Shown here: piece after piece, positions 1 to 64,000 of the stretch
Position numbering within the stretch: position 1 is the stretch's first letter
Layout: each line of letters begins with the position of its first letter
Assembly (NCBI GenBank): GCA_964627195.1
Contig: CAZVJU010000003.1
Span: forward strand, 14,854 to 78,853
Origin: an uncultured Gammaproteobacteria bacterium
Lineage (GTDB): Bacteria; Patescibacteriota; Microgenomatia; UBA8517
Length of the DNA: 64,000 nucleotides
Direction of reading: 5' to 3'
Program-made: the position numbers and the translations under genes
Notes under the pieces: model-generated
The model's database searches: none
What the model saw: the letters and a program-made list of their open reading frames with translations, nothing else
Told to the model about the DNA's origin: nothing

Positions 1-2
1 AT

Positions 3-752
3 AGCGATAGCTTAGGAAGAGTTACTGAAACAATAAAAAAACAAAACATTGATGGTATTGAATTCGATATACATGCCACCTCAGATGGAAAAATAATAGT
101 TAGGCATGATTTTGCAATCGAAACAGATTCTGGTTACAAGTGGATAAAAGAACTCTCTTTTAAGAAGTTAAGGAAAAACATAAGTGAAAGTGACTGTCCA
201 ACTCTTGAAGATATAGTTGAAGCAATAGGAAAAACGGACAAAATTGTTGATATCGAAATAAAACAGTCAGATATAGCAAATAGAATTATCAGTAAATACA
301 AAGAAACGACGATTTATAAACAATTCATTTTTACAACTCTATATGAAAACATATACAAAGAAATCATCGAGAGTGATCCAGATATAGCTTGGATGTACGG
401 ATATCCACGCGATAGAGGTAAAAATCTTACTAACCGTTGGTGGGCACAAATAATAGTTAAACCTGCTGTATTTTTAATAAAGCACTCACTTCCTAAGAAG
501 ATATTGGAAATGATGCGGGTTATTCCAACTGATTTTTTTAGCTTTTACAACAAAGTTATCAGCAAGGATTTGGTAGAAAATATTCACGGAAAAAACAAGT
601 TTGCAATAGGTGCAACTATCAGTTTAAATAACGATACCGGATCAGAAAAATCTCTGGAGCATATGACTAGAATGTTAGTCAATGGCATTGATTTGATAAA
701 AACTGACAATCCTGAATGCTATTTAACAGCGTTGAAGAATAGTTTACTCTAA
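3..752 (+). CDS. Glycerophosphodiester phosphodiesterase (GDPD) family protein, 5' end cut by the window edge
   Basis: The open frame runs from the window edge. The translation has GDPD-like blocks: GIEFDIHATSDGKIIVRHD, IVDIEIKQ and C-terminal NGIDLIKTDNPE. The ORF track lists only an internal Met at 393. Confidence 0.6.
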   Translation, partial: SDSLGRVTETIKKQNIDGIEFDIHATSDGKIIVRHDFAIETDSGYKWIKELSFKKLRKNISESDCPTLEDIVEAIGKTDKIVDIEIKQSDIANRIISKYKETTIYKQFIFTTLYENIYKEIIESDPDIAWMYGYPRDRGKNLTNRWWAQIIVKPAVFLIKHSLPKKILEMMRVIPTDFFSFYNKVISKDLVENIHGKNKFAIGATISLNNDTGSEKSLEHMTRMLVNGIDLIKTDNPECYLTALKNSLL

Positions 753-1507
753 TAACGTTTTTCTAACCACTTAAAAATACTATTAATACTTCGTGAATTA
801 AGTTGTTGTTTAAAGTAGTTTAAAGACATATCGTCAGGAAAATGCTTTATGTCTGTATCTACTATTAATAGATCATCAACATTCTTTTTAAATAAAGATG
901 TTACTTCCTTATAAGAAATTTTATTGTCATTTTTGTTCATTATTAAAATATATGGTTTGTTTAACCAATATTCTCCGGAAAAACTAAAAATAATGTTTGC
1001 TGTATCGATAAAGGTTTTGGGATCAATTTCGTTAATTATAACTTCAAGAACCTCCTTATCGGCAAATTTTAAAAATATTCCTAAATAATTCTTTTTCCAA
1101 ATATAATCATAAATATTTAATCTCTTTATAATATTTGTTAATAATTGATAGTAAATTAATTTGTATTTTTTTATTTTAAATACCTTCTTGTTAATAAAAG
1201 GTTCTATTGCAATAACTGATTTGCAACACTCATCAACTTTCATTTTACTTACGACGCAATGACTGAAACTCATACTCCCTAAAATATACTTATCTAGGTT
1301 TATTTTCCTAATTTCCTTTTCCATATATTCTGCATAACCATCGATTGAAATTTGTTTTAGAGGTGTAACTAAGTTTCTGAATCCAGGAAGATCAATAAAA
1401 TATACATTAAAATATTCTGATAAAAAATCTACTAAACCTTTTAAAATAATGCTGTTGGTAGGGAAGGAGTGAGTTATGACCAAATTATACTTTTTCTTCA
1501 TATTCAC
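749..1507 (-). CDS. Alpha/beta-fold hydrolase (putative)
   Basis: 252 aa. It has a nucleophile-elbow-like LGSMSFS and a pattern consistent with an a/b hydrolase. The call is weak. Confidence 0.35.
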   Translation of the reverse strand: MNMKKKYNLVITHSFPTNSIILKGLVDFLSEYFNVYFIDLPGFRNLVTPLKQISIDGYAEYMEKEIRKINLDKYILGSMSFSHCVVSKMKVDECCKSVIAIEPFINKKVFKIKKYKLIYYQLLTNIIKRLNIYDYIWKKNYLGIFLKFADKEVLEVIINEIDPKTFIDTANIIFSFSGEYWLNKPYILIMNKNDNKISYKEVTSLFKKNVDDLLIVDTDIKHFPDDMSLNYFKQQLNSRSINSIFKWLEKRY

Positions 1508-1602
1508 TAATGTTAAAAGTATAAAAAATTACAACAGGTTTTAATAGGAGATAAAATATAAGGTCATACTCCCAGGTGTGTACAGTCACTTCGCAAACGC
1601 GA

Positions 1603-1938
1603 TCAGAGTACTATCGTCTCCTTCACATACTCTTTAACTTTGGATTCAAGATAACTTTTCACTTTTTCCCAATCAATTGCCTCAATCATATCCGGATCGG
1701 GATCTTTGTCGGCATCAAAGAAATAAGAAATGGATTTAAGTAAATGGAGTTTTTGATAATTCACACCTTTAAATTTACTTTCCAGCTTTTTAAAAATGTC
1801 CTCCAAAGAAAATTTCTGAAGAATGAAATAAAGATCAATAAAATCCTTCTTTGATCCGCGCGACGAAATTGCCGTAACTTTCATACAGGCAATATCTAAA
1901 ACCTGTTTTGTTTCTGGGTAAAGGGTTTGCGGATACAT
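1603..1938 (-). CDS. AbiEii-type nucleotidyltransferase-toxin-like C-terminal fragment (hypothetical)
   Basis: 111 aa with a KDFIDLYFIL motif resembling the C-terminal signature of the AbiEii/DUF1814 family. The nucleotidyltransferase N-terminal part is absent. It sits in frame-adjacent position to the upstream ORF with a 1-nt gap. Confidence 0.3.
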   Translation of the reverse strand: MYPQTLYPETKQVLDIACMKVTAISSRGSKKDFIDLYFILQKFSLEDIFKKLESKFKGVNYQKLHLLKSISYFFDADKDPDPDMIEAIDWEKVKSYLESKVKEYVKETIVL

Positions 1939-1939
1939 G

Positions 1940-2191
1940 TCAATTTTTCCTTATCCACTCCATAGTATAGAGCAAAAAAATTTCCTGTTTTAGGTGATAT
2001 TTTTTACTGGTAATCAAAACTTTAACTATTTCTTTCTTACCAAAAGTATCGGTAATCCAGTTTAAAGCATTAAAGTCCACGTATTCCAATACTCTTTCTA
2101 TGATAAAGTTTTCAGATTGAGCCGTAAGGTCAGTTTTTTTTACATCCCAGAGAAGTCTGGACACGAAGGAAGGTATCTTCATCTTATCCAT
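1940..2191 (-). CDS. Small hypothetical protein (DUF6922-like), directly upstream of the AbiEii-like fragment
   Basis: 83 aa with a WDV...IIERVLEYVDF pattern. It is separated from 1603..1938 by a single nucleotide, so a frameshift or pseudogene is possible. Confidence 0.3.
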   Translation of the reverse strand: MDKMKIPSFVSRLLWDVKKTDLTAQSENFIIERVLEYVDFNALNWITDTFGKKEIVKVLITSKKYHLKQEIFLLYTMEWIRKN

Positions 2192-2252
2192 ATTATATCA
2201 TTTCCGAAGCTGATAAAAACTTAGTCTGAATTTAATAATTTTTGGAATTTAC

Positions 2253-2281
2253 TTGACAATATTATTTCGGTAAACTATATT
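2253..2281 (+). promoter_or_regulatory. Sigma70-like promoter (TTGACA-N17-TATATT) driving a roughly 340-nt ORF-poor transcript upstream of the MNT/HepT module
   Basis: TTGACA at 2253-2258, a 17-nt spacer, and TATATT at 2276-2281. Confidence 0.5.
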
Positions 2282-2541
2282 CTCTTATTATTATGTGCAT
2301 ATGCGAAACTTGTAAGAGGGAGGTAAGTATTAGAAAAGATCCTTCTTCCGGTGTGAGGACCCCCATCCTCCATAATCCTCATGGTGAAGGAGGTCAGATT
2401 TCAATAATACACTATGGTATTTTACGAACCATCACTCCATGCAGAGATGCTGGTTACACTTGCAAAGCGCGAGTTGAATTAAACACTCAGTCTCGTCCTC
2501 CTGAAATTCCTTAAAGAAGCAAATTATTTATCAGACCTATG

Positions 2542-2559
2542 TGACCCAAAGTTATTTCA
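2542..2559 (+). repeat. 18-bp direct repeat tgacccaaagttatttca (copy 1), upstream of the MNT/HepT module
   Basis: Identical 18-mer occurs again at 3451..3468. Confidence 0.8.
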
Positions 2560-2630
2560 TTTCGGACTCGCAAATTAGTCAATTTATGGTTGCGATATAA
2601 TTTCAGATGTAATACTTTTTGGTGCTATAA

Positions 2631-3041
2631 TTGGTTTGTATGAAAATCAATAAATTCAAACTGGATGAAATAAGAAAAAGGCACAATCTACTTCTTATTC
2701 TTTTGCATGGATCACACGTCAGCGGGAAAGTTCATGTAAAAAGTGATGTGGATATTGCTATTGTGAGGAAAGATGACAGACAAAAACTAAAGCTCCTTGA
2801 ACTTATAAAAGATTTATCTGCGACACTCGAAACAGATAAAATTGATGTAAGTGATCTAACTCATGCCGATCCTCTTTTTTTATATTCTGTTGTCATAAAG
2901 TCCAAGCTTCTTTCAGGAGAGAAGAATAACTACGACGCACTTTTGAGACTTGCTTTTCATAAATACAGCGACTATCTCCCCTACCTAGAAAAAGAAAGAG
3001 AACTGGTAATAGAAAAAATTAAATCCTATGTCACCAATTGA
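2631..3041 (+). CDS. mntA: Nucleotidyltransferase (MNT-type antitoxin, MntA-like)
   Basis: The GS-x9-DxD minimal nucleotidyltransferase motif is present (LLHGSHVSGKVHVKSDVDIAI). It overlaps the downstream HEPN gene by 14 nt. Confidence 0.75.
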   Translation: MVCMKINKFKLDEIRKRHNLLLILLHGSHVSGKVHVKSDVDIAIVRKDDRQKLKLLELIKDLSATLETDKIDVSDLTHADPLFLYSVVIKSKLLSGEKNNYDALLRLAFHKYSDYLPYLEKERELVIEKIKSYVTN

Positions 3042-3453
3042 CAAACAACTTATTATCAGAAAAGCAAAATTAATAGAAGAGGATCTAAGTAAACTTAAAG
3101 AATTTGAAAATGTCTCTTTAAGCAAATATATTGATTCGCTGGAAATTCGTTTGCAAGTTGAAAGGCTTCTTGAACGAATAGTCGGAAGGATAATAGACAT
3201 TAATTATCATATTTTAAAAGAAGATTTTAATATTATGCCGACTGACTATTATAAATCTTTTACTAGGCTTGCCGAAGAAGAAATTATTGATAAAAAGTTT
3301 GCGGAGGAACTTGCTCAATCAACAGGATTAAGAAACGCTCTTGCTCACGAATATGATGCTATTGATGATAGTCAAGTGCATGCCTCAATTAAAACAACTC
3401 TCTCACAAGTTCCCCAATATCTCGACATAGTTTTAACAAAATACTCCAATTGA
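3028..3453 (+). CDS. hepT: HEPN-domain toxin (HepT/DUF86-like)
   Basis: The Rx4-6H HEPN motif RNALAHEYD is present. It is the small partner of the MNT gene in a typical type VII TA arrangement. Confidence 0.75.
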   Translation: MSPIDKQLIIRKAKLIEEDLSKLKEFENVSLSKYIDSLEIRLQVERLLERIVGRIIDINYHILKEDFNIMPTDYYKSFTRLAEEEIIDKKFAEELAQSTGLRNALAHEYDAIDDSQVHASIKTTLSQVPQYLDIVLTKYSN

Positions 3454-3468
3454 CCCAAAGTTATTTCA
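3451..3468 (+). repeat. 18-bp direct repeat tgacccaaagttatttca (copy 2), starting at the HepT stop codon
   Basis: Identical to 2542..2559. The TGA of the repeat is the HepT stop codon. Confidence 0.8.
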
Positions 3469-3598
3469 CAATGCTTTAGCAACGCCAAGCTTTGCTTACC
3501 GAGTCCAACTCGGCCAAGCTCCGCTTTTGACGCAGTCTTAAACTTGTTTATTTCGAACCGACAGCTTAGTAAATTTGTGGTGTTAATAACAAGTTTGT

Positions 3599-3919
3599 TC
3601 ATTCTTCCGCTTCAAGATTCTCTGTTTCTTTTTCTACTCCTACAATTGATAAATTTTCAGAGCATTCTTCTCCGTTATGGTTAAACATTATATTAACTAT
3701 TCTTACGCTTCCTGCTTTCCATCTTCCTCTGTTTTCTAATACTATTAAAAAATCGGCAGGCGAAATATGAGTGTAACCTCCATTTCCGTCCGGTAAACGA
3801 GTTCCATTTTTGCTTATCGACATTATTAATGATTCACCAGGATTTAAAAACGGTATTAATTTGTTTTTACCTTTACTATCCCATTCGTAATTTACATGTA
3901 GAGAATCCTCTGGGCTCAT
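3599..3919 (-). CDS. Hypothetical protein
   Basis: 106-aa ORF with no recognisable motif. Confidence 0.3.
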   Translation of the reverse strand: MSPEDSLHVNYEWDSKGKNKLIPFLNPGESLIMSISKNGTRLPDGNGGYTHISPADFLIVLENRGRWKAGSVRIVNIMFNHNGEECSENLSIVGVEKETENLEAEE

Positions 3920-4139
3920 AATTACATATTGTACAAATAAATTTGACTAATTAATCAGGAAAAGTGTTAATTCACACCCTAGAATGTACTAAACAGATAC
4001 ATCCGGTTATCACTAAAATCTAATCTTTTCCGGGGTGAGTCCTCTGGGTTCAGGGTGAAACACCTAATCGAGAGCATTTTAAGGACTTACGAACGATTAA
4101 AAGAGCTTGGCTTCATTTACTCCAATGGCAAAATTGTGG

Positions 4140-5321
4140 TTACAGATCTGTCGCGAGTATTGCCTCAGGATGATTATTGAATTGGTGAGTAATGACGAAG
4201 TTTTCCTTAATATTTAGAGACGAACTTCGGCGTTTTAATGTGGAGACATCTTGTGACGACACCGTAAACTTTACTTCAAAAGCAGTACTGCTATCTGCTA
4301 TAAAATCAATTTCACTGGCGCCTTCTTTGTTGTAGTAAGTTAATTTGTATTTATTTCTAAAATTCTGAAATACACTTTGCTCAAATAATTGACCTTGAGA
4401 TGCTTTTCCGAGCACATTTATGATACCTAAATCGCAAAGAAACAATTTCTTACTCCCCGCAGCCTGACGATCAATGCTGGCTGAAAATTTTGGAAGGAGT
4501 GTAATGAAATAAGTTTGTTCAAGAAATGACAGATAATTATAGATTGTTTCTCTGGAAACTGATAAATCACTTGCTAATTTCAGTATTTCAATTCTGGATC
4601 CAACTCTAGGGACAAGCATTAAAATTAAATCTCTTAATTTCGACATATCTTTAAAATCAGCTAAATTCTTAGCATCTTTTTCAAAATACGAAGTAAAGAT
4701 TTCAGAAAGCATTTTACGTTTACGATCCTGATTATCTTCCAATACAACCGAAGGAAAACCTCCAAATTCCATAAATTCATCAAAATAAGGAATGAGTCGT
4801 TCATAAGCTACTTGGTTTTTGTTGTTAGCCATCTCTATAAATGTATCTTTTTGATTTCTGTTAATCTTTTTAAATACCAAAAACTCTGTAAAGTTCAATG
4901 GAAATAGTTCAAAAATCATTTTTCTACCGGCAAGAGATTCAGGAAAAAGATTTCTTAGATAATAACTACTCGAGCCTGTCAGGAAAAACTTAACGTCCCA
5001 GTGGTCATATAGATATTTTACAACTCTGCTTAAATCGGGGAGATTTTGAACTTCATCGATAAAAATATACGCTTTAGACTTATTTGAAATTTCATATTCT
5101 GCCAAATTGTTCCATACTGTATCGTAATTTTCTTCTTCAAAAATTTTACGGTGAATAGGATTCTCCATATCAAGCATCGTTTTATTATTTGAATCAACCA
5201 TACTGTAGAGATGGCGAAGAGCGGTTGTTTTACCCACCTGGCGCATACCTGTTATAACGGTAATTTCCTTCGTTTTGAGTTCAGTTTCCAGTTGTGAAAA
5301 AAGTTGCCTAGGGTATAACAT
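4140..5321 (-). CDS. AAA+ ATPase with DUF4143-type C-terminal region (island-associated ATP-binding protein family)
   Basis: Walker A ITGMRQVGKTT and Walker B FIDEVQ are present. The architecture is typical of the AAA_14+DUF4143 family. Confidence 0.7.
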   Translation of the reverse strand: MLYPRQLFSQLETELKTKEITVITGMRQVGKTTALRHLYSMVDSNNKTMLDMENPIHRKIFEEENYDTVWNNLAEYEISNKSKAYIFIDEVQNLPDLSRVVKYLYDHWDVKFFLTGSSSYYLRNLFPESLAGRKMIFELFPLNFTEFLVFKKINRNQKDTFIEMANNKNQVAYERLIPYFDEFMEFGGFPSVVLEDNQDRKRKMLSEIFTSYFEKDAKNLADFKDMSKLRDLILMLVPRVGSRIEILKLASDLSVSRETIYNYLSFLEQTYFITLLPKFSASIDRQAAGSKKLFLCDLGIINVLGKASQGQLFEQSVFQNFRNKYKLTYYNKEGASEIDFIADSSTAFEVKFTVSSQDVSTLKRRSSSLNIKENFVITHQFNNHPEAILATDL

Positions 5322-5411
5322 ATGTCTGATGATAGCTTACATAGCCGGGGGGTATATGTCAAGTAGTACGAAGATTATCAAGCCTACTGGTATGGAACAC
5401 TTTTAGCCTAA

Positions 5412-5434
5412 TATATCACACAAGGTGTGATATA
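5412..5434. repeat. REP-like palindrome tatatcacac-aag-gtgtgatata
   Basis: Perfect palindrome. It belongs to the TATCAC-N-GTGATA family seen at seven other sites. Confidence 0.6.
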
Positions 5435-5474
5435 GCTTCACACATCCGGTAAATAAGCCGTTTTTGTTGAAGTG

Positions 5475-5547
5475 TGACCCCACTGGGACTCGAACCCAGG
5501 TTTATAGGATGAGAACCTATTGTCCTAGACCACTAGACGATGGGGCC
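5475..5547 (-). tRNA. tRNA-Glu (anticodon CTC)
   Basis: The reverse complement folds as a 73-nt cloverleaf. The acceptor is GGCCCCA/TGGGGTC, the T-arm is CTGGG-TTCGAGT-CCCAG, and the anticodon loop is TTCTCAT. No CCA is encoded. Confidence 0.85.
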
Positions 5548-5667
5548 TTCATTCAAACTTTCTTTTCCAAAGAAAGTTTGGTAAAGCAAAGAAAACACCC
5601 AAAATACTAAGACTATTTTAGCTTAGTTGAAGCTGAAAGACAATTAAACCCTTCGGTGAACTCAGGT

Positions 5668-8172
5668 TTAACTCGCAGCTATGAAGGTAGAACGGGGAAA
5701 AACACGGTCTTTTTTCTTTTCTTCAACAACCGGCCACTTTTTCAGGGCAATCTTAAGTACTTCCTCCAAGCGGGAGACAAATAGAAATTTTATATCTTTC
5801 TGAACGCTTGCGGGTATATCTTCCATATCCTTCTTATTATCCTTGGGAAGAATTATTGTCTTTAACCCGGCTCGGTGACCTGCTATTACTTTTTCTTTTA
5901 CTCCGCCGATTTCAAGCGCACGACCGCGTAAAGTAATCTCGCCTGTCATGCCGACATTTCGTCTGACCGGAATTTTGGTTAAGGCCGATACCAGTGCTGT
6001 CGCCATCGCAATGCCTGCAGACGGACCGTCTTTTGGAACTGCCCCTTCAGGAACATGAATGTGGACATCAATATTGGCGACAAATTCTTCTTTTAGATTA
6101 AGTTCCTGCCAATGAGCTTTGGCCCAGGTAAAGGCCGCCTTGGCCGACTCCTTCATAACTTCCCCAAGTTGACCGGTTAAAGTCAGCTTCCCCTTGCCCG
6201 GCATCAGAGCTACTTCTATAAAAAGAATTTCGCCGCCCGAAGCCGTGACGGCAAGGCCGGTTGACATGCCAACTTCATCAACCTTTTCAGCAATTAGGGA
6301 ACTGAATTTCTGGGGCCCTAAAAATTTTCTTACGTCAGCATTTTTTATTATCATAGGAAACTTTTTCTTCTCTGCGACCAAGCGCGCGATTTTTCGACAA
6401 ACCGTTGCAAGATTTCGTTCCAAATCCCTTACTCCGGCCTCTCGGGTATATCGATTAATAATTTCATTCAAAGCATTTTTGGCCATTTTAATTCCCTTAT
6501 CTTCGAATCCATGAAGCCTAAGTTGTTTTGGCCACAAAAATTCTTCGGCGATTTTATATTTCTCATCCTGGGTATAGCCGGGGAAACGAATTACCTCCAT
6601 TCTGTCCCGAAGCGCGCTTGGAATTTTTTCCAAAACGTTACCGGTGCAAATAAACATCACTTGCGATAGATCAAAGGGAACTTCCAAATAATGATCCGAG
6701 AATTCTCTATTTTGTTCTGGGTCGAGAGCTTCAAGAAGTGCCGATGACGGATCTCCTCGAAAGTCTACTCCCAATTTATCGATCTCATCCAACATAAAAA
6801 TAGGGTTTCTGGAACCAGCATTTTTAATGCCTTGGATTATTCTTCCTGGGAGAGCACCAACATAGGTTCTCCTATGGCCTCGAATTTCCGCTTCATCCCG
6901 AATTCCGCCAAGAGACATCCTAACAAATTTCCTGCCGAGAGCTCTCGCAATTGACTTGCCGATAGAAGTTTTACCGACTCCGGGGGGTCCGATAAAACAA
7001 AGAATCGTAGGTTGGGAATCTTCTTCTTTATCTTTTTCAGTTTCTGATTGAGTTAAATTTTCACCTTGTTTAGATTTTTTTTGCGAGTTTTTTTTATGAC
7101 TCTTTTTAATTTGCATCACCGCAAGATATTCCAATATCCTCTCCTTGGCCTTATTGAGTCCAAAATGATCGTTCTCAAGAATTTCTGCAGCTTTTGAAAT
7201 GGAAACGTTATTAGGGGTAGCCACACTCCAAGGCATGTCGCAAAGCCAATCAAGATAGTTCCTGATGTAACCTCCCTCCGGATTGTGAGGTGAAAGCTGG
7301 TTAAGTCTTTTAAGTTCTTTTTCTGCTTTTTCCCGAACGTCTTTCGGCATACCAACTTCTTTGATTTTTTGTCTGTATTCTTTAAACTCTTCGGTTGATA
7401 AATCTCCTTCTTCACCTTCACCCAACTCTTCTTCGATAGTCCTTTTTTTCTCGCGAAGCATGGCTTTGCGCATTTGATCCTCAAAGCGTTTTTGAGTTTT
7501 TGAAGATATGGTATGTTCGAGCTCAAGCACGTTTACCTCCTGGGAAAGATTCTCCAAAACTTTTTGGAGCCGATCCTTTAAAGAGGTCATCTCCAATAGT
7601 TCCTGTTTTCCCTTCATTTTGGTTTCAAGAAGTGACGCAACTTGGTCCACGAGTTCATTCGGTTCTACCTTCCCGGAAACCAGCTTCATAACGGCCATTA
7701 TTTCGGCTTGCTTACCAAGGTTGATCGATTTTTTGAAAAGATCGGAAATTTTGTTTGCAAGAGCTTGAATTTCCTCGGCTGTTCCTTTCACTACTGTAGG
7801 AACTTCCTCAACTTTCGCAATTAAGTGGGGTTCTGTAGAAGTCATTTCGATTAACCTTATTCTGGCTTGGCCCCTAACTACTGCATGGATTTCACCTTCC
7901 GTAGACATCATTTGGGTTATAGTTGCTATAGTCCCAATTTTAAAAAGGTCTTCAAAATCAGGGTCAGGAATTCGAGCATCTTTCTGGGTAAAAATGCCTA
8001 CCACCCTATCTTCCTGAAAAGCAGTATTTATTGCTTCAACGCTTTTCTTCCTTCCGAAGGAGAGAACTGCGTCCGTGTGGGGAAAAACTACCGATCCGCG
8101 GATAGCGACAATCGGGATCTGCCTATAGATTATAGTTTTTTCAAGTTCAACTTTTGTTACTTCGTCTGCCAT
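5668..8172 (-). CDS. lon: ATP-dependent protease Lon
   Basis: AAA+ Walker A GPPGVGKTS is present, along with the S16 catalytic Ser context DGPSAGIAMATAL. A Lys/Glu-rich low-complexity insert lies before the AAA domain. Confidence 0.95.
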   Translation of the reverse strand: MADEVTKVELEKTIIYRQIPIVAIRGSVVFPHTDAVLSFGRKKSVEAINTAFQEDRVVGIFTQKDARIPDPDFEDLFKIGTIATITQMMSTEGEIHAVVRGQARIRLIEMTSTEPHLIAKVEEVPTVVKGTAEEIQALANKISDLFKKSINLGKQAEIMAVMKLVSGKVEPNELVDQVASLLETKMKGKQELLEMTSLKDRLQKVLENLSQEVNVLELEHTISSKTQKRFEDQMRKAMLREKKRTIEEELGEGEEGDLSTEEFKEYRQKIKEVGMPKDVREKAEKELKRLNQLSPHNPEGGYIRNYLDWLCDMPWSVATPNNVSISKAAEILENDHFGLNKAKERILEYLAVMQIKKSHKKNSQKKSKQGENLTQSETEKDKEEDSQPTILCFIGPPGVGKTSIGKSIARALGRKFVRMSLGGIRDEAEIRGHRRTYVGALPGRIIQGIKNAGSRNPIFMLDEIDKLGVDFRGDPSSALLEALDPEQNREFSDHYLEVPFDLSQVMFICTGNVLEKIPSALRDRMEVIRFPGYTQDEKYKIAEEFLWPKQLRLHGFEDKGIKMAKNALNEIINRYTREAGVRDLERNLATVCRKIARLVAEKKKFPMIIKNADVRKFLGPQKFSSLIAEKVDEVGMSTGLAVTASGGEILFIEVALMPGKGKLTLTGQLGEVMKESAKAAFTWAKAHWQELNLKEEFVANIDVHIHVPEGAVPKDGPSAGIAMATALVSALTKIPVRRNVGMTGEITLRGRALEIGGVKEKVIAGHRAGLKTIILPKDNKKDMEDIPASVQKDIKFLFVSRLEEVLKIALKKWPVVEEKKKDRVFPRSTFIAAS

Positions 8173-8230
8173 GAATTAAATATATTTTAGCAGTCTATCC
8201 TCTTGTTTGCTAAAAGTCAAGAGTCTTTCT

Positions 8231-8734
8231 TCACTTTACTAACTTGAACAAATGAAGTTTGTCGATAATATAGGCCACACATAACCCCAAAATAGCTCCT
8301 GCGAAAATGTCTGTATAAGAGTGAACATTCCCCAAAACTCTCCCTAAACCTACTAAGAATGCGCTTGCCAAAAAGAAAAAGCCAATCTTTTTATCATGCA
8401 ACCACACACTTACAGCCAGCGCGAATGCTGAGGCTGCATGGGATGACGGAAAAGCGGAATCGAAAGGTACCGTCAAGGTCATCGGAATACTCCCGTTAAC
8501 TTCAAAGGGTCGTGAAATCGGAAATAAATTTTTTATCATTTCGGCGATAACCCATGCGAGTAAGGTTGCGAAAAGCGCGTGGAAAGCTTCCTCCCTCTTC
8601 ACTCTCCCATCAAAGAGCCAAAGCCCCAAAAGTCCCGCAAACATGAACCAAATCAAAAAACTCGCTAAAAAAGTTACGGAAATTGACGTCTGACCGGAAA
8701 GAACTGCAGGGTTCATATTAGTCGTGAATAACAA
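8231..8734 (-). CDS. PAP2-family phosphatase (membrane)
   Basis: The PAP2 motifs KNLFPISRP, PSSHAAS and HSYTDIFAG are present in a multi-TM protein. Confidence 0.7.
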   Translation of the reverse strand: MLFTTNMNPAVLSGQTSISVTFLASFLIWFMFAGLLGLWLFDGRVKREEAFHALFATLLAWVIAEMIKNLFPISRPFEVNGSIPMTLTVPFDSAFPSSHAASAFALAVSVWLHDKKIGFFFLASAFLVGLGRVLGNVHSYTDIFAGAILGLCVAYIIDKLHLFKLVK

Positions 8735-9410
8735 TGCGTGTCCCCAGGTTATCGGCGCTTGAATAAACTATGTTCTTGCCTTCGGGAAGAACCGGCGAGG
8801 CCCAATAGTAAAGCTTTTCTGCAATAGGTGTGGGAAGATTAACACATCCATGGCTCCGCGGCGTTCCAAAATCGTTATGCCAGTAGGTTCCGTGTAACCC
8901 ATAACCCCTCCAATTAGGAACTTTACTGTTGCCGAAATACATCACATACGGGACATTCGGTAAATTATAATAATATCTGCCGCTTCCTCCTTCCATCTTT
9001 GTGGCTCTAAGTTTAATCCAAATTCTAAATTCACCTACAGGAGTCGGGGTCCCAGGGAGTCCGCTGGAAACACGTGTTTCCAGAAACAAATTACCACCAT
9101 CCCACGCTTGTAACTTTTGTTCCGACAAATCAACTTCAATGTAGCGATCGCCATTTGTTGTTCCGAGTACTCTGTCTGCATCCGGCGCAGATGCGATCAT
9201 GGGAGGAACCTGAAGTCTTTGCCCCTCAAAAATTGCCAGTTTCTGAGTAGGATCATATTCTCCGGCATAGTTTACGCTCTGGCAGGCACTTATGTCGTCG
9301 CTCTTAGTTTTTACTTTCTGAACAGTACTATTATCCCTGAAATTCAAAGTCAGGAAAAAAGAGAACATCAGGACAGAGCAAGATAAAATGATTAGAAAAT
9401 TTTTCTTCAT
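8718..9410 (-). CDS. L,D-transpeptidase (YkuD domain), secreted
   Basis: N-terminal signal sequence. The catalytic block is YGLHGTYWHNDFGTPRSHGCVNLP. Confidence 0.75.
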   Translation of the reverse strand: MKKNFLIILSCSVLMFSFFLTLNFRDNSTVQKVKTKSDDISACQSVNYAGEYDPTQKLAIFEGQRLQVPPMIASAPDADRVLGTTNGDRYIEVDLSEQKLQAWDGGNLFLETRVSSGLPGTPTPVGEFRIWIKLRATKMEGGSGRYYYNLPNVPYVMYFGNSKVPNWRGYGLHGTYWHNDFGTPRSHGCVNLPTPIAEKLYYWASPVLPEGKNIVYSSADNLGTRIVIHD

Positions 9411-9444
9411 TTAACTACCTACTACTAATATATCTAATATCTCT

Positions 9445-9846
9445 TTGTTTTTCCAATTGACAAGATTATACTTACTGGGTATGGGGTTAAGACATCCGAC
9501 AGCAAAGAGTTTCACTTATGCTTTCCAAGGGATAAAAACTGCATTCAAAAGAGAGCCGAATTTCAGAATTCATCTCTTACTGGCAATTTTTGTTCTTTTA
9601 TCGGCAACTTTATTAAAGTTTTCTCTCATTGAATGGCTTATATTGGCATTTACAATAACCTTTGTAATTACATTGGAGCTTCTTAATACTGTTCTGGAGG
9701 CGATGGTAAATCTCATTAGTCCTAATATCTCCGAAGAGGCGCGTGTCGCAAAGGATGTTGCGGCAGGAATGGTACTTGTGATATCAGCTTTAGCCGTTGT
9801 AGTCGGCTTACTCCTTTTTGTACCAAAAGTTCTTAATCTTTTCTAG
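9445..9846 (+). CDS. dgkA: Diacylglycerol kinase (prokaryotic DgkA family)
   Basis: About 130 aa with three TM segments. The NTVLEAMVN and AKDVAAGMVL blocks are present. Confidence 0.7.
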   Translation: MFFQLTRLYLLGMGLRHPTAKSFTYAFQGIKTAFKREPNFRIHLLLAIFVLLSATLLKFSLIEWLILAFTITFVITLELLNTVLEAMVNLISPNISEEARVAKDVAAGMVLVISALAVVVGLLLFVPKVLNLF

Positions 9847-9851
9847 AATCT

Positions 9852-10592
9852 CTAAAGAAAAAACGTCAGGATACCTAAAAGTGCAGCGTAAAACCCGAAA
9901 ATTTTGAATTTTGAATTTTTGAGAAGCTGCATTGTCCAAGAAATAGACATATAACCAAAAACGGCAGAGGCTATAAAACCCAAAATCAAAGAAGAACTAT
10001 TAGTGGATAGCTCGTTTCTTGCATGGTAAAGCTCCAGTGCATTTGCGCCTAAAATCGCAGGAACCGACAGGAGAAACGAAAATTGAAGTGCTTCCTGGCG
10101 GGCTATTCCTCTTTTGAGCGCGGCAAAAATCGTTGCACCCGAGCGCGAAATTGCCGGTACTATTGCCAATGCCTGACCAATGCCGATTATAAAAGAGTCT
10201 CCGGCAGATATAGTTTTTTTAGTACCTGCTAATTTATCTATCCAAAAACATAATACCGAGGTAATAAAAAACTGGATTCCAAGAATTGCCCCGACTTGTG
10301 TAAAACTATTCTCCAGGGTTGTCCTAAACAGTAACCCGAATAAAGCTGCAGGGATGCTTCCAATAATTAGTAAAGTGAGGTAAGAAAAATCTATATGGAA
10401 AATTTTCTTTCTAAAAAAGATTAGAACAGAAAAAAGAGTCCCAAAATGCAAAACCACATCGAAAAGCACTCCGGGCTGTGAAAATCCGGGAATAAAATGT
10501 TGGGCAAGAACCAAATGCCCGGAAGATGAAACCGGCAGAAATTCAGTTAAGCCCTGGATAATGCCTAAAATTATCACCCAAAAAATAGTCAT
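9852..10592 (-). CDS. uppP: Undecaprenyl-diphosphatase UppP/BacA
   Basis: The N-terminal GLTEFLPVSSSGHL signature is present in a multi-TM protein. Confidence 0.9.
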   Translation of the reverse strand: MTIFWVIILGIIQGLTEFLPVSSSGHLVLAQHFIPGFSQPGVLFDVVLHFGTLFSVLIFFRKKIFHIDFSYLTLLIIGSIPAALFGLLFRTTLENSFTQVGAILGIQFFITSVLCFWIDKLAGTKKTISAGDSFIIGIGQALAIVPAISRSGATIFAALKRGIARQEALQFSFLLSVPAILGANALELYHARNELSTNSSSLILGFIASAVFGYMSISWTMQLLKNSKFKIFGFYAALLGILTFFL

Positions 10593-10598
10593 AATAAT

Positions 10599-11264
10599 TT
10601 AGTGAACTTCTTCAAATCGTGCATGTGTGTAAAAATCAGGGTCGGATTGTAATATTATTTCTTTAGGATTTTTAATCTTATCGATATTAATTACACCTTC
10701 CATATGGTCAAACTCGTGTTGAAAAACACGATTCATCATTTTCCCAACATCAGTATCATCTTTTGTATCCCAGTGTTTTAGATTACCGTTTTCGTCATAA
10801 TAATCAAACTCTATCCAAGAAGACCGTACCGTGGGAACTATAACAGGACTCGCACTCATACACATCTCCGGATATTTTAAAAGTTTCTTGGAATATTCAG
10901 TAACTTTTGGATTAATAAATACTTCAAGATCCTTTAAACCAACCTCCCTTTTATTCTTAATATTCTTTATCGTTTGCCCCGTATAAATTATTGAAAACCG
11001 CTCAGGAATCCCAAGTTGCACGGCCGTGACTCCCCGCCCGTAGCCGGTTTGTTTTCTGTATTTAATTAGGCACTTTTTGACATAGCGAATTTTTGCTTTT
11101 GTTTCCTGTGAAATAATTTTATTGACAGGAATGTGTTTTGAAGGCTTTCTCAAGTCAGCAAGTTCACCAATTTGATGAATAAAACTACCAACTTTACTAG
11201 CCTTGGTAAAAACTTGTGTTTTAAACTGAAAAAATTTAGGGAGTACCGGAGCCCATTTTGCCAT
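10599..11264 (-). CDS. def: Peptide deformylase
   Basis: The three PDF motifs are present: GRGVTAVQLG, EMCMS and QHEFDHMEG. Confidence 0.85.
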   Translation of the reverse strand: MAKWAPVLPKFFQFKTQVFTKASKVGSFIHQIGELADLRKPSKHIPVNKIISQETKAKIRYVKKCLIKYRKQTGYGRGVTAVQLGIPERFSIIYTGQTIKNIKNKREVGLKDLEVFINPKVTEYSKKLLKYPEMCMSASPVIVPTVRSSWIEFDYYDENGNLKHWDTKDDTDVGKMMNRVFQHEFDHMEGVINIDKIKNPKEIILQSDPDFYTHARFEEVH

Positions 11265-11291
11265 AAGCGAATTATAACAAAATTTAGCTTT

Positions 11292-11960
11292 TTAGGATCT
11301 TCTATCTTTCAATACGAAAAGTACAAGCGCATCAATTACTATCGGTGCCAGGAAAAAAACATTGGCGTTCTTTAATAGCTCTATTGCAGATTCACTGAAA
11401 GACAAATCGGTCAGATTAACAGGAATTCTGATCCCCAGAACAAAAAGAAATGCAATTACGAAAAGACTGAAAAGGAAAAGAACAAGCGCGCCTTCCATAT
11501 CCTTTTTACTTGCAAACATAGAGTTTGCCACTTCAAAAATAAGTATGCCTGCCAAAATATTGCCCCACCATACATCACTAAAACGATCTGTCAAAATCAA
11601 ATAAAGGATAGTAAATATTATTAAAATTCCGAAAATAAAAGGCGCAACGCCAATCAAAAACCTGCGAACAGGGTCTGTTTTACCTATCCCGACGCTACCC
11701 AAATCTACCCCGCCTCCCTCTTCTTTAAACTTGGGTAAAAGTTCCAATTCACCCACCGGAACTAAAAGAAAAAGAGCAGCCAGAAAGTGAGAAATTTCGT
11801 GGATAAAAGTCCCGGGCAAATATACAACGGCAAAAAGGTACATGCTCCAATTTCTCCTTTTTGTAACTTGAAAGAAGAAATGAAAAACCTTCTGGTTGAC
11901 TCTTCGTGATAAAAAATAAAGACCGGTAATTTCCAAGAGAAGAAATAGTATGTAAACCAT
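11292..11960 (-). CDS. Membrane protein with an HExxH motif (putative zincin-like metallopeptidase, DUF3267-like)
   Basis: Multi-TM protein. FIHEISHFLAA contains HExxH. Confidence 0.4.
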   Translation of the reverse strand: MVYILFLLLEITGLYFLSRRVNQKVFHFFFQVTKRRNWSMYLFAVVYLPGTFIHEISHFLAALFLLVPVGELELLPKFKEEGGGVDLGSVGIGKTDPVRRFLIGVAPFIFGILIIFTILYLILTDRFSDVWWGNILAGILIFEVANSMFASKKDMEGALVLFLFSLFVIAFLFVLGIRIPVNLTDLSFSESAIELLKNANVFFLAPIVIDALVLFVLKDRRS

Positions 11961-11990
11961 TATCTCTTAAGTGTAGCAAGTATTAATTTC

Positions 11991-12053
11991 TTTCACACCG
12001 GGTGTGTGATTCAAATTGATAATTATAAATAGGGATCACACACCCGGTGTGGC
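11991..12053. repeat. REPIN-like doublet: two 17-bp REP-like units in inverted orientation (cacaccgggtgtgtgat / atcacacacccggtgtg) separated by about 20 nt
   Basis: The two units are exact reverse complements. The doublet lies in a divergent intergenic region. Confidence 0.7.
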
Positions 12054-12095
12054 TTAATTGTAGATTAGCATTAAGTTACATGCTAATGTGATAAT

Positions 12096-13295
12096 ATGAA
12101 AATCGTTTTGCCCAAAAGGCCTCCGAAATTTCGTTTTGATAGACATATCCCTATTATTGTTACTCTTCTTTTAGTAATCGGTGTGGGTTATTATTTTTTT
12201 AGTAACAAAACAACAGGGCTTCAAAAGTTAATCACAACTATAACCGCGGAGAAAGACAAAAATCTGGAGGAGTTAAATAAAATTAGGACGGAATTGGAAA
12301 CGCTTAAAGGCGAAGATCAGCTAAAAAGAAATAACGAGCTCCAGGCGGAAATTCAAAATATTGAAAAGTCGTACGACAAGGCAGTAACTATTTACGAAGA
12401 TTTGTTGGATTTGAAGGCCAAAACGAAGGATACCAAAACTCTTGACGAATTATTCGCAAAATCTCTGGCCCACTTAGCACAAAGGGATTTTAGCGCTGCA
12501 AATGCATCTTTGACCGGCCTTTCAACAAAAATTAAAGAGGAAGATACAAAGCTTGCTGCAAGTTTTACCATACCCCAGAGCATCCCCCAATCTAACGCTC
12601 CCCCAGGCTCAGGGTATGTGAGACAACAGGTTCAAACCGATACCGGAAGCTTCATGGTAAGCATCATTGCGGCTGATCTCGGAAGCACAAAAGTCATTGT
12701 CGACACTGCTGCCGATTCGGACTGCTCAAACGAGTGTCCTACACTGCCACTTGCAACCTATGTATCACGAACCGGTGCATTTGCCGGTGTAAATGGTTCT
12801 TACTTTTGCCCCGCAGATTATCCGTCGTGTGCAGGTAAAACAAATACATATGATCTTCTCGCCATGAACTATAAAAAGACCTATTTTAATTCGGGAAATA
12901 ATGTCTACAGCAACAATCCGGCAGTAATTTTCGGTGATAGCTATATCCGATTTGTCTCTTCGGCGTCTCAATGGGGCAGGGATACTTCGCCTAACGGAGT
13001 TTTATCAAACTATCCGCTTTTAGTAGCTGGAGGTAACATTACTTTTGGCGGAGACGATGACCCCAAAAAGGGCAGCAAGGGGGCAAGAAGCTTTGTTGCC
13101 AATAAAGGCAATACTGCTTTTATCGGTGTCGTCCATAATGCCACAGTTGCCGAATCAGCCCGAGTTATGAAATCTTTAGGAATGGAAAATGCACTCAATT
13201 TGGATGACGGTGGCTCGACTGCATTATGGAGTGGGGGTTACAAAGTCGGCCCCGGCCGCAATCTCCCCAATGTAATACTTTTTGTGAGAAAATAG
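12096..13295 (+). CDS. Phosphodiester glycosidase (NAGPA-like, DUF2233) family protein, N-terminal TM anchor plus coiled coil
   Basis: The C-terminal block ...ALNLDDGGSTALW is typical of the NAGPA family. An N-terminal TM segment is present. Confidence 0.6.
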   Translation: MKIVLPKRPPKFRFDRHIPIIVTLLLVIGVGYYFFSNKTTGLQKLITTITAEKDKNLEELNKIRTELETLKGEDQLKRNNELQAEIQNIEKSYDKAVTIYEDLLDLKAKTKDTKTLDELFAKSLAHLAQRDFSAANASLTGLSTKIKEEDTKLAASFTIPQSIPQSNAPPGSGYVRQQVQTDTGSFMVSIIAADLGSTKVIVDTAADSDCSNECPTLPLATYVSRTGAFAGVNGSYFCPADYPSCAGKTNTYDLLAMNYKKTYFNSGNNVYSNNPAVIFGDSYIRFVSSASQWGRDTSPNGVLSNYPLLVAGGNITFGGDDDPKKGSKGARSFVANKGNTAFIGVVHNATVAESARVMKSLGMENALNLDDGGSTALWSGGYKVGPGRNLPNVILFVRK

Positions 13296-13332
13296 GCTTG
13301 TTAGCCCTCAACTTGGTATAATTATCATCACT

Positions 13333-13959
13333 ATGTATAGTGAAGTATTTTTTGACGTCGAGACAAAAAAGTTATTTGGGGATATTGAGGGAGACGATCC
13401 GGGAGATCTGGGAGTTTCAATAGTATCGGTTTATTCCAGGAAAATTGATGTAAACTCGAGCGTCAGTGGTGAGCAAAGTCGAACCATCGAAGGACAAATT
13501 CAAAGCTTTTGGGAAAAAGATTTTGCTAAAATGTGGCCAATTTTCCAGGAAGCTGATCGGATAATTGGCTATAACTCTCTGGGATTTGATGTTCCTACTT
13601 TACGGCCGTATACAAATTTTCCATTCGCAAAACTTCCTCACTTTGACATCATGGCAAGAGTGAAAGAAGTCTATGGTCATAGAATTCCGATGGATGCAAT
13701 TGCCAAAGAAACACTGGACAGGGAAAAGACAGATGTAGGTTTAAACGCTGTTTTTTACTGGCAAAAAGGCGACGCGGAAAGCCTGGAAAAACTCCAGAAA
13801 TATTGCGAGGCAGATGTGTTAATTACCCGAGATATCTACGATTTCGTCCTCAAAAATAAGCATCTTCTTTTCAAAGACAAATGGAATACCATCCGAAAAG
13901 TCGAGTTAGACTTTTCGTATCCCAAAGAAGCCACCGAAAAACAAGAAGGTTTATTTTAA
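13333..13959 (+). CDS. RNase H-fold 3'-5' exonuclease-like protein (YprB/RNase_H_2-like)
   Basis: FFDVET, IGYNSLGFDVPTL and YCEADVLITRDIYD blocks resemble DEDD-type exonuclease motifs. Confidence 0.5.
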   Translation: MYSEVFFDVETKKLFGDIEGDDPGDLGVSIVSVYSRKIDVNSSVSGEQSRTIEGQIQSFWEKDFAKMWPIFQEADRIIGYNSLGFDVPTLRPYTNFPFAKLPHFDIMARVKEVYGHRIPMDAIAKETLDREKTDVGLNAVFYWQKGDAESLEKLQKYCEADVLITRDIYDFVLKNKHLLFKDKWNTIRKVELDFSYPKEATEKQEGLF

Positions 13960-14007
13960 AAACTATATTCACCTTGCAGGGGTTACCCTTTAAAGGTCGT
14001 TGCACAT

Positions 14008-14538
14008 TTATTTTGTCCAAAAGTTGTTAAGAAGAGTTTCAACTTTTTCTTTCTCTTTAGAATTGTTTAGTGGAAAAGAAGCAATGAGAATATAATCATA
14101 CTGATTGGAATCATTTCCAAATAATATAAATTCCGATAAGTGCAAAGTTTCATTTATGTTTAATCCTACAACTTCTGCCTGGCAAGTATAACCACTTAAT
14201 TCATTTATTTTAACCTCAGAAAAACTGTAATTTTTAGGATTCTGTTCTTTGAGAACATCCCTGCATAGATTTTCCATAGATTGCCTATCCTTATTTTTAT
14301 TCACGCTCTTTAGTACAGGAGATATTCCAAAATATGAAATTATTTTATTGTTTTTATACGTTCCTAAGGACATATACACGCCTTCTTTTGGATCCAGAAC
14401 ACCCCACCCTCTTGTATCAAGAAGCATAAACTTATACGTTTTGTCCTCATATGCATGTTTATAAAAGTTGTAGTATAAAAGAAGTCCTAAAATACCTAAA
14501 ACCACAAATATAAGTAGAACAAGTAGAAGCTTTTTCAC
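14008..14538 (-). CDS. Hypothetical membrane-anchored protein
   Basis: N-terminal TM segment, no recognisable motif. Confidence 0.3.
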   Translation of the reverse strand: MKKLLLVLLIFVVLGILGLLLYYNFYKHAYEDKTYKFMLLDTRGWGVLDPKEGVYMSLGTYKNNKIISYFGISPVLKSVNKNKDRQSMENLCRDVLKEQNPKNYSFSEVKINELSGYTCQAEVVGLNINETLHLSEFILFGNDSNQYDYILIASFPLNNSKEKEKVETLLNNFWTK

Positions 14539-14653
14539 AATCTCATTTTAGTTAGGTTATCTGTGAAAGTAAAGAATCGACCATATAAAACTACTTTTAA
14601 AAAGTGTTATTGGACGCAAATTCAGTTCTTCTGACCGTAGATTTACTTGACAT

Positions 14654-16381
14654 CTATCCGAAGGTAAAAGCATAAAGTTCGAGGTTGGAATCGAGGAATT
14701 CAAGTTTTAATACGTGTTGGCCGGGTTTATCGAGCTTCACTAATTTATAGAGCCTATCAATATCAACGCTAACTACCCCATCTTTTACGTCATCTCCCGC
14801 ATTACTCCCTGTAAGTAACTTATCATCCAAAGTTACCCGAACTTTTCCCTCCGTTTTCCCTTTTGGTCGCATCACCAAAAACACATCCTTTGACTCAAAT
14901 GCCAAAACTAGAGTGGAACCAGAAAACGGCATCGACCCTTCCTCCTCTATTTGCCAATCTCCTGACAGTGCAAAATGGTTGATGACTAAGTCTTCGGGTA
15001 ATTCATAAGTCTTTTTCTCGTCCCTAGCTAATTCATTCGGTGTTGCAAAGTAACCCATTCGGCCGTATCCAAGATAAAGCTCAGGTGTTCTTGTAGTGAT
15101 TTGGTACTTCGGATTATTAACTCCCTCTTTTATCTCAACTCCGGTTTCTGCTAAAAGCGCTTGAATCACCTCTTCGGTTTCATCATATTCGCCTTCGCCA
15201 AAATGAGTGTAGCGGATTTTGCCGTTCTTATCGACAATATACTTAGCTGGCCAGTAGTGATTGTCATAAACCCGCCATGTGGCATAATTATTATCTTGCA
15301 TCACAGGATATTTAATTTCAAAGTCCTCGATTGCTTTTTGAACATTCTCGGGAGATTTTTCAAATTCAAACTCGGGAGTGTGAACCCCGATTATTACCAA
15401 TCCTTTGTCGGCATACTTTTCGTACCAATCTCTTAAATAAGGCAAGGTTCGAATGCAATTAATACATGTGTAGGTCCAGAAATCTACCATCACAACTTTC
15501 CCTCGAAGCTCTTTCAAAGTCAGAGGTTTAGTATTGAACCAATCGCCGCCAGGAATTAGCTCTGGTGCATTAACCCCTGAATCATCAAGTAAATTAAACG
15601 TCGGCTTTCCCATATCTTCTTCACTCACCTCACCTCCATCTAGTCTATCAAGAGCGCGCCGAATTGTCTCGTTATCTTCGAAGCTAGTTAATCCTGTTCC
15701 ATAATTCGGAAATTTATCCAAGATAAAGGTTTGAAATTTTCTGTCAATGTTAAAAAATATCGCAAGTGCGGTCAATATCATCAAAACTCCGAAAGCTTTT
15801 TGAATCTTTACAGTATTACGAGTAAGCCAAGGAACTTTATTTAGTAAATTTCTGCCTCCATACACTATCGCAAGCATGGGAATTGCGGTTCCAAGCGAAT
15901 AAGAAAATGTAATTAATGCGGCTTGACCGGAAACGCTTCCCGTTATTGCAAGAGAAATAATCGAGGCTAAAATCGGACCAACACACGGCGTCCAGACTAA
16001 GCCAATACTCGCACCGATCAAAACCCCGCCGACAAAGCCTGAATCTTCTTTTAGTTTGGGACTGAATCTGGAGAAATAGGTAAAGAAACGCTCTAAAAGA
16101 GCCTGAAAATTCGGAAGTAAAAGTCCCAAGCCAAAAATGAGAATTATAATAATCGAAAAACTTCGCAAAGCGCCAGCCGGAATTCCCAAAGATTTAACTA
16201 TCAAACTCAAAAAAAGCGTAAAAAATGTGAAGCTTATGATAAACCCGGTTACCACCCCTAACGGCCTTTTCTTACTGCCCGTTAATGAGCTGGACAAAAT
16301 AACTGGCAAGATAGGCAAAATGCAGGGAGAAAGAATAGTTACCACCCCGGCAAGAAATGCAAATAGAATAAGCAAAATCAT
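14654..16381 (-). CDS. DipZ-like protein: CcdA/DsbD transmembrane domain fused to a thioredoxin-like domain
   Basis: N-terminal multi-TM region with CxxP-type Cys residues. The redoxin block FWTYTCINCIRTLPYL...VIGVHTPEFEFEK is present. Confidence 0.75.
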   Translation of the reverse strand: MILLILFAFLAGVVTILSPCILPILPVILSSSLTGSKKRPLGVVTGFIISFTFFTLFLSLIVKSLGIPAGALRSFSIIIILIFGLGLLLPNFQALLERFFTYFSRFSPKLKEDSGFVGGVLIGASIGLVWTPCVGPILASIISLAITGSVSGQAALITFSYSLGTAIPMLAIVYGGRNLLNKVPWLTRNTVKIQKAFGVLMILTALAIFFNIDRKFQTFILDKFPNYGTGLTSFEDNETIRRALDRLDGGEVSEEDMGKPTFNLLDDSGVNAPELIPGGDWFNTKPLTLKELRGKVVMVDFWTYTCINCIRTLPYLRDWYEKYADKGLVIIGVHTPEFEFEKSPENVQKAIEDFEIKYPVMQDNNYATWRVYDNHYWPAKYIVDKNGKIRYTHFGEGEYDETEEVIQALLAETGVEIKEGVNNPKYQITTRTPELYLGYGRMGYFATPNELARDEKKTYELPEDLVINHFALSGDWQIEEEGSMPFSGSTLVLAFESKDVFLVMRPKGKTEGKVRVTLDDKLLTGSNAGDDVKDGVVSVDIDRLYKLVKLDKPGQHVLKLEFLDSNLELYAFTFG

Positions 16382-16585
16382 AACTACTTAATAACTCTTA
16401 AATTTTTATATAGCTAAATACTAGCATGTTACTGGAGAAAAATTAATCTCAACTATGATTTGGGTCACGATTTTCTGAACTACAGGTCTTCTGTGATCAC
16501 CACCAAAGTCGCAGAGAAGCGTGAGTTTTTGGTATAATTCAACTTAATATAGTGGCCGACGTAGATTCGGCCATTATTTTCGCAT

Positions 16586-16659
16586 TGAGGGATCTGCTAA
16601 TGGTAGGCAAGCGGACTCTGAATCCGTTAATCTAGGTTCGAATCCTAGTCCCTCAGCCA
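16586..16659 (+). tRNA. tRNA-Gln (anticodon CTG), CCA encoded
   Basis: 74-nt cloverleaf. The acceptor is TGAGGGA/TCCCTCA, the T-arm is CTAGG-TTCGAAT-CCTAG, the anticodon loop is CTCTGAA, and it ends in a discriminator G followed by CCA. Confidence 0.85.
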
Positions 16660-16663
16660 AATC

Positions 16664-17194
16664 ATGAAAATTATAATTAAACTCAAATATTTATTCCTCT
16701 TATTCTTCTTTCTGTTTGCCCTATTGTCAAATTATTATTTAGGTTCAAGAAATATTCAAAACGCTGCAAATGACAATTTCAATGGAGGAATATGTTACGC
16801 ATGTCAATCATGTAAAGACGTATATGAAATATGTCAAAAGAGATTTGGTTTTGATATCTATAATCTTATTTACTCTCTTATTCCTATTTCTTTTGTAATT
16901 GCTCTATTTAATAACATATATTTAAAAAGCAACCTATATAGAACGATTAAACAAAGTATATTATTGGGAATGATATGGTTAATATCTATTGAAATAATAG
17001 TAAGGATATTCCAGATCCCGGTACTTTATACTCATTTCCTTGAGGGTAGACAAAGTTTACATTATCAATTCTTTACATTATTTCCCGAATTTATTGTGAT
17101 TTTTTCTATATTTCAATCAATTATTTCAGGTGTATTTGGTTATTTCGTAGGTAGCATTACAAAACATTTCATATTAAGAAAAGTAGTAAAATAG
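16664..17194 (+). CDS. Hypothetical AT-rich membrane protein immediately downstream of tRNA-Gln
   Basis: 176-aa multi-TM protein with very low GC. It starts 5 nt after the tRNA. Confidence 0.35.
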   Translation: MKIIIKLKYLFLLFFFLFALLSNYYLGSRNIQNAANDNFNGGICYACQSCKDVYEICQKRFGFDIYNLIYSLIPISFVIALFNNIYLKSNLYRTIKQSILLGMIWLISIEIIVRIFQIPVLYTHFLEGRQSLHYQFFTLFPEFIVIFSIFQSIISGVFGYFVGSITKHFILRKVVK

Positions 17195-17228
17195 GTTCTA
17201 ATAGCGTACAAAGTGCGCAGCCAGTAAG
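17195..17228 (+). repeat. About 34-nt 3'-end element, copy D (gttctaatagcgtacaaagtgcgcagccagtaag)
   Basis: Matches the consensus of copies at 20167, 21781 and 23020. It starts immediately after a stop codon. Confidence 0.6.
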
Positions 17229-17253
17229 AATTGGAGAGAGGTCGGGAGGTAGC

Positions 17254-17337
17254 GCTTTCCGCGCCCGCCTCCGCGGAAAGCGGTAATCACCCGGTAATCA
17301 CCCGGTAATCACCCGGTAATCACCCGTCAGGTGATAT
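17254..17337 (+). repeat. GC-rich hairpin (gctttccgcg...cgcggaaagc), then 4 tandem copies of the 11-mer cggtaatcacc, ending in a REP-like palindrome atcacccgtcaggtgatat
   Basis: Read directly from the sequence. The REP unit is the inverted partner of the units at 18061 and 18107. Confidence 0.7.
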
Positions 17338-17340
17338 ACA

Positions 17341-17369
17341 TTGACACAACTCGGAAATAGACATAGGAT
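17341..17369 (+). promoter_or_regulatory. Putative promoter for the transposase gene (TTGACA-N17-TAGGAT)
   Basis: A perfect -35 with a weak -10, ending 10 nt before the ATG. Confidence 0.3.
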
Positions 17370-17378
17370 ATTATTAAT

Positions 17379-18044
17379 ATGTCTGGAAAAAGAAATGTCA
17401 TATTTGCCAAAAACGAAATCTACCACCTTTTTAATCGTTCAAATGCTAACGAATCGATTTTCGTAAAGAAAAAGGAAATCACAAGATCTCTTAACTTGAT
17501 GTCATTTTACAGATTTAATCAAAGTTTGAGATTTTCTTTTTTTGACAGACTTCCTGAAGAACAAAAAGATAAGTATTTGGAAAAGACTTTAGGAAACGTA
17601 CCAAATGTTGACATACTTTCCTACTCCTTAATGCCTAACCACTTTCATTTACTCATAAAGCAAACAAATGAAAAAGGAATAAAAAATTATCTCTCTAATT
17701 TCCAGAACAGCTTTGCGAAATATTTTAATATAAAAAATAAAAGGTTTGGAACTCTTTTTCAGAGACCTTTTAAGGCTAAACATGTAGAATCTGACGAACA
17801 ACTTCTTCACATATCAAGGTACATCCATCTTAATCCTGTTACATCCTATATGATGGAGTTTGAGAATTTGAGAAGTAGTGACTTGACCTCTTTACAATTA
17901 TATTTAGATAAAAAGAAGTCTTGGGTTAATACTGATCTAATTATTAATTTAATAGGTTCGGTATCAAAATACGAAAAATTTGTGAAAGATCATGTTGACT
18001 ATCAAAGAAAATTAAGTAAAATCAAGCACTTGTTATTAGATTAG
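17379..18044 (+). CDS. IS200/IS605-family Y1 HUH transposase, REP-associated (RAYT-like)
   Basis: The HUH motif LMPNHFHLLI is present, along with the C-terminal catalytic-Tyr block LFQRPF...ISRYIHLNPV, which parallels LWQRSY...YI.NP of TnpA IS200. The gene is flanked by inverted REP-like palindromes. Confidence 0.8.
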   Translation: MSGKRNVIFAKNEIYHLFNRSNANESIFVKKKEITRSLNLMSFYRFNQSLRFSFFDRLPEEQKDKYLEKTLGNVPNVDILSYSLMPNHFHLLIKQTNEKGIKNYLSNFQNSFAKYFNIKNKRFGTLFQRPFKAKHVESDEQLLHISRYIHLNPVTSYMMEFENLRSSDLTSLQLYLDKKKSWVNTDLIINLIGSVSKYEKFVKDHVDYQRKLSKIKHLLLD

Positions 18045-18130
18045 TAAGGTGTGTGAACCAATATCACCTGACGGGTGATACGTAGATTAGTAAGGTGTGT
18101 GAACCAATATCACCTGACGGGTGATACGCC
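18039..18130 (+). repeat. 2 x 46-bp tandem direct repeat (gattagtaaggtgtgtgaaccaatatcacctgacgggtgatacg), each containing a REP-like palindrome
   Basis: The two copies differ only at their last 2 nt. The first copy overlaps the transposase stop codon. Confidence 0.8.
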
Positions 18131-18152
18131 TCAAGAGCTAATATATCAAAAT

Positions 18153-18173
18153 ATATCACTCCCGGCGTGGATT
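18153..18173. repeat. REP-like variant tatatcactcccggcgtggat, followed by a tRNA T-loop-like ttcgaacc
   Basis: Same TATCAC...GTG family, with an imperfect right arm. Confidence 0.45.
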
Positions 18174-18195
18174 CGAACCTAATAAGACTTAATTC

Positions 18196-18870
18196 CTAAA
18201 GTTTGTAATTCGAAACTATCTCGTAACTGGCGTAGGGCACGACTTCATCATCAAAAAGGCACATTTTTATTTCCGGCCAGCAATTATCTAAAGCTTTGAT
18301 TTCTTGAATCGAGTACCACTTCACTCCTTCCAGTAACTTCATTGATTCTTTTTCGGTAGGGGTTATTTCAACCTGAAACATGACCTGACCGTCATCAAAA
18401 AGGGATTCACCATCAAGGGTTTTAACGATTTTAGCGTGAAGAGATTTATATTCAAATCTGACTGAGGGGATTTCAATCCCAGTATTCTCTTTAAAGAGTC
18501 TCACTAAGGCAGCTTCCATCGGTTCACCAAACATAGGCCGGCCACTGGGGAAGTTATAGAAATTAATTTTGGCGGTAGGGTGACTTTTTAGTAAATAGTT
18601 GCCGTGACCATCGTGAACAATAAAGCCACAAAAAAAGGTTTTTATTCCCTGCTCACTCAGATCAGATAATTCATAGTTATAAATTTCCTTAATTCCGGTT
18701 GGGGTAATAGCATAGGTATTGTCTTCTTTTTCGATAAATTGATTCTCCAGCAACTGGTTCAGGTGGAAGACTATATTGTTTTCGAAGTTATATCCCCGGG
18801 TTAAAGCCGCATATTTCTGGTTATTTTGTTGGGCAAGCCTTTTAAGTAATACCTTTTGGGTACGGTGCAT
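18196..18870 (-). CDS. wHTH-Nudix-like protein (N-terminal winged-helix-like region plus degenerate Nudix box), paralog 1
   Basis: The block GRPMFGEPMEAALVRLFKENTGIE fits a degenerate Nudix box Gx5Ex7R..E..GI. Much of it aligns by eye with 24670..25344, which has the same 224-aa length. Confidence 0.5.
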   Translation of the reverse strand: MHRTQKVLLKRLAQQNNQKYAALTRGYNFENNIVFHLNQLLENQFIEKEDNTYAITPTGIKEIYNYELSDLSEQGIKTFFCGFIVHDGHGNYLLKSHPTAKINFYNFPSGRPMFGEPMEAALVRLFKENTGIEIPSVRFEYKSLHAKIVKTLDGESLFDDGQVMFQVEITPTEKESMKLLEGVKWYSIQEIKALDNCWPEIKMCLFDDEVVPYASYEIVSNYKL

Positions 18871-19136
18871 AATTTAGTGTAGTTTACTACTCTAGATACG
18901 TTCCTTGGTAGTTGATAAATTACCGCCAAGTATGGAAAACTTAATGGGACAATTAACCGAAGAGGAGCTAGTCAAACACTTATCGCCGGTTGAAAAATGA
19001 CTTTATCGGTCAAGTGATAGGCAAGAGCAGTTGAATATTCTCTGTAATTCAAGTTGGGTTAATACTATCGGCCTTATCATTGAAAAGACGGCCGGACTTG
19101 GCCACCCAACTGATATAATTTTAGGAGGATAAACTT

Positions 19137-19505
19137 ATGTTTAAACAAATGTTTGCTAACTGCATTTTAGTCAAAGATTTTGAAAAATCTTTAGATTTTT
19201 ATCAAAACACATTAGGTTTGGAGCTAAATACCAGAGAGGGTAACTTTGCCAATTTTAAAATTGATAATATCGAGTTGGCGATCATGCAGCAAGACCAAGC
19301 CACCGAAATGCTGCCTAAAGATTTCATGAATAGCGGTGGAAGTGTACTGCTTTGTTTTCAGGTAAGTGACGTGGATAAAACTTGTTCGGACTTGCAAGCC
19401 AAAGGTATAAAGTTTATTTCCGGTCCCAAAGTGACTTCCTGGGGGCAAACCGTAGCCTATTTCCTTGACCCGGACAATAATATTTGGGAAATCTCCAAAA
19501 AATGA
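19137..19505 (+). CDS. VOC/glyoxalase-bleomycin-resistance family protein, paralog 1
   Basis: 122-aa VOC fold pattern. It is preceded by an AGGAGG RBS and is paralogous to 25447..25824. Confidence 0.65.
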   Translation: MFKQMFANCILVKDFEKSLDFYQNTLGLELNTREGNFANFKIDNIELAIMQQDQATEMLPKDFMNSGGSVLLCFQVSDVDKTCSDLQAKGIKFISGPKVTSWGQTVAYFLDPDNNIWEISKK

Positions 19506-20134
19506 TTAAAGCAATTATTTTTGATTACGATGAAACGCTGGTGCAAACTCTTGATGCCCGGATCCAGGCTTATATCCAGTTGGCTAAACAGGAATATCAC
19601 TTTGATTTAAAAGAGGAGGCGATTAGAAAGGCTTTTGGATTACCATACGAGGTGTTTATTAAAACCCTTTTTAGCGAGGTTGATAGCGTCGAGAATATTA
19701 TTGGCAACTATCAAAAAATCACTCCCAATTTTCCCAATAAAGCCTACCCCCAAGCAGTGGAGACCGTCAATAAATTATTGACCAAATATTTGGTGGGCAT
19801 TATAAGCGGCTCAAGGCGAAAAATGATGATAGAGGATTTACATAAGCTCCAATTCCTGGTGGATAAATTCTTTTATATTCAGTCTGGGGAAGACACTGCT
19901 GTTCATAAACCAGATCCAAAAGTGTTTGACCCTTTAATTCAAAAGCTAAAGACTTTGGCTATTAAACCGAAAGAAGCTTTATATGTCGGCGACGACTTGC
20001 GGGACCGTGAAGCCAGCACCAAAGCGGGGATGCAATATATCGCAATTGCCAATCACACCACAGAGGCTAAGGTGTTTGAAAGTCAGAAGATTCCTTATGT
20101 CTTGAGTTTCGATGAACTTAACCGTAAATACTGA
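19502..20134 (+). CDS. HAD-superfamily hydrolase
   Basis: Motif I is IIFDYDETL and motif IV is VGDDLRD. The start at MIKAII overlaps the VOC stop as ATGA. The ORF track places an upstream Met at 19484. Confidence 0.75.
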   Translation: MIKAIIFDYDETLVQTLDARIQAYIQLAKQEYHFDLKEEAIRKAFGLPYEVFIKTLFSEVDSVENIIGNYQKITPNFPNKAYPQAVETVNKLLTKYLVGIISGSRRKMMIEDLHKLQFLVDKFFYIQSGEDTAVHKPDPKVFDPLIQKLKTLAIKPKEALYVGDDLRDREASTKAGMQYIAIANHTTEAKVFESQKIPYVLSFDELNRKY

Positions 20135-20166
20135 AAGCAGGGTATGTCCGGTTACCCATGTAGTAG

Positions 20167-20195
20167 GTTCGAATAGAGTCCACGCAGGCCAGCAA
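20167..20195 (+). repeat. About 34-nt 3'-end element, copy A (degenerate: gttcgaatagagtccacgcaggccagcaa)
   Basis: Shares the GTTCGAA...GTCCAC...CAGCC.AGCAA blocks with copies B, C and D. Confidence 0.5.
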
Positions 20196-20371
20196 ATTCA
20201 AATTTCCAGAAAAGAAAATTTGCTACCGATATTGTATCCTTATGTTTCCATATTAAACTGGTTCGGCCCCCCAATTGACCTTTTCTTTTGAGCTACCATA
20301 ACTTTAAATGAATATTACTTGCAACAAGGATATTTGTTTGATTACGTTACCTATATAAGAATGATGTAATG

Positions 20372-21274
20372 TTAACGTTCCTTACTCAATCCAATGCGAA
20401 TTGAGGCTTGACCTTCTTTCACTACCTTATCAATAACAATAACTCGTTCCATAGGCTCCATTTCTCTTACACTTCTAGCCTCATTTATCTGAAAAACACC
20501 ATTTTCAATCTCTCTTAATGCGGCAATTGTATTTGCAATCATGATGCCATTGTCGCCATCTTCTGCATAATATAAATACGGCCGATGATAGACGAGACCA
20601 TCTTCTCTGCTTCCTCTTCGTAATCCATATAATTTCAAGTTATTACCTTCTTTTCTTAACAACAAAGAATGAATTAGAGTCGGAATTTCATGCAATATCA
20701 TAGTCGCATTTACGTCTGATTCTGCTAGGATATTTTCAATCCAGTTAATTGTAAAAAGCACTCGATCATCTCTATTGAAATCTTGCGTACATTTTTTAAT
20801 ACCTAACCTTTCCGCAATTTCTGGAATTCGTTTACTCGTTTTTGGACTTTCCTCCAGGACCCACGATAAATTAGCGCAAACCGCTAACCCAGTAGTATCA
20901 GTAAAGCCAATGGCTGGGCTTTCTGTTTTATCCCAAGCCTGTGTTTGTTCAGCAAAAACGAATTGAAACTTAGTTTCACTTAATCCGCACGCATCAAATA
21001 CCTCAAACAAACTGATATTTGAAGAGTAAGTTGCTGTTAGTAACTGGCTATTTGTTAGAAATGTATGTTTAGTTAGAGATAATGAATACCTTTCGTCCAT
21101 TATCTTCATTTCTTCGAAATAACAGTCGTCAAAATTTGCGATTAACATCCCCATCGTTGTTCCAAAATCAGCGTAGTGTCCGGGTTTATGATAATTTCTC
21201 ATTTGCTCAAGTGCAGATGAGACATTACCTAATGCTATAGGTTTATTGTGAATATATGATAAGACAGTAGACAT
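20372..21274 (-). CDS. Hypothetical protein (300 aa), unrecognised family
   Basis: Long clean ORF with composition distinct from the neighbouring AT-rich small genes. No motif recognised. Confidence 0.4.
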   Translation of the reverse strand: MSTVLSYIHNKPIALGNVSSALEQMRNYHKPGHYADFGTTMGMLIANFDDCYFEEMKIMDERYSLSLTKHTFLTNSQLLTATYSSNISLFEVFDACGLSETKFQFVFAEQTQAWDKTESPAIGFTDTTGLAVCANLSWVLEESPKTSKRIPEIAERLGIKKCTQDFNRDDRVLFTINWIENILAESDVNATMILHEIPTLIHSLLLRKEGNNLKLYGLRRGSREDGLVYHRPYLYYAEDGDNGIMIANTIAALREIENGVFQINEARSVREMEPMERVIVIDKVVKEGQASIRIGLSKER

Positions 21275-21459
21275 GATGAAGAATTATAAACAAAACAGAC
21301 TAAGTCTGCAAACTGTTTAAATTGAGGAAGAGTTTGATAATTAATTGTCGCCAATAATTCGTTTCAAGGTATGAAGTATTTCAAAAATAGATTTAATATT
21401 CTTCCAGATGTGGTTCCACCTACGGACAAGCTCGCCAGCCAAGATGTATAATTGAATAA

Positions 21460-21780
21460 ATGAAAAAGTCTTTGTTAACTTCACTATTGTTTGCATTTAT
21501 ACTTCTCAATCTCAGTTGGTTTTATGCAAAAAGTGTTACTTGCAGTGGTGGTTCACTTTCAGTAATCAGTTTTGCTAATGGTTGCCAGCCAGGACAAATA
21601 GTATATTATGTCCGCGGTTTTCCTATTGAATTCTTTTGGAGTAACAACACCGGCTTTGTACTTTTTTGGTATTTAATTGACTATTTAATATTTTTTATTT
21701 TTGTTCAATTGTTATTAACAATTATTAGGTTATTTAAATTAAAGCTATCAGATAGTTCTAATGATAAGTTAAGAAAATAA
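21460..21780 (+). CDS. Small hypothetical membrane protein
   Basis: 106 aa with 2 TM segments. It is followed directly by 3'-element copy B. Confidence 0.35.
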   Translation: MKKSLLTSLLFAFILLNLSWFYAKSVTCSGGSLSVISFANGCQPGQIVYYVRGFPIEFFWSNNTGFVLFWYLIDYLIFFIFVQLLLTIIRLFKLKLSDSSNDKLRK

Positions 21781-21814
21781 GTTCGAACAGCGTCCACAGT
21801 TCGCAGCCAGCAAT
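21781..21814 (+). repeat. About 34-nt 3'-end element, copy B (gttcgaacagcgtccacagttcgcagccagcaat)
   Basis: Starts at the nucleotide after the TAA stop. It has an internal inverted repeat cgaac...gttcg. Confidence 0.65.
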
Positions 21815-21898
21815 GAACAAATTATCTCGGTTTGCCAAGCTAATACAAACCCGGAATGGTAAATTTAACACGCTAAAATTACGAAGTATAATTTAATT

Positions 21899-22690
21899 GT
21901 GAGACGTTTTTTACTGATAGTTACATTTCTGATTTTTTACGTCTTGTTTCTGAGATTACCTGTCTTAAAAACAAAGGTGCAAGGAAACAATTTCTACTAT
22001 AGGGATTTATTGGGATTTATTTATACACGACATTCTAGTTGTGGATGGATAGGGCCATGTTCTCATTGGGATGTGCCATTATTAGGTATACACAGTTTCA
22101 CATTTAAAACTTTAAAGTATAGTGGGTTGGATTGTTTAGATGCTTACGCAAAGTCAAACACTGCCCTTTACTATTTAGGCGAAAAACAACATCAGGTCAA
22201 AAGCCCCGCAACTTTTGAGTTAATGAATAATATGTATGCTAAAGATTCAGCAAACGTTTATAAACTTTGCGAACTAGAAGTTTTAAACATCGCCGAGCCG
22301 GATCGGTTTATAACAGTAGGGCCTGTTTGCTCAAAAAGCACCACCAGTGTTTACTGCTTTCAAAAAGAAGTAGAAAATGCAGATATAAATTCTTTCGAAC
22401 ATGTGTGGAGAGGATATTACAAAGATAAAAACAAGATTTATTTTTTAGGTAAACCATTAGGTGAGATCGATCCTGATACTTTCGAGTTATTGTCATGGGG
22501 ATACCTTAAAGATAAAAATGCCATTTTCTTTTTCGACGAGAATGCAAAGGAGTTAACCGAATTAAAGAGCGCGGATAAAACCACTTTTAAAGTATTAACT
22601 GAAATGTATGCAGTTGATGCTTCACACGTTTTCAAAAGCGGGATTGTGTTATCACATACAAATCCTAAAATCTTTAAAGTACCTCAATGA
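21899..22690 (+). CDS. DKNYY-repeat family protein, N-terminal TM anchor
   Basis: Repeated YxxDxNxVY/F blocks: AKDSANVYKL, YKDKNKIYFLG, LKDKNAIFFFD and YAVDASHVFKSG. GTG start. Confidence 0.55.
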   Translation: MRRFLLIVTFLIFYVLFLRLPVLKTKVQGNNFYYRDLLGFIYTRHSSCGWIGPCSHWDVPLLGIHSFTFKTLKYSGLDCLDAYAKSNTALYYLGEKQHQVKSPATFELMNNMYAKDSANVYKLCELEVLNIAEPDRFITVGPVCSKSTTSVYCFQKEVENADINSFEHVWRGYYKDKNKIYFLGKPLGEIDPDTFELLSWGYLKDKNAIFFFDENAKELTELKSADKTTFKVLTEMYAVDASHVFKSGIVLSHTNPKIFKVPQ

Positions 22691-23019
22691 CACTAAACGG
22701 TTCCAGACCGGCCTGCTCAGCAAATAATATTAAGACAAAAACATCCGTACGAATTTGCTATCATTTGCTTATGGGTAGAGTACAGAATTTTTTGAGGCCA
22801 AGTATTAGAAGAATAATATTTGCGTTAATAATATGGCTTGTATTGTGGCTTGTGTCCTATTTTTTTACCGCCAAATGTTTCTTAGCTGACTGTATAAGCG
22901 ATGGTCAAATGACTTCCTGCTGTAGTTCTCTTGAAAATAAAATCGCTGAACTTTTCTACACTATCAAGTTATCTTTTCCAGTAATCGCATACTTATTGTC
23001 TTGTAAATTAACAAAATAG
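22687..23019 (+). CDS. Small hypothetical membrane protein
   Basis: 110 aa. It overlaps the upstream gene by 4 nt and is followed directly by 3'-element copy C. Confidence 0.35.
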   Translation: MTLNGSRPACSANNIKTKTSVRICYHLLMGRVQNFLRPSIRRIIFALIIWLVLWLVSYFFTAKCFLADCISDGQMTSCCSSLENKIAELFYTIKLSFPVIAYLLSCKLTK

Positions 23020-23052
23020 GTTCGAACTCTGTCCACAGTTCGCAGCTCAGAT
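23020..23052 (+). repeat. About 34-nt 3'-end element, copy C (gttcgaactctgtccacagttcgcagctcagat)
   Basis: Starts at the nucleotide after the TAG stop. It has an inverted repeat cgaact...agttcg. Confidence 0.65.
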
Positions 23053-23341
23053 TCCAGCGAGGTGACCGTGGTCTCTTAAAAAGCCCATGTTCTCGCCACA
23101 AGTCGGAAATATTTAAGTCGACATTCGTACTACACCCTCGTTGTCCAGTAAAATGCCATGAAATAGGCATATTTTGATAAGTTATAAGGATAGATCGGTG
23201 ATATTTTAAGCAGAAATTCTCTCTGGAAGCCAAGTATGGCGTTCATGACTTAATTCACCCATAAAATAGGATTCGAACCAAACTATCCTATATTTTATAG
23301 AAAATGACCTGAATTTTTATATTTTTTGCTATAATCCGTCT

Positions 23342-24046
23342 ATGGCTCAGGAAAAAGAAATAAAAATACTTTTAAACATCGATCTTGACGAATTTGTAAA
23401 AAGAATTCAGAAAAAAGGTTATAAATTACAACACATATTAAAACAAACTGATATCTATTTTGATACCAAAAACTGGTTTCTTTATAAAAACATTGCTGCC
23501 CTCAGGTTAAGGCAAATAGACAATAAAGACAGCTCGTTCTCTTTTAAGAAAGTTTTTTATTTACCCAAGAAAAAGGACTATTACATTGAAGAAATTGAAG
23601 TTAAGTTTCCATTTAAGGACTATGCCAAGCTGAAAGAAATTTTCGAAAGAGTAAATATACCATTTAAGGAAAGTGTTTTTAAAAGTGGATCTGAACTCAC
23701 AAAGTACTTATCTGGCTACAAATATTTTGACAAGCAAAAGATGCCAAAAATAAGAAGCGTATATTCCGATGGAGAAGATGAAATAACAATTGATAATGTC
23801 GAAAACGTAGGAATAATAGTTGAGTTGGAATGTCTGGAAAACGATCCTTTCCATATAATTAAAACTATTTTGAAAAACAAAGAATGGAACAGAAGTTTAG
23901 AAGGGACAAGCTATATTTGGTTAAGAAAGGTGAAAGGCTTAACTTCGCATTTGTCGAACTTGGAGAGATTCAAAACCGAACCTGATTGGAATGTTTGGGA
24001 AAACGAAAGAGCTATGTATACCAAAATGCTGAATGGTAAAATGTAA
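23342..24046 (+). CDS. CYTH-domain protein (class IV adenylate cyclase / triphosphate tunnel metalloenzyme family)
   Basis: The N-terminal ExExK signature is present (QEKEIKIL). The length and pattern fit a CYTH fold. Confidence 0.6.
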   Translation: MAQEKEIKILLNIDLDEFVKRIQKKGYKLQHILKQTDIYFDTKNWFLYKNIAALRLRQIDNKDSSFSFKKVFYLPKKKDYYIEEIEVKFPFKDYAKLKEIFERVNIPFKESVFKSGSELTKYLSGYKYFDKQKMPKIRSVYSDGEDEITIDNVENVGIIVELECLENDPFHIIKTILKNKEWNRSLEGTSYIWLRKVKGLTSHLSNLERFKTEPDWNVWENERAMYTKMLNGKM

Positions 24047-24084
24047 AGATAAGATAATTTGAAACTGACTTATTAAATAAATTA

Positions 24085-24483
24085 ATGTCGCTTAATATTA
24101 AAGAGATCGGAAAACTTTTTAAAACAGAGATTGTTTACTTGGCAACTTCTGATTTACAAGGCAATCCGCACGTAAAACCGATTTGGTTTGTGTACTACAA
24201 AGGAAAAATCTGGTTTGAAACAGATATTATTACAAGAGCTTTCAAAAACATCAAGGAAAATAACAAAATTATGCTCTGCTTTGGAGGACGTGAGACTTAT
24301 CTAATCTGGGGAAGCGTTAAATGGTATAAAGAAAAAGATGCACAAGTTCCTTTCAGAAAAATGTTTTGGGAGAAGTATGGTAAAGATATGGACGATAGTT
24401 ATATCACCGAAAAAACCAGAATTTTTGAGGTGATAATTACCAAAGAAATGTCCTGGCACTACGCCGACCAAAACTGGGAATAA
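24085..24483 (+). CDS. Pyridoxamine 5'-phosphate oxidase-like FMN-binding split-barrel protein
   Basis: The block VYLATSDLQGNPHVKPIWFVYYKGKIWFET is typical of the PNPOx-like family. Confidence 0.6.
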   Translation: MSLNIKEIGKLFKTEIVYLATSDLQGNPHVKPIWFVYYKGKIWFETDIITRAFKNIKENNKIMLCFGGRETYLIWGSVKWYKEKDAQVPFRKMFWEKYGKDMDDSYITEKTRIFEVIITKEMSWHYADQNWE

Positions 24484-24523
24484 TTCTCCACTTTTCCCTA
24501 ACCAATTGAAACTAAATAGTTTC

Positions 24524-24642
24524 ATAGAAGTCCACAGCTAAAGCCGTGGTCCTTCGAGCTTCATTCGCCTTAGGCGAATGAATTTTCAATGATTCAATTC
24601 ATCCACGTCCAAAGACGTGAACTTCTTGAATTAGCTTAAAAG
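24524..24642 (+). repeat. MITE-like multi-hairpin element, copy 1 (119 nt)
   Basis: Terminal inverted repeats agaagtccac / gtgaacttct. Internal hairpins are ccacagc..gccgtgg, cattcgcc-tta-ggcgaatg and cacgtc-caaa-gacgtg. Copies also at 27473 and 62196. Confidence 0.75.
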
Positions 24643-24669
24643 TATTAACTTTTGAAGTAGGTTAATAAC

Positions 24670-25344
24670 TCAATCTAGAATATAATCTGATACAAATTCA
24701 TATTGTAAGTAATTGGCTCTATTATTTTGAACTAATAAGATATCTAACTCTGGCCATTTATTAGTTAGGTCTCTGATTTTCTCAAGGTTCATCCATTGAA
24801 TCTGTCTTCCCAGTTCCATTTTCGATCTATGGCTAGGATTTACGATTACTTGATAAATTGCAAAAGCGTCATCAAATAAAACTTCACCGGTTGATGTTTT
24901 TATAGTCTTTAAATGTAAGCTTAAATACTTGAAATTATTTGACTCAACTTCTAGACCAGTGTTTTCATAGAAAATACGAATTAAAGCTTTTTCAGTGTTT
25001 TCCCCAAAATGAGGCTTTCCACTCGGTAAGTTATAGAAATTTGTTTTTCCTCCCGGATGCTCCTTTACCAAAAAGTCATCTCCTGATTTACACACGAAGC
25101 CGATAAAAAATGTTTTGAAACCAGTGTCAGTTAATGAACTTAAATCGTATTTAGCAATTTCTTTAATTCCCACGGAACTAATCTTGTAAATATTGCTTGT
25201 CTTTTCTATAAATCCTTTTTTCAGGAGTTGTTTTAAGTGGAAGACAATATTATCTTCAAAGCTATAACCCCCTGTTAAAGAAGAATACTTTTGGTTGTTA
25301 TTTATTAACAGCCTCTTAAGAAATATCTTTTGGATTTCATGCAT
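24670..25344 (-). CDS. wHTH-Nudix-like protein, paralog 2
   Basis: 224 aa, alignable by eye across most of its length with 18196..18870. Same divergent arrangement with a VOC gene. Confidence 0.5.
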   Translation of the reverse strand: MHEIQKIFLKRLLINNNQKYSSLTGGYSFEDNIVFHLKQLLKKGFIEKTSNIYKISSVGIKEIAKYDLSSLTDTGFKTFFIGFVCKSGDDFLVKEHPGGKTNFYNLPSGKPHFGENTEKALIRIFYENTGLEVESNNFKYLSLHLKTIKTSTGEVLFDDAFAIYQVIVNPSHRSKMELGRQIQWMNLEKIRDLTNKWPELDILLVQNNRANYLQYEFVSDYILD

Positions 25345-25446
25345 AAATAGTAAGCTTAATTATAAGGCAACTTGGTGTAGCCGACTACCCTAGATAAATT
25401 AGTGTCAAAACGGTATTCTAGCTATGTTTGGAAGGAGGTGAGACCC

Positions 25447-25824
25447 ATGTTTAATAAACTATTCGCTGTTTGCCTTTTGGTTAATGATTTTGAAAAATCT
25501 TTTAAGTTTTATAAGGAAACCTTAGGACTAAAAGTAAAATCTCAAGAGGGAAAATTTGCTAATTTTAAATTAGGGGAAACCGAACTTGCTGTTTTCCAGA
25601 AAGATGAAGCAATAGCGATGTTCCCCAAGGAACATATGGGGAGTGGAGGTGGTGTTTCAATTGGTTTTCAAGTAGATAATGTAGAAAGAACTTGTAAAGA
25701 GTTAAAATCAAAAGAGGTAGAAATTTTTGAAGGACCAAAAAAAACTCCCTGGGGTCAGGAAGTGGCATATTTCAAAGATCCTGATGCAAATATCTGGGAG
25801 ATTTCTGAGCCTTTTGAAGAGTAA
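25447..25824 (+). CDS. VOC/glyoxalase family protein, paralog 2
   Basis: Homologous to 19137..19505. The start at MFNKLFAV is preceded by a GGAGGTGA RBS. The ORF track gives a longer ORF from 25402. Confidence 0.65.
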   Translation: MFNKLFAVCLLVNDFEKSFKFYKETLGLKVKSQEGKFANFKLGETELAVFQKDEAIAMFPKEHMGSGGGVSIGFQVDNVERTCKELKSKEVEIFEGPKKTPWGQEVAYFKDPDANIWEISEPFEE

Positions 25825-25832
25825 AGGCAACT

Positions 25833-25988
25833 ATGAAACTGGAGAAAAAAGAAACAATAGAGATAGCACCCATGTCTCCATTTCATTTTGACTCAACTTT
25901 TTTAAACCAGGTCACTTTCCGAGCAGTGATACCAAATGGGAATCAGGAAAAAGATGGCAAACCATGCTTTGGCGAAGAGAGAGGTTAG
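25833..25988 (+). other. 51-codon ORF fragment in a different frame that looks like the displaced N-terminus of the downstream HhH-GPD glycosylase gene
   Basis: Translation MKLEKKETIEIAPMSPFHFDSTFLNQVTF... resembles a glycosylase N-terminus. It overlaps the start of 25964..26785. Confidence 0.35.
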
Positions 25989-26785
25989 GATTGATTTATC
26001 AAAACGCTGGCAGCGACAAAAAAACCAAGATCAAGGTATCAGTTTACTCAAACAAAGTTTTCAATTCTGATTTCCTAGAAAGTTTAAAAAAGGAAATAAT
26101 CTGGAGGTTCAATCTCGACCTTAATTTAGCAGAATTCTACAAAGACGTTGGAAACGACCCACTTCTGTCTCCCATTATTAAAAAGTTCTACGGTCTTCGG
26201 CCAATGCATTACGGCTCATTATATGAGTATTTAATTATTGGCATTGTCCTTCAGAACGCGGTTGTCAGAAGAAGCGTTAGTATGCTTCAATCACTTTTTG
26301 AAAGATATGGTGAATTGTTTGAGTATGATAGCCAGAAACTTTGGTGCTACTGGGAACCAAAAGTTCTGGCTAAAGTAGATGATCAGGAATTAAGAGACTT
26401 GAAGGTGGGATACAGAGCAAAATCACTAATCAGAGTTTCTGAAATGTTTGCAGAGGGAGGAATTGATGAAGTGGGACTACGGAATAAAACCAAAGAGGAA
26501 CAAGAGAAGGTCCTAATTTCTCTTTATGGAGTCGGTCCCGCCACGCTCAGTTATATTATGTTTGATGCTTTTCACCATTGGGACTACTTAAGGACTATTT
26601 CTCCATGGGAGCAGAAGATTTATACACATATCTTTTTCAACAAAGACCATGAAAAAGAACTAGTACCAGTTACTAAAATGCTAAAACGCTTTGAAAGATG
26701 GGGGGGGGATGGAAAGCATTGGCTGTTCATTATGTGTGGGAAGATATTTGGTGGAAAAGAAGGAATCAACACATCGCTTGGTTAG
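25964..26785 (+). CDS. HhH-GPD superfamily DNA glycosylase (AlkA/Ogg-like), probably frameshifted at its 5' end
   Basis: Helix-hairpin-helix LYGVGPATLSYIMF followed by a catalytic Asp region. Confidence 0.65.
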   Translation: MLWRRERLGLIYQNAGSDKKTKIKVSVYSNKVFNSDFLESLKKEIIWRFNLDLNLAEFYKDVGNDPLLSPIIKKFYGLRPMHYGSLYEYLIIGIVLQNAVVRRSVSMLQSLFERYGELFEYDSQKLWCYWEPKVLAKVDDQELRDLKVGYRAKSLIRVSEMFAEGGIDEVGLRNKTKEEQEKVLISLYGVGPATLSYIMFDAFHHWDYLRTISPWEQKIYTHIFFNKDHEKELVPVTKMLKRFERWGGDGKHWLFIMCGKIFGGKEGINTSLG

Positions 26786-26883
26786 AAAAGCTAATTAGGG
26801 TATAAAAATTGGTTCCTAGTGTATCTTAACTATCTTCTCCAAAGTAGTTATAATAGATTCAGAATCGACTAAATTACCTAATT

Positions 26884-27450
26884 ATGAAGAAAGTTGTAAT
26901 AATACATTGCTGGGAGGGATATCCAGATTACTGTTGGTATCCACAGACTAAAAAAGAATTGGAAGACAAGGGTTTTGAAGTGATTGTTCCTCAAATGCCG
27001 GAGACCGCCATGCCTAGGCTGTCACTCTGGCTTCCCAAACTTCAGGAACTGGCTCCCAATCCCAATGAAAATTTGTATCTTGTGGGCCATAGCGCTGGTG
27101 TAATCACTATTATGAGGTATTTAGAAAATCTTAAAGAAAATCAACAAATAGGCGGAGTAGTATTTGTTGCCGGTTTTACTGATGATTTGGGTTATAAAGA
27201 GTTGAGTAATTTTTACGAAAGTCAGCTGAATTTTGAAAAAATAAAATCCGGTGCAAAACACTTTGTTGCGATACATTCTGATGATGATCCTTACGTCTCT
27301 CTCAAATACGGAGATATTTTCAGGGAAAAATTAGGAGCAGAAGTAATTATCAAGCATAATATGAAACACTTTTCAGGAGCGGGAGATAATGAAGAAAGTT
27401 GTACTTCTTTACCCGAAGTAGCACAGGCCATTATCAAATTAAGCAGTTAG
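26884..27450 (+). CDS. YdeN/RBBP9-like serine hydrolase (alpha/beta fold)
   Basis: GHSAG nucleophile elbow and Ser_hydrolase-like layout, 188 aa. Confidence 0.6.
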   Translation: MKKVVIIHCWEGYPDYCWYPQTKKELEDKGFEVIVPQMPETAMPRLSLWLPKLQELAPNPNENLYLVGHSAGVITIMRYLENLKENQQIGGVVFVAGFTDDLGYKELSNFYESQLNFEKIKSGAKHFVAIHSDDDPYVSLKYGDIFREKLGAEVIIKHNMKHFSGAGDNEESCTSLPEVAQAIIKLSS

Positions 27451-27472
27451 TTATAAGCAGGTTTGAAACATA

Positions 27473-27621
27473 ATAGAAGTCCACGGCTTTAAGCCGTGGT
27501 CCTTCGAGCTACATTCGCCACAGGCGTTTGAATTTTCAATGATTCAATTCATCCACGTATAAGCAAAGCTTGGCACCGCTTCGCGTTGTAAAGACGTGGA
27601 CTTCTTGAATTAGCTTAAAAG
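27473..27621 (+). repeat. MITE-like multi-hairpin element, copy 2 (149 nt, with a 31-nt internal insertion)
   Basis: Same termini and hairpins as copy 1. The first hairpin is perfect: ccacggc-tttaa-gccgtgg. There is an extra ataagcaaagcttggcaccgcttcgcgttgt inside the third hairpin. Confidence 0.75.
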
Positions 27622-27662
27622 GTTCTAGATTGGACTGACCAGTCAGTAAGAAGTAAAAATAT

Positions 27663-27697
27663 CCAGGTGTGTCTATCTGTATCACTCCTGATGTGAT
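27663..27697. repeat. Composite REP-like element: ccaggtgtgtctatct followed by tatcactcctgatgtgat
   Basis: Both halves recur at 30969-30984 and 31075-31094. There they are separated by a hairpin-rich 90-nt insert. Confidence 0.6.
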
Positions 27698-29193
27698 TTG
27701 ATATAGAGGTAAAAGGGAAGAGAATCGGAGTCCAACTTCTTTAAGTTGGGTAGATTAGCCTGGTCTGATAATAATATTCCATCATTCGGTAAAGTTTCCT
27801 TTTGTTCGTCTATTACACCGGGTAGTTTGGGAAAATAGATTGCTCTTGCGAATAGTTCGGGGTCTTTAATGTTTACGCCATCCAATCGTGCTACTCTGGT
27901 AGACAAAAAAGGCTGCAATTGTCTTTCCTTTACCTTTAGGTAAAGCTCTTTATATGGCTTATTGTAATCTTCAAGATGGTAAAAGATGTGATAAGTATCT
28001 TTGGGGTAGATAAACATATAATACCGCCAGAAATCAAAGTAATTAATCGTTATTAAGAAAAATAAAATGAAGCCAGTGTATTTAAATAAGCGATTTTTGT
28101 TATCTAATATCATTTTGATCCCTAGTGTAAAAAATATTGAGTAGAAAGGGACCATATAAAGTAAGCGATGTGCAAAAAAGGTTGAACCCACAAAACCAAA
28201 CAGGAGAGGGGAAATAAGAAAAGTTATCCCAAGTAATCTTAAATAATCAGAACCATTCCTGAATGTTTGATATATGCCGATTGCAAATATGGGCAGAGTG
28301 GATAAAAGGAACATCCCATGGCGCAGGGTTGATTGGACCAATAATTTATCGCCGGTAATAAATAAAAACGAGATGTCAAAGCTGGCTAAATAATAATAAA
28401 AGAAACTATATAGTGAGCTAATATTAAAACTTACACGATTTAGTACGGCGCCTCCGTAATAGTGTTCTAATAATGGAATTACGGCAAAAAACGGGAGCGC
28501 GGTTAAGGTAAATGTAAAAAGCGGTACTAAAAACTTCTTTCTAGTTAGAGTTTTTAAAGAAAGTTTTTGAGCCGGCCGGTTGAGATAAGAAATGTAGCCA
28601 ATGCTAATTAAAATCCAAATAGCTACCAACGGTCTTATCCCACCGTATGCATAAAAACCAGTACCCAAACTGAGAGCTGCAAAGATTAAATATTTATTAT
28701 CAAAACTTCGTCTGTATTTGAATAAACTGATTAGCCAAAGCAAAACAAAAGTAACCACAATCATATGTTCATATGGTGTATGAGTTACGATCATTACTTC
28801 AGGAATAATTATAAAAGAGATTAAGGTTATAAATGCGGATTTTTTGTCAAATAAAAGCCTGGCAAAATATAAAGTCAGAAGGGCAGAAATAACCGTAATT
28901 ACTACAGTTGCCAAACGCAATACGTAAACAGAAGGACCGAAGAGTTTAAAAAGCAAGGCAACCAAATACTGCATATATGGCGGATACCAAGTTACATTAT
29001 TTGATCCGAGAATAAATAGTGGTAAAAATCGTCCATGCGCATCGCGTAAGTTTTGAGCTAGTAAAATGCCATTATAGCCGTATGATGCCTCGTCTTCAGT
29101 AATACCGTTTGGAGTATCGGCAAGTCGGAAGGAGAAGAAAATAAATAAGAAAATTATTAAAATGCCTATAGAAAGGAAGGTTTTCGGTTTCAT
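27682..29193 (-). CDS. GT39/GT83-type (PMT/ArnT-like) integral-membrane glycosyltransferase
   Basis: 503-aa polytopic protein. The N-terminal DE-containing loop GITEDEASYGYNGILLAQNL is typical of PMT_2/ArnT-like enzymes. Confidence 0.65.
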   Translation of the reverse strand: MKPKTFLSIGILIIFLFIFFSFRLADTPNGITEDEASYGYNGILLAQNLRDAHGRFLPLFILGSNNVTWYPPYMQYLVALLFKLFGPSVYVLRLATVVITVISALLTLYFARLLFDKKSAFITLISFIIIPEVMIVTHTPYEHMIVVTFVLLWLISLFKYRRSFDNKYLIFAALSLGTGFYAYGGIRPLVAIWILISIGYISYLNRPAQKLSLKTLTRKKFLVPLFTFTLTALPFFAVIPLLEHYYGGAVLNRVSFNISSLYSFFYYYLASFDISFLFITGDKLLVQSTLRHGMFLLSTLPIFAIGIYQTFRNGSDYLRLLGITFLISPLLFGFVGSTFFAHRLLYMVPFYSIFFTLGIKMILDNKNRLFKYTGFILFFLITINYFDFWRYYMFIYPKDTYHIFYHLEDYNKPYKELYLKVKERQLQPFLSTRVARLDGVNIKDPELFARAIYFPKLPGVIDEQKETLPNDGILLSDQANLPNLKKLDSDSLPFYLYIKSHQE

Positions 29194-29439
29194 TTTCGAA
29201 ACAGTTATAGTTACAAGTATACATATTCTAATGCTTTCTGTTTAGATATAATTTACAACTCTCCATACCATTTTTGCTCTAATTCAATGGCGTATATCTC
29301 TTTATATTATCAACATGATGTTTATATTATGATAATAGAGATAAAGTAATAATAATGATGGTCAAAGGTACTAAAAGGTACCTTTGACAACATTTTCCAT
29401 TACGAAGAAAGTTGCGAATTATAGGGCTGGATTGATATA

Positions 29440-30753
29440 ATGCTCTCCATGTTACCAAAACAAAGAGAACGAGCTCCACAGATACCAGAATTTGTACACA
29501 AAGAGGTATTGTCGAACGGACTTCGAGTATTGGTTCACGAGATGCCGTGGGCGCAATCTGTTTCCGCAAGGTTCTTGGTAAAAGCGGGGCCCCGATATGA
29601 AGACGAAGTTACGACTGGCTCTGCCCATTACTTGGAACATATGTTCTTTGAAGGTAGCCAAAAGTATCCCTCACGCAGAGAGCTTGATAGAGCAGTTGAG
29701 AGCAGGGGCGGTGACCATAGTGCATACACTGACAAAGAGTATGTCATGTACCAAGCGAAACTTCCTACTGAAAGCGCAGATTTTGCTTCAGAATTTGTAA
29801 GGGAACTTGTCTTCAATCCAGTAATGGCCGAGGAGGCAGTTGAGCGAGAAAAAGGAGTAATTAGTGCTGAACTGCGAAGGTCAATCGATACGCCAGCTCA
29901 ACATAGATGGAACTTGTTGCGTCAACATGTGTGGAGTGGGCATCCTTTAGGACATAATACTCTGGGAACTTTTGATTCAATAGAGCGAATCAGCCGTCAA
30001 GATTTGCTAGGTTATCATACAAGGTTCTACCGACCCAACAATGCAATTTTAGTTGTGGTTGGCAATATCACCACACCGAGAGCGATTGATTTGGTGGCTC
30101 GGGATTTTGGTAGCCTTACGGCATCAGGTGACCAACTTCCTTCAATTCCTGCACCGATACAATCTGTTGACTCCAGAGTGCTGGTTGAAGAAAGAGATAT
30201 AAAGCAAGCACATCTTCTATTGGCTTTTGCAACTGATGGTCACGGTGAAAGCAGTCCCGTACTACCACAGATTCAAGTACTTTCAAGAATGCTACGCAAT
30301 AACATTTTCCATAAATTCGTATACGATTTAGGGTTCTCCTATTCGGCGGGATGTTATCCGTGGCTAGTCAGTGATAGTGGAAATATGGTTATCACCGTCG
30401 AAGTAGCACCAGAAAATACAGACCAGGCGGTAACAAGAATGGTTCAGGAAGTGAACAGCTTGAAAGTTGATGAGGAATCCGTACAAGAAGCAAAAGCAGG
30501 GGTTGTCAGCGATACTATTTTGAATCTTGCTGACACAGATGTATATGCTCATTTCATTGGAAAACAGGAGTTGTATACAGGAGCAGTAAAATCACCAGAA
30601 CAAGTGAGGGCAGATATTCAATCAGTTTCAGTCGAAGACATTCAGAAAACGAAAAGAACTCTACTGACTCGAAATAATGCAGCCATGGTTGTTCTTGGCC
30701 CAGTGCCACAGGGTAAAGCAAAAGAACTAGATGACATGCTAGTTTTTGCATAA
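29440..30753 (+). CDS. M16-family zinc peptidase (pitrilysin/insulinase-like)
   Basis: The inverted zincin motif HYLEHMFFEG (HxxEH) is present. Confidence 0.85.
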   Translation: MLSMLPKQRERAPQIPEFVHKEVLSNGLRVLVHEMPWAQSVSARFLVKAGPRYEDEVTTGSAHYLEHMFFEGSQKYPSRRELDRAVESRGGDHSAYTDKEYVMYQAKLPTESADFASEFVRELVFNPVMAEEAVEREKGVISAELRRSIDTPAQHRWNLLRQHVWSGHPLGHNTLGTFDSIERISRQDLLGYHTRFYRPNNAILVVVGNITTPRAIDLVARDFGSLTASGDQLPSIPAPIQSVDSRVLVEERDIKQAHLLLAFATDGHGESSPVLPQIQVLSRMLRNNIFHKFVYDLGFSYSAGCYPWLVSDSGNMVITVEVAPENTDQAVTRMVQEVNSLKVDEESVQEAKAGVVSDTILNLADTDVYAHFIGKQELYTGAVKSPEQVRADIQSVSVEDIQKTKRTLLTRNNAAMVVLGPVPQGKAKELDDMLVFA

Positions 30754-30968
30754 CACTACAATAAGCTCGACTTCTTCAAGTACGAGTTTCAAAAAATATC
30801 TCGCAGACTTCTGAGCTGTTATATTGATTTTGGATGGCAGATTTTCAGGGTGGGTAGGGGCCACCTTGCAAAGGCTAATGCGGGTTGGGGTTGAATCGGA
30901 TATGAAAGTGTCTCAAGTTGTTCTTCGAAGTAGGTTGTGACATACTCAACCAATGCCAGCAACAAAGT

Positions 30969-31094
30969 CCAGATGTGTCTATCTACAGATGTCACATTTT
31001 GAAATCGGACTAAAATGTGACATATGCTATAGAAATCACCACTAATATAGTCCTACTTCATAATGTGATTTCTATATATCACTCCTGGTGTGAT
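30969..31094. repeat. Interrupted composite REP-like element: ccagatgtgtctatct, two nested inverted repeats, then tatatcactcctggtgtgat
   Basis: The inverted repeats are tgtcacatttt/aaaatgtgaca and atagaaatcac/gtgatttctat. Compare the compact version at 27663-27697. Confidence 0.55.
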
Positions 31095-31149
31095 TAACTC
31101 TCGACCACCATCAATAGTAAAAATAATCATTTTATACTAAAATACCGTT

Positions 31150-31968
31150 GTGATTAGTGTTATCACACCATGTAAAAATATTGTTAGCGACGGCCGCGAA
31201 CCGTTTTTTAGAAAGATGTTTACTAGTCTGTTTAACCAGACCTATCGTGACTTCGAACATATTGTAATTGATGGAGCTTCAACAGATGGTACCTTAGATT
31301 TATTGCAAGAGTATAAACATAAACGATGTATCAATACCCTTGTCTCTAAGAAAGACAGAAATGTACACGAAGCCATGAATAGAGGAATTAGATTGGCACA
31401 GGGAAAATTCATCCATGTGATGAATTCAGATAACTATTTTCCTGATGAAAATTTTTTCTCTATCTCATTACAAGCGATAAAAGATAACCATGCCGATTTT
31501 ACTCACGCAGATAGAAGTATTGAAACTAGAGAAGGTAAATTCGTTGGAATAAAGCGAGGAGATGAACGCTCCGCGTTCTTCAGAATGCCTTTTAGATACC
31601 AAACTATGCTTATACGAAAAGGGGTGTATGACGAAATTGGCCCGTTTGATGAAAAATACGATATAGCAGCAGATTATAAGTTCATGCTGGAAATGCTACT
31701 TTCGGGAAAAAAGGGTCTTTATATTCCCAAAGTTTATATTTGTTCACTTGATGGAGGAATTACGTCAGACAGACCCAAAGTAATAAGAGAGGTTACCCAA
31801 GTATTATATGAATGCTACGGTAAACAATATGGGCTGACAAAAGATGATTGCCAGGATATCTATTTACGGAAAATATCTCCCGACTTGTTATCCAAAATTA
31901 ACGTACATATTCCAGATGAAAGAATAAAAGAATCTCTTAACTTCTGCTATGAATTATCACTTCACTAG
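31150..31968 (+). CDS. Family 2 glycosyltransferase
   Basis: GTG start. VISVITPCKN...DGASTDGT matches the GT2 N-terminal signature. Confidence 0.8.
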   Translation: MISVITPCKNIVSDGREPFFRKMFTSLFNQTYRDFEHIVIDGASTDGTLDLLQEYKHKRCINTLVSKKDRNVHEAMNRGIRLAQGKFIHVMNSDNYFPDENFFSISLQAIKDNHADFTHADRSIETREGKFVGIKRGDERSAFFRMPFRYQTMLIRKGVYDEIGPFDEKYDIAADYKFMLEMLLSGKKGLYIPKVYICSLDGGITSDRPKVIREVTQVLYECYGKQYGLTKDDCQDIYLRKISPDLLSKINVHIPDERIKESLNFCYELSLH

Positions 31969-32133
31969 GAATGAATTCGGAAACAGAATTAGCACAAAGG
32001 AAAAGAAAAGAAGAACAATGACATACTCCTCGCAGCAGAGCTGCGAAGGTATCTTACGATACAGTATGTCTTCTTGAATCTGCTCATCCTGCGCTGCAGA
32101 GCAACGAGGTATTCGCAGGTTCTAGAATAAAAA

Positions 32134-33159
32134 ATGGTTGCTACAGAGAAATTGCCTGCATTAAATGCCCCAGTTGAAAATTTTTCGCGTGGATTATTTC
32201 AAGCAGAAATTCCTGGATTGGGTAATCCTATTCGGGGTAAAGTACGTGATAACTGGATAATTAATAAGGGAAGTCAACAATTCAGGTTGATGGTGACAAC
32301 CGACCGTCAGTCTGCCTACGCCCGAACTGTTTGTACTGTTCCGGGCAAAGGACAGATTTCCAACCTCATTTCAGCATTTTGGTTTGAACATACCAAAGAT
32401 ATTATCCCAAATCATATGATAATGGTTCCTCATCTAAATATTCTTCTTGCAAGACAGGCAAAAGCTGTCGTTCCTGTTGAGGTTGTATTAAGAAGGTATT
32501 TGGCAAGAGGAATATCACCGACGTCGGTATATCACAATTATTTTAATCTAGGGAGAAGAGAGATTTATGGGATAAAGTTTCCTGATGATTTACGAGTTGA
32601 TCAGGAGTTTCCCATGGGAACAATACTCACGCCGACAACTAAAGCTAGAAACGGGCATGATCAAGAGTTAACGAATATTCAGGCGTGCGAGCTAGCAGAC
32701 GGTAACCTGAGAGATGGAACTTGGGATAAAGTAAAATCTTCAGCTTTTGAAATTTTTGAAAGGGCTAGAGCCTTCAGCCTAAGTAGAGGTCTAATTCTTG
32801 CGGATACAAAGATGGAATTTGGTCTTGATTCAGAGGACAATCTGATACTAATTGACGAAGTTCTTACTCCGGAATGTTCTCGATTTTGGCCTTGTAATAA
32901 ATACGCTGACCGATTTACCAGCGGAGAAAATCAGGATATTGACAAGGATGTATTGCTTAGATGGCTTATAAATAATGGGTTTGTTGGGGAAGGAGTAGTT
33001 CCCAAAATTCCAAGTGATGTAATTAATCAAATGGCTGAAATATACGAAGTTCCGTACAGGATGATTATGGGAAAAGATTTATTACCCTTAACTGATTCCA
33101 AATTGGTAAGTGAAGTTGCTTCCCAGTGTGTTTATAAGCTTCTTGAAGATAATAATTAA
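32134..33159 (+). CDS. purC: Phosphoribosylaminoimidazole-succinocarboxamide (SAICAR) synthase, long form
   Basis: The blocks GKVRD, RLMVTTDRQSAYARTV, LILADTKMEFG and LIDEVLTPECSRFW are present. Confidence 0.85.
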   Translation: MVATEKLPALNAPVENFSRGLFQAEIPGLGNPIRGKVRDNWIINKGSQQFRLMVTTDRQSAYARTVCTVPGKGQISNLISAFWFEHTKDIIPNHMIMVPHLNILLARQAKAVVPVEVVLRRYLARGISPTSVYHNYFNLGRREIYGIKFPDDLRVDQEFPMGTILTPTTKARNGHDQELTNIQACELADGNLRDGTWDKVKSSAFEIFERARAFSLSRGLILADTKMEFGLDSEDNLILIDEVLTPECSRFWPCNKYADRFTSGENQDIDKDVLLRWLINNGFVGEGVVPKIPSDVINQMAEIYEVPYRMIMGKDLLPLTDSKLVSEVASQCVYKLLEDNN

Positions 33160-33257
33160 CTCGCCCTGTGAGAGATAAGTTTTCCACACATAGTTGTGAA
33201 TTGGCTTGGCACAAGTTGAGTTTAAAGGTGAGGCTAAGCAGCAATATACCCCATAGT

Positions 33258-33286
33258 CGATTGACTTATCGAATAGTGGGTAGTAT
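33258..33286 (+). promoter_or_regulatory. Consensus sigma70-like promoter (TTGACT-N17-TATAAT) about 280 nt upstream of the DEAD-box helicase
   Basis: ttgact tatcgaatagtgggtag tataat. It implies a long AT-rich 5' leader. Confidence 0.5.
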
Positions 33287-33566
33287 AATAATATTTGTTT
33301 GGCAGATTGAAGTGAGAAATCTGCTTAAATAGTAAGTTTTATTTCTAAGTTTTAAGATATATATATCCCCAGTTTAGTATTTAGTCAAAAAAGGATTTTT
33401 GTATATCTTCGCAATTTGCGCTGCGTATAGCGCACAAGCGGTAATATATAAAAGATACCTAAAGTATATTAATTATTTTGCTACCCGTATCTAATCTTTC
33501 CGCTACTTAACGTACATCTTTCATTTAGGCAGTTTTGTCACTTCAATTTGGTCACTCTAAAATCAT

Positions 33567-34763
33567 ATGTATAGAAAATTTAATCAAAGGTTTAGCCGGG
33601 GAAGAAATTTCTCCAATTTTAGGGCAAGTGCCGGGCGCGGAAACGGCAGAGGAAGAGTCAAATCCTTTGATCCCACAAACTTTATTAATACGCCTCAGGT
33701 TAAAAATGGCTTAAGTGACTATACGATATCCCACACTTTTAGCGATTTCCGGATTTCGGATACTCTAAAAGAAAATATTTCACGCAAAGGCTATAAAACT
33801 CCCACCCCAATTCAGGATCAGGCAATTAACCCCATCCTTGAGGGAAGGGATTTAATCGGCATCGCCAACACAGGAACCGGTAAAACCGCCGCATTTTTAA
33901 TTCCGCTTATTGATAAGGTTGCTAAGGATCGTAGGCAAAAAGTTTTAATAATTGCACCGACTCGTGAGTTAGCAACACAAATTAAGGATGAACTTATCGA
34001 TTTTTCGAGAAACGTCGGAATATACTCTGCTCTTTGCATCGGCGGAGCAAATATCAGAAGGCAGGTTTACGATCTATCCCGAAATCCGAATTTTGTAATC
34101 GGGACCCCCGGAAGACTGCTGGATTTGCTAAATACCCGCTCCCTCAACCTATCAACTTTTGCTACGGTTGTACTTGACGAAACGGACAGAATGGTTGATA
34201 TCGGATTTATCAAAGACATAAAGTACATTATCTCCCTGTTGCCAAAACCGCGCCAATCGCTTTTTTTCTCGGCGACGGTAAGTAGAGGGGTTAGAGAAAT
34301 TTTAGAAAGCTTTGTCCAAAATCCTGTCACAGTCTCTGTTAAAACCGGCGAAACAGCTGAAAATGTAAGCCAAGAGGTTGTTAAGGTGGGCAATCCCAAT
34401 GCAAAAATCGAGGAATTGCACAAGCTTCTTATAAAAAAAGAATATGAGAAGGTTCTCGTCTTCGGAAGAACAAAACATGGAGTTCAAAGGCTCTCAGATG
34501 AGCTTATCAAACGGGGCTTTAAGGCAGATGCGATTCACGGCAATAAAAGACAAAGCCAAAGGAATAGAACCTTGGAAAAATTCAAGGCTAACACTATTCA
34601 GATTCTTATCGCAACTGACGTTGCCTCAAGAGGCTTAGATATTCCGAATGTCAGTCATGTAATAAACTATGATTTACCCGAATCTTACGAGGCATATGTT
34701 CACAGGATCGGTCGAACAGGGCGGGCTGACAAGAGAGGGACTGCTCTCACTTTTATTGGGTAA
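33567..34763 (+). CDS. DEAD-box ATP-dependent RNA helicase (DExD variant DETD) with an N-terminal RG-rich tail
   Basis: Q-motif TPTPIQ, Walker A GTGKTAAF, box II VLDETD, SAT and HRIGRTGRA are present. Confidence 0.9.
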   Translation: MYRKFNQRFSRGRNFSNFRASAGRGNGRGRVKSFDPTNFINTPQVKNGLSDYTISHTFSDFRISDTLKENISRKGYKTPTPIQDQAINPILEGRDLIGIANTGTGKTAAFLIPLIDKVAKDRRQKVLIIAPTRELATQIKDELIDFSRNVGIYSALCIGGANIRRQVYDLSRNPNFVIGTPGRLLDLLNTRSLNLSTFATVVLDETDRMVDIGFIKDIKYIISLLPKPRQSLFFSATVSRGVREILESFVQNPVTVSVKTGETAENVSQEVVKVGNPNAKIEELHKLLIKKEYEKVLVFGRTKHGVQRLSDELIKRGFKADAIHGNKRQSQRNRTLEKFKANTIQILIATDVASRGLDIPNVSHVINYDLPESYEAYVHRIGRTGRADKRGTALTFIG

Positions 34764-34778
34764 ACTCTGCCGGAGCCA

Positions 34779-35954
34779 ATGACTACAAGTATAACCACTT
34801 TTGACGTATTAGTTATCTACACCGAAAAACTTGCCATTAGTGCCAATTCTCCCTTAGAAGGTACTCCTGCACCATTCGCCAAAGAATCAGCTAACGCAAA
34901 TTACAATATTGTTTATGCCTACTTTCTCAAAACCTGCCGGAGATTTAATTTAAAAGCGGCCTTTGCAACCTCAGCCGATATAATCGGCGCCGGCTTAGTC
35001 AAAAGTTATTGGCTTTTTGATAATGGTACTTGGCTAAAAAGAGACAAGGTCGGTTTTTCTGAATTAATTTTTGATAAATTTTTTCCTACGAGTAAGAAAA
35101 TCAGAGTTAGTCGCAATTTACTTTTCTCTTCAAAAAAGGTGAAATCTTTTAGTAACCCCCACCTTTTTAATCTTTGTTTTGATAAACAAAAAACTTACAA
35201 TAAGCTCCGGAAATTTTCTATTCCCACGGTAACCATAAAAGGGGCAACCAGAAAAGGCGTTACTGAAGCCTACAAGACTCTTACCGAGAAAGTGGCTATT
35301 CATCCCCACAAAGACGATTTTTCCGACGAAATTATTATGAAAGACAGATTTGGAGCTGGTGGAAATAACGTCTACAAATTTAAAGCCAGTCAAAGACTTA
35401 AAATGATTGCGGTAATGAAAAAGCACAAAAAGAAATCGTTTATCGCTCAGCCGTTTGTAAAATTTAATAAAGGTTTCAGCTATAAAAACTCTCCAGTTTC
35501 GACTGATATCAGGATGATCTATTTCGGCAAAAAAATAGTTCAAACATATATAAGAATGGCTAAACCGGAAGAGTTTAGGTGTAATGAACATCAAGGGGGG
35601 CTTTTAAAATATTTACCAGTAAGGGAAATGCCTCCTAAGGTGGTGGCATTTTCAAATGATATTGCCAAAATTCTAAACGAGAGATCATCTTTTTTTACAC
35701 TTGACTTTATTATCAGCAATACCAGAAACGTTTATCTTCTCGAAGCAAATACCGGACCGGGGTTAGACTGGAATCTAAAAATCAAGGAAAACGAAATTGA
35801 AGCCAAGAAATTGATAAGACTTGTTGTCAAAGAATTAGCCAAAAGGGTTAAACTTCCAATCACTACTTCTAAAAATAAGGTTGAAAATATTAAAGTAGGT
35901 GTTCCGGGTGCTAGCGAATACACGGTAGTACCAAATCTGTTATCGCCACTTTGA
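34779..35954 (+). CDS. ATP-grasp-fold protein (hypothetical ligase)
   Basis: C-terminal block VYLLEANTGPGL resembles the ATP-grasp (L/I)E(V/A)N..PG motif. MKDRFGAGGNNVYKF is a glycine-rich loop. It starts 16 nt after the helicase stop. Confidence 0.45.
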   Translation: MTTSITTFDVLVIYTEKLAISANSPLEGTPAPFAKESANANYNIVYAYFLKTCRRFNLKAAFATSADIIGAGLVKSYWLFDNGTWLKRDKVGFSELIFDKFFPTSKKIRVSRNLLFSSKKVKSFSNPHLFNLCFDKQKTYNKLRKFSIPTVTIKGATRKGVTEAYKTLTEKVAIHPHKDDFSDEIIMKDRFGAGGNNVYKFKASQRLKMIAVMKKHKKKSFIAQPFVKFNKGFSYKNSPVSTDIRMIYFGKKIVQTYIRMAKPEEFRCNEHQGGLLKYLPVREMPPKVVAFSNDIAKILNERSSFFTLDFIISNTRNVYLLEANTGPGLDWNLKIKENEIEAKKLIRLVVKELAKRVKLPITTSKNKVENIKVGVPGASEYTVVPNLLSPL

Positions 35955-35993
35955 ACTGACTATTTTTAAGTTATTAACTTCTTTCGAAGAGAT

Positions 35994-37232
35994 CTAAAAA
36001 TAAATTTGAAATACTTTTAGGTAAGACAGAAGTAAATGCGGCATAAGATAACGGGTTTTCACCGACTCATGAGCCTTTTGCGAAATTGACTGCATTTTAT
36101 CCTGGTTGGCAAGAACATATACTATTTTTTCTGCAGCTTCCTCTACCGAGTTAACTAAAAATCCATTTTCGCCATCCTGAATCTGTAGTTGTATTCCTCC
36201 AACCCGTCCTCCGATAACAATAGCCCCTTTCCACATGGCTTCGGTTACCGTTAGTGCAAAGCCCTCTTTGATAGACTTTTGCAGAATAACATCTGAGGCA
36301 GTTTGAAATGCATCTACAAACCTATCGTTATCCTGCATATTAATGAAAAATAAAATACCTTCTTTACTTTTTGCATATGCTTTTACTTCCTCCGCAATTT
36401 GCACTCCTTCAGGATCATCGGATGCCATCTGAGCCACAAACGCTAGTTGCAAATTCGGAACCCGCGCTTTTGCCAGCTGACACGCATCTATCACCCCAAT
36501 AGGATCTTTCCAGGGATCAAGGCGGGAAACTTGGGTTACAAGCGGTTTTGTTACATCTACTCCTAAACTTGTGAGTAAAAGTTTTGCTTCGTCTTTAGTC
36601 ATCAACTTATTTTTAGGTGCAAAAGGATCTATAACCGGAGTTATCAAACTTACTTTCTCCCCAGCTATACCATCGTGGACAAAATCCTGCATAGTAAAGA
36701 TAAAACGATCAAACTTCTGCAAATAATCAAAAATAAAACTCCATACAGCTTCGTTGGGAGTCGAGGTATCAATATGACACCGCCAAATGACAAGTTTGGG
36801 CCGATTTTTCATAAAAGCCACTGCCGCTGCGGGTTGTGGATCATGAACAATAAGGACATCTGTTTCTATTTCATCCAAAAGTCTTGCACACACTTTGTTG
36901 TGCTCAAGATACAAGTGTTTTTCTTGAGGAGTTAAATCACCCGCTTTGCCTTGAAGGAAATTATGAATTTTTTTGGTTACTTCGAAAAAAGCCATATCCG
37001 GAGGAATAACATACCAGCCACAGGATAGACCAAGGTCCCGCCACAAGGGAACTTCGCTCGGCAGCATTTCGGCTACTCCGCCCCCTAGAGCAGTTGCGTT
37101 AACTTCTGCGATCTTTAAGTTTTTTGACTTTTGAGCTAGAGTGGTAAGTGACTCGACAACATCAGGAATAAGACTGTTGTAGTCTACCAATTTTTTCTCA
37201 GCAACAGATACTTCTTGTAATGCCAGCGACAT
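35994..37232 (-). CDS. GT4-family glycosyltransferase, TreT/trehalose-synthase-like (retaining)
   Basis: C-terminal EGFALTVTEAMWKGAIVIGG...GENGFLV and N-terminal VNATALGGGVAEML are present. The likely start is MSLALQEV at 37232. The ORF-track start at 37328 would overlap the upstream gene by 89 nt. Confidence 0.6.
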   Translation of the reverse strand: MSLALQEVSVAEKKLVDYNSLIPDVVESLTTLAQKSKNLKIAEVNATALGGGVAEMLPSEVPLWRDLGLSCGWYVIPPDMAFFEVTKKIHNFLQGKAGDLTPQEKHLYLEHNKVCARLLDEIETDVLIVHDPQPAAAVAFMKNRPKLVIWRCHIDTSTPNEAVWSFIFDYLQKFDRFIFTMQDFVHDGIAGEKVSLITPVIDPFAPKNKLMTKDEAKLLLTSLGVDVTKPLVTQVSRLDPWKDPIGVIDACQLAKARVPNLQLAFVAQMASDDPEGVQIAEEVKAYAKSKEGILFFINMQDNDRFVDAFQTASDVILQKSIKEGFALTVTEAMWKGAIVIGGRVGGIQLQIQDGENGFLVNSVEEAAEKIVYVLANQDKMQSISQKAHESVKTRYLMPHLLLSYLKVFQIYF

Positions 37233-37239
37233 ACGTGAT

Positions 37240-38358
37240 CTATTCTTCAGCCCAAACCCCTTTGAGGATATCTCGCGTGGTTTGCATCTCTTTGAGCGTC
37301 TTTTCACTAAGCTTTGCTCTCTCTTCAAATATTTCTATCACTTTTTGGTACGCAAGTTCATATTGCCTCGCCATGATTTTATAATTAAAAAGATTTCTCG
37401 CCCGCTCGGAAATATATCTTCTATCCATAGAAAAAAGTTGATCCATATGGTGGTAACCCTGAACAAAGTCTTCGACCAAAAGCCCTGTCCTACCCTCTTC
37501 AATAAGCTCAGGCATAGAGCCCTTTTCAATAGCCAGAGTCGGCGTACCACAGTATGCTGATTCCAAAACAGTTAAGCCAAAGGGTTCGCGAAAACCAGTT
37601 GGATGCAAATTTACCCGAGCGTTACTAATTAGTTCAATTTTTTCCTGCATACCGATTTCACCAAGGTTTTCAACAAGAGGATGCGCTAAATAGGGCTTAA
37701 TAACTTTTTCAAAATAGTCTTTGCCTTGGAAATCCAGTTTGCCGGCAATCTTAATTTTCATTCCAAGCCTTAGTGCCAATTCAATTGCAAGATGTGGATT
37801 TTTCTCCTGGTCATAGCGACCTATAAAACACAAATAATCCTGAGGTTTTTCAACAAAAGGAAATTCTTCGGGGTCAAGACCATTATAACAAACCCCAACG
37901 TACTGAAGATCAGGAAATCCTTCCTGCTGGTTTTCCGAAATAGAAGCGTAAAAAAGCCCTTCGCGCTTTTCAAAATATTTTAACTGCGAAAAAAGAAATG
38001 GACCATGAAGAGTCGTCAGATTTGGAAATTCCTGAAAGTCTATAAGATCATACGCGTTGGAATGAATTATGTCGACGTGAGGTAAAATAGCTCTTAATAT
38101 TTTCTTCATTCTTTTATGAATTTCAGCAACTCTCCTTTCTATCGTAATATTTTCCTCCACATCCTTGCCAAAGAAAGTATGTTTTTCACAAATGGGAATA
38201 AGTTTGCAGGGTACTTGAGAATCACCCGGTGCAAGTAAGGTCACTTCATGACCTCTTTCCATAAGTCCCTTGATAAGGAAATAAATCACACGCTCAGTAC
38301 CACCGTATTTTTGGGGAGGAACCTCAACATAAGGTTCCGCAAGCATAGCAATTTTCAT
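37240..38358 (-). CDS. GT4-family glycosyltransferase
   Basis: N-terminal MKIAMLAEPYVEVPPQKYGGTERV and the conserved C-terminal E..G..LE GT4 pattern are present. Confidence 0.7.
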   Translation of the reverse strand: MKIAMLAEPYVEVPPQKYGGTERVIYFLIKGLMERGHEVTLLAPGDSQVPCKLIPICEKHTFFGKDVEENITIERRVAEIHKRMKKILRAILPHVDIIHSNAYDLIDFQEFPNLTTLHGPFLFSQLKYFEKREGLFYASISENQQEGFPDLQYVGVCYNGLDPEEFPFVEKPQDYLCFIGRYDQEKNPHLAIELALRLGMKIKIAGKLDFQGKDYFEKVIKPYLAHPLVENLGEIGMQEKIELISNARVNLHPTGFREPFGLTVLESAYCGTPTLAIEKGSMPELIEEGRTGLLVEDFVQGYHHMDQLFSMDRRYISERARNLFNYKIMARQYELAYQKVIEIFEERAKLSEKTLKEMQTTRDILKGVWAEE

Positions 38359-38377
38359 ACATTAAAGCAGGCTTAAT

Positions 38378-40234
38378 TTGAGATTATTACTTGTATATAA
38401 TACTACAAAGGTAATAATATTAGAAGCTATCCAAGCTACGAGAAGAATTATGGTCTATTATATTAAAGAAAATTTTTATTTTGATATCGACAAATATAAC
38501 CAACTTAGGATAACCGGACCACAAAATCACCTTCTTCTTGGCTTGACCATTCCCGAAAATGTCAAAATTGAAGTTGAAAAGTATAACCTTCACAAGAAGC
38601 AGCTGGTCGTAAAATTAAAGCTTTCTACAAAAAAATTAACTACGCCAATTCCTATTGTCACAGACATTCGAACCATAAGAACTTACACAGAAAATGTCCG
38701 CCCTCAACCAACTTATGGAGAACTGATAGAAAAAAATATTGAAGAGTTGGTCCCTCAGACAATTAGACAAGTTAAAAGAAAAGGAAAGATCGTTCTCAAG
38801 TTTGCCAAAACGTACACCGACGAACGGGGAAAAATACGAAGGTACGGGGCAAAATTTATTCTTCCGCCTGATTCCAGCGCAAAAATTGACGGGAAAAAGT
38901 TAACGATAACCTCTGATAAAAATATTTTTTTAACCATTAAAACAATTACAAATGTAACTGTTTCTCAAAAACTTCGCTCCTTGGTTTTTGTTCCTGAAGA
39001 AGATATTAGTCGGGATCTATTTAATAAAACCTTATTAGACCTTTACCAAAAAGCAGGTAAAGATGTTGAATATCTAGTTCGAACTCAAAAAACGAGCAGC
39101 TTTGAGTATGGCACAATATTCCCACGAGACTGGATTGAGTCAGCGGATCTGGGACATGGAGACTTCAGCCCTGAGACTATTGATTATATGTATTCTCAGG
39201 CTATGAAAAATATCTCAGAAACGGGCGAAGGCTGGCACGAAGAACTGGTGGGCTCATACCGAATGAAAGCGGGTTCTAAAAATTTTATCGATAGAAAGAT
39301 GATTGACATAGAACCACGCTACATCATCGGTATGAATTTCGTGACAAAGTCTTTCCTGCTGAATAAAGAAAATAGAAGAAAGCTAAAATTGGTGGCAAAT
39401 TACATACTGCGTAACGCCGAAGAAAAAGAACTTATAACATTTAAGCGAACACATCGTGCTCGCGATGAATACTATCCTGTTGGTAATTGGCGAGACAGCG
39501 GCAATGCATTTCCCGGGCAAAAATCCCCCTTGGCTCCTTATGATGTCAATTGTGTTTTTTATCCAACCAGTTTGAAAATAATCCGAGAATACTGTACCTT
39601 TTTCCAAATCCGCAATCTTAATTGGTTGGATGAAATCTTCGAGAAATGGCAATTGAATAAACAAAAATATCGTATGTATCACCCATATGACACAGTGGGG
39701 TATGCACTAGCAATTCACGGAAAGAAAAATAAACAACTTACAGTGTCACACCTGGACGAGGCATATGACTTATTCTACGGAAATCCAAATCTTGAAGAAG
39801 TTGTAAGCTTTGCAATTAAGTTAGCAGATCCTGATTTTTTCTATACCCCCGTGGGACCAATCCTAGTAGCAAATGATGAGGAAGAATACTCAACCGGCCA
39901 ATATCACGGTAAGGTTATTTGGCCAAAACAAGCCGCATTTGCAATCGCGGGGTTAGTAAGGCAATTCAGAAGAGGCATCTTGGAAAACTGGCCGAATGAT
40001 GTTTTAGAAACAATCAAAGATGTAATTAAAATAACCTGTGAAGCTTGTTTTCGAGGCTGGGAAGAATTGGGCGTAATACCTGAGCTTTACTACTATGACA
40101 AAAAAGGTAACTGTGCAAGACTCTATACAGATCAGCAAAACTATGAGGGACCAATGAGTTTTCTGCAGCTTTGGAGTTTAGTCGGAGCTAGGCGGATTAT
40201 GCGTGGATATCAGTTTATGAAGCTCCATGGCTAA
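38378..40234 (+). CDS. Six-hairpin (alpha/alpha)6-type glycoside hydrolase-like protein (GH63/GDE-like), hypothetical
   Basis: About 600-aa protein with blocks GNWRDSGNAFPG, VIWPKQAAFAIAGL and YEGPMSFLQLWS. It is divergent from the GT4 pair. The true start may be the internal Met at about 38450. Confidence 0.4.
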   Translation: MRLLLVYNTTKVIILEAIQATRRIMVYYIKENFYFDIDKYNQLRITGPQNHLLLGLTIPENVKIEVEKYNLHKKQLVVKLKLSTKKLTTPIPIVTDIRTIRTYTENVRPQPTYGELIEKNIEELVPQTIRQVKRKGKIVLKFAKTYTDERGKIRRYGAKFILPPDSSAKIDGKKLTITSDKNIFLTIKTITNVTVSQKLRSLVFVPEEDISRDLFNKTLLDLYQKAGKDVEYLVRTQKTSSFEYGTIFPRDWIESADLGHGDFSPETIDYMYSQAMKNISETGEGWHEELVGSYRMKAGSKNFIDRKMIDIEPRYIIGMNFVTKSFLLNKENRRKLKLVANYILRNAEEKELITFKRTHRARDEYYPVGNWRDSGNAFPGQKSPLAPYDVNCVFYPTSLKIIREYCTFFQIRNLNWLDEIFEKWQLNKQKYRMYHPYDTVGYALAIHGKKNKQLTVSHLDEAYDLFYGNPNLEEVVSFAIKLADPDFFYTPVGPILVANDEEEYSTGQYHGKVIWPKQAAFAIAGLVRQFRRGILENWPNDVLETIKDVIKITCEACFRGWEELGVIPELYYYDKKGNCARLYTDQQNYEGPMSFLQLWSLVGARRIMRGYQFMKLHG

Positions 40235-40277
40235 ACTCGTGGTTTTCTCGCTTTGATGATCAAAAACGCTTGTTTCG

Positions 40278-40604
40278 CTAACCAAAAATTTTTTTAACAA
40301 GAAGAGTAAAGTTTAAACCTTTATGTTTAGTTTTGCCTTCACTTTTTTTGGACCATACGGAAAGTATTAACCACTCATTTCTCTCATTCTTTTTAGCAAC
40401 TACTTCTATTCGGACGTTATCAAGCGTTTTGTGATAAACCCAGACGTTTTTGGAGTTTGCATATCTAGATTGATCGGGGGCTCGCCATGTAGCCCAAGCA
40501 TCACTCTGTTTAATTCCACGTTCTCTCATCCTGGCAAGAGCATGATTCGTCCAAATTACCCCGCCAAATTTATTGTCCACGCTTCCCTTTCCCTCTAATC
40601 TCAT
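40278..40604 (-). CDS. DUF4258-like small protein (putative toxin-like)
   Basis: The block IWTNHALARMRERGI resembles the DUF4258 signature. It overlaps the upstream small ORF by 35 nt. Confidence 0.35.
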   Translation of the reverse strand: MRLEGKGSVDNKFGGVIWTNHALARMRERGIKQSDAWATWRAPDQSRYANSKNVWVYHKTLDNVRIEVVAKKNERNEWLILSVWSKKSEGKTKHKGLNFTLLVKKIFG

Positions 40605-40908
40605 GAAGTATTTCTGCTTCTATACTTTTAATTTCATTTCTTAATAACTCTTCAATATCCCCTTTTATCATCTTATTAAGATAGACTATGTGAGTATCAC
40701 TGTAAGGAGACTCATGAAAGCTTAATAAAAACTCTTCATGGTGCTCACGGGGTAAGATATCCAGAATTGAAGCTAAAACTCTATGATGAATAATTTCATC
40801 AATCAGTTGCCAAAGTTCCTCACGTTCTTCGGCTAAGTCAGTTACATTTTTTATTTCCCTATCAACTTCCTCAAATATTATCAGGTGATCGTAAAAGATT
40901 CTACTCAT
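40570..40908 (-). CDS. Small hypothetical protein, upstream partner of the DUF4258-like ORF
   Basis: 112 aa, acidic. Operon-like overlap with 40278..40604. Confidence 0.3.
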   Translation of the reverse strand: MSRIFYDHLIIFEEVDREIKNVTDLAEEREELWQLIDEIIHHRVLASILDILPREHHEEFLLSFHESPYSDTHIVYLNKMIKGDIEELLRNEIKSIEAEILHEIRGKGKRGQ

Positions 40909-40971
40909 AATAAATTAATGTATCTTTTGGCATATGCGATAAATCGCATCTGTAGAAAATTTTTGACATAT

Positions 40972-41934
40972 TTAGTTTCTTAGCATTGCTATATCTAAGT
41001 TATTATACTCGACCGGACCAAGTGGAACTTCATTTTCCGGATCGTCCACAAAAAAAATAATTACAGGCCCCTTTTTGTAAGCGCTGCCCCCTAAAGATTG
41101 CATCACTTCAGGACTTCCGCCGTAGTGTTTACCCGTCCAAGCTGCAGGACCAGAATCAGCGATAGAAGCGATAACTGCATTGCCGTTTTCAGTATTAACG
41201 ATAAGCACTTTTCGGTACTTATACCAATTTTTTAAGTAAGGTTGTCTTCTGTCCCAATCCGACAAATAAAGGGTCTGGACGACTGCATACCATTTCTCTG
41301 TATCCTCCAACTCTTTCGTTAATGCCTGTTTAGACTGGGCGAAATAGCCCCAAGCCGAAAGTCCCGGCGCCATACCTTCCCGGATAACTTTGTTGCCCCC
41401 ATGATCCTGTAATCTGTCACCGGGGAAACGTCTTAAATGCTGCTCTATTCCAATAATACCGTATGTCGTATTTAAGTGTTCGGACTCCAATGTTGCGCGC
41501 GCAGGAACCCCAATCACATTTTGGAAAACCTGTTCTAAAAGTTTTTCCTCGGTACGGGATAGCGGACGTACTCTCCCGGGCAAACTTGAGGAAAGTGTAT
41601 CTACAAGAATCTCTTTCGAGTTCTCAGTACTCGAACCAGCAGTGGCAAATTTCTGCAAAATTTCATAAGAGGGAGGTAATAACTTTAATTCAGTTGGTAA
41701 ATTAAATAAAAGTGCGCCAGTGAGAGCCCCTGTGCCAATAAGTTTAGCAGAATGCTCACGGATTTTACCGATATCAAGTCCTTTTGATTTGAAAAACTCC
41801 TCAGCATGAAAATGTCTCTCCTTGATATGCCTTTTCGCTTCTAAGTTTACTAACTTTAGCCTTTGCCTCAATAATTCTGCATCCACTTTATTGGCAGCAA
41901 TATCAAAATACGTTTGTGTGGGCAGCTTTCCCAT
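40972..41934 (-). CDS. Hypothetical protein (possible 3D/DPBB-like C-terminal domain)
   Basis: 320 aa. The C-terminal VIASIADSGPAAWTGKHYGG...VIIFFVDD is weakly reminiscent of 3D-domain proteins. Confidence 0.3.
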   Translation of the reverse strand: MGKLPTQTYFDIAANKVDAELLRQRLKLVNLEAKRHIKERHFHAEEFFKSKGLDIGKIREHSAKLIGTGALTGALLFNLPTELKLLPPSYEILQKFATAGSSTENSKEILVDTLSSSLPGRVRPLSRTEEKLLEQVFQNVIGVPARATLESEHLNTTYGIIGIEQHLRRFPGDRLQDHGGNKVIREGMAPGLSAWGYFAQSKQALTKELEDTEKWYAVVQTLYLSDWDRRQPYLKNWYKYRKVLIVNTENGNAVIASIADSGPAAWTGKHYGGSPEVMQSLGGSAYKKGPVIIFFVDDPENEVPLGPVEYNNLDIAMLRN

Positions 41935-41950
41935 AAATAGTTGAAAGTGG

Positions 41951-43327
41951 TTAGTTATTTGATAATACTATATTAATTCTTTTTAGCGTTTCTTCCTTGC
42001 CTAAAAGTATAATCGACTCGTTAATCGGCGGAGTAAATCTTTGACCTGTAATGGCAATTCTCAAATCCATGAAAAAGTCTCCAGTCTTGAATCCGTTTTT
42101 ATCAATTTGTTTCATTAAACCATCGTTTAGATCCTTCAAAGACCAAGAGTCTAAGTTATCAAGTACATCTGTTGCGATTCCCAAATGTGTTTTCCAATTC
42201 CTGCCCAGCATTTTGGTTTCTATACTCGGCTTCTCAAAGAAAAAGCCCGCAATAGTTTCGAAATCACTAAGTTTTGTGATCCTTTCTTTGATCAAAGGAA
42301 TAATTTTCTTAACCAAATTTTTATCAGCTTTATTCGGTGCAAATGGGAGCACTAGCTTGATTAACTCTTCGTCAGTCTTTTGGCGAATATAATAACCATT
42401 AAACCAATCAAGTTTTTCTTTATTGAAAAGGGGATTAGACTTTTGAAAACCGAAAGAATCGAATAGTTTGATAAATTCGTCCAAGGTAAAAAGTTCACGA
42501 TTATCCTTGGGCGCCCAACCGAGAAGGATCGTAAAATTAAAGATTGCTTCCTTCAAATAACCTTCATCTTCTAATTGTCTAATAGAGGTTGATCCTTTTC
42601 TTTTGGCTAATTTACCCCCTTCGGCGGATTGAATATCAGTTAGATGGCCGATTTCCGGTCTGTTATATCCTAAATAGTCATATAAAAGTAAATGAATAGG
42701 CGTACTGGGCATCCAATCATAACCTCGTAAAACATGAGTTATTTTCATATCATTATCGTCATAAGTCGCTGCCAGGTGATAGGTCGGAAGTTCACCTAGT
42801 ACCTTTGATTTAAGAAGTGTTGCATCAAATACGGTATTTGAATCCCAGCTTATATCTTTATCGAAAACAAAATCGCGGTATGTTATCTTCTGGTTATCGG
42901 GAATTTTTATTTTTATGGCACCTTCTTTAAGTCCTTTATCCCTGCATGGATCTCTTAAAATCTTCGTATAACCACTATGTTTTGCGTCTCTTGCTGAACA
43001 TTGACAGTAAAATGCTTTGCCTTCTTCGACCAGTTTTTCAGCGACTCTTTTATAAATCCCCTCTTTTGCCCTTTCTGATTGGACGTAATATTCATTCCAC
43101 TTCATCCCGAAATCTGAAATCATCTTTTTAATTATTTCTACAGCCTCTGGCACATATCTTCTTTGATCAGTATCCTCAATACGCAATAAAAAATCTCCCT
43201 TATTATGTTTAGCCAGAGCATAAGCATAAACACACGTTCTTAAATGGCCAATATGGGGCATTCCTGTCGGACTTGGAGCAAATCGCGTTCGTACTTCTTG
43301 AAATTTAGAAGATTTTAACTCAGCCAC
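41951..43327 (-). CDS. gltX: Glutamyl-tRNA synthetase
   Basis: RFAPSPTGMPHIGHLRT (HIGH), LRIEDTD and KLAKRKGS (KMSKS-like) are present. Confidence 0.9.
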   Translation of the reverse strand: MAELKSSKFQEVRTRFAPSPTGMPHIGHLRTCVYAYALAKHNKGDFLLRIEDTDQRRYVPEAVEIIKKMISDFGMKWNEYYVQSERAKEGIYKRVAEKLVEEGKAFYCQCSARDAKHSGYTKILRDPCRDKGLKEGAIKIKIPDNQKITYRDFVFDKDISWDSNTVFDATLLKSKVLGELPTYHLAATYDDNDMKITHVLRGYDWMPSTPIHLLLYDYLGYNRPEIGHLTDIQSAEGGKLAKRKGSTSIRQLEDEGYLKEAIFNFTILLGWAPKDNRELFTLDEFIKLFDSFGFQKSNPLFNKEKLDWFNGYYIRQKTDEELIKLVLPFAPNKADKNLVKKIIPLIKERITKLSDFETIAGFFFEKPSIETKMLGRNWKTHLGIATDVLDNLDSWSLKDLNDGLMKQIDKNGFKTGDFFMDLRIAITGQRFTPPINESIILLGKEETLKRINIVLSNN

Positions 43328-43370
43328 AATTGAATTCTACCACGAGTACAGTTATACTCAAAAGAGCTTT

Positions 43371-44444
43371 ATGGCTTCACTTACCCAAATATCCATTTCC
43401 GCGAGGAAGGTAATCCGCTACGGAATTTACCTTATTATACTTTTAGTTATTTTACGTTTTGCTTTTAACATAAGCCTGAACTTATATAGAAGGGTATTCC
43501 CGCCCAGAGAACCGGCACCAACAGTTGCTTTCGGAAAATTACCGAAATTGGCTCTCCCAGATAAACCTAAAGCGGAAAATATAAACTATACTCTTGAACT
43601 AGTAGGAGGCGATCTGCCGAAATTGCCTGAACAGACTTTGGTTTACGAAATGCCGGCTTTCCAGTCCGACATTAAAGTAATCGATGATGCCAAAAGAAAA
43701 GCAAACCAGCTAGGGTTTAACCCAGATGGTAAAGTGCTGGTTGAGAGCATTCCAAATGTTTATGTATTTAAAAAGGGAGCAACTCCGGCAACACTCACCA
43801 TGAATGTAATAACAGGAATATTTTCTATAAGCTACAACATTAATGAAAACCCTAATATTTTTGAAGGCACTCCTGGACAACCTGAGACATCTGTCGATTT
43901 TGTTCGGAATTACTTAAAAGGATTTTTATCAGAAGACCTAACCTCCGGTCCCGGAACTACCGAACTTCTCCGCTATGAAGGTGGTAAGTTTGTCCCTGCA
44001 GTTAGTATCTCTGAGTCAAACGCAATTAAAGTAAATATTTTTAGAAAAGGCTTTGGAAAAGACGGAAGTATACCGAGTGTAACTCCTGACATGCCAGAAG
44101 CTAATGTTTGGTTTATTTTAGCCGGCCGCTCCAGAACACCAATTGCGGCTGAATACCACTCTTTCCCCATTAACACGTCAAAAATTGCGACCTATCCATT
44201 AAAGACAAGTGAGAAAGCGTGGGAGGAGTTAAAGGAAGGAAAAGCATATTTCGCAAATATTGGTGAAAATAGTTCAGGAGTCATTATCAGAAAAATCTAC
44301 CTGGCTTATTACGATGCAGGGCAGTACGCTCAATATTACCAGCCGGTTATTGTCTTTGAGGGAGATAATAAGTTTTTTGCTTTCGTCCCTGCAGTAATAG
44401 ATGAACACTATGGAAGAGAACAAGCTACAACTACTGCGCAATAG
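43371..44444 (+). CDS. Hypothetical membrane-anchored protein
   Basis: 357 aa with an N-terminal TM segment and no recognised motif. Confidence 0.35.
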   Translation: MASLTQISISARKVIRYGIYLIILLVILRFAFNISLNLYRRVFPPREPAPTVAFGKLPKLALPDKPKAENINYTLELVGGDLPKLPEQTLVYEMPAFQSDIKVIDDAKRKANQLGFNPDGKVLVESIPNVYVFKKGATPATLTMNVITGIFSISYNINENPNIFEGTPGQPETSVDFVRNYLKGFLSEDLTSGPGTTELLRYEGGKFVPAVSISESNAIKVNIFRKGFGKDGSIPSVTPDMPEANVWFILAGRSRTPIAAEYHSFPINTSKIATYPLKTSEKAWEELKEGKAYFANIGENSSGVIIRKIYLAYYDAGQYAQYYQPVIVFEGDNKFFAFVPAVIDEHYGREQATTTAQ

Positions 44445-45363
44445 ACCTTTGCACACTCCACCAATCGAAATTAGTAAAGACCCAGTCAATAAGTTCTTTT
44501 GTTTCACCAAACCTATCCTCGCTCCCCAAAAGGGCAATCATAACCTCCCTTTCGTCTCGTTCTATGTAGGTAACCAAATTTTCATGTGAGTCCGGAGTCC
44601 AGCCTGTTTTTACCCCTATTACGCCATCAACCTCTCCCAGCAATTCGTTAATATTATAAAGTCTATGTGATATCTTCCCATCATAGCTATAAACTATCTT
44701 TTCTTTTGTACCCACCATCTCCCGAAAAATAGGATTTTGCATGGCGACACTTGATACGCGCACGAGATCACGAGCGCTGGTTACCTGTCCTTTACCGTCA
44801 AGTCCCGATGGATTATAAAAAGATGAATGATCCAAATGCAACTCCTCGGCTTTCAGATTCATAGCAGTGATAAAGGAAGCACGTCCACCGGGATAGTTTT
44901 TGGCCAAAACCTCCGCGGCGTCGTTGGCGGAAAAAACTAAAAGGCCGTACAGTAGATCCCCAACTTTTATTTTCTCGCCAACTACAAGTTTCATCTTTTG
45001 GCCTTCTACTTGTATCTCTGCACCTGCTGTTACTAACTCATCCGGGTGATAATAATCCATTGCAACCAAAGCGGTGACAATTTTTGTCGTTGATGCAGGC
45101 AGAAGTCTGTCATCGGGATTCTTTTCGTAAAGCGTAACTTCAGAAGGAAGATCAACTACTAAGATTGACTGGGCAGAAAGATTTGGAGCATCAAACTCAT
45201 TTACTAAAACAGGGATCGGAGAGAGACTTGTATCCTGATTTTCTCCGAGAACTTCAGTTTTTAATTCTTCATTCTTGGGAATGTAAAGAGGAATTCTTGT
45301 TATTGCTAAAGTCGAAGTTGCTATAAAAAAAAATGAGATCATCGCTAAAAGCAAAAGTTTCAT
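44431..45363 (-). CDS. D-alanyl-D-alanine carboxypeptidase (S11, PBP5-like)
   Basis: Signal peptide. SxxK (ASTTK) and SxN (FSAND) motifs are present. Confidence 0.75.
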   Translation of the reverse strand: MKLLLLAMISFFFIATSTLAITRIPLYIPKNEELKTEVLGENQDTSLSPIPVLVNEFDAPNLSAQSILVVDLPSEVTLYEKNPDDRLLPASTTKIVTALVAMDYYHPDELVTAGAEIQVEGQKMKLVVGEKIKVGDLLYGLLVFSANDAAEVLAKNYPGGRASFITAMNLKAEELHLDHSSFYNPSGLDGKGQVTSARDLVRVSSVAMQNPIFREMVGTKEKIVYSYDGKISHRLYNINELLGEVDGVIGVKTGWTPDSHENLVTYIERDEREVMIALLGSEDRFGETKELIDWVFTNFDWWSVQRSIAQ

Positions 45364-45408
45364 GTTCTTACTCTAAAATGAAGATGAACATTTTGCAAGA
45401 CTCCAGTA

Positions 45409-46755
45409 TTACTTTTTCTTTTCCTGAGGTTTCTGTAAAGTTGACAAACGGATGTCTACTCTTTCCATATCACGAGGAAAGAGACTCGCCTCGCGGATAT
45501 TTCCTAATCCAAGTATATGCATAGTAATTCTTTCCGATCCAAATGAAAAACCACCTTCGGGGGGCATACCGAACCTAAACGCTTGCAAATAAAGTTCTAG
45601 TTTTTTCGGATCAACATTTCTTTCCTTTGCCATTTTCAATAACGTATCATAATCGTTTATTCTTCTGCCACCCGTCATCCATTCGGTTCCTCTTCCCAAT
45701 AAATCAAAACTCATCGTATATTCTGGGTCTTCAGGATCTTGGAATGTATAAAAAGGCCTTTTCTTAGTTGGATAATGAGAGATGAAAATAAGGTCACTCC
45801 CCTTCTCCTCTAAAGACCACCTACAAATTTCTTTCTCATCTTCTGGCTCCAAGTCGGGTTCCTTGCGATTGTCTCGACCAGTGCGTCTAAAAATTATTTC
45901 TTGTGCTTCCCTTAACTTAATCATTGGAATATCATCGGTAAACTTGGGAGTTGTGGCACCAAACTTTTCTAAAATTTCTCCACACTTTTTTTCAACTTCT
46001 TTAAGCATAAATTTTATTGTGTATTCGGCCATTTCCTTAACATCAAAATAGCTATCGATAAACCCAAATTCTGCATCAAGGGTTGTTACCTCAGTTAAGT
46101 GTCGTGTTGTTACAGAGGGTTCTGCTCTTAGAGTTTTGTTAACCGAAAATACCCTCTCGTACGCACCAACCAAAATTTGTTTATAGAGCTGTGGACTTTG
46201 TGATAAATATACTTCATGGTTGAAATAGGGAACTTTAAAAACCTCAGCTCCCCCTTCAACAACCTCGGGAATAAAAACTGGCGCCTGGAATTCAAAGAAT
46301 TCTCTCTCTTTAAGTGCTCGCCTAAAGGCGTCAATAACAACTTCCTGAACTTTAAAGATAGCGTTTATTTTTGAATTTCTTAAAGTAAGTGGGCGGTAAT
46401 CAAGAAGTGTAGGTAAAGAAACATCCAAGTCTTCCTTTCCCATATCTATAGGTAGTTCATGTGCAGATGACAACAAATTTACCCTTTCCGCCTTAATTTC
46501 GACTTTACCTGTTGAGATACTGGGGTTGATCAAATTTTCAGGTCTCTTTTTGACTTCACCTTCTATTTCAATAACGTACTCTATTCCCAATGAAGAATAA
46601 TCACTTCCCATTCCGACGACTTGAATAATTCCTGTTCGGTCACGCAAATCAATGAAAGTAATTTTTCCGTGGTCGCGTTTTGTATTTACCCACCCAGCGA
46701 GTTTTACCTTTTCTCCAATTTTAGTGAGTGTATCTTTTACTAATGTTCTCTCCAT
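45409..46755 (-). CDS. aspS: Class IIb aminoacyl-tRNA synthetase, most consistent with archaeal/eukaryal-type aspartyl-tRNA synthetase (AsnRS not excluded)
   Basis: N-terminal OB anticodon-binding domain (KLAGWVNTKRDHGKITFIDLRD), LSQSPQLYKQ, motif 2 RAEPSVTTRHLTEVTTLDAE and motif 3 GMPPEGGFSFGSERI...FPRD are present. Confidence 0.6.
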   Translation of the reverse strand: MERTLVKDTLTKIGEKVKLAGWVNTKRDHGKITFIDLRDRTGIIQVVGMGSDYSSLGIEYVIEIEGEVKKRPENLINPSISTGKVEIKAERVNLLSSAHELPIDMGKEDLDVSLPTLLDYRPLTLRNSKINAIFKVQEVVIDAFRRALKEREFFEFQAPVFIPEVVEGGAEVFKVPYFNHEVYLSQSPQLYKQILVGAYERVFSVNKTLRAEPSVTTRHLTEVTTLDAEFGFIDSYFDVKEMAEYTIKFMLKEVEKKCGEILEKFGATTPKFTDDIPMIKLREAQEIIFRRTGRDNRKEPDLEPEDEKEICRWSLEEKGSDLIFISHYPTKKRPFYTFQDPEDPEYTMSFDLLGRGTEWMTGGRRINDYDTLLKMAKERNVDPKKLELYLQAFRFGMPPEGGFSFGSERITMHILGLGNIREASLFPRDMERVDIRLSTLQKPQEKKK

Positions 46756-46798
46756 ACCCCTATTTTACTATAGCTTCAGGAAAACCGTAAACCCCCGT

Positions 46799-48316
46799 TT
46801 ACTGATGAATTAAGCTGGAGTTAACTTTTCTCAAATATTTGTTAATTTCTTGGCGAGCTTGGGTAGTTACGACAAACTCTAGCCAATGTTTATTTGGTAA
46901 TTTCGGATTCTTAGACTTTATTATCTCAACAACCCGACCGTTTGTTAATTTGTAACTCAAAGGAACAATTTTTTCATCAACCTTGGCCGCTTTTACATAC
47001 TCGCCCAGATCAGTATGAACGGCATAAGCATAGTCAATAGGTGTGGAATTTACCGGCAGATCATAAACATCCCCCTTAGGAGAAAAAACAAAAATTCTTT
47101 CAGAGAGAGCGTCAAATTTAACTGCCCTAAGGAATTCTTTGGAATCAGCAATTTCTTTTTGCCACTGAGCCAACTCCCTTACCCAAGAAAATTTATCAGA
47201 GCCCTGCGCCCACTTTCCCTCATCAATATCCTTAGAGTTCAATTTACCTGCAGATTTGAGAGAGGAAAGGCGCCAATGGGCGGCGGCTCCGTATTCAGCT
47301 TCTTCATGCATGGCAAAAGTTCTTATCTGAATTTCCACTATATTTCCACCGGGACCAAAAACTTTAGTGTGAATAGAGCGATAACCGTTGGGCTTGGGAA
47401 TAGCTATAAAGTCATTAACGGCAATCTGGGGGACAGGTTTGTAAAATTTATGGGCAACACCTAAAGCAATATAACACTCCGAAGCCTCTTGCACTAAAAT
47501 TCTCAAAGCAACTACATCGTTTATCTTTTTAAAATCCCAACTGATCTCTGACCTTTGCAGTTTTTTCCATAAGGAGTACAAACTTTTTTTCCTTCCGTAA
47601 ACTTGGGCGGTCACACCTTCTTTATTTAATGCCTTAAGAAGAACTTTCTTCATCAGAATAATTTTTCTCTCGGCATTTTTGTAGTAAGGCGATGAAAGAT
47701 CAACCACCTTTTCGTAATCTTTTATATAGGCATACTGAAAGGCCATATTCTCAATTTGATCCTTAGCCTCCGCCATACCTAATCTTTCAGCAAGCGGTGC
47801 ATAAATCTCCAAACTGTTCCTGGCATAGTCAACTTTTCTTTCTTCGGGTAAGTACTCCAGTGTTTTTAAATTATCTAGTCTTTCTGCCAAACGCAAGAAA
47901 ACAATTCTCAGGTCTTTCGCAATCGCCAAAAACATCTTGCGCAAATTTTCCACAAACAACTCTTCACTACTTCCTTTAAGTTTTATTTTCGACACTTTAG
48001 TTACTCCTTCCACCAAAGCCAGAATTTCCTCACCGAAGCCTTGAAGAACATCTTTGGCAGTAGCCGCACCGTGCTCAATTGTGTCATGCAATATCCCGGC
48101 GGTTATCGTCGCAAGATCCATCCTCCACGAAGCTAATATTAATGCGGTTTCCAGAGGATGCCAAATAACTTCTTCCCCGGAATATCTTTTCTCTCCTGCG
48201 TGGGCCAATTTCGCAAACTCAAAGGCACGCCGAAGAGTTGTAAAATCACCAGTGGCATTATAGTCACGAATTATGCTTAGTAAATCTTTAAATCTCTTTT
48301 CTAATCTTTTTTCCAT
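46799..48316 (-). CDS. rel: Bifunctional (p)ppGpp synthetase/hydrolase (RelA/SpoT homolog; HD + synthetase + TGS, no ACT)
   Basis: HD block HPLETALILA...GILHDTIEH. Synthetase block RSIHTKVFGPGGNIVEIQIRTFAMH...AAHW. TGS block VFSPKGDVYDLP. Confidence 0.9.
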   Translation of the reverse strand: MEKRLEKRFKDLLSIIRDYNATGDFTTLRRAFEFAKLAHAGEKRYSGEEVIWHPLETALILASWRMDLATITAGILHDTIEHGAATAKDVLQGFGEEILALVEGVTKVSKIKLKGSSEELFVENLRKMFLAIAKDLRIVFLRLAERLDNLKTLEYLPEERKVDYARNSLEIYAPLAERLGMAEAKDQIENMAFQYAYIKDYEKVVDLSSPYYKNAERKIILMKKVLLKALNKEGVTAQVYGRKKSLYSLWKKLQRSEISWDFKKINDVVALRILVQEASECYIALGVAHKFYKPVPQIAVNDFIAIPKPNGYRSIHTKVFGPGGNIVEIQIRTFAMHEEAEYGAAAHWRLSSLKSAGKLNSKDIDEGKWAQGSDKFSWVRELAQWQKEIADSKEFLRAVKFDALSERIFVFSPKGDVYDLPVNSTPIDYAYAVHTDLGEYVKAAKVDEKIVPLSYKLTNGRVVEIIKSKNPKLPNKHWLEFVVTTQARQEINKYLRKVNSSLIHQ

Positions 48317-48379
48317 AAATTTTTTTTACACAAGTACAAATATGCTGTGTATGTTGGATTGACACATCCTAAAAATAAT

Positions 48380-50089
48380 TTAGTTGCTAACCTTAATATC
48401 CTTAATTTTCAGTTGTATGTTTGTAGACCCGTTCCAAATATTTTCTTCGACAGTAAAGGCAATATCGTAAAACCCTTCCTGCAAAATATTGGAAAAGAAA
48501 TTGCCCCAGCCGAAACCGATCGCCTGAAAAATGTGACCATCTTTTTCTATTACAATTTTTAGATGTTTCCCTTCTTGCCCAACAGTTCTTGCATCGACTA
48601 GTCGAACTCTTCGAGTCGCAAAGGTAGGTGTCGGATTACCGATGCCACTTGGGTCAAATTCTTTGAGTTTGGCAACTAAACTTTCATCAATTAAAGCAAA
48701 AGAAAGCTCGCAATCAATCTTTAATTTTTTAGTTAATAAATCATCTGTCAAAAGTTTCTCCGCAATTTTTTCAAATTTCTCCTGAAAGATCTTAATTTTT
48801 TTCGTTTCAATACTAAACCCTGCAGCCATAGGATGACCCCCGCCACCCAAAATAATACTATCCAGCTTTCTTATCGACTCGATAATATTAAATCCGGAAA
48901 TTGACCGGGCTGAAGCCTTGGAAATTTTCTCGCCGCGCGCGAAAACTATTGCTGGCCGGTAAAACTCTTCAACCAATTTAGCAGCCGCAAGACCTATAAC
49001 TCCCTCGTGGTAGCTTTCATGCGCCAAAACGATTGCTCCTTTCCAAATACTTTTTTGTGCAATATCTCTAGCATGGAAAACCACTTCGTCCACAACTCTT
49101 TGCCGTTCACGATTAGTCTTTCCTATATATTTGGCGAGTTCCCGAGCCTTCTCATAGCTTTTTGTACACAAAAGCCTAAGTGAATCAATTGCATGTTCCA
49201 ATCTTCCCATTGCATTTATTCTGGGAGCAATGACAAAATTAACTTCGTAGGTTCCTATCCCTCTACCATGTAAGACCGTGTCTTTAAAGGTATCTAAACC
49301 AGCCTCTGCAAAAAGCGCTAATAATCCTACTCTTTTTGTTCTGTTTAATTCTTCCAATCCATACTTTGCAAAAGAGCGGTTTACCTCAACGAGCGGAAGT
49401 TGGTCGGCAATTGTTCCGATCCCTGCCAGTTGCAAAGAATTTTGTAGCTGGAAGCTGGCAGCCGGTAGCTTGGACAAAATTTCTCTTGCTAATATCCAGG
49501 CAATACCTGAGCCGCTTATTTTATCTGTATGAATAATCGAATGTGCCTTAGGAAGTTTCTTCCCTTTCTGATGATGATCGGTAACTATAACATCAATACC
49601 CAGATCACTAGCTTTAACAACAGCTTCGTTTGCAACAATTCCGTTATCAACAGTTATTATTAACTTTAGTTTTGGATATTTGGTCTTTAGCTTATTAACA
49701 GATTCGCCATTCAGCCCATAACCTTCGGAGAATCTATCCGGTATATAAGGTAGTACTTTTTTGGTATAGGAGTACAAACATTCCCACAATATTGCAGTTG
49801 CGCAAATCCCATCAGCATCATAATCACCGTAAACTAGTATTTCCTCTTTGTCTTTAATTGCCTTTTGGATTCTTCTTAGCGCTTGTGATATTTCTTTGGC
49901 GCTTATACCTAAACTGTTAATGGTAATCTTTTTGGGATGCACTGATTTAAAAAAGTCCTTTCTTTGTGTGGCAGTCGTCAACCCCCGATTGTCCAAAAGA
50001 ATGGCAATGATATCTTTATTTTTAAGCTCTTTACCTTTTTTACTATCGGGTTTATATACTATTTCCCAAATTACATCTTTATTTTTCAT
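48380..50089 (-). CDS. recJ: Single-stranded-DNA-specific exonuclease RecJ
   Basis: DHH family motifs are present: GDYDADGICATAIL, TVDNG and DVIVTDHHQ. Confidence 0.9.
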   Translation of the reverse strand: MKNKDVIWEIVYKPDSKKGKELKNKDIIAILLDNRGLTTATQRKDFFKSVHPKKITINSLGISAKEISQALRRIQKAIKDKEEILVYGDYDADGICATAILWECLYSYTKKVLPYIPDRFSEGYGLNGESVNKLKTKYPKLKLIITVDNGIVANEAVVKASDLGIDVIVTDHHQKGKKLPKAHSIIHTDKISGSGIAWILAREILSKLPAASFQLQNSLQLAGIGTIADQLPLVEVNRSFAKYGLEELNRTKRVGLLALFAEAGLDTFKDTVLHGRGIGTYEVNFVIAPRINAMGRLEHAIDSLRLLCTKSYEKARELAKYIGKTNRERQRVVDEVVFHARDIAQKSIWKGAIVLAHESYHEGVIGLAAAKLVEEFYRPAIVFARGEKISKASARSISGFNIIESIRKLDSIILGGGGHPMAAGFSIETKKIKIFQEKFEKIAEKLLTDDLLTKKLKIDCELSFALIDESLVAKLKEFDPSGIGNPTPTFATRRVRLVDARTVGQEGKHLKIVIEKDGHIFQAIGFGWGNFFSNILQEGFYDIAFTVEENIWNGSTNIQLKIKDIKVSN

Positions 50090-50139
50090 ACGAAGTTACG
50101 AACTAACCAAATAACTAATATCTGAAGTATAATAGTATC

Positions 50140-51561
50140 ATGCCGAAAGTAGAAATACCCTCAAAAGTTAAAGAAATTATAGAAACATTTGACAAAGCCG
50201 GCTACGAAATTTATCTGGTCGGAGGTGCAGTGCGCGATATCTTCATGGGGAAATTAGTTTACGACTGGGACTTCACAACTGATGCTACACCAGAACAAAT
50301 ACTTAAGCTTTTTGATAACGCATACTACACTAACGACTTCGGAATGGTCGGAATACCAAGCGACAAAGAAGATGAGAGGCCGTACGAAATAACAACCTTT
50401 AGAACTGAGTATGGCTATTCTGATGCACGACGGCCCGACAAAGTGCAGTGGGGAAAAACACTGGAAGAAGATCTGAAGCGCAGGGATTTCACGATAAATG
50501 CAATGGCTTTGCAGCTAAAAGCTGCAGAACAAAATACAAAGGACAAAGGACAAAGGAATTCCTCTTTGGGCTTTGTTGTTTGCACTTTGCGCTTAATAGA
50601 TATATTTGATGGTCAATCTGATATTAAAAATAAGCTCATCCGTGCTGTCGGAGACCCCACTGAGCGTTTTTCCGAAGACGCGCTTCGCATGCTTCGCGCA
50701 CTGCGCATCGCTTCCGAGTTAGGTTTTAGAATTGAGGAAAATACTTTCAAAGCAATTCAGGTAAACGCCGCTTCAATCACTAAAATCTCAAAAGAAAGAG
50801 TCAGAGACGAAATTATTAAAATTCTCAAGTCAACACATCCTTATGATGGCATCTTACTTCTCAAAAACTCACTTTTAATGCAGGAGGTCCTACCGGAAAT
50901 GGAAAAAACGTTCGGAGTAGAACAAAAATCACCCGGCAGACATCATATTTATGACGTCGGAACACACAGCCTTTTTTCGTTTAAATACGTCTCGGAAAAA
51001 AATTCGGATCCTATTGTCCGCTTGGCAACTTTAATCCATGACATCGGTAAACCTCAAACTTACAAAAAGCTGGATACCGGAGTAATTACTTTTTATAACC
51101 ACGAAATTATTAGCGCTCAAATCGCAAAACGCATTGCTGACCGGCTGCGTTTTTCCAGTAAAGATAAGGAAAAACTGTACACCTTAGTGAGATATCATCA
51201 ATTCAGTGTCGATGAACGCCAGACTGATTCAGCGCTACGAAGATTTATCCGAAAAGTCGGCTTGGAAAATATCCCTGACATGCTTGATTTGAGAATCGGG
51301 GATAGATTAGGCGGAGGTGCGAGAGAGACTTCCTGGCGACTTGAAGAATTTAAAAAACGCCTAATTGAAGTTCAAAAGCAACCTTTTACTGTCCGCGATT
51401 TGAAAATAGACGGTAATGATGTGATGAAAATTCTGGGAATTGCCCCCGGGCCGGAGGTTGGTGAAGTACTCCAGAAACTATTCGATTACGTAGTTGAAGG
51501 CAAAATTGCCAACGAGAAAGAAATTTTAGTGGAAAGATTAAAGGAACTCAAGAAAGGTTAG
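50140..51561 (+). CDS. cca: CCA-adding tRNA nucleotidyltransferase with HD domain
   Basis: PolyA-pol head domain GGAVRD...DWDFTT and the HD domain HDIGKP are present. Confidence 0.85.
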   Translation: MPKVEIPSKVKEIIETFDKAGYEIYLVGGAVRDIFMGKLVYDWDFTTDATPEQILKLFDNAYYTNDFGMVGIPSDKEDERPYEITTFRTEYGYSDARRPDKVQWGKTLEEDLKRRDFTINAMALQLKAAEQNTKDKGQRNSSLGFVVCTLRLIDIFDGQSDIKNKLIRAVGDPTERFSEDALRMLRALRIASELGFRIEENTFKAIQVNAASITKISKERVRDEIIKILKSTHPYDGILLLKNSLLMQEVLPEMEKTFGVEQKSPGRHHIYDVGTHSLFSFKYVSEKNSDPIVRLATLIHDIGKPQTYKKLDTGVITFYNHEIISAQIAKRIADRLRFSSKDKEKLYTLVRYHQFSVDERQTDSALRRFIRKVGLENIPDMLDLRIGDRLGGGARETSWRLEEFKKRLIEVQKQPFTVRDLKIDGNDVMKILGIAPGPEVGEVLQKLFDYVVEGKIANEKEILVERLKELKKG

Positions 51562-51634
51562 TAAATAACGTTACAATGATTCAAATCATTGTAACAAAAT
51601 AAATCCAAAACTTATCAATAGGGATCGCACACTT

Positions 51635-51931
51635 ATGTTGGAAAAGAGCGCAAAAATAGTAAGGGCTTTTGATGCTGATTTGACCGGGATTATATCCCAA
51701 TTTTTTAAACGTTATGCACCTTTAAAAGAGCTTCCATTCTTTACGTCGCATCTTACTGACTTTACGAAGATAATAGTCTATAGCCTTTTTATTCTTATCC
51801 CTCTCCTTTTCCTGAAAATACTGTTTCCCTACAAAAGACGCTTCACCTATCCTATCTTTTTTGTCCTCGGAGTAATCGGTATTTCTTTAGTAGGAATTTT
51901 CTTAGGCTTCATGCAACTCCTATACGCTTAA
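51635..51931 (+). CDS. Small hypothetical membrane protein
   Basis: 98 aa with 2 TM segments. Confidence 0.3.
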   Translation: MLEKSAKIVRAFDADLTGIISQFFKRYAPLKELPFFTSHLTDFTKIIVYSLFILIPLLFLKILFPYKRRFTYPIFFVLGVIGISLVGIFLGFMQLLYA

Positions 51932-51934
51932 AAA

Positions 51935-52777
51935 CTAAGGTAGGGTTTCGCAGACTTGTCCATCGCCGTCGCGATCGAGTTTGTGAACGTCATTGGCAGT
52001 TCCACCACAGGCCTCAAACGCAGATTGAGCTTCTGCCTGAGTCTTAAAATCCGTGCAGTTATAGGTATTCTTGCCACATTCCCATGTTCCTGCGGACTGT
52101 ATCACTGTAACGACTGGTTTTGTGATATCAGCTTCTCTACTTCCACTTTGTCCGGCATTTTCACTTGAATCATTTGCGCACTTACTCCAAAGGCCGCGAT
52201 TTTTCTCCCGAGCATCTTTTTCTGCTTGTCTAAATAAGTCCGAGTACGCTACATCCGGCGGGTAAGTGGCGGCAGTCGCATATCCCTCGTATACCAAATT
52301 CTCATTAACAAAAATCCCTTGCCTCACCGTAGTATCTTGCGAAGGCGGGTCAACATAAACATACCGCAATAATCTCCCATACCTATCTGTCTCCGAAACG
52401 TCTTTTTCCAGACGAACTTCTTTACCCAAAACGAGCTCCTTATTTCTCGCAGTTGCTTCATCGGCAAAGCATTCTTTTCCTTGTGAAACTTCCGGAGTAT
52501 CAATACCGATATAGCGCAGAGTTTTTCCGCTATCTAAAACAATCGTATCTCCATCGACAACTTTAACCACTTTTACTAAATCTGAATTTTCAACCTGCTC
52601 GCCTATTACTTTCGGAGTAGCTTGAAAATTGCCACTTTGGACAGAGTCCGACACGCCATTCTCCGACAAGTCTTGAACAACAGGCCTTTTAACTTTTGCT
52701 ACCAATACAAAAATAAGAAGTGCATTAAGAAGAATTGAAATAACGCTAATGAGTTTTCTTTTAGTCATCACCCTCAA
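51935..52777 (-). CDS. Thermonuclease (SNase-like) with C-terminal Excalibur Ca-binding domain, membrane-anchored/secreted
   Basis: SNase blocks VVDGDTI, RYIGIDTPE, DRYGRLLRYV and LVYEGYA. The C-terminal DRDGDGQVCE is an Excalibur motif. Confidence 0.75.
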   Translation of the reverse strand: MRVMTKRKLISVISILLNALLIFVLVAKVKRPVVQDLSENGVSDSVQSGNFQATPKVIGEQVENSDLVKVVKVVDGDTIVLDSGKTLRYIGIDTPEVSQGKECFADEATARNKELVLGKEVRLEKDVSETDRYGRLLRYVYVDPPSQDTTVRQGIFVNENLVYEGYATAATYPPDVAYSDLFRQAEKDAREKNRGLWSKCANDSSENAGQSGSREADITKPVVTVIQSAGTWECGKNTYNCTDFKTQAEAQSAFEACGGTANDVHKLDRDGDGQVCETLP

Positions 52778-52818
52778 TTTTAGCCTATGTATGATATATC
52801 AATATATGTAACATTTGA

Positions 52819-53694
52819 CTACTTTTTAAGACGTAACTTCTGAGAAACCTCATCCCAGATTACAAGAAGCGGGACAGCGACAAATGGTGAGGAATAAGTT
52901 CCCAGTACTGTCCCTATAAAAAGGGCGATAGCAAACCATTTTACAGTTGACCCCCCAAGAAGAATAAGTGCAAAGAGCATAAAGATTATGGTGAAAGAGT
53001 TATTCAAAGAACGAACCATTGTTTGGCTAACTGCTTTATTGGCCAGATCAACTAAGTTGCCTCCAACTTTTTTCTGAGATTCTCTGATCCGGTCATAAAC
53101 AACGATTGTATCGTGAACGGAAAACGACAGAGTAGTTAAAACCGCCGTAACAAAAAGAAAATCAACCTCGGCTGAAAAAAAATGACCGAAAAGGGCAAAC
53201 AAACCGATTAAGTTGAATGTATCATGAAACATCGCGAGAATAGCCGACGTACCAAACATAAAACTTTTAAATTGATAAGCAACCCAGAAAAGTAAAAGTC
53301 CCGCAGCAATACCTATGGCAATGAAAGTCTTTTTAATTAACTCCGGTCCGATGGATGGACCAACCGTTTCAAAACGCAACTCTTCAAAGCTCTTGCCTGT
53401 CTTATCCAACGCAGATTTAAATTTATCTTTTTCCTCAGTGTTTAAAGGGGACAAACGAAAAACGTATTGATTTTCCCCTGTTATTTGAATAGAGGAAACT
53501 TCAATACCTTCGCCCTCGACATTTTTTGAAACTTCTTCTGTAGAAATAGCTTCCTGGAATTTATATTCCGCTATCGTTCCTCCTTTAAAATCTACTCCGA
53601 GATTAAATCCCCACGCAAGTAAACTGTAAAGTCCGACGGCAATCAGTATGCCTGAAATTACAAAATAAATTTTTTTATACTTCATCCAGTCCAT
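52819..53694 (-). CDS. secF: Protein translocase subunit SecF
   Basis: Six-TM SecF pattern adjacent to secD. Confidence 0.85.
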   Translation of the reverse strand: MDWMKYKKIYFVISGILIAVGLYSLLAWGFNLGVDFKGGTIAEYKFQEAISTEEVSKNVEGEGIEVSSIQITGENQYVFRLSPLNTEEKDKFKSALDKTGKSFEELRFETVGPSIGPELIKKTFIAIGIAAGLLLFWVAYQFKSFMFGTSAILAMFHDTFNLIGLFALFGHFFSAEVDFLFVTAVLTTLSFSVHDTIVVYDRIRESQKKVGGNLVDLANKAVSQTMVRSLNNSFTIIFMLFALILLGGSTVKWFAIALFIGTVLGTYSSPFVAVPLLVIWDEVSQKLRLKK

Positions 53695-53700
53695 AAGTTG

Positions 53701-55026
53701 CTATCGCTCCTTAATAAATACCCTTAACAAATTTCTCGAAACAACAATGCCTGTAAACAAACTGATTGCAATTCCGAGAGATAAGGTAATTGCAAACCCT
53801 CTTACAGGACCCGACGTGTGGAGATATGACAAATCCAAGGGGTTTGCCAGGATAAAAGCGGTAACCAGGGTTGCGATATTTGCATCTCTTATCGACTCCC
53901 AAGCTCTCCCAAACGAAACTTCCAAAGCATTAGCGTAAGTCCTTTTAATCCTTTCCTCTTTAAATCTTTCAAAAATTAAAATGTTCGAGTCCACTGCCAT
54001 ACCAACTGATAAAAGAAATCCAGCTATGCCAGGCAAGGTAAGGACAACAGGAATAAGTTTATAAAGAGCCAGAGTCAAAAGCCCGAAGATGATAAGTGCA
54101 ATGTCAGCTACAACTCCCAACTTTCCGTAGGCCAGTATCATGAAAAGTAGCACCATAAAAAGGCCAACCAATCCTGCTCGTATGCTTTTGATAACAGATT
54201 CGGAACCTAGGGTTGCCCCGACTGTGCGCTGTTCGACTAAATTAACTGTAACCGGAAGTGCACCAGCGTTCAGCTGAATTGCCAGATTTCTGGCCGCATC
54301 TAGAGTAAAATCACCGGATATTATTGCTGAGCCACCGGTAATTTTTTCTTGGACAATCGGCGAGGAAACCGGAACAGTGTCAAGAAAAATGTGAACCGGT
54401 TTTCCAACATTCCTCTCTGTAATGTCTGCAAACTTTTGTGCACCGGCGGCGTTAAATTCTAAAGATACCACCGGTTTTCCGGTATTTGTATCAAAAGTAA
54501 CTGCTGCCTTTTTCAAGTCCGCTCCTGTAAGATCAGTCGGTTTGTAAAATGTCGGATCTTCTTCTGTACCGGGTTCAGCAAACATCAGTTGAGCAGTTTG
54601 ACCAATGATTTCGATTGATTGCCGGGTATCTTTTACTCCAGGAAGTTCAACAATTACCCTATCTTTACCTTCAAAAGAAGAAATCTGAACATTGGGTTCA
54701 GAAACTCCGAAAAGATTGACTCTTCGCTCGATAACATTTCGTAGACTCTCCAGGGCTGTCTTTCTGTCAGTTGCCGATAGTCCGCTAGTTTGCGCTTCAA
54801 AAACAAGGTGGCTTCCACCTGCTAAATCAAGCCCAAGAACCAAATCGAAATTTTTACGGAGAGAAATTTTCCCTAAGTCAAAGTTTAAACCCGGCCGTAC
54901 GATATTCTTTTCTAAATTTATCGGTCCCCTTTGGAAATTTACTGAAATTTCAGGAGGCAAACTGATATATCCAGCTACCAAGGTTAATACAAAAATAAAT
55001 ATGACTTTGCGAAGTGGGGTAAACAT
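53701..55026 (-). CDS. secD: Protein translocase subunit SecD
   Basis: GLDLAGGSHLVFEA and the C-terminal multi-TM SecD/SecF fold are present. Confidence 0.9.
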   Translation of the reverse strand: MFTPLRKVIFIFVLTLVAGYISLPPEISVNFQRGPINLEKNIVRPGLNFDLGKISLRKNFDLVLGLDLAGGSHLVFEAQTSGLSATDRKTALESLRNVIERRVNLFGVSEPNVQISSFEGKDRVIVELPGVKDTRQSIEIIGQTAQLMFAEPGTEEDPTFYKPTDLTGADLKKAAVTFDTNTGKPVVSLEFNAAGAQKFADITERNVGKPVHIFLDTVPVSSPIVQEKITGGSAIISGDFTLDAARNLAIQLNAGALPVTVNLVEQRTVGATLGSESVIKSIRAGLVGLFMVLLFMILAYGKLGVVADIALIIFGLLTLALYKLIPVVLTLPGIAGFLLSVGMAVDSNILIFERFKEERIKRTYANALEVSFGRAWESIRDANIATLVTAFILANPLDLSYLHTSGPVRGFAITLSLGIAISLFTGIVVSRNLLRVFIKER

Positions 55027-55031
55027 TATTA

Positions 55032-55616
55032 TCAGCCGACCAACTCTGCTTCATCTCCAATAACCATAATCCTACTTCCGGAAAGAATTCCGGACAAGAA
55101 GGGATCACGCCGTTTTTTTCTAAATTCAAATTCTTCTCTGCTCATCACAGTATAATTTATTTCCTTGCCGCGTTTTGACTCCTCTTTCCGAATTATGGCC
55201 GCAAGCTCCGGCAAAACTATCTCTCCTACAACAAGGATATCAACATCCTCATCGTGTTTTTTCTCTTTTCTCCTAACAAATCGCCCCGAAAACATGATAA
55301 AACTTACCTTACCAATTTTATTTTTGTTTGTAATTATGTCAGCCCCCAGACCTTTAGTCTTGGCAACAATTGACATTAGATCGCCAAAAAGGGGGTAGTC
55401 TGTCCGCATCCAGTAATACAATCTGTTTCCTCGAGACTCTTTCTTTACTAGTGCCGCTTTTTCAAATCTATCTAACTCCCGTCTGACAGCATTAATTTCT
55501 TCATGAATCTCACGAACTATCCCTCTAACATGATAAATTTCGCTTGTATCAGCTAAAAAAAGCTCCAATATCTTTATTCTTACTTTCGAAGTAATTATAT
55601 CTGACAAATCGGCCAT
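55032..55616 (-). CDS. wHTH transcriptional-regulator-like domain fused to a degenerate nucleotidyltransferase-like domain (hypothetical)
   Basis: The N-terminal ArsR-like helix KVRIKILELF and an internal HDEDVDILVVG Pol-beta-like block are present. Confidence 0.35.
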   Translation of the reverse strand: MADLSDIITSKVRIKILELFLADTSEIYHVRGIVREIHEEINAVRRELDRFEKAALVKKESRGNRLYYWMRTDYPLFGDLMSIVAKTKGLGADIITNKNKIGKVSFIMFSGRFVRRKEKKHDEDVDILVVGEIVLPELAAIIRKEESKRGKEINYTVMSREEFEFRKKRRDPFLSGILSGSRIMVIGDEAELVG

Positions 55617-55644
55617 TTATTTGAGGGCAGAAAAACGCGAGTCG

Positions 55645-56880
55645 TTAATAACTTATATCATTTCCTGCTGGAACAGCTTCAATCCAAATTTCTCCGCGAA
55701 CGAAAGTTATTTCAGCTCCTTTAGAATCAAAAAACCTCGTTCTATCGTTCTGAGTTCTTTTCTTCCAAGCAGCTTCTACTACATCTCCGTTTTGGAATAC
55801 CAGTGCCTTACCTTCGCCGGTTGTGGTATAGAACATGTGACCCTCTTTGTCAACTTCACCCCGCTCTTTAACAAATTGAATTACAACATTCTTAGTGCTA
55901 ATAGTCTGTTTGGTCTCAAAATCCTGATGCTCTTTACCTCCATTGAGCCGAATATACTTATTGCCTGTCTTGTCATACTTCCAACTCACATCATAGTCTC
56001 CCTTGTTGCTCCAAAATTCAAAAGAGATATCAGTATATTTGGAGTCGGTTAAAGGTTTCTCATCGGCAAATTTCCAACCTACAAAATTCTTAGTCCATGG
56101 ATCACCTTTAGAGTCTTCATATGCAAAACCCCTCTTTGTAGCTTCTTCAAATATTTTGTCCGTGTAGCCTTCATACGAATGCTCCCAAGCGGCTTTTTCT
56201 CCCAAGCGATATTGATTCCTAACTACTGCCGGCACACCCAAATTCGTACCTGCATCCATTGCATTCCCCTGTGAAACCCTCCAACCCAATTTAGCAAGAA
56301 GTTTAAAGGCATCAACTTCCGGTGCTATATCACCTCTGGGTTTAACTCCTGAAGGACAATTCACCGGATCATTGCAGATATTGTTTGCTCCGCCAGAATG
56401 CACAAAAATGGGATACTTACTGTATTCTGCCGCCCAGTCAACAAAATAAACGCGCACGCTTCGGATTGGCGCAATTCTTATATCTTTGACAGACGTGCCG
56501 CAATAAAGTACTGCCAAAAATCTTGTTATCCCACCTTCCGCTACAGCTTCATAAACTACGTCAGCGTATGATAAGCCCGACTGTGGTCTCGCCTCTAAAC
56601 TATTCTCAACCATGGCAGTCATAGGCCGCCGACTCTCCCATATATCTCTTTCCGGTTTACTAAACATTTTCCCATTTATCGGACATTCTTCAGTTTTTGG
56701 TAAATTCGGATCTATTCTTTCTCTACCTTCAGCAACGACTTTCTCAACTTCCTCAAGTCCACCCTTCATGGAAGAAAACAGTGCCCAAGAAGTACCTAGC
56801 GAAAACAAATAAAGGCCCAATAAACTTACAAAAACTCTGAAGCTTTTAGCTGAAATTAATTGTAAAATCTTGTCTTTCAT
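55645..56880 (-). CDS. DUF3048-domain protein (YerB-like), secreted/lipoprotein-like
   Basis: The block RPMTAMVENSLEARPQSGLSYADVVYEAVAEGGITRF matches the DUF3048 N-domain signature. Confidence 0.5.
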   Translation of the reverse strand: MKDKILQLISAKSFRVFVSLLGLYLFSLGTSWALFSSMKGGLEEVEKVVAEGRERIDPNLPKTEECPINGKMFSKPERDIWESRRPMTAMVENSLEARPQSGLSYADVVYEAVAEGGITRFLAVLYCGTSVKDIRIAPIRSVRVYFVDWAAEYSKYPIFVHSGGANNICNDPVNCPSGVKPRGDIAPEVDAFKLLAKLGWRVSQGNAMDAGTNLGVPAVVRNQYRLGEKAAWEHSYEGYTDKIFEEATKRGFAYEDSKGDPWTKNFVGWKFADEKPLTDSKYTDISFEFWSNKGDYDVSWKYDKTGNKYIRLNGGKEHQDFETKQTISTKNVVIQFVKERGEVDKEGHMFYTTTGEGKALVFQNGDVVEAAWKKRTQNDRTRFFDSKGAEITFVRGEIWIEAVPAGNDISY

Positions 56881-57362
56881 ACTGGTTTGCTCTTTAATGC
56901 TAATTTTAGACTCTTTTTCTCCTCTTCCGAAAGCTCTAGTTCACCTTTCCCGGTCTTTATACTTTTGACATACACTCTTGTCCTTTCACGCGTATGCAGT
57001 CCTGTTATTATAACTCCATTTTCGTTGGCATCCAAAAGTGCTAATGCAAAACTATGGTCCCCGCCAAGTTCTTTAAAGGGGTTAAACCTAACCAAACCTA
57101 CTTTTTGAACGTGTACCCTTTCCTCTTTCTCAAACCTTCTTAATATGCTAAAAACCTCGCTGAGATTTTTACTGTTCTCTTGCTCTTTTTCAAGCACTTT
57201 TTCAAGAATTGTAATAAGGTTATCCTTACCGACATCTCGCGAGAGCTGTCTGAAATGCCGTAGGGTTTGAATTACTATGGCAGTGAGCACTCCAAGCCAT
57301 ACAAAAACAAAAATCTGGATAAACAGATTTGTTGCCGGCGTAAAGAAAACTACATCTTGCAT
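56877..57362 (-). CDS. DUF4446-like membrane protein
   Basis: N-terminal TM segment plus VRFNPFKELGGDHSFALALLDANENGVIITGLHTRERTRVYVK. Confidence 0.45.
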   Translation of the reverse strand: MQDVVFFTPATNLFIQIFVFVWLGVLTAIVIQTLRHFRQLSRDVGKDNLITILEKVLEKEQENSKNLSEVFSILRRFEKEERVHVQKVGLVRFNPFKELGGDHSFALALLDANENGVIITGLHTRERTRVYVKSIKTGKGELELSEEEKKSLKLALKSKPV

Positions 57363-57478
57363 ATGGTAAAGAACTTGATGGGTAAATTAATGACTCAAAC
57401 ATTTTTACATCTTGTCATAAGCCTGTCAAGAAGGTATAAACAAGTTGATTTGCTCCGACCGATTAAGACGGAGTTAAA

Positions 57479-57775
57479 ATGAAAGAGGTAATGACTAAAA
57501 GACGCACACGAAAACAAAAAGAAAAAGCCAAACACACGTTCACAATTAGCTGGGACGGAGGCTACAAAGAAAGATCCGCAGATTCGAGTGTCAAGAGGCA
57601 ATTAGCAAGGCCTTCGAGGCAATCTCCAAGTAAAATTGCCGAAGACGAAAAAGCCAAACTTTTGGTAAAAGATGTGAATTTAGCTTCAACGAAGAAAGAT
57701 ATTATCAAAAGTTTGATTCTGGCTGGCTTCATTCTCGCTTCGGAAGTAGTGCTATACTTGGTTTGGAAGGTTTAA
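57479..57775 (+). CDS. Small basic hypothetical protein with C-terminal TM helix
   Basis: 98 aa, Lys/Arg-rich N-terminus. Confidence 0.3.
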   Translation: MKEVMTKRRTRKQKEKAKHTFTISWDGGYKERSADSSVKRQLARPSRQSPSKIAEDEKAKLLVKDVNLASTKKDIIKSLILAGFILASEVVLYLVWKV

Positions 57776-57814
57776 AATCTTCTGCCCTAACGAGAGGAGG
57801 TGAAGTTCATAAAT

Positions 57815-57952
57815 ATGTATTGTGTAAAATGTAGAGCAAAAAGAGAAGGTAAGAATCAGGAAACTGTCACAATGAAAAATGGCAAGAAAGCAATGAGAGC
57901 TGTCTGTGAGGTTTGTGGCACCAAGATGTTCAAAATCATGGGTAATGCCTAA
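57815..57952 (+). CDS. 45-aa zinc-ribbon protein (two CxxC pairs), below the ORF-track length cutoff
   Basis: A strong RBS GAGGAGGTGA lies 7 nt before the ATG. The translation is MYCVKCRAKREGKNQETVTMKNGKKAMRAVCEVCGTKMFKIMGNA and resembles DUF5679-type small proteins. Confidence 0.5.
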   Translation: MYCVKCRAKREGKNQETVTMKNGKKAMRAVCEVCGTKMFKIMGNA

Positions 57953-57976
57953 TCTTCTTTTTTCAAAAGAAACTTT

Positions 57977-58007
57977 CAAGAGAACCGAGCATGACTTGGT
58001 TCTCTTG
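57977..58007 (+). terminator. Perfect 10-bp stem hairpin (caagagaacc ... ggttctcttg) followed by GTTT, a possible terminator after the zinc-ribbon gene
   Basis: Read directly. The downstream T-tract is weak. Confidence 0.35.
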
Positions 58008-58027
58008 GTTTAAAAATATTTGTATAT

Positions 58028-58642
58028 ATGACTAGCAACTTCAGAAAAGTATTTTCGATCTTCAAAAAGTACTACAAATTAGTTCCACTAGAATATTTTA
58101 AGAAAGATCCGTATAAAACATTAATTTCAACAGTCCTTTCCTCACGTACAAAAGATGAAACCACACTTGAAGCTTCTAAGAGACTATTCCAAAAAGCCCA
58201 TAATATTAAAACACTTCACCAATTAAGCAATTTAACAATTCAACACTTAATCTTTCCGGTGGGTTTTTATAAAACTAAGGCAAGACATCTTAATATGCTT
58301 GCCGAAAAGATGTCAGAAGAATTCAAAGGAAAAATACCAACTAATCGCGAAGATCTAATGAAACTCCCGGGCGTTGGGAGAAAAACAGCAAACCTTGTAT
58401 TAAACCGGGCTTTTGGAGTTCCGGCTATAGCGGTTGACACTCACGTTCACAGAATCTCAAATTTATTAGGTTGGGTCAAAACACAAACTCCGCAAGAAAC
58501 TGAGAAAGAATTGGTCAAAATACTTCCGAAAAAATACTGGAGCGATATGAACCGTCTTTTCGTATCAATCGGCCGCCAGTTTACTACAAAGCAAAAACTT
58601 GAAGACTTTTTAAGAAGATATGATTTAGTTGCTGGCAACTAG
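58028..58642 (+). CDS. Endonuclease III-like HhH-GPD glycosylase lacking the C-terminal Fe-S Cys cluster
   Basis: LPGVGRKTANLVL (HhH) and VDTHVHRI are present. No CxxxxxxCxxC block follows. Confidence 0.7.
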   Translation: MTSNFRKVFSIFKKYYKLVPLEYFKKDPYKTLISTVLSSRTKDETTLEASKRLFQKAHNIKTLHQLSNLTIQHLIFPVGFYKTKARHLNMLAEKMSEEFKGKIPTNREDLMKLPGVGRKTANLVLNRAFGVPAIAVDTHVHRISNLLGWVKTQTPQETEKELVKILPKKYWSDMNRLFVSIGRQFTTKQKLEDFLRRYDLVAGN

Positions 58643-58645
58643 TAG

Positions 58646-59281
58646 TTAGTAGGCTGTGATTGCGACGGCGAAGGTGTTTTGGGCATAAATACAACTCCAA
58701 ACGTATTCTCCCCCTTCCAAAAGTTTTTTATGACCCAGGGTGTTTTCCCACAAAGAAACAGTTTTTTCCGGCGTCTCTCCCCCCATGGCCAAAAACTCTG
58801 CCATGTTTCCATACTTCTCGAAAATCCATTTTAAATCAACTCGTCTCTCCGCCATATTGCTAAATCCTACATGACCATCTAATTTGCCTAGTTCCAGTAG
58901 TTCGTTTAATCGAATTGAGGCAATTGTACAAAGCTCATCTCTCTGCTGGAGTGGATTAACACCCCGTTCCCCTCTTTTGTTATTAACGGCTGCCCACAGT
59001 TCAGGCCCACCCCAGTCAGCTTTTCGTGTAATCGCAACTTTAGGCAACAGTGTAGGTTGCGGGGTAGGTGTAGTAGTCGGACTGGGAGATATGTCAGATC
59101 TTTGCTCAATCAACTGGGCAAGTAATTCCTCTCCGCCCTTTCTCTTCCCGGCAACATAACCTTGCATTAAACCTAAGATATAGATAGCCAGAAACAAAGT
59201 AACAATAAAAGAAATAGCTAACACCGAGAGGATATTATCCGCAATGTATTTCACTGATATTTGTGTCTTAAAAAAGTTCAT
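58646..59281 (-). CDS. CAP/SCP-domain (YkwD-like) secreted protein with TM anchor and Pro/Thr linker
   Basis: CAP-like blocks are present after a PTTTPTPQPT linker. Confidence 0.55.
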   Translation of the reverse strand: MNFFKTQISVKYIADNILSVLAISFIVTLFLAIYILGLMQGYVAGKRKGGEELLAQLIEQRSDISPSPTTTPTPQPTLLPKVAITRKADWGGPELWAAVNNKRGERGVNPLQQRDELCTIASIRLNELLELGKLDGHVGFSNMAERRVDLKWIFEKYGNMAEFLAMGGETPEKTVSLWENTLGHKKLLEGGEYVWSCIYAQNTFAVAITAY

Positions 59282-59284
59282 ATC

Positions 59285-59722
59285 TCAAACAATTATGGTT
59301 ACAGGGCCATCCAATTTAGCTTGGATCTTCATATATTCTCCGAAACTTCCTGTCTCAACCTTCACATTAAGACTCCTAAGTTTAGCGATAAAATGGTCGT
59401 ATATTTTCTTAGCGTATTCGGGTCTGGCCGCCTTAATAAAGGAGGGCCTATTGCCGCCACTTGTATCAGCATACAAAGTAAACTGGGATACAGCCAAAAC
59501 CTCACCTGCCACTCCTTGAATAGAAAGGTTCATTTTGTCTTGCTGATCTGCCATTATACGCATTTTTGCTAATTTTTCAGCTAAAACTGCTGCGTCTGCC
59601 TCTGAATCTTTTTCACCGATGCCGACTAAAACTAGAAGCCCTTTGCCGATTTCGCCTACTAATTTAGTTGTCTTGGCAACCTCAACTGAAGCACTTTCAA
59701 CCCTTTGTATGACCAAGCGCAT
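59285..59722 (-). CDS. dtd: D-aminoacyl-tRNA deacylase
   Basis: MRLVIQRV start, SQFTLYAD and C-terminal GPVT are present. The ORF track gives a longer ORF to 59758. The start is chosen by family alignment. Confidence 0.85.
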   Translation of the reverse strand: MRLVIQRVESASVEVAKTTKLVGEIGKGLLVLVGIGEKDSEADAAVLAEKLAKMRIMADQQDKMNLSIQGVAGEVLAVSQFTLYADTSGGNRPSFIKAARPEYAKKIYDHFIAKLRSLNVKVETGSFGEYMKIQAKLDGPVTIIV

Positions 59723-59754
59723 AGACATATTGTATTTCAGGAAGGGTCTCTTGT

Positions 59755-59967
59755 TCAAATTTTGGGGTTTTTGCCTTTCTCAAGAATTTCCCAAAAATAC
59801 TTAATGATGAAGATTATCCAACCTACAACTATCACTAAAAAAATAAAATTAAAGACAAATCCCTGCGGTCTCACATAAGCATACAATAAGCCGATTACAA
59901 AAATAAACAATAGTCCCCCCAAAAAAACAAAATACTCCGCTATAAATCGGATAACTTTTTTAAACAT
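59755..59967 (-). CDS. Small hypothetical membrane protein
   Basis: 70 aa with 2 TM segments. Overlaps the track ORF 59285..59758 (dtd region) by 4 nt. Confidence 0.3.
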   Translation of the reverse strand: MFKKVIRFIAEYFVFLGGLLFIFVIGLLYAYVRPQGFVFNFIFLVIVVGWIIFIIKYFWEILEKGKNPKI

Positions 59968-60061
59968 TTCTCACTTAAATCATAGCTCTTTTTAGTCCTT
60001 CTGTCTTCTCTGAAGTTTTCAAAAATATATGACAAGTGATACTAAGTTTGATGCTTTATAA

Positions 60062-60598
60062 TTACTCTTCAACTATTAACTTTCCAATTTGTCCCATTTT
60101 TCTATGTTGGCCAACTGAACAATAATATTCAAACGTACCAACTTTATCTGCAACAAAGTTAATAGTCGTAGTTTCTCCTGCTTTGATTACCTCTCCATCA
60201 ACTGCCAGTTCATCAATATTAAAATCATGCATCATATCTTTTGCGCTGAGGATAACTTGAACTGTTTGACCTTTTTTTACCTTGACTTCTTTGGGATTGT
60301 AGTAGAAACTTCCTGCCTCAATATTTATAGTTTGTACTTGAGAATTATTTTCAACAGCCACCTCATCACCAACTATAGTCGGTTCTGTGACACTTGATTT
60401 CACACCCTGAACAGATTCTTGAGACGAAGCACTAGTAGTCGCTTGCTTTCCCAAACGTTTTACTAAAAACGTACCAACAACTACGAGCAGCACAATCGCA
60501 ATTCCCCAATAAAGCATAGGATTTGTTGATTTCGGATTTGGGGACACTTGCGTCTGTTGTAACTCTACGTTTTCTTTATCTTCATGCATAGTTATCAC
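60062..60598 (-). CDS. Cupredoxin-like (Cupredoxin_1) domain protein, membrane-anchored
   Basis: Candidate Cu ligands: His in MMHDF and Cys/His/Met in YYCSVGQHRKMGQIG. TM anchor present. Confidence 0.55.
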   Translation of the reverse strand: MITMHEDKENVELQQTQVSPNPKSTNPMLYWGIAIVLLVVVGTFLVKRLGKQATTSASSQESVQGVKSSVTEPTIVGDEVAVENNSQVQTINIEAGSFYYNPKEVKVKKGQTVQVILSAKDMMHDFNIDELAVDGEVIKAGETTTINFVADKVGTFEYYCSVGQHRKMGQIGKLIVEE

Positions 60599-60705
60599 CT
60601 CCTATCGCAGAGATATTATATGTGCCCAAGATCGCTTAGTCTACCAGGCAAAACTGAGGAAAGGCTGAAAATAGAACTGATATTGTATAATAGGACTAGT
60701 TATAT

Positions 60706-62196
60706 ATGCAATTAACACAAAAGGGTAAAGTTTACGCGTTAATTCTTCTCACCTCAGCACTTTTTTCGATTTCTGTAGTTACTTTCGGGTTTTTCCCCTA
60801 TTTTGGCCTCTCCGTATCCTTTATTGCTTTTATCTTTTTAGCCTACTATATAAAGAAAGATAAAACTCCGCTCGCTAAAATGTTCTTTCTTATTGCTCTT
60901 ATTCTGTCTGTCTTTTTAGCAATAAGAAGCGAGGGTGGGATAATTCTTCTTAATCTTGGCGCAATTTTCTACTTCGGAGCGCTTACACTACTATCCGAAA
61001 AGGAAAGTAGATTGGATAATTGGATTTATATATTTATAGCGCCTTTTTTTCTTTTTTCAAAAAGTCTTTTTACCAAAAATGACTATAATTTTGAATTAAA
61101 AAATTCTTTGACAAGAAAAGAAGGAGCTGAAAAAGTCATAAATTCACTTGTCGTAACCCTTGTAACCATATTAGTATTGGTCATTATTATCCCACTATTG
61201 GCTTCCGTAAACCCTTTCTTCGAAAAAATAGTTAGTAATCTGATAGACACACTTAGGCTACGGGATATTAAAATTACGGAAAAGTTATTCGAATGGAGTC
61301 TGAGGCTGGCATTTTTCTTTTTTCTCGTACTAATCGTCCCCAAATTGGCAACTTTTGTTAATAAGAAGTCTGGTCTTTCAGTCCTTTCATATCCGTCTTT
61401 TAATCTTTTAGTACCGAAAATTGCAGTAGCCTTGGTATTATCATTATTTTTTGTAACTCAACTTCAATTATATTTTTCTTCCGCCCAAACGCTGCAGGAT
61501 TTGGGGTACACCTACTCAAAATACACAAGAGAAGTTTTTGCTCAACTTTCGTTTGTGGCCGTTATTATCTTAGGCCTGATATATAACGATCAAACGAAAC
61601 AAAAAATAAATAGAAATTTAACCGTAGCGCTGGCAATTCAAGGGCTATTTCTAACATTTATGGCCTACAAAAGCGTTTATGAATATAGTATGGCCTGGGG
61701 TTTTACTTATAAAAGACTATTCGGTTTTACTATTGCCACTTGGATTTTGGGTGTATTTGCCATCTATCTGTTTACTTTTTACAGAAATCTTGGAAAAGGC
61801 ATATTCATCGTCCGGACTCTCATTTTCTCAGGACTAGTTCTTATTGCAGTAAACGCTTTAAACTTTGACTACCTCATCTATCATTTTCGAAAAGCTTCAA
61901 CTGGACAGGGAGTTGATCACAAGTATCTCACACGACTCTCAAGCGACTCCCTTTCATACAAAAATCAGCTTTACGAAATTACCCAGATATCCTCGGAAAC
62001 ACTAAGTGAGTCAGAAAAAAACCAAGCCGCCTCATACGGTTTATGGATGCTGCTTTATAAGATCGAACGATTACAGGAAAAATATGACAAACTTGATGTT
62101 CGAGGTTTTAACCTGCTGGAATATTTGCAATATCGGCAAATCAAAGATATAGACACCCAAATAGTCAGAAATAAATATGGGTTGCCTTTCCGCTAA
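60706..62196 (+). CDS. Polytopic membrane protein (DUF4153/4173-like), hypothetical
   Basis: 496 aa with more than 10 TM segments. Its stop codon overlaps the start of MITE-like copy 3. Confidence 0.35.
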   Translation: MQLTQKGKVYALILLTSALFSISVVTFGFFPYFGLSVSFIAFIFLAYYIKKDKTPLAKMFFLIALILSVFLAIRSEGGIILLNLGAIFYFGALTLLSEKESRLDNWIYIFIAPFFLFSKSLFTKNDYNFELKNSLTRKEGAEKVINSLVVTLVTILVLVIIIPLLASVNPFFEKIVSNLIDTLRLRDIKITEKLFEWSLRLAFFFFLVLIVPKLATFVNKKSGLSVLSYPSFNLLVPKIAVALVLSLFFVTQLQLYFSSAQTLQDLGYTYSKYTREVFAQLSFVAVIILGLIYNDQTKQKINRNLTVALAIQGLFLTFMAYKSVYEYSMAWGFTYKRLFGFTIATWILGVFAIYLFTFYRNLGKGIFIVRTLIFSGLVLIAVNALNFDYLIYHFRKASTGQGVDHKYLTRLSSDSLSYKNQLYEITQISSETLSESEKNQAASYGLWMLLYKIERLQEKYDKLDVRGFNLLEYLQYRQIKDIDTQIVRNKYGLPFR

Positions 62197-62262
62197 TAGA
62201 AGTCCACATCTTATGCCGTGGTCCTTCGAGCTACATTCGCCTTCGGCGAATGAATTTTCATT
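62196..62262 (+). repeat. MITE-like multi-hairpin element, copy 3 (truncated: left arm plus first two hairpins)
   Basis: atagaagtccacatcttatgccgtggtccttcgagctacattcgccttcggcgaatgaattttca. It diverges where the convergent gene 62258..63025 ends. Confidence 0.65.
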
Positions 62263-63025
62263 TCAAATTACTTCTTTTCCTAAATAAGTTAAGGCTTGTT
62301 TTTAGTTCCTCATGGGTATTTATTCCAATGCCGATATAGTCAAAAGAGACATTTACAGGAACCACTTTATATCCCATATCTTTGGCTATTTTAATTAAGT
62401 CAGTTAAGTAATATTCGCCACTGACAGGTGATTTCTTAATCCTTTTGAGTCCCTCGACAATAAAATTATAGCGGAAACAATAAAGTCCAGCGTTTAGTTC
62501 TTTTATCTTCCTCTCCTCTTGGTTTGCATCTTTTTGTTCTACAATTCCCGACACATTGCCGCTTTTATCCCGGATAATCCTACCCCAGGCTAACGAATCC
62601 GGGTTTTCATAGTCGCAGGTTAACAGACTTATTACTTTGTCTTTTTCATCCAGTTCATAACTTAATTGAACTATAATTTCCGGAGTATAAAACATCATAT
62701 GATCTCCGTAACCAACCCAAACTTTTTCCGGTTTCCAACCTTTCTCTTTTATCTTTTCCACTGCTATTTTAACTGCATGACCCGTTCCCAATCTAACCTT
62801 CTGCAGTGCAAAGTATATTTTGCTATCACCTTTTAAAGCTTCAATTACGCTTTCCGATTGCAAACCTACTATCACAATTGTCTTATCGGCAACTTGTGAA
62901 AACAAATCCGTACCATACTTAACCAAAGGCTTACCTCCAAATTCAACACTGGTTTTGTTAAATAGAGTTGTCTTGAATCTTTTTCCTTTTCCTCCTGCAA
63001 GTACAATACCAATATTCATAGGCAT
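62258..63025 (-). CDS. Sugar-phosphate nucleotidyltransferase (NTP_transferase family)
   Basis: The N-terminal block GIVLAGGKGKRF is present. Confidence 0.7.
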   Translation of the reverse strand: MPMNIGIVLAGGKGKRFKTTLFNKTSVEFGGKPLVKYGTDLFSQVADKTIVIVGLQSESVIEALKGDSKIYFALQKVRLGTGHAVKIAVEKIKEKGWKPEKVWVGYGDHMMFYTPEIIVQLSYELDEKDKVISLLTCDYENPDSLAWGRIIRDKSGNVSGIVEQKDANQEERKIKELNAGLYCFRYNFIVEGLKRIKKSPVSGEYYLTDLIKIAKDMGYKVVPVNVSFDYIGIGINTHEELKTSLNLFRKRSNLK

Positions 63026-63040
63026 GAGTATAATACCACT

Positions 63041-63706
63041 TTAAGGCAAACAATTCGGCCAGATTCCGCCTTTTCCTATGGACAAAAGAAAAGACGCTGT
63101 CTGAACAGCTTCTTCAGCATTTAAACGAAGGGTGGGATCAGCATCTTCCCCTATCAAAAGTCTGTTATTTTTCCAGGTATTTGTGGAGAATTGATATAGA
63201 CCTAGATAATCGCCATTCTTCGCCCTTGGGTTAAAATCCGACTCACAATCTGCAATATGCCTTAACGCATTGGGATCAACTGCATACTGGCCGGCAAATC
63301 TTTCGATGAACCCCTGGATCTCTTCCGAGGTATATTGCGGCTGCAGTACAAGACTGGGTGTAGGAACTCTAGTCGGAGTAGATGAAGGGTTCGCTGTTGG
63401 AGTTAAAGTAACAGCTAAAGTCGGTTTTAAGGTTGGAGTTCGAGTAGGAACCTCTGAAGGCTCAGGTGATTCAATAGGTAGAGATGTTGTACTCTTAGAC
63501 ATAACTAGCTTCTCATCTTCGTCTGGAATAGTAGTTATTTCAGACAATTGATCTTCTAATACTTGTTTACCAAAGTACTCTTTGGCCAAGCTCTGCTTAT
63601 TATCAGAAATTGAATTTGGCTGAAGCAGCACGTTTTGCGAGGACAACAGAGTATAAGCAGAGACCACAGAAATAATTGTGGAAAACAAAAATACTAAAAA
63701 GGGCAT
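63041..63706 (-). CDS. Rpf-like transglycosylase-domain protein with Pro/Thr-rich linker
   Basis: IADCESDFNPRAKNGDYLGLYQFSTNTW parallels the Rpf/transglycosylase-like motif CESGGNW...GLYQFS..TW. Confidence 0.55.
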   Translation of the reverse strand: MPFLVFLFSTIISVVSAYTLLSSQNVLLQPNSISDNKQSLAKEYFGKQVLEDQLSEITTIPDEDEKLVMSKSTTSLPIESPEPSEVPTRTPTLKPTLAVTLTPTANPSSTPTRVPTPSLVLQPQYTSEEIQGFIERFAGQYAVDPNALRHIADCESDFNPRAKNGDYLGLYQFSTNTWKNNRLLIGEDADPTLRLNAEEAVQTASFLLSIGKGGIWPNCLP

Positions 63707-63730
63707 TGTACGGTAAATTATATCTCAGTT

Positions 63731-63997
63731 TTACTGCTTTCTCTCAACTTTAATAGTACATCCGGTAACAAATGCAGCAATTGCACCGAGAGCCGCAAAC
63801 ATAGGGGCCAAAAGAGCACCAACCACGCCGACAGTTAATGGAAAAACAACCAAAGTTTTTCCCTTCCTATCTATAATGGAAATTTTTCTGACATTACCTT
63901 CGCGTATCAGCTCTTTAACCTTCTTCAATAACTCTCCCCCATTAACATTAAAGGACTCTTCGTGGATACTTTCCGATTCTTTATCTACTTTTACCAA
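63731..63997 (-). CDS. DUF4342-like small protein
   Basis: FPLTVGVVGALLAPMFAALGAIAAFVTGCTIKVE matches the DUF4342 signature. It lies close to the window edge. Confidence 0.45.
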   Translation of the reverse strand: MVKVDKESESIHEESFNVNGGELLKKVKELIREGNVRKISIIDRKGKTLVVFPLTVGVVGALLAPMFAALGAIAAFVTGCTIKVERKQ

Positions 63998-64000
63998 ACT

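Follow-up and report, generated by a model that had tools for sequence, protein, structure and literature searches.

The 64,000-nt stretch of DNA analysed here (the window), which comes from a candidate-phyla-radiation (CPR) bacterium, contains a box-plus-hairpin repeat of 40 bases in about six copies, three of them around a RAYT-type gene. We consider it likely that these copies belong to a REP-like family of about 40 nt tied to a class 2 RAYT clade specific to Patescibacteria, and that the solo copies in the window are relics or the repeats of another lineage. The family consensus consists of a box, (C)CGG-A/G-TGTGT-C/G, followed after 7-8 nt by a 17-19-nt hairpin, TATCAC-N7-GTGATA. REP/RAYT systems are known chiefly from work on Proteobacteria and to a lesser extent from Bacteroidetes and Cyanobacteria, and no description of one in the candidate phyla radiation was found in the literature searched. 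The repeat and its RAYT appear to be a lineage-specific form of the REP/RAYT system that has not been described before.

An earlier sequence-only reading of the window had reported an excess of one palindrome family. Its literal consensus, TATCACNCC-N1-5-GGNGTGATA, has no exact match in the window and misses a conserved 5' box, and a pattern search of the window with TATCAC-N3-12-GTGATA returned three matches only. The dyad ATCAC-N7-GTGAT occurs exactly six times (at 5415, 17319, 18063, 18109, 27681 and 31078), with about 0.07 expected from a composition estimate, and seven times when up to one mismatch is allowed, against 1.28 in shuffles. The motif is completed by the asymmetric 5' box, which the earlier description lacked. 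The resulting composite, TGTG(T)-N8-TATCAC-N7-GTGAT, has five exact copies in the window; with up to two mismatches, 0.08 are expected by chance, and none of 100 shuffles reached the observed count. A real repeat family is present, and the earlier observation is confirmed in part.

We then scored the sites one by one with a covariance model, R2, built solely from copies of other genomes. R2 recovered five copies in the window, each at E <= 8.5e-5, and sites 5412, 17319, 18061, 18107 and 27680 of the earlier list were thereby upheld. The best match is the first of these, a solo element on the minus strand at 5409-5452, CCGGATGTGTGAAGCTATATCACACCTTGTGTGATATA (52.6 bits, E 1.7e-10), which lies downstream of tRNA-Glu and upstream of an ATPase gene (4140-5321). 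It folds into a 10-bp hairpin (z -4.3), and its 18-mer TGTGTGAAGCTATATCAC is identical in the metagenome loci L144 and L160. A second solo element, with the degenerate hairpin TATCACTCCTGATGTGAT, lies on the plus strand at 27660-27703 (34.3 bits, E 2.6e-6; site 27680) with convergent genes on either side. The remaining three flank the RAYT gene. The left element (17313-17356, minus strand; 28.7 bits, E 5e-5; site 17319) comprises the hairpin ATCACCCGTCAGGTGAT at 17319-17335 and a box that reads TTGACA on the plus strand (17341-17346). On the right, copy 1 (18042-18085, plus strand; 30.1 bits, E 2.4e-5; site 18061) begins at the RAYT stop codon and consists of the box GGTGTGTG and the hairpin ATCACCTGACGGGTGAT, and copy 2 (18088-18131, plus strand; 27.7 bits; site 18107) is its tandem duplicate.

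The rest of the earlier list fared less well. Site 31075 is a weak sixth copy with its box displaced by 1 nt: a probable diverged solo element, TATATCACTCCTGGTGTGAT, on the plus strand at 31056-31100 (R1 21.7 bits, E 0.0018; R2 13.2 bits, E 0.18). It is of the TCACTCC subtype, as is 27681, and resembles the left RAYT hairpin in L175. Nearby, a box-only copy, CCAGATGTGTCTATCTA (30966-30990, plus strand; R2 16.0 bits, E 0.04), is followed by a hairpin of a different kind with a 12-bp stem (30989-31023). At sites 11991 and 12032, model matches were confined to a 13-nt hairpin core, CACACC-N-GGTGTG (E 0.36-0.47). Here, between divergent genes, an inverted pair of ATCACACACCCGGTGTG occupies 11994-12051 (no strand assigned), with 29-nt arms that are 86% complementary and without a spacer; it is possibly a diverged relative of the family. 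Site 18153 received no support from R2 (E 4.7). We also considered 18153-18180 as a tRNA fragment and rejected it, as it lacks proper T-arm pairing and has no Rfam tRNA match at E <= 1. An Rfam search of the window returned two tRNAs and nothing else, near the RAYT gene there was nothing beyond chance-level matches, and a scan of viral contigs gave 11 single matches, which we read as chance.

Non-coding sequence makes up 11% of the window and includes all six copies, so the earlier statement that the palindromes are intergenic is essentially true. The copy at 27660-27703 is an exception to strictly intergenic placement, overlapping ORF 27682-29193 at its final codons and stop. A preference for divergent promoter regions, which had also been proposed, was not borne out: the genes on either side of the confirmed copies are unidirectional (5409, 17313, 31056) or convergent (18042-18131, 27660), and the marginal pair at 11994/12051 is alone in lying between divergent genes. 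That pair is likewise the sole inverted doublet, whereas each confirmed copy stands singly or in direct tandem, which does not fit a REPIN arrangement. The observation that no T-tracts follow the palindromes held, and none of the copies was called terminator-like.

The gene at the centre of the cluster (ORF 17379-18044, plus strand) encodes a 221-aa Y1 (HuH) tyrosine transposase that appears RAYT-like by Pfam Y1_Tnp match, fold and motifs; the earlier identification was correct, except that three copies flank the gene rather than two. The Pfam Y1_Tnp score was 33.9 bits against a cut-off of 23. The sole NCBIfam match, REP_Tyr_transpos (NF047646), reached 45.8 bits (E 5e-12), under its cut-off of 80, and no IS200 model of NCBIfam matched the ORF. 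The residues H88-F-H90 and Y148-IHL-N152-P153 are invariant in alignments of 16 and 64 homologs, and Y---NP is the signature of class-2 TnpA-Y1 (PMC6006769). An AF2 model (pLDDT 91.5) had as its best Foldseek match in the PDB the E. coli RAYT bound to REP (4er8_A; E 3.1e-6, TMt 0.70), which ranked above the IS608 and ISDra2 TnpA structures; a PDB search by sequence gave weak ISDra2 matches only and did not reach 4ER8. Pfam found Y1_Tnp alone, with no C-terminal HTH domain. A homolog search returned 3,398 proteins; the best 120 are full-length (about 204-239 aa) except for two fragments of about 160 aa, and those among the 120 with a named source all come from Patescibacteria or Microgenomates. 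The sequence evidence and the predicted structure support placing this ORF with the RAYT-type class 2 HuH enzymes. The gene is present once in the 64-kb window and has an identical context in four assemblies.

In the window, the arrangement is a REPtron-like bracket, hairpin-box-[gene]-box-hairpin, whose left side is a single element and whose right side is a 46-bp tandem pair (units 18037-18082 and 18083-18128). The left element is inverted relative to 18047-18079 and 18093-18125 (33 nt, 85%), and these 33-nt inverted repeats around the gene bear out the flanking of the RAYT noted earlier. Four tandem 11-bp units, CGGTAATCACC (17281-17324, plus strand), each duplicate part of the distal hairpin arm; comparable arm duplications occur in L153 and L175. 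The bracket recurs in nine of the nine Patescibacteria genomes examined, in differing neighbourhoods. The bracket loci were L005, L056, L136, L137, L139 (left side only), L175, L176 and L177, and their RAYT homologs are 45-62% identical where measured (L139 excluded). The ends are duplicated in the window, L137 and L177. Assemblies with 99.7% identity or more differ by no indels other than one 11-bp unit and one 46-bp unit, both at the RAYT flanks: L001 and L002 have one fewer 11-bp unit, and L001, otherwise 99.7-100% identical, lacks right copy 2. No solo copies were found in the RAYT loci L005, L136 and L137 (about 20 kb each) or L001 (11 kb). Around the solo copies at 27681 and 31078, M16 peptidase orthologs (61-74% identity) are non-syntenic. 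The hairpin foot (TATCAC) is A/T-rich and has no GT[AG]G tag at 0-2 nt; the box is 7-8 nt away.

The left box also coincides with a promoter-like site for the RAYT gene, TTGACA-17-TAGGAT (17341-17369, plus strand; 10 of 12 positions), which is the best sigma-70-like match within 16300-19200. The -35 hexamer of this site and the left element's box are reverse complements, and the proximal left box supplies the -35 hexamer of the promoter-like site. By eye, L005, L056, L136, L137 and L139 show T-T-G/T-A-C-A, spaced 17 nt from a -10-like hexamer, ahead of the gene, and TTGACAC lies upstream of the gene in L175-L177. A promoter role for the whole family was considered and rejected, since the copies have mixed orientations relative to genes and such a role fits the RAYT's own left box only; no promoter-like site was called at the solo copies.

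The hairpins differ between the solo copies and the RAYT flanks. Solo copies in the window have the types ACACC..GTGT and TCACTCC..GTG, and the RAYT-flank type is CACCTGACGGGTG, of which there is no solo copy within the 64-kb window (two to three at family level). Maintenance of the repeats by the window's RAYT, as the sequence-only reading had proposed, is therefore not demonstrated. Stems are weak, at -6 to -7 kcal/mol, and at 27681 and 31078 the minimum-free-energy fold contains no hairpin; at these two sites the dyad sequence is conserved rather than the structure. The solo copies of the window are of other hairpin subtypes or older, and two have lost their stem pairing; they are best taken as relics or as repeats of another RAYT lineage, not as a population that this gene maintains at present. 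Across the clade, hairpin changes are compensatory and the bracket is retained: at stem pair 7, 20 copies have A-T and 16 have C-G, and 96.6% of alignment cells in the stems are paired overall. A palindrome that acted as a double-stranded DNA operator would be expected to show compensatory changes just as much.

A dispersed population of the repeat was found in Gottesmanbacteria GW2011_GWA2_43_14. In the 48 kb sampled there are at least 12 copies, 10 of them near-identical, with one RAYT gene whose bracket consists of three copies at two sites. Each unit measures 40-42 nt, lies at gene boundaries and has unrelated flanks. The copies are identical over 40 nt, asymmetric parts included, and have sharp boundaries; on our reading about 4 of 11 face a gene start. 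Other genomes in the same scan gave one or two matches each among those listed, which we read mostly as chance. Because this population is dispersed and mostly near-identical, the REP/RAYT analogy is supported for the family.

By analogy with E. coli TnpA-REP and IS608 TnpA, the RAYT enzyme would bind the hairpin on single-stranded DNA, and the neighbouring box region would position cleavage and rejoining, for which the CGGA and ACGG edges that recur in the elements are candidate cleavage points. Such reactions could disperse the elements and could also yield the tandem and partial-arm duplications at the enzyme's own flanks.

We also weighed the possibility that the gene and its 33-nt terminal inverted repeats form an autonomous, or recently autonomous, TIRYT/IS200-like transposon that moves as a unit, the solo copies being MITE-like derivatives of such units or their solo ends and not REPs mobilised on their own. 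The neighbourhood of the bracketed unit differs from genome to genome among those examined, and the ends of the unit are duplicated in the window, L137 and L177, as such a transposon would allow; RAYTs with TIRs and moderately abundant dispersed TIR families are known (PMC3733652), as subclass 2.1 (PMC6006769). However, the gene is single in 64 kb with its context unchanged in four assemblies, and the Gottesmanbacteria 48 kb holds one gene to at least 12 elements. Pfam detected no TIRYT-type C-terminal HTH, the TIR consensus GGGG[AT][CG]A[CG] is absent, and IS200/IS605 elements have ends that do not form inverted repeats, with the Y motif Y---Q in place of Y---NP (PMC6006769). We regard the transposon explanation as unlikely.

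Alternatively, the elements could be double-stranded regulatory modules, in which ATCAC-N7-GTGAT is the operator of a dimeric protein beside a -35-like TTGACA/TTCACA/TAGACA and the RAYT link is the gene's own promoter/operator. This would account for the coincidence of the left box with the -35 of the promoter-like site that ranks best upstream of the RAYT, for a TTGACA/TTTACA box before the gene in all homolog loci, and for three copies in L157 directed at small downstream ORFs. It would also suit the retention of dyad ends, rather than the stem, at 27681 and 31078, and the conservation of box and spacer across class-level taxa, which is unusual for REPs. The copies at 5409 and 27660 and those of the right bracket, however, run toward the 3' ends of convergent genes or into the antisense strand of the RAYT. 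Of 11 Gottesmanbacteria copies, only about 4 are directed at a gene start, and the solo copies are without a called promoter-like site. The 40-nt identity of the Gottesmanbacteria copies, with its asymmetric parts and sharp boundaries, indicates copying rather than convergent site selection, and we judge the regulatory explanation very unlikely. It is extremely improbable that the hairpins are RNA-level elements (3'-end stabilisers or terminators) of independent origin whose likeness is coincidental or compositional. Most copies do lie immediately downstream of coding regions, but they lack a T-tract, none is terminator-like and the stems are weak; a conserved unpaired box at fixed spacing, together with the chance expectation of 0.08, excludes independent origin. 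A REP-like family tied to the RAYT clade thus remains our preferred reading.

A further reading, which we hold to be possible but somewhat doubtful, is that Microgenomates-group Patescibacteria carry a domesticated RAYT-like clade and phylum-wide portable promoter/hairpin modules, with the enzyme autoregulated via its bracket, and that these would benefit the host rather than being selfish relics. If so, a box-plus-spacer target would be conserved across class-level lineages, its box doubling as a -35 hexamer, and promoter/hairpin modules would have been placed at the gene boundaries of extremely reduced genomes. More generally, a conserved bracket with a non-GTAG tag widens the tag and hairpin architectures known for HuH-Y1 enzymes, here in a large and uniform Patescibacteria clade. 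Repeats of this kind persist even in genomes of about 1 Mb. The defined 40-nt candidate substrate and the compact 221-aa enzyme make the system biochemically testable, and the element can help to locate hot spots between genes, and indels that distinguish strains, in metagenome-assembled CPR genomes.

Among known systems, intrinsic terminators combine a G+C-rich stem with a T-tract, and no element here was called terminator-like. The TnpA of IS200/IS605 elements (IS608, ISDra2) shares the HuH-Y1 fold and the pairing of a hairpin with a nearby guide or cleavage motif, and the left-end structure of those elements overlaps the transposase promoter region, as it does here. In contrast, their ends are non-inverted with subterminal hairpins, whereas the present bracket is inverted; their enzymes are Y---Q dimers of about 130-150 aa, whereas this one is Y---NP and 221 aa; and they occur in multiple identical copies, whereas this gene is single in the 64-kb window. 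TIRYTs (subclass 2.1) likewise have a class-2 Y1 gene flanked by terminal inverted repeats, with moderately abundant solo TIR families in some species (PMC3733652). Unlike them, the present protein has neither a C-terminal HTH (Bac_DnaA_C, HTH_23, HTH_28) nor a DnaA-like domain, and the repeat contains a hairpin and lacks the TIR consensus.

Subclass 2.6 of TnpA-Y1 (RAYT group 5 of Bertels et al.) belongs to Bacteroidetes. Its genes are flanked by atypical non-GTAG secondary structures with copies elsewhere in the genome, and the sequence of the present element, which comes from another phylum, is not reported there (PMC6006769). Compared by description, the two share non-GTAG flanking structures and, at family level, copies elsewhere.

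The closest REP/RAYT comparators are the REPtrons of Proteobacteria, E. coli yafM with its Y/Z REPs, the Pseudomonas REPINs and class 2 TnpA-Y1 (Quentin et al. 2018). REPs are defined by GT[AG]G (or CGTC) 0-2 nt 5' of a G+C-footed hairpin (PMC6006769, PMC3733652), whereas here the hairpin is A/T-footed, its TGTGT(C/G) box is 7-8 nt away and there is no GT[AG]G tag. REPs are also species-specific, whereas this box and spacer are conserved across class-level taxa, and the proximal box appears to double as the -35 of the gene's promoter-like site. The copies are mostly singlets rather than the doublets of REPINs, their density is low (about six per 64 kb), the host is a reduced CPR genome, and the protein scores under the NCBIfam RAYT cut-off. 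As in the REP/RAYT systems of Proteobacteria, there is an apparently low-copy HuH-Y1 gene (one in the 64 kb) with Y---NP and a RAYT-like predicted fold, bracketed by inverted short hairpin elements with an adjacent conserved unpaired motif. At family level the element is also scattered over the ends of genes, with unidirectional or convergent neighbours, as has been reported for REPs (PMC3733652), and, as with REP/RAYT, each genome has several hairpin subtypes and the hairpin co-varies with the enzyme lineage.

The gene lying between the repeats (ORF 17379-18044, + strand, 221 aa), the only RAYT gene copy in the window, matched Pfam Y1_Tnp above the cut-off, and its only NCBIfam match was the RAYT equivalog model, with a score under that model's cut-off. 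A homolog search returned 3,398 sequences; the best 120 were full-length (about 204-239 aa) except for two ~160-aa fragments, and every source-named sequence among these 120 came from Microgenomates or Patescibacteria. Alignments of the homologs revealed invariant H88 and H90 (HuH) and Y148-x3-N152-P153. It has been documented that class 2 (TnpA-REP-like) enzymes carry the signature Y---NP, whereas IS200 transposases carry Y---Q (PMC6006769). The AlphaFold2 model (pLDDT 91.5) was closest in structure to 4ER8, in which the E. coli RAYT is complexed with a REP hairpin (E 3e-6, TMt 0.70), followed by ISDra2 and IS608 TnpA. On its motif and modelled fold, the predicted enzyme is of class 2.

Inverted repeats of 33 nt enclose the gene, with 17319-17351 on the left and 18047-18079 and 18093-18125 on the right, in the order hairpin-box-[gene]-box-hairpin, and the right element begins at the RAYT stop codon. 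The sequence-only reading had proposed that two of the sites flank a RAYT-like gene, and the repeats on both sides, the Y1_Tnp match, the Y---NP motif and the 4ER8 fold match all support this. The same bracket was found around homologs in 8 further genomes (L005, L056, L136, L137, L139, L175, L176 and L177), on the left side only in L139; the bracketed homologs, L139 not included, show 45-62% identity, and the gene neighbourhood differs in each genome. The hairpin sequence varies among genomes (CACCCGACGGGTG, CACACCTGGTGTG, CACCCTAAGGGTG, CCACACATCCAAGGTGTG, TTCCACATCGGATATGGAA), with the box still recognisable. This change is compensatory: across 39 aligned model matches, 96.6% of stem cells were paired, and stem pair 7 was A-T in 20 copies and C-G in 16. 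Reverse-complemented, the left-hand box gives TTGACA or TTTACA; at six loci this hexamer is spaced 17 nt from a -10-like one immediately ahead of the start codon, and in the window the strongest promoter-like match of the RAYT region is 17341-17369. The left element overlaps this promoter-like site, and putative autoregulation of the RAYT gene could follow from enzyme binding there. The L139 contig, located through an M16 peptidase homolog of 74% identity, holds a RAYT paralog of another subtype (225 aa); in the region 20975-21296 it has the conserved box, CCGGTGTGTCAAGG, with an entirely different hairpin, TTCCACATCGGATATGGAA, and a canonical TTGACA-17-TATCAT promoter ahead of the gene.

The consensus first proposed for the palindromes had 0 exact matches in the window, and the looser TATCAC-N3-12-GTGATA had 3. 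A fixed-spacing dyad, ATCAC-N7-GTGAT, is common to six of the nine sites originally listed, with exact matches at 5415, 17319, 18063, 18109, 27681 and 31078; with at most one mismatch, the window contained 7 matches versus 1.28 in dinucleotide shuffles. An asymmetric box, TGTGT(G/C), which had been overlooked, ends 7 nt upstream of TATCAC when the copies are put in one orientation. The composite TGTG-N8-TATCAC-N7-GTGAT has 5 exact copies in the window; at up to 2 mismatches, 0.08 copies were expected, and the observed count was reached in 0/100 shuffles. The window is 38% G+C and 11% non-coding, and every copy falls within its non-coding DNA, as had been claimed (GGTGTG/CACACC is intergenic in 12 of its 23 occurrences). 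All sites lie in the first half of the window because 79% of its intergenic DNA is within 1-33566. The reported lack of T-tracts also held, with 0 copies terminator-like, but the confirmed copies have unidirectional or convergent genes on either side and are not in divergent promoter regions.

We then scanned the window without filters using R2, a covariance model of 13 copies from other genomes only. The results showed elements at 5409-5452 (-; 52.6 bits, E 1.7e-10), 27660-27703 (+; 34.3 bits), 18042-18085 (+; 30.1 bits), 17313-17356 (-; 28.7 bits) and 18088-18131 (+; 27.7 bits), a probable element at 31056-31100 (+; 13.2 bits, E 0.18; mixed model R1 21.7 bits, E 0.0018) and a box-only copy at 30966-30990 (+; E 0.04). 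Five of the nine original sites are therefore solid and one probable; 11991 and 12032, which pair as inverted 29-nt arms and have divergent genes on either side, are marginal, with a match confined to the core CACACC-N-GGTGTG (E about 0.4), and 18153 was rejected, with R2 support absent in the window scan (E 4.7). Next to 18153, the stretch 18130-18215 (- strand) has a T-loop-like GGTTCGAATCC, but its reading as a tRNA remnant was discarded, since a T-arm does not pair there and Rfam gave no tRNA match. The 396-bp intergenic region before a GT2 gene holds nested palindromes at 30989-31023, a 12-bp-stem hairpin straight after the box-only copy, and at 31029-31075 (ATAGAAATCAC...GTGATTTCTAT), within which the 31056 element begins.

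One genome per species was scanned with TGTGT-N7-TATCAC-N7-GTGAT. Among the matches listed, nearly all genomes had 1-2, probably mostly by chance, and Candidatus Gottesmanbacteria GW2011_GWA2_43_14 was exceptional, with ten near-identical copies on two contigs; R1 found 2 more, giving 12 in 48 kb. Aligned with their flanks, these copies revealed a unit of 40-42 nt, ATCCCGGATGTGTCTAGCTATATCACACCTGGTGTGATAYGG, with sharp edges and unrelated flanks, located at gene boundaries, and the RAYT homolog of this genome (L056 2418-3092) is bracketed by 3 copies in 2 sites. Such dispersed copies together with a bracketed RAYT are what defines REP/RAYT systems. CPR-like metagenome contigs (L144, L157, L159, L160, L153) contribute further solo relatives, and the 18-mer TGTGTGAAGCTATATCAC is common to L144, L160 and the window's best solo copy (5409-5452). 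The RAYT-flank hairpin type, ATCACCTGACGGGTGAT, has 0 solo copies within the window, where solo types are ACACC (5409) and TCACTCC (27660, 31056); the latter is similar to the hairpin beside the RAYT of L175, a different lineage, and neither TCACTCC copy gave a hairpin in folding. Because of these unlike types and the failure to fold, the window's solo copies are most plausibly relics, or else they belong to another RAYT lineage; a genome may contain multiple RAYTs, with a separate REP family for each (PMC6006769). The dispersed population in Gottesmanbacteria supports the REP/RAYT reading for the family, but maintenance by the window's own RAYT is not supported by the solo copies there, which are not of its flank type. 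The CPR-type element also occurs in contigs of 36-41% G+C from MAGs labelled 'uncultured Gammaproteobacteria' (L022, L028 (CAZQSX01), L135 (CAYWEP01)), and these automated labels look doubtful.

The window was compared with four assemblies from its own species (identity 99.7% or higher); true indels were limited to one 46-bp unit at the right end and one 11-bp unit within the array of CGGTAATCACC (17281-17324). In unrelated CPR genomes, the distal hairpin arm is partly duplicated at elements in L153 (12100-13066) and L175 (2870-3000), and whole elements are duplicated in tandem in L137 (9860-9990) and L177 (2900-3000). Since duplications recur across genomes, these data argue for a real property of the element ends, with assembly collapse a possible contributor. 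A non-RAYT gene of 159 aa in L153 is bracketed by copies that share one orientation. Immediately distal to the 11-bp array, a G+C-rich hairpin with an 11-12-bp stem (17252-17282, GCGCTTTCCGCG...CGCGGAAAGCG), conspicuous against 38% G+C, is kept in 4/4 strain assemblies.

Other repeats are present in the window. A second family of about 120-150 nt with several strong hairpins has full copies at 24525-24642 and 27475-27621, both between convergent genes and one 40 nt from solo element 27660, and a partial copy at 62200-62260; 27470-27625 folds at -50.8 kcal/mol (z -4.8), and the family had no Rfam match. A third repeat, AAAATAGGTTCGAAC..GTCCACAGTTCGCAGC (17179-17221, 21765-21807, 23004-23046), runs across the stop codon in each of three small ORFs predicted to encode membrane proteins (16664-17194, 21460-21780, 22687-23019). 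A paralogous gene pair, a winged-helix + NUDIX protein divergent to a glyoxalase-like protein, is duplicated ~6.5 kb apart (18196-18870(-)/19137-19505(+) and 24670-25344(-)/25402-25824(+)), and the RAYT bracket adjoins the first pair.

What the sequences show is the repeat family, the RAYT-type gene that it brackets, compensatory change in the hairpin, overlap with a promoter-like site on the left, and dispersed copies in a relative. If the enzyme acts as E. coli TnpA-REP (4ER8) and IS608 do, it would recognise the hairpin on single-stranded DNA, neighbouring unpaired bases (the box, or recurrent CGGA/ACGG edges) would position cleavage and rejoining, and these steps may spread the 40-nt unit and produce the duplications at the enzyme's own flanks. 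The changing gene neighbourhoods would also suit a TIR-bounded transposon, TIRYT or IS200-like, but this is unlikely: many elements go with a single gene, no HTH domain is present, the motif is Y---NP and the ends are inverted. We consider a double-stranded DNA operator and promoter module somewhat less probable again: mixed orientations and identical 40-nt units with sharp edges oppose it, although the left box and the metagenome contig L157 fit. With no T-tract and weak stems, a terminator or RNA element is very improbable.

Literature searches gave no description of REP/RAYT systems from the candidate phyla radiation. By the canonical definition (PMC6006769, PMC3733652), a REP hairpin has a G+C foot and a GT[AG]G tag at a distance of 0-2 nt, whereas the element here has neither this arrangement nor the REPIN doublet form. 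The likeness to REP/RAYT is that the box-hairpin system would work in the same way, and among described systems the nearest analogue is found in Bacteroidetes subclass 2.6, with its "atypical secondary structures".

Follow-up and report, generated by a model that had tools for sequence, protein, structure and literature searches.

Two 17-nt sequences that are exact reverse complements of each other lie between the start codons of two divergent genes in the window, by which we mean the whole stretch of 64,000 nucleotides analysed here (64 kb), and they raise the question of whether such a doublet is a mobile element that came to rest between two promoters or a control site belonging to them. 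The original prediction had opted for the first reading, calling the doublet a REPIN, the mobile unit of REP-associated tyrosine transposases (RAYTs), and had added that it may double as a regulatory site. Operationally, a REPIN is a pair of REP sequences that occupy opposite strands at a distance of less than 130 bp and enclose a less conserved spacer (bioRxiv 10.1101/2021.07.10.451892). We consider it quite likely that the doublet is of the REPIN type, i.e. two inverted REP hairpins with a variable spacer, whose REP family is tied to a clade of RAYT-like HUH/Y1 transposases in Microgenomates.

Anatomy, setting and insertion of the doublet

The doublet is composed as follows.

11994 to 12010, plus strand: REP arm 1, CACACCGGGTGTGTGAT, made of the 13-nt palindrome CACACCGGGTGTG and an inner foot TGAT
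12011 to 12034, no strand: spacer of 24 nt, AT-rich, TCAAATTGATAATTATAAATAGGG, near-palindromic in itself
12035 to 12051, minus strand: REP arm 2, reading ATCACACACCCGGTGTG on the plus strand, exact reverse complement of arm 1

The sequence confirms the two exact 17-nt arms of the original prediction and the position given there for arm 2, while arm 1 had been placed one base too high at 11995 to 12011; the spacer is AT-rich as described (21 % G+C), its length being 24 nt instead of about 20 nt. With arm starts 41 nt apart and palindrome centres 45 bp apart, the arms lie on opposite strands well within 130 bp of each other and flank a spacer less conserved than they are, and each of them provides the palindrome of about 14 bp, able to fold as a hairpin, that is expected of a REP in a REPIN. 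This palindrome of 13 nt inside each arm, CACACC-G/C-GGTGTG, had not been mentioned before. Its centre base is flipped from G in arm 1 to C in arm 2, and the stem foot of the arms reads ATCA/TGAT. We refer to the hairpin of the doublet as REP-A, with the core CACACC-S-GGTGTG and the full 21-nt form ATCACACACCSGGTGTGTGAT.

When up to three mismatches are allowed, the 17-mer is found at two sites in 64 kb, namely the two arms, against 0.05 expected, and none of 100 shuffled windows reached two matches; the exact REP-A sequence was found nowhere in the 64-kb window besides the doublet. The doublet is also the top-ranked local inverted repeat of the window, with arms of 29 nt that are 86 % complementary and a gap of 0. 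Its predicted RNA fold is one long, stable hairpin of −37.8 kcal/mol (z = −8.2), and as DNA the two strands fold with −21.3 and −20.2 kcal/mol (z about −7), compared with −4 to −4.7 kcal/mol for the single arms.

As had been proposed, the doublet is extragenic and sits between divergent gene starts, at 11960 on the minus strand and 12096 on the plus strand. The minus-strand gene encodes a 222-aa HExxH membrane protein, the start of which is backed by a relative that is 73 % identical over 221 aa and conserved from Met1, and the plus-strand gene encodes a protein with a NAGPA domain (Pfam PF09992) whose homologs place the organism in Candidatus Woesebacteria (Microgenomates/Patescibacteria). 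The supposed overlap with likely promoter DNA holds in part only. The left edge of the doublet touches the −35 zone of the HExxH gene, whose extended −10 element is TGCTACACT, and no other part of it reaches this zone; on the other side, 9 nt lie between the end of the doublet and the likely −35 element of the NAGPA gene (TAGATT) downstream of it, and the conserved blocks at both start codons are outside of it, leaving both core promoters intact beside the doublet. Promoter-like matches are at background level here, with 2 found against 1.5 expected. An effect of the doublet on the two genes via cruciform formation or altered spacing is conceivable.

Two other explanations of the stem-forming sequence were set aside. 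Arm 2 was flagged as a terminator-like stem, which we rejected as an intrinsic terminator because it is located between the starts of two genes and lacks a T-run behind it. As to known RNA families, the Rfam gathering thresholds returned two tRNAs only in the window, and a permissive Rfam search of the region gave only generic miRNA-precursor hairpins below threshold.

Presence and absence of the doublet were compared between species that are about 75 % identical at the protein level. Four contigs encode an identical NAGPA protein, and the doublet is identical in all four cases; they come from four groundwater samples, ERZ27254809, ERZ27254844, ERZ27254791 and JGI 3300025322. Six syntenic Woesebacteria relatives with NAGPA proteins of 74–78 % identity (L122, L125, L128, L210, L211 and L213) keep the gene order, with 27–146 nt between the same two genes, and all lack the doublet; no hairpin of the type ATCAC-N7/N11-GTGAT occurs anywhere in their loci. 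The two gene starts are 135 nt apart in the window compared with 38 nt in L125. What the relatives share with the window are promoter-like blocks on either side of the doublet, one of them next to the HExxH start (TTTAAGTGTA) and the other, GTAGATTAG...TGCTAAAGT, stopping at a distance of exactly 6 nt from the NAGPA start in the window and five of the six relatives, the exception being L210. The absence of the doublet from six out of six orthologous intergenic regions points to a lineage-specific insertion between conserved core promoters and argues against an ordinary conserved operator; a comparison of this kind had been named in the original prediction as its test.

Similar doublets are found at other sites. 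Another genome (L023) carries one of the same geometry, with a spacer 75 % identical, at a non-orthologous site upstream of an unrelated secreted-protein gene. A third case (L056) keeps the 45-nt geometry with a spacer of equal length, here formed by a further conserved segment, the third arm described below, and the arms are conserved among the three while the spacer diverges. At five further loci the doublets are tighter, with a distance of 24 nt. Of nine doublets, eight show a flip of the centre base from one copy to the other (one-sided binomial probability about 0.02 by our own calculation), which indicates inverted orientation.

REP-A and RAYT-like genes in other genomes

An exact scan for CACACCSGGTGTGTGAT in one genome per species returned at least 117 loci, the chance expectation for the 13-nt core being about 0.06 per Mb genome by our estimate. 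Among the Patescibacteria (CPR) matches listed, most are the full perfect 21-nt palindrome, recurring on many contigs per genome, with at least 13 copies in the Amesbacteria genome MEXE01, at least nine in JAHJSD01 and at least seven in CAZFAN01. Some of the metagenome-assembled genomes with the palindrome bear the label Gammaproteobacteria. Matches in Streptomyces, Mycobacterium and other high-G+C genomes are single and half-extended and were put down to chance, since about 140 matches of the 17-mer are expected in 596 Gb by estimate. A phage origin was rejected as well, as the viral collection gave three single, non-palindromic matches, which corresponds to chance level.

Among 60 REP-A sites in CPR loci, 46 fall outside genes according to a crude ORF call, and these 46 are distributed over 24 tandem, 14 convergent and 8 divergent spacers, with several copies overlapping stop codons. 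Since convergent, tandem and divergent spacers are all occupied, REP-A is not specific to promoters, and its placement fits a REP-like repeat and not an operator. Often, as in L011, L095, L108, L021 and L094, the stem is extended by flanking bases that differ between loci yet are complementary to each other.

A gene of 222–239 aa has the palindrome beside both of its ends, at no more than about 20 nt, in L002 (Beckwithbacteria), L011 (Gottesmanbacteria), L016 and L113 (both Amesbacteria) and L059, and RAYT homologs in L027, L141 and L167 likewise have REP-A near both ends, at 20–140 nt. The REP-A-flanked proteins exceed the Pfam cutoff for Y1_Tnp, and their sole NCBIfam match is NF047646, REP-associated tyrosine transposase, with E values from 1e-16 to 3e-11. 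Their scores of 43–60 bits stay below the equivalog cutoff of 80 bits, marking them as a divergent group and not the curated one. No homology was found between these flanked genes of RAYT size and the 222-aa HExxH protein next to the doublet.

To cover the family more broadly, an alignment of the RAYTs was scanned against metagenomes, giving more than 560 relatives, of which 80 loci were kept. Matching short hairpins occur on both flanks in about 39 of 83 tabulated loci, and their sequence varies with the transposase lineage, examples being CCACCCCTGGGGTGG, TTCCACCTTTAAGGTGGAA, TTCCACCCGTCGGGTGGAA, AGATTACACCTCTAAGGTGTAATCT, AACACCGGGTGTT and REP-A itself. Such co-variation of hairpin and transposase is as expected for a cognate pair. 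One large RAYT clade has a common stem top, CACC-loop-GGTG, which includes REP-A as well as the hairpin around the RAYT of the window, and the identical REP-A hairpin is common to RAYTs that are only 35–45 % identical.

The RAYT of the window and its hairpins

The window itself contains one RAYT-like gene, located 5.3 kb from the doublet and surrounded by a second hairpin type, ATCACC-CGTCA-GGTGAT, which we call REP-B.

17281 to 17326, plus strand: tandem repeat, 11 nt x 4.2, CGGTAATCACC, reiterated left half-arms of REP-B
17319 to 17335, plus strand: REP-B upstream of the RAYT, ATCACCCGTCAGGTGAT
17341 to 17354, plus strand: third arm (m2), TTGACACAACTCGG, directed into the RAYT gene and 5 nt past the upstream REP-B
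17379 to 18044, plus strand: RAYT-like HUH/Y1 transposase gene, 221 aa, HUH motif H88/H90, catalytic tyrosine Y148 in RYIHLNP
18063 to 18079, minus strand: REP-B downstream of the RAYT, inverted versus the upstream copy
18109 to 18125, minus strand: second downstream REP-B, within a perfect 46-nt x 2 tandem duplication at 18037 to 18128
18155 to 18171, no strand: degenerate remnant of a REP-like hairpin, ATCACTCCCGGCGTGGAT, shortly 3′ of the RAYT flank, no longer folding

In tblastn the encoded protein shares 42 % identity with the RAYTs that REP-A flanks in L002 and L011 (E about 1e-50); it scores 33.9 bits on Pfam Y1_Tnp (PF01797, cutoff 23) and reaches 45.8 bits (E = 5e-12) on NCBIfam NF047646 (REP_Tyr_transpos), its only match among the NCBIfam families, missing the 80-bit cutoff there. 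Residues H88, H90 and Y148 are invariant across the RAYT alignment. The best solved structure for the family profile is E. coli TnpA-REP (4ER8), with both motifs aligned at a marginal E value of 0.013, and the IS200/IS605 transposase TnpA of ISDra2 matches about equally well. A neighbour-joining tree without support values places the window RAYT among RAYTs flanked by REP-A or near variants of it (L141, L027 and L011).

A Y1 transposase gene enclosed by inverted hairpins is the hallmark of a RAYT, and at this locus inverted REP hairpins are present on both sides of the gene, the two downstream copies lying in the 46-nt tandem duplication. In some metagenomic loci of the family the flanking hairpins have a mixed or ambiguous orientation. 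REP-A and REP-B have the frame ATCAC...CC / GG...GTGAT in common. The loop of REP-B contains CGTC.

Further REP-like hairpins are dispersed over the window. The pattern ATCAC-N7-GTGAT occurs six times, against 0.06 expected, with three copies at the RAYT and the others, together with their accessory segments, at the following positions.

5415 to 5431, plus strand: REP-like hairpin, ATCACAC-AAG-GTGTGAT, DNA fold z = −6.7
5437 to 5449, plus strand: third arm of the hairpin at 5415, TTCACACATCCGG
27681 to 27697, minus strand: REP-like hairpin, ATCAC-N7-GTGAT, between convergent genes; its third arm at 27663 to 27675, minus strand
30969 to 30981, minus strand: separate third-arm copy, adjoining another hairpin at 30986 to 31026
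31078 to 31094, no strand: REP-like hairpin, ATCACTCC-T-GGTGTGAT

The third arm, TT[G/C]ACAC..C.GG, follows several hairpins of the window at a distance of 3–5 nt, and in many CPR loci it also follows REP-A, with constant spacing. Around the RAYT genes of the window and of L027, both third arms point inward, and in L131, L133 and L138 the third arm is complementary to the hairpin loop and 3′ arm. Given its TTGACA-like sequence it was considered as a −35 box and, as a general reading, rejected: no consistent −10 element follows, and three of the four window copies point to gene 3′ ends or to a convergent tRNA gene, which makes the third arm part of the repeat and not a promoter. The survey of the source genome covered about 71 kb, i.e. 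the window and about 7 kb on its right, and about 4.7 kb past the right end of the window the same species has another inverted doublet (L217), CACCTCCGAGGTG and CACCTCGGAGGTG separated by 11 nt, with a different hairpin and located between convergent genes.

The 58-bp doublet at 11994 to 12051 is probably a small, mobile pair of DNA hairpins of the kind spread by RAYTs. The mechanism we propose is modelled on E. coli TnpA-REP and on IS200/IS605 (IS608-type) enzymes (PMC3479197, PMC5581495). While single-stranded during replication or transcription, the element would fold into its hairpins; a RAYT would recognise the hairpin and its flanks on the single-stranded DNA, and its active site, composed of the HUH motif and the tyrosine, would cut and rejoin the single strand, whereby the doublet would be copied or moved to a new extragenic site. 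One copy would then have landed between the compact divergent promoters of the HExxH and NAGPA genes and persisted there.

The RAYT at 17379 to 18044, being intact and bracketed by related inverted hairpins, is the best candidate for the enzyme. That it mobilises the doublet we infer from the shared stem frame and from its position in the tree; we go no further than that on a cognate relation because the hairpin on its own flanks, REP-B, is related but different, for which reason the doublet may also be a relic, or a different RAYT elsewhere in the genome may have produced it. A second RAYT elsewhere or a relic insertion is, in our view, equally possible as the window RAYT acting on the doublet. 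The original assignment to REPINs and RAYTs is strengthened by the REP-A-flanked RAYTs of other genomes, the nearby RAYT gene, the six relatives without the doublet and the L023 copy, while its weaker part remains that REP-A is not repeated within 64 kb and that the RAYT present there is flanked by REP-B.

Alternative readings and known systems

IS200/IS605 TnpA enzymes also recognise subterminal hairpins on single-stranded DNA, and they have non-autonomous derivatives made of such hairpins. The doublet could therefore be a MITE-like miniature (PATE type) of a selfish insertion sequence of the IS200/IS605 family instead of the REPIN of a domesticated, vertically inherited RAYT, a reading that we regard as unlikely. 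Membership of the enzyme in the Y1_Tnp family, the missed RAYT equivalog cutoff, structure matches to ISDra2 TnpA that about equal those to E. coli TnpA-REP and the low copy numbers are all compatible with it. Several metagenomic loci (L149, L150, L156, L163 and L166) moreover have flanking hairpins that are identical on one strand, like the left and right ends of an insertion sequence, and an IS200-like reading may apply to parts of the family. The hairpins flanking the RAYT of the window, however, are clearly inverted, and no identical duplicate RAYT copies were seen in the loci examined; the two RAYTs found together in PFMK01 share only 41 % identity and have different hairpins of their own. 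In the loci examined, hairpins also far outnumber the transposase within a genome, as illustrated by the at least 13 REP-A sites of MEXE01 compared with one RAYT seen there, the best NCBIfam family of the enzyme is that of the RAYTs, its YIxxNP motif aligns with that of E. coli TnpA-REP, and in viral contigs the 17-mer stays at chance level.

We consider it very unlikely that the doublet is a pair of palindromic operators at which a dimeric transcription factor co-regulates the two divergent genes, with the RAYT association being incidental. Two 13-bp palindromes with centres 45 bp apart in a divergent promoter region do have the layout of such operators, the palindrome stands at a fixed distance from a TTGACA-like hexamer in many CPR loci, and the motif is conserved in several Microgenomates lineages. 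Against this, the palindromes are missing at the orthologous site in six relatives, five of which keep the promoter-like block of the NAGPA gene, and elsewhere they occupy convergent spacers (14 of the 46 extragenic sites), overlap stop codons and closely flank RAYT genes on both sides. In three of its four window copies the TTGACA-like motif is directed away from gene starts, and at least 13 perfect 21-mers in a genome of about 1 Mb are atypical for operators. In L011, L095 and L108, furthermore, the flanking bases co-vary in a manner that lengthens the stem, which argues for a hairpin rather than a protein-binding site on duplex DNA.

The least probable reading, likewise very unlikely in our view, is that the doublet, whatever its origin, now serves mainly as a structure, either as a spacer or insulator prone to forming a cruciform or as a hairpin in the 5′ part of a read-through transcript: the long hairpin has a very high stability, it separates two compact promoters whose gene starts are so close in L125, a weak minus-strand promoter-like match at 12086 to 12057 would transcribe through it, and REPs in other bacteria are known to influence mRNA stability and DNA topology, but promoter-like matches are at background level, the relatives do without the doublet and no Rfam family matches it above threshold.

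The REPIN reading of the doublet can be compared with the REPIN-RAYT systems known from Gammaproteobacteria, with Group 2 RAYTs in E. coli/Neisseria and Group 3 RAYTs in Pseudomonas (Bertels & Rainey 2011, PMC3116915; Bertels et al. 2017, PMC5581495). Common to both are inverted REPs with palindromes of about 13–14 nt, a variable spacer, folding into one long hairpin and an extragenic location; the same hairpin near both ends of a gene for an HUH/Tyr Y1 transposase, which we see in other Microgenomates genomes; and hairpins that co-vary with the transposase lineage and outnumber the transposase. As in Pseudomonas, one genome, here PFMK01, can hold several divergent RAYTs, each with its own hairpins.

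The differences begin with the host, as Patescibacteria have genomes of about 1 Mb, and extend to the copy number, with tens to hundreds of copies in the gammaproteobacterial systems and exact copies up to at least about a dozen per genome here. Most copies here are perfect 21-nt singlets, doublets being the minority; the hairpins lack the GTAG tag and have a third arm at a distance of 3–5 nt; and the protein, at 220–240 aa, is extended by a conserved C-terminal segment and does not reach the NCBIfam cutoff for RAYTs. One hairpin is common to RAYTs of only 35–45 % identity, unlike the gammaproteobacterial situation. A GTAG or CGTC tag at the hairpin foot characterises proteobacterial REP groups but is not universal, and neither tetranucleotide stands at the foot of the REP-A arms in the doublet.

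Of the individual systems, E. coli TnpA-REP (RayT/YafM) has been solved bound to REP DNA (PDB 4ER8; Messing et al. 2012, PMC3479197). Its HUH and Y-I-x-x-N-P tyrosine motifs align with those of the window family at the marginal overall similarity given above, whereas its length is 165 aa compared with 221 aa for the window RAYT, and its REP carries a GTAG guide 5′ of the stem. With TnpA of IS608 and ISDra2 the window RAYT family has the Y1 HUH transposase fold in common; an IS200/IS605 element, however, ends in two hairpins that differ from each other and lie on one strand, and it is multi-copy as a whole, whereas on the flanks of the window RAYT a single hairpin type recurs in inverted orientation. 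Palindromic repeats tagged with GTAG or CGTC (Di Nocera et al. 2013, PMC3733652) are likewise short, abundant, extragenic and RAYT-linked, but differ in that the foot of REP-A is ATCA/TGAT and that REP-B has CGTC in its loop.

In full-text searches, no paper was found that connects Patescibacteria, CPR or Microgenomates with REPINs, RAYTs or repetitive extragenic palindromes; one paper contains both ‘REP-associated tyrosine transposase’ and ‘candidate phyla radiation’. The top-ranked RAYT/REPIN literature does not mention Patescibacteria, the top-ranked CPR literature does not mention repetitive extragenic palindromes, and a survey of HUH endonucleases mentions neither Patescibacteria nor CPR nor Microgenomates. 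While REPIN-RAYT systems as such are well known, the host group is new, and there appears to be no earlier description of such a system from Patescibacteria. Going by sequence comparison, its unusual features are the perfect 21-mer across deeply diverged RAYTs, the third arm, the low copy number and the longer protein.

To our knowledge, REPIN-RAYT systems have so far been characterised almost entirely in Proteobacteria, and their presence in Patescibacteria, if shown, would widen the host range. They have been discussed as ancient, vertically inherited replicators inside bacterial genomes. As the genomes of Patescibacteria are tiny and gene-dense, non-coding repeats should be strongly selected against there, and a REPIN-RAYT system in these hosts, if shown, would allow one to test in nature whether the size of REP populations follows that of the genome and whether it is usefulness that makes them persist. 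It would also be of value for annotation, explaining a perfect intergenic palindrome that recurs in CPR genomes and that one might otherwise take for a terminator or an operator.

Beyond the single doublet, we tentatively propose, with slightly more doubt than conviction, that Patescibacteria harbour an undescribed, widespread RAYT group with CACC-loop-GGTG hairpins and a third arm, the REP-A hairpin of which has stayed identical across RAYTs of 35–45 % identity in several lineages of candidate-phylum level, and the doublets of which persist in genomes of about 1 Mb. If true, this would mean long-term retention, possibly with a benefit to the host, of REP-RAYT systems in some of the most reduced bacterial genomes.

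Putative compact divergent promoters at the HExxH and NAGPA genes

The divergent starts of the two genes are accompanied by the following features of the window:
11292-11960: gene of the 222-aa HExxH membrane protein
11961-11975: promoter-like block, HExxH side
12059-12095: promoter-like block, NAGPA side

The 222-aa HExxH protein is 73% identical in relatives and matched no Pfam family; an identical contig carries an automatic gene call whose start lies 39 codons too late, resulting in a product of 183 aa. An extended -10-like motif, TGnTAAAGT, is kept in the window as well as in five syntenic Woesebacteria relatives without the doublet (L122, L125, L128, L211 and L213), in each case leaving exactly 6 nt to the start codon of the NAGPA gene; TGCTACACT is found near the HExxH start. 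These two motifs suggest that leaderless mRNAs are transcribed from very compact divergent promoters, and in L125 the HExxH and NAGPA starts lie only 38 nt apart.

Dispersed hairpins and the RAYT-like locus

Hairpins of the form ATCAC-N7-GTGAT occur six times in the 64-kb window against an expectation of 0.06, and several of the dispersed copies are adjoined by a third arm, TT[G/C]ACAC..C.GG. As this third arm is complementary to the hairpin loop and 3' arm in some related loci, alternative pairings between third arm and hairpin are suggested. The repeats were located as follows:
5415-5449: dispersed hairpin with third arm
17281-18128: RAYT-like locus with flanking hairpins and tandems
17281-17326: half-arm tandem (11 nt x 4.2), flank of the RAYT-like gene
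17379-18044: intact RAYT-like gene between inverted ATCACCCGTCAGGTGAT hairpins
18037-18128: perfect tandem (46 nt x 2), flank of the RAYT-like gene
18155-18171: decayed ATCAC-N7-GTGAT hairpin
27475-27605: inverted repeat, 17-nt arms, 94% complementary, 97 nt apart
27663-27697 and 30969-31094: dispersed hairpins with third arms

The 46-nt tandem duplicates a whole hairpin-plus-third-arm unit. Immediately 3' of the RAYT locus, GGATTCGAACC (18165-18200), which adjoins the decayed hairpin, resembles a tRNA T-arm and may be a tRNA fragment; ARAGORN called no tRNA at this position. The inverted repeat at 27475-27605, located in the 230-nt spacer of two convergent genes, may represent an unannotated structured RNA, for which the Rfam search returned no match even at a permissive threshold.

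Doublets, composite repeats and hairpin orientation at other loci

Doublets are also present outside the window's site:
L023, 7888-7944: geometry matching the window's doublet
L056, 2906-2963: geometry matching the window's doublet
L217, 2517-2553: another inverted doublet, built from a different hairpin (CACCTCCGAGGTG - 11 nt - CACCTCGGAGGTG), between convergent genes

The L217 doublet belongs to the same species, about 4.7 kb past the right end of the window, and a third hairpin (CACC..GGTG) lies nearby. The L023 doublet occupies a non-orthologous site, and its spacer shares 75% identity with that of the window; L023 is labelled Gammaproteobacteria, although it looks CPR-like by G+C and proteins. 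In genome JAHJSD01 (L027, L056, L071, L085, L089 and L099 among the matches listed), the doublet's hairpin, REP-A, forms the 5' end of a repeat of more than 100 nt, followed by the third arm, a second hairpin CGATCCTGGA...TCCAGGATCG and GTGATTATCCAAAATAA, an order suggestive of a composite element, BIME-like or MITE-like.

When L149, L150, L156, L163 and L166 were compared with the window, L143, L187, L190 and L195, the hairpin pairs flanking the RAYT genes proved mixed in orientation, the two copies being identical on one strand in some pairs and inverted in other pairs. The orientation of the flanking hairpins may separate IS-like from RAYT-like subgroups.

Follow-up and report, generated by a model that had tools for sequence, protein, structure and literature searches.

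Staphylococci carry SCC composite islands, which Ccr serine recombinases integrate at the 3' terminus of rlmH/orfX; the tandem arrays include some elements without recombinase genes, each element is bounded by the repeated integration-site sequence, and the promiscuity of Ccr is documented. For serine integrases, the use of tRNA genes is described as not known in both the Islander paper (PMC4383910) and the TIGER paper, the latter counting 14 of 297, unconfirmed. The motif read by the zinc-ribbon domain of serine integrases lies at positions 16-24 in attP and at positions 11-19 in attB (PMC3783163). Our literature search on CPR gene cassettes, integrons or tRNA-linked GIY-YIG genes found nothing relevant.

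The locus described here lies in the window, the whole 64,000-nucleotide stretch of DNA that was analysed, and it resembles the SCC islands in the putative insertion by a serine recombinase at the 3' end of a conserved housekeeping gene and in its tandem array without recombinase, while differing in target gene, site sequence and host clade. A conserved element occurs four times downstream of a tRNA-Gln(CTG) gene, which the sequence-only reading had not reported. We consider it probable (roughly 0.78) that these copies are attR-type junctions from integrative islands of CPR/Patescibacteria, inserted by a serine recombinase of the LSR type at the 3' terminus of tRNA-Gln; most likely, the four junctions delimit integrase-less modules of acquired accessory genes. 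The array is composed as follows.

16586-16659, plus strand: tRNA-Gln(CTG) gene (ARAGORN and Rfam), anchor of the array and putative left arm of attB
16660-17187, plus strand: module 1, a single gene (ORF list)
16664-17194, plus strand: the module 1 gene, a 176-aa membrane protein, starting 5 nt past the tRNA
17188-17223, plus strand: copy A, putative attR-type junction, AAAATAGGTTCTAATAGCGTACAAAGTGCGCAGCCA; hexamer-to-G spacing 18 nt
17224-20163, no single strand: module 2 (Pfam labels on identical contigs; repeat search)
20164-20191, plus strand: copy B, degenerate, TAGGTTCGAATAGAGTCCAC-----GCAGGCCA; partial profile match with E = 0.011; repeat family D3
20192-21773, no single strand: module 3 (ORF list, Pfam scan)
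21774-21809, plus strand: copy C, perfect consensus, AAAATAAGTTCGAACAGCGTCCACAGTTCGCAGCCA; exact-match, profile and repeat searches
21810-23012, plus strand: module 4 (ORF list, Pfam labels)
23013-23046, plus strand: copy D, consensus, last of the array, AAAATAGGTTCGAACTCTGTCCACAGTTCGCAGC; profile and repeat searches

All four copies are co-oriented and lie within 6.5 kb downstream of the tRNA gene, which is on the same strand and 0.5 kb upstream of copy A. Their positions and plus-strand orientation, proposed by the sequence-only reading, were borne out by direct check and by a repeat finder, which independently recovered A, C and D as family D1 over 43 nt and all four as family D3 over 20 nt; the exact 23-mer and the exact 34-mer each occur once, against an expectation of zero in shuffles. 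A profile built from the copies gave no additional match in the window's remaining 57 kb, and no P-type site was found 3' of the tRNA-Glu gene, the second tRNA of the window. The element had been put at about 34 nt, and its copies are real; however, the conserved span, from AAAATAG through CGCAGC(CA), is about 36 nt and includes a stop triplet, and copy B is degenerate, with five nucleotides (AGTTC) missing and one additional G. The left part reads AAAATAGGTTCKAAC-NNN-GTCCACAGTTCG, the final 4-6 nt are CAGC, often CAGCCA, and conservation ends abruptly after them; even the free positions of the search pattern are 77-97% conserved. Copy A is the most diverged of the full-length copies, and decay is further advanced in the tRNA-proximal copies A and B than in the distal C and D. 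The module 1 gene, for which no Pfam family was found, overlaps copy A with its final codons and stop. Module 2 carries an IS200/IS605-type Y1 transposase with flanking hairpin repeats, a NUDIX-like wHTH protein (minus strand), a VOC/glyoxalase protein and a HAD hydrolase; module 3, a 300-aa protein with no family assigned (minus strand) and a 106-aa membrane protein (plus strand); and module 4, a DKNYY-family protein (263 aa) and a 110-aa membrane protein. The three membrane proteins are not paralogues, and therefore the array is not the local gene duplication that had been held open as an alternative.

About 30 distinct copies were found in other low-GC, CPR-like contigs, and the four organism-named loci all belong to Patescibacteria (Woesebacteria, Gottesmanbacteria). 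In 9 of 9 independent loci with enough upstream sequence, the element is preceded on the same strand by a tRNA-Gln gene at a distance of 0.24-6.4 kb, and no other tRNA type has a consistent upstream position at these nine loci. The right end of the element follows the target tRNA, being CAGC(CA) for Gln and CCGC(C) for Ser. Between genomes, the flanks are reshuffled around the element (L038, L026 and L027 versus the window): a homologue of the module 1 protein in L038 also directly precedes an element copy, with different genes after it, and copy D with about 150 nt of its 3' flank is kept in L026 (75% identity over a 195-nt alignment), where the sequence upstream of the element differs. The sequence-only reading had proposed comparing related genomes for polymorphism at element boundaries; such polymorphism is present between genomes at these loci and, in L051, within the species. 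Two loci considered as free attP forms (L065 and L066) were rejected as decayed junctions.

An LSR gene with Resolvase, Recombinase and zinc-ribbon domains stands beside one junction in four loci (L051, L067, L068 and L014), and not in the window array. L051 represents the window's own species: it is 99.95% identical over 2.1 kb and diverges exactly at 16660, the 3' end of the tRNA, where an antisense LSR ORF ends inside tRNA-Gln. Homologues of this ORF are about 530 aa long and combine Resolvase, Recombinase and Zn_ribbon_recom domains. The far end of this island was sought through the contexts of three window proteins, and the other array-spanning contigs were all collinear with the window. 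L067 and L068 are complete islands. In both, an antisense LSR gene directly adjoins the 3' end of a tRNA that is truncated at the contig end, a tRNA-Ser by sequence in L067 and a tRNA with a CCGCCA-type end in L068; the cargo behind the LSR gene spans 9.7 kb in L067 and 5.6 kb in L068. At the far end of each lies an element-like copy in the tRNA's orientation, AAAATAGGTTCTAAC-NNN-GTCAATGGTTCG-CCGC(CA), with core genes beyond; each island has this one P site, and no internal P site was found within either. At its left contig end, the partial island L014 shows the N-terminus of an LSR in antisense orientation (68% identity with P0012); a tRNA-Gln-type element stands 5.1 kb to its right, followed by GIY-YIG and peptide deformylase genes. 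The islands of L081-L083 extend past the contig ends. In viral contigs, neither an element copy nor a relative of the LSR tail was found.

Related LSR genes also occur at other tRNA genes. L063 has an LSR remnant at a tRNA-Ser and LSR gene remnants at other tRNAs, and L069-L071 lie at tRNA-Asn, in each case with no element of this type; these positions indicate that the wider LSR family uses several tRNAs.

The geometry of the sites suggests how such an enzyme would recognize them. A spacing of 18 nt between the TTCKAA hexamer and G73 is seen in every P arm (7 of 7) and every P' arm (5 of 5, integrase side), which makes attP symmetric, the inner parts of the two arms being weakly similar; the T-loop hexamer lies 13 nt from G73 in 12 of 12 tRNAs, as it does in the window's tRNA-Gln(CTG), whose putative left attB arm runs from the T-loop TTCGAA to the discriminator G, followed by CCA. 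Symmetry centres on G73, and the shared core can be placed within positions 71-74 (C-A/C-G-C). Both the 5-bp offset between attP and attB and the position at which the motif ends on its outer side agree with the published rule (PMC3783163). The att sites of the A118/Listeria innocua integrase, Bxb1 and phiC31 likewise combine a quasi-symmetric attP, with the outer hexamer of each arm 18 nt from the centre, with a motif 5 bp nearer the centre in attB, few base pairs shared by attP and attB, and an integrase gene beside attL. The sites described here differ in that the target is a tRNA 3' terminus, the T-loop serves as outer attB motif, the right-hand attB arm (B') is unconserved and has no conserved hexamer, and attR-type junctions occur in tandem without an integrase.

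We propose that the left part of the element is the P arm of the island attP and that its last 4-6 nt are the crossover core common with the tRNA end, so that the sequence to the right of the core would be whatever stood 3' of the tRNA at insertion. Integrase subunits, to judge from published structural work on LSR enzymes, may read the TTCGAA-like hexamer via the zinc-ribbon domain, 18 nt from the centre in both arms of attP and 13 nt from it in attB, where the hexamer would be the tRNA T-loop. Cleavage and exchange at a dinucleotide that includes the discriminator G73 would leave the tRNA body intact; integration would place the integrase gene in antisense orientation beside the tRNA (attL) and the P arm at the far end of the island (attR). 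LSR recombination on these sites is a prediction. To our knowledge, canonical serine integrases never use attL or attR as integration targets, and because of this a tandem integrase-less array needs an extra assumption. The route of array formation can only be inferred, and the most likely one is excision via alternative P-type sites: islands with several P sites may excise by pairing of attL with the nearest P-type site, the integrase core would exit cleanly, the distal modules would remain directly 3' of the tRNA, and repeated rounds could yield stacked modules.

Several observations count against the proposal of LSR-inserted islands. No LSR gene or LSR remnant was found in the window, and no P' remnant lies 3' of its tRNA-Gln. 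None of the islands seen has an internal P site, and the B' arm shows no conserved hexamer. The sole SNP of L051, G70 for T70, lies 3 nt left of the presumed crossover and is not predicted by a 2-bp exchange at G73/C74. Finally, the greater decay of A and B is the opposite of what simple accretion with the newest module proximal predicts.

It is also conceivable, if improbable, that the modules are integron-like: circular, integrase-less cassettes with one P-type site each, which a recombinase supplied in trans (LSR or other) would insert singly at the 3' end of tRNA-Gln, and not leftovers of islands. The junctions straight after the tRNA are clean in nine loci; the shortest inserts span 240-655 nt with one small ORF each; conservation is one-sided and stops at the crossover; the cargo is of cassette type (toxin-antitoxin, NUDIX, VOC and small membrane proteins); and in L004 a 55-nt flank occurs twice, after the tRNA and after an element. 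However, known serine integrases require two P-type attP arms and do not reuse attL, neither a circular cassette nor a cassette-only attP was seen, and the complete islands hold cargo and integrase together. The locus does share with integron arrays the small, co-oriented accessory modules, each with a terminal conserved recombination site, stacked at one fixed dock beside a strong promoter, and the earlier suggestion of cassette-like delimiting is upheld to that extent. In contrast to integrons, it has no IntI, no attI and no attC hairpin with R and L boxes (the R''/L''/L'/R' boxes, RYYYAAC ... GTTRRRY, are absent, and the element is about 36 nt long versus 57-141 nt for attC), and many of its modules are multigenic, with genes in either orientation. 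No recombinase, IntI and Phage_integrase included, is among the 25 most frequent Pfam families listed for 149 ORFs neighbouring the copies, and none, tyrosine type included, was found in 10 large ORFs scanned singly. The view that any recombination here is of a kind other than integron is consistent with this, and the sequence features support the element as a putative site-specific recombination site of a non-integron kind.

Successive integrations by tyrosine integrases, each displacing a tRNA 3' fragment as a direct repeat, could produce a similar picture of tRNA islets, and tandem arrays at tRNA genes are known for these enzymes (PMC4383910). Islander-type islands likewise lie between a tRNA gene and a co-oriented repeat and leave the tRNA functional; here too the site is 3' of the tRNA, and the T-loop-like GGTTCGAA and the CGCAGC(CA) end resemble a tDNA fragment. 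But the repeat is not a copy of a tRNA 3' segment: the distance from T-loop to acceptor end is 5 nt longer in the element than in the tRNA, the middle, NNNGTCCACAGTT, is non-tRNA sequence yet kept across genomes, only 6-8 nt are common with the local tRNA, and the left part shows no covariation with that tRNA's T-stem. Moreover, the recombinase at the tRNA is of the serine type, a different enzyme family; Phage_integrase is absent from the family listing and the single scans given above, and none of the 63 window ORFs of 120 aa or longer was recognised, when its translation was read, as a tyrosine recombinase. We regard this explanation as very unlikely.

An RNA-level role at mRNA 3' ends, as a terminator, processing signal or stabilising stem-loop, is slightly less credible still. 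The sequence-only reading had treated the element as a feature of gene 3' ends, and it placed the stops correctly: TAG 17192-17194, TAA 21778-21780 and TAG 23017-23019 directly precede the remainder of copies A, C and D, and copy B starts 32 nt past the TGA of the HAD-family gene (about 30 nt had been claimed). Several modules also begin directly after the tRNA, so that co-transcription with it is possible. However, the TAG/TAA triplet belongs to the element itself, and just 6 of 31 copies have a long ORF that ends at it; copies lie downstream of tRNA-Gln and not at gene ends in general, and what they are linked to is the upstream tRNA-Gln and the LSR. A 5-bp cgaac...gttcg stem had been described for copies B and C; it can form in C, and also in D, and not in B. 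No compensatory changes support it, pair 13-30 being broken in 14 of 30 sequences and pair 14-29 in 7 of 30; it is weak, no T-tract follows it, and tRNA was the only Rfam find, with no match for the element. The earlier judgement that this is not an intrinsic terminator agrees with these results.

Least plausible of all is that a mobile GIY-YIG nuclease gene, or the adjacent IS200/IS605-type transposase, has the element as its target or flank, in the manner of REP sequences: GIY-YIG is the commonest neighbouring family, with a gene of about 90 aa immediately behind the element in six loci, and the Y1 transposase follows copy A, but the window array has no GIY-YIG gene, that of L014 sits outside the island beside a core gene, only one window copy adjoins the transposase, and the copies are neither dispersed nor palindromic.

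Returning to LSR-inserted islands, a more tentative extension, which we hold to be rather unlikely as a whole, is that CPR possess an integron-like gene shuttle based on a serine integrase. The 3' end of tRNA-Gln or tRNA-Ser would be the fixed dock, modules would end in P-type half-sites usable for excision, the integrase core would pick up and drop modules, and transcription from the tRNA promoter would run through the stacked modules, which would often lack a promoter; small GIY-YIG genes, frequent just after the crossover point, may belong to the shuttle.

Serine integrases are the main enzymes for the insertion of large DNA in genome engineering and are regarded as avoiding tRNA genes; serine integrases that target tRNA genes have rarely been seen before. 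The loci described here suggest a coherent family in uncultivated CPR in which attP arms, attB and crossover position can be read from sequence, and thereby offer candidate pairs of enzyme and site aimed at near-universal sequences, with the tRNA T-loop as outer recognition motif. They also raise the question of how integrase-less modules build up under the strict directionality rules of serine integrases, and they would explain why strain-variable accessory genes cluster at a hot spot in very small genomes.

The array comprises four copies, A to D, of an approximately 36-nt conserved element, interspersed with four gene groups (modules 1 to 4) downstream of a tRNA-Gln gene that the sequence-only reading had overlooked.

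Features of the array, in order along the window
16586-16659, plus strand as the element: tRNA-Gln(CTG)
Module 1: 176-aa membrane protein, its ORF beginning 5 nt past the tRNA
17188-17223, plus strand: copy A, 0.5 kb further on
Module 2: IS200/IS605-type transposase, NUDIX-like protein, VOC protein, HAD hydrolase
20164-20191, plus strand: copy B, degenerate, with 5 nt absent
Module 3: 300-aa unknown protein, 106-aa membrane protein
21774-21809, plus strand: copy C
Module 4: DKNYY-family protein, 110-aa membrane protein
23013-23046, plus strand: copy D

The four copies have the positions and the common plus-strand orientation claimed for them from sequence inspection, and a repeat finder given no hint of them recovers all four (families D1 and D3); the exact consensus occurs once in the window versus zero expected in shuffles, and a profile built from many copies detects no further copies in the remaining 57 kb. 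The window is of low GC content (38%) and of CPR/Patescibacteria type. Decay has gone further in copies A and B than in C and D. The small membrane proteins preceding A, C and D are mutually unrelated in sequence, so the repeat did not arise by duplicating one gene along with its tail.

A single degenerate pattern was scanned against a genome collection and a metagenome collection; contigs and loci of other genomes are named below by handles such as L004. The genome collection yielded four CPR matches (in Woesebacteria, Gottesmanbacteria and unclassified Patescibacteria) and three high-GC chance matches, about four such being expected; the metagenome collection yielded 36 loci, about 31 of them true, low-GC copies, including two that are the window itself. 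Among 30 distinct copies, positions left free by the pattern are 77-97% conserved; a further seven bases on the upstream side, AAAATAG, are also conserved, and conservation drops off directly after CGCAGC(CA). Arrays occur elsewhere as well: tRNA-Gln is followed by three to four copies at L004/L036, and L020 and L042 have two copies each. In long forms of the element (L020 1008-1073 and L036 1124-1201), an insertion of 25 nt or 47 nt splits it precisely at the centre, GT|CCAC, and creates a CTGTGG/CCACAG stem.

The element had been read as a feature of gene 3' ends. Copies A, C and D do start right after a stop codon (TAG, TAA and TAG, respectively), and copy B lies 32 nt past the stop of the HAD-family gene; the broader claim does not hold, as only six of 31 copies (three in the window, plus L025, L037 and L038) have a long ORF closed by their TAG/TAA triplet, which 21 of the 31 contain. 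The stop codon thus belongs to the element, and an ORF entering it in that frame simply terminates there. The cgaac/gttcg stem attributed to copies B and C is present in C and D and absent from B. No compensatory change in this stem was found among 30 sequences: the common G-to-T variant GTTCTAAC disrupts one pair in 14 of them, and a T-to-G/C variant on the opposite side disrupts one pair in seven. These uncompensated pair-breaking variants, together with the absence of any Rfam match other than tRNA, argue against the element as an RNA structure. Nor does the system qualify as an integron, a tyrosine-integrase tDNA island, a terminator or a REP element.

Both ends of the element are similar to the 3' part of the window tRNA-Gln, TAGGTTCGAATCCTAGTCCCTCAGCCA: TAGGTTCGAA at the left and CAGCCA at the right. 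Between these tRNA-like ends the element is longer by 5 nt. ARAGORN, run on all loci, places a tRNA-Gln (TTG or CTG) upstream on the same strand at every locus with enough upstream sequence (9/9: the window, L004, L006/L033, L013, L015/L039, L018, L025, L037 and L040), at a distance of 0.24-4 kb, or 6.4 kb for window copy D, and reveals no such linkage for any other tRNA type. Given an estimated two or so tRNA-Gln among roughly 45 tRNA genes per genome, this linkage is far beyond chance.

The window contains no large serine recombinase (LSR) gene or remnant, and no integrase is among the most frequent Pfam families listed for 149 neighbouring ORFs, the sole recurrent family being a GIY-YIG protein of ~90 aa. 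A candidate enzyme comes from L051, a population contig representing a strain variant of the window's own species: it is 99.95% identical to the window through the final tRNA-Gln base and wholly divergent thereafter, and an antisense ORF with its stop codon inside the tRNA-Gln encodes the C-terminal part of an LSR. Homologues of this ORF are ~530-aa CPR proteins that combine Resolvase, Recombinase and zinc-ribbon domains, and the genes for many of them run antisense into a tRNA 3' end. A small gene of 71 aa beside the integrase is a candidate directionality factor. Complete islands are found at L067 and L068, where the LSR gene adjoins the 3' end of a tRNA (tRNA-Ser by sequence in L067 and a CCGCCA-type end in L068, both truncated by the contig end and hence without an ARAGORN call). 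Among their cargo (9.7 kb and 5.6 kb, respectively) are a Shedu nuclease, a deaminase and an HTH regulator; each island has only one P site, core genes lie outside the island end, and the terminus, oriented as the tRNA, is AAAATAGGTTCTAAC-NNN-GTCAATGGTTCG-CCGC(CA). At its left edge, contig L014 carries an antisense LSR N-terminus; 5.1 kb rightwards comes an element of tRNA-Gln type, and then GIY-YIG and peptide deformylase genes. In L082, tRNA-Ser(TGA) and a Ser-type element enclose an insert that lacks an integrase. Thus the element's right end tracks the target tRNA (CAGC for Gln vs. CCGC for Ser), with the left part in common.

The geometry of the sites was measured as the number of bases between a TTCGAA-like hexamer and the discriminator G (G73).

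Hexamer-to-G spacing in the attP arms and in tRNAs
P arms (the element): 18 nt, 7/7
P' arms (in the final codons of the LSR gene): 18 nt, 5/5
tRNAs (T-loop): 13 nt, 12/12

Because the spacing is 18 nt in both P and P', the reconstructed attP is symmetric about G73, and the same motif lies exactly 5 bp nearer the centre in the tRNA than in attP. The published rule for serine integrases places the zinc-ribbon-domain motif at positions 16-24 of attP half-sites and 11-19 of attB half-sites (PMC3783163). Counted from G73 as the centre, the hexamers extend to position 24 in P and P' and to position 19 in the tRNA, and the geometry matches that rule. We regard the geometry and the complete islands as the strongest evidence for what is probably a serine-integrase system. 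The element would then be a P arm plus crossover core, i.e. an attR junction, and attP of a Gln-type island would read AAAATAGGTTCGAAC-NNN-GTCCACAGTTCG-CAGCCA-AGTTGAACGGATGGGCTCGTATGC. In operation the system resembles a serine-integrase island, and the testable features defining att sites of such islands are found here. The Islander paper states that serine recombinases were not known to target tRNA genes; in the TIGER paper, tRNA-gene use by serine recombinases is computational (14/297), and proof is asked for. Our literature search found no published description of this CPR LSR family or its arrays.

Several details of the LSR loci deserve mention. Both L051 and L068 have conserved LEP codons close to the LSR C-terminus, ~68 nt into the gene counted from the tRNA, that spell AGGTTCTAAC. 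This is the motif of the outer P arm, likewise oriented; the match may be a coincidence or an accessory binding site. Over 2.1 kb, L051 differs from the window at a single base, tRNA position 70 (window 16653), where it has G in place of T. The change gives an A3-G70 mismatch 3 nt to the left of where crossover is inferred, and is not accounted for by a 2-bp exchange at G73/C74. The ~90-aa GIY-YIG gene starts 35-160 nt past the crossover point, always co-oriented (L001, L004, L014, L020 twice, L033 and L082), after the element or, in L082, after tRNA-Ser; it is sometimes first in a module and sometimes outside the island.

The four attR junctions of the window would bound the four modules. Comparing gene content between genomes at element boundaries, as proposed from the sequence alone, does show differences, in that flanks reshuffle around the element: L038 has a homologue of the 176-aa protein before an element and other genes after it; L026 conserves copy D and ~150 nt of downstream flank with different upstream sequence; the sequence to the right of copy A is found again in L027; and L004 and the window share synteny upstream of the tRNA and nothing downstream. 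A ~55-nt conserved flank (TTCGACTCCTTTCAGTCGCTCATGGCCTTCGGCCC...) follows both tRNA-Gln and elements in the Woesebacteria lineage (L004 at the tRNA flank, 2400-2460 and 1300-1360; L006, L020 and L034), and a conserved gene (L004 4090-4869 vs. window 13333-13959) seems to contain related GTCGAA-rich repeats as in-frame insertions.

Other repeats and rearrangements lie in and around the modules. The Y1 transposase gene of IS200/IS605 type (17379-18044, within 17281-18128) is flanked by 33-nt inverted repeats (17319-17351 vs. 18047-18079 and 18093-18125), and the region has two tandem repeats (11-nt x4, CGGTAATCACC, 17281-17326; 46-nt x2, 18037-18128); spacings of 106 nt in L046 vs. 152 nt in L044 suggest population contigs with one or two copies of the 46-mer. 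Between these repeats and the NUDIX-like gene, a tRNA 3' fragment without a 5' half (~18150-18182, minus strand, reverse complement TTAGGTTCGAATCCACGCCGGGAGTGA) may be the scar of another, oppositely oriented integration. A divergent pair encoding a 224-aa NUDIX-like wHTH protein (minus) and a VOC/glyoxalase protein (plus) occurs twice, in module 2 (18196-19505) and 1.6 kb past the array (24670-25824), with a VOC homologue also in L013. Population contig L090 has lost 122 nt (window 20008-20129), and with them the 3' end of the HAD-family gene that immediately precedes copy B, a sign of ongoing cargo decay. A ~86-nt repeat with an internal hairpin is present three times at ~90% identity (24524-24608, 27473-27558 and 62196-62260); L054, of the same population, departs from window synteny at 27519, within one copy, and this repeat may be another recombination hot spot.

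To our knowledge, neither attL nor attR is reused by canonical serine integrases, and an array of tandem junctions with no integrase therefore calls for explanation. No P' trace directly follows the tRNA at the nine loci. Alternatively to excision, integrase-less modules could have been inserted in trans. What the element is has good support; how the array formed, by excision or in trans insertion alike, we infer. In the excision route that we prefer, attL would pair with the nearest of several P-type sites, and such excision would take the integrase core out cleanly, with the distal modules staying behind.
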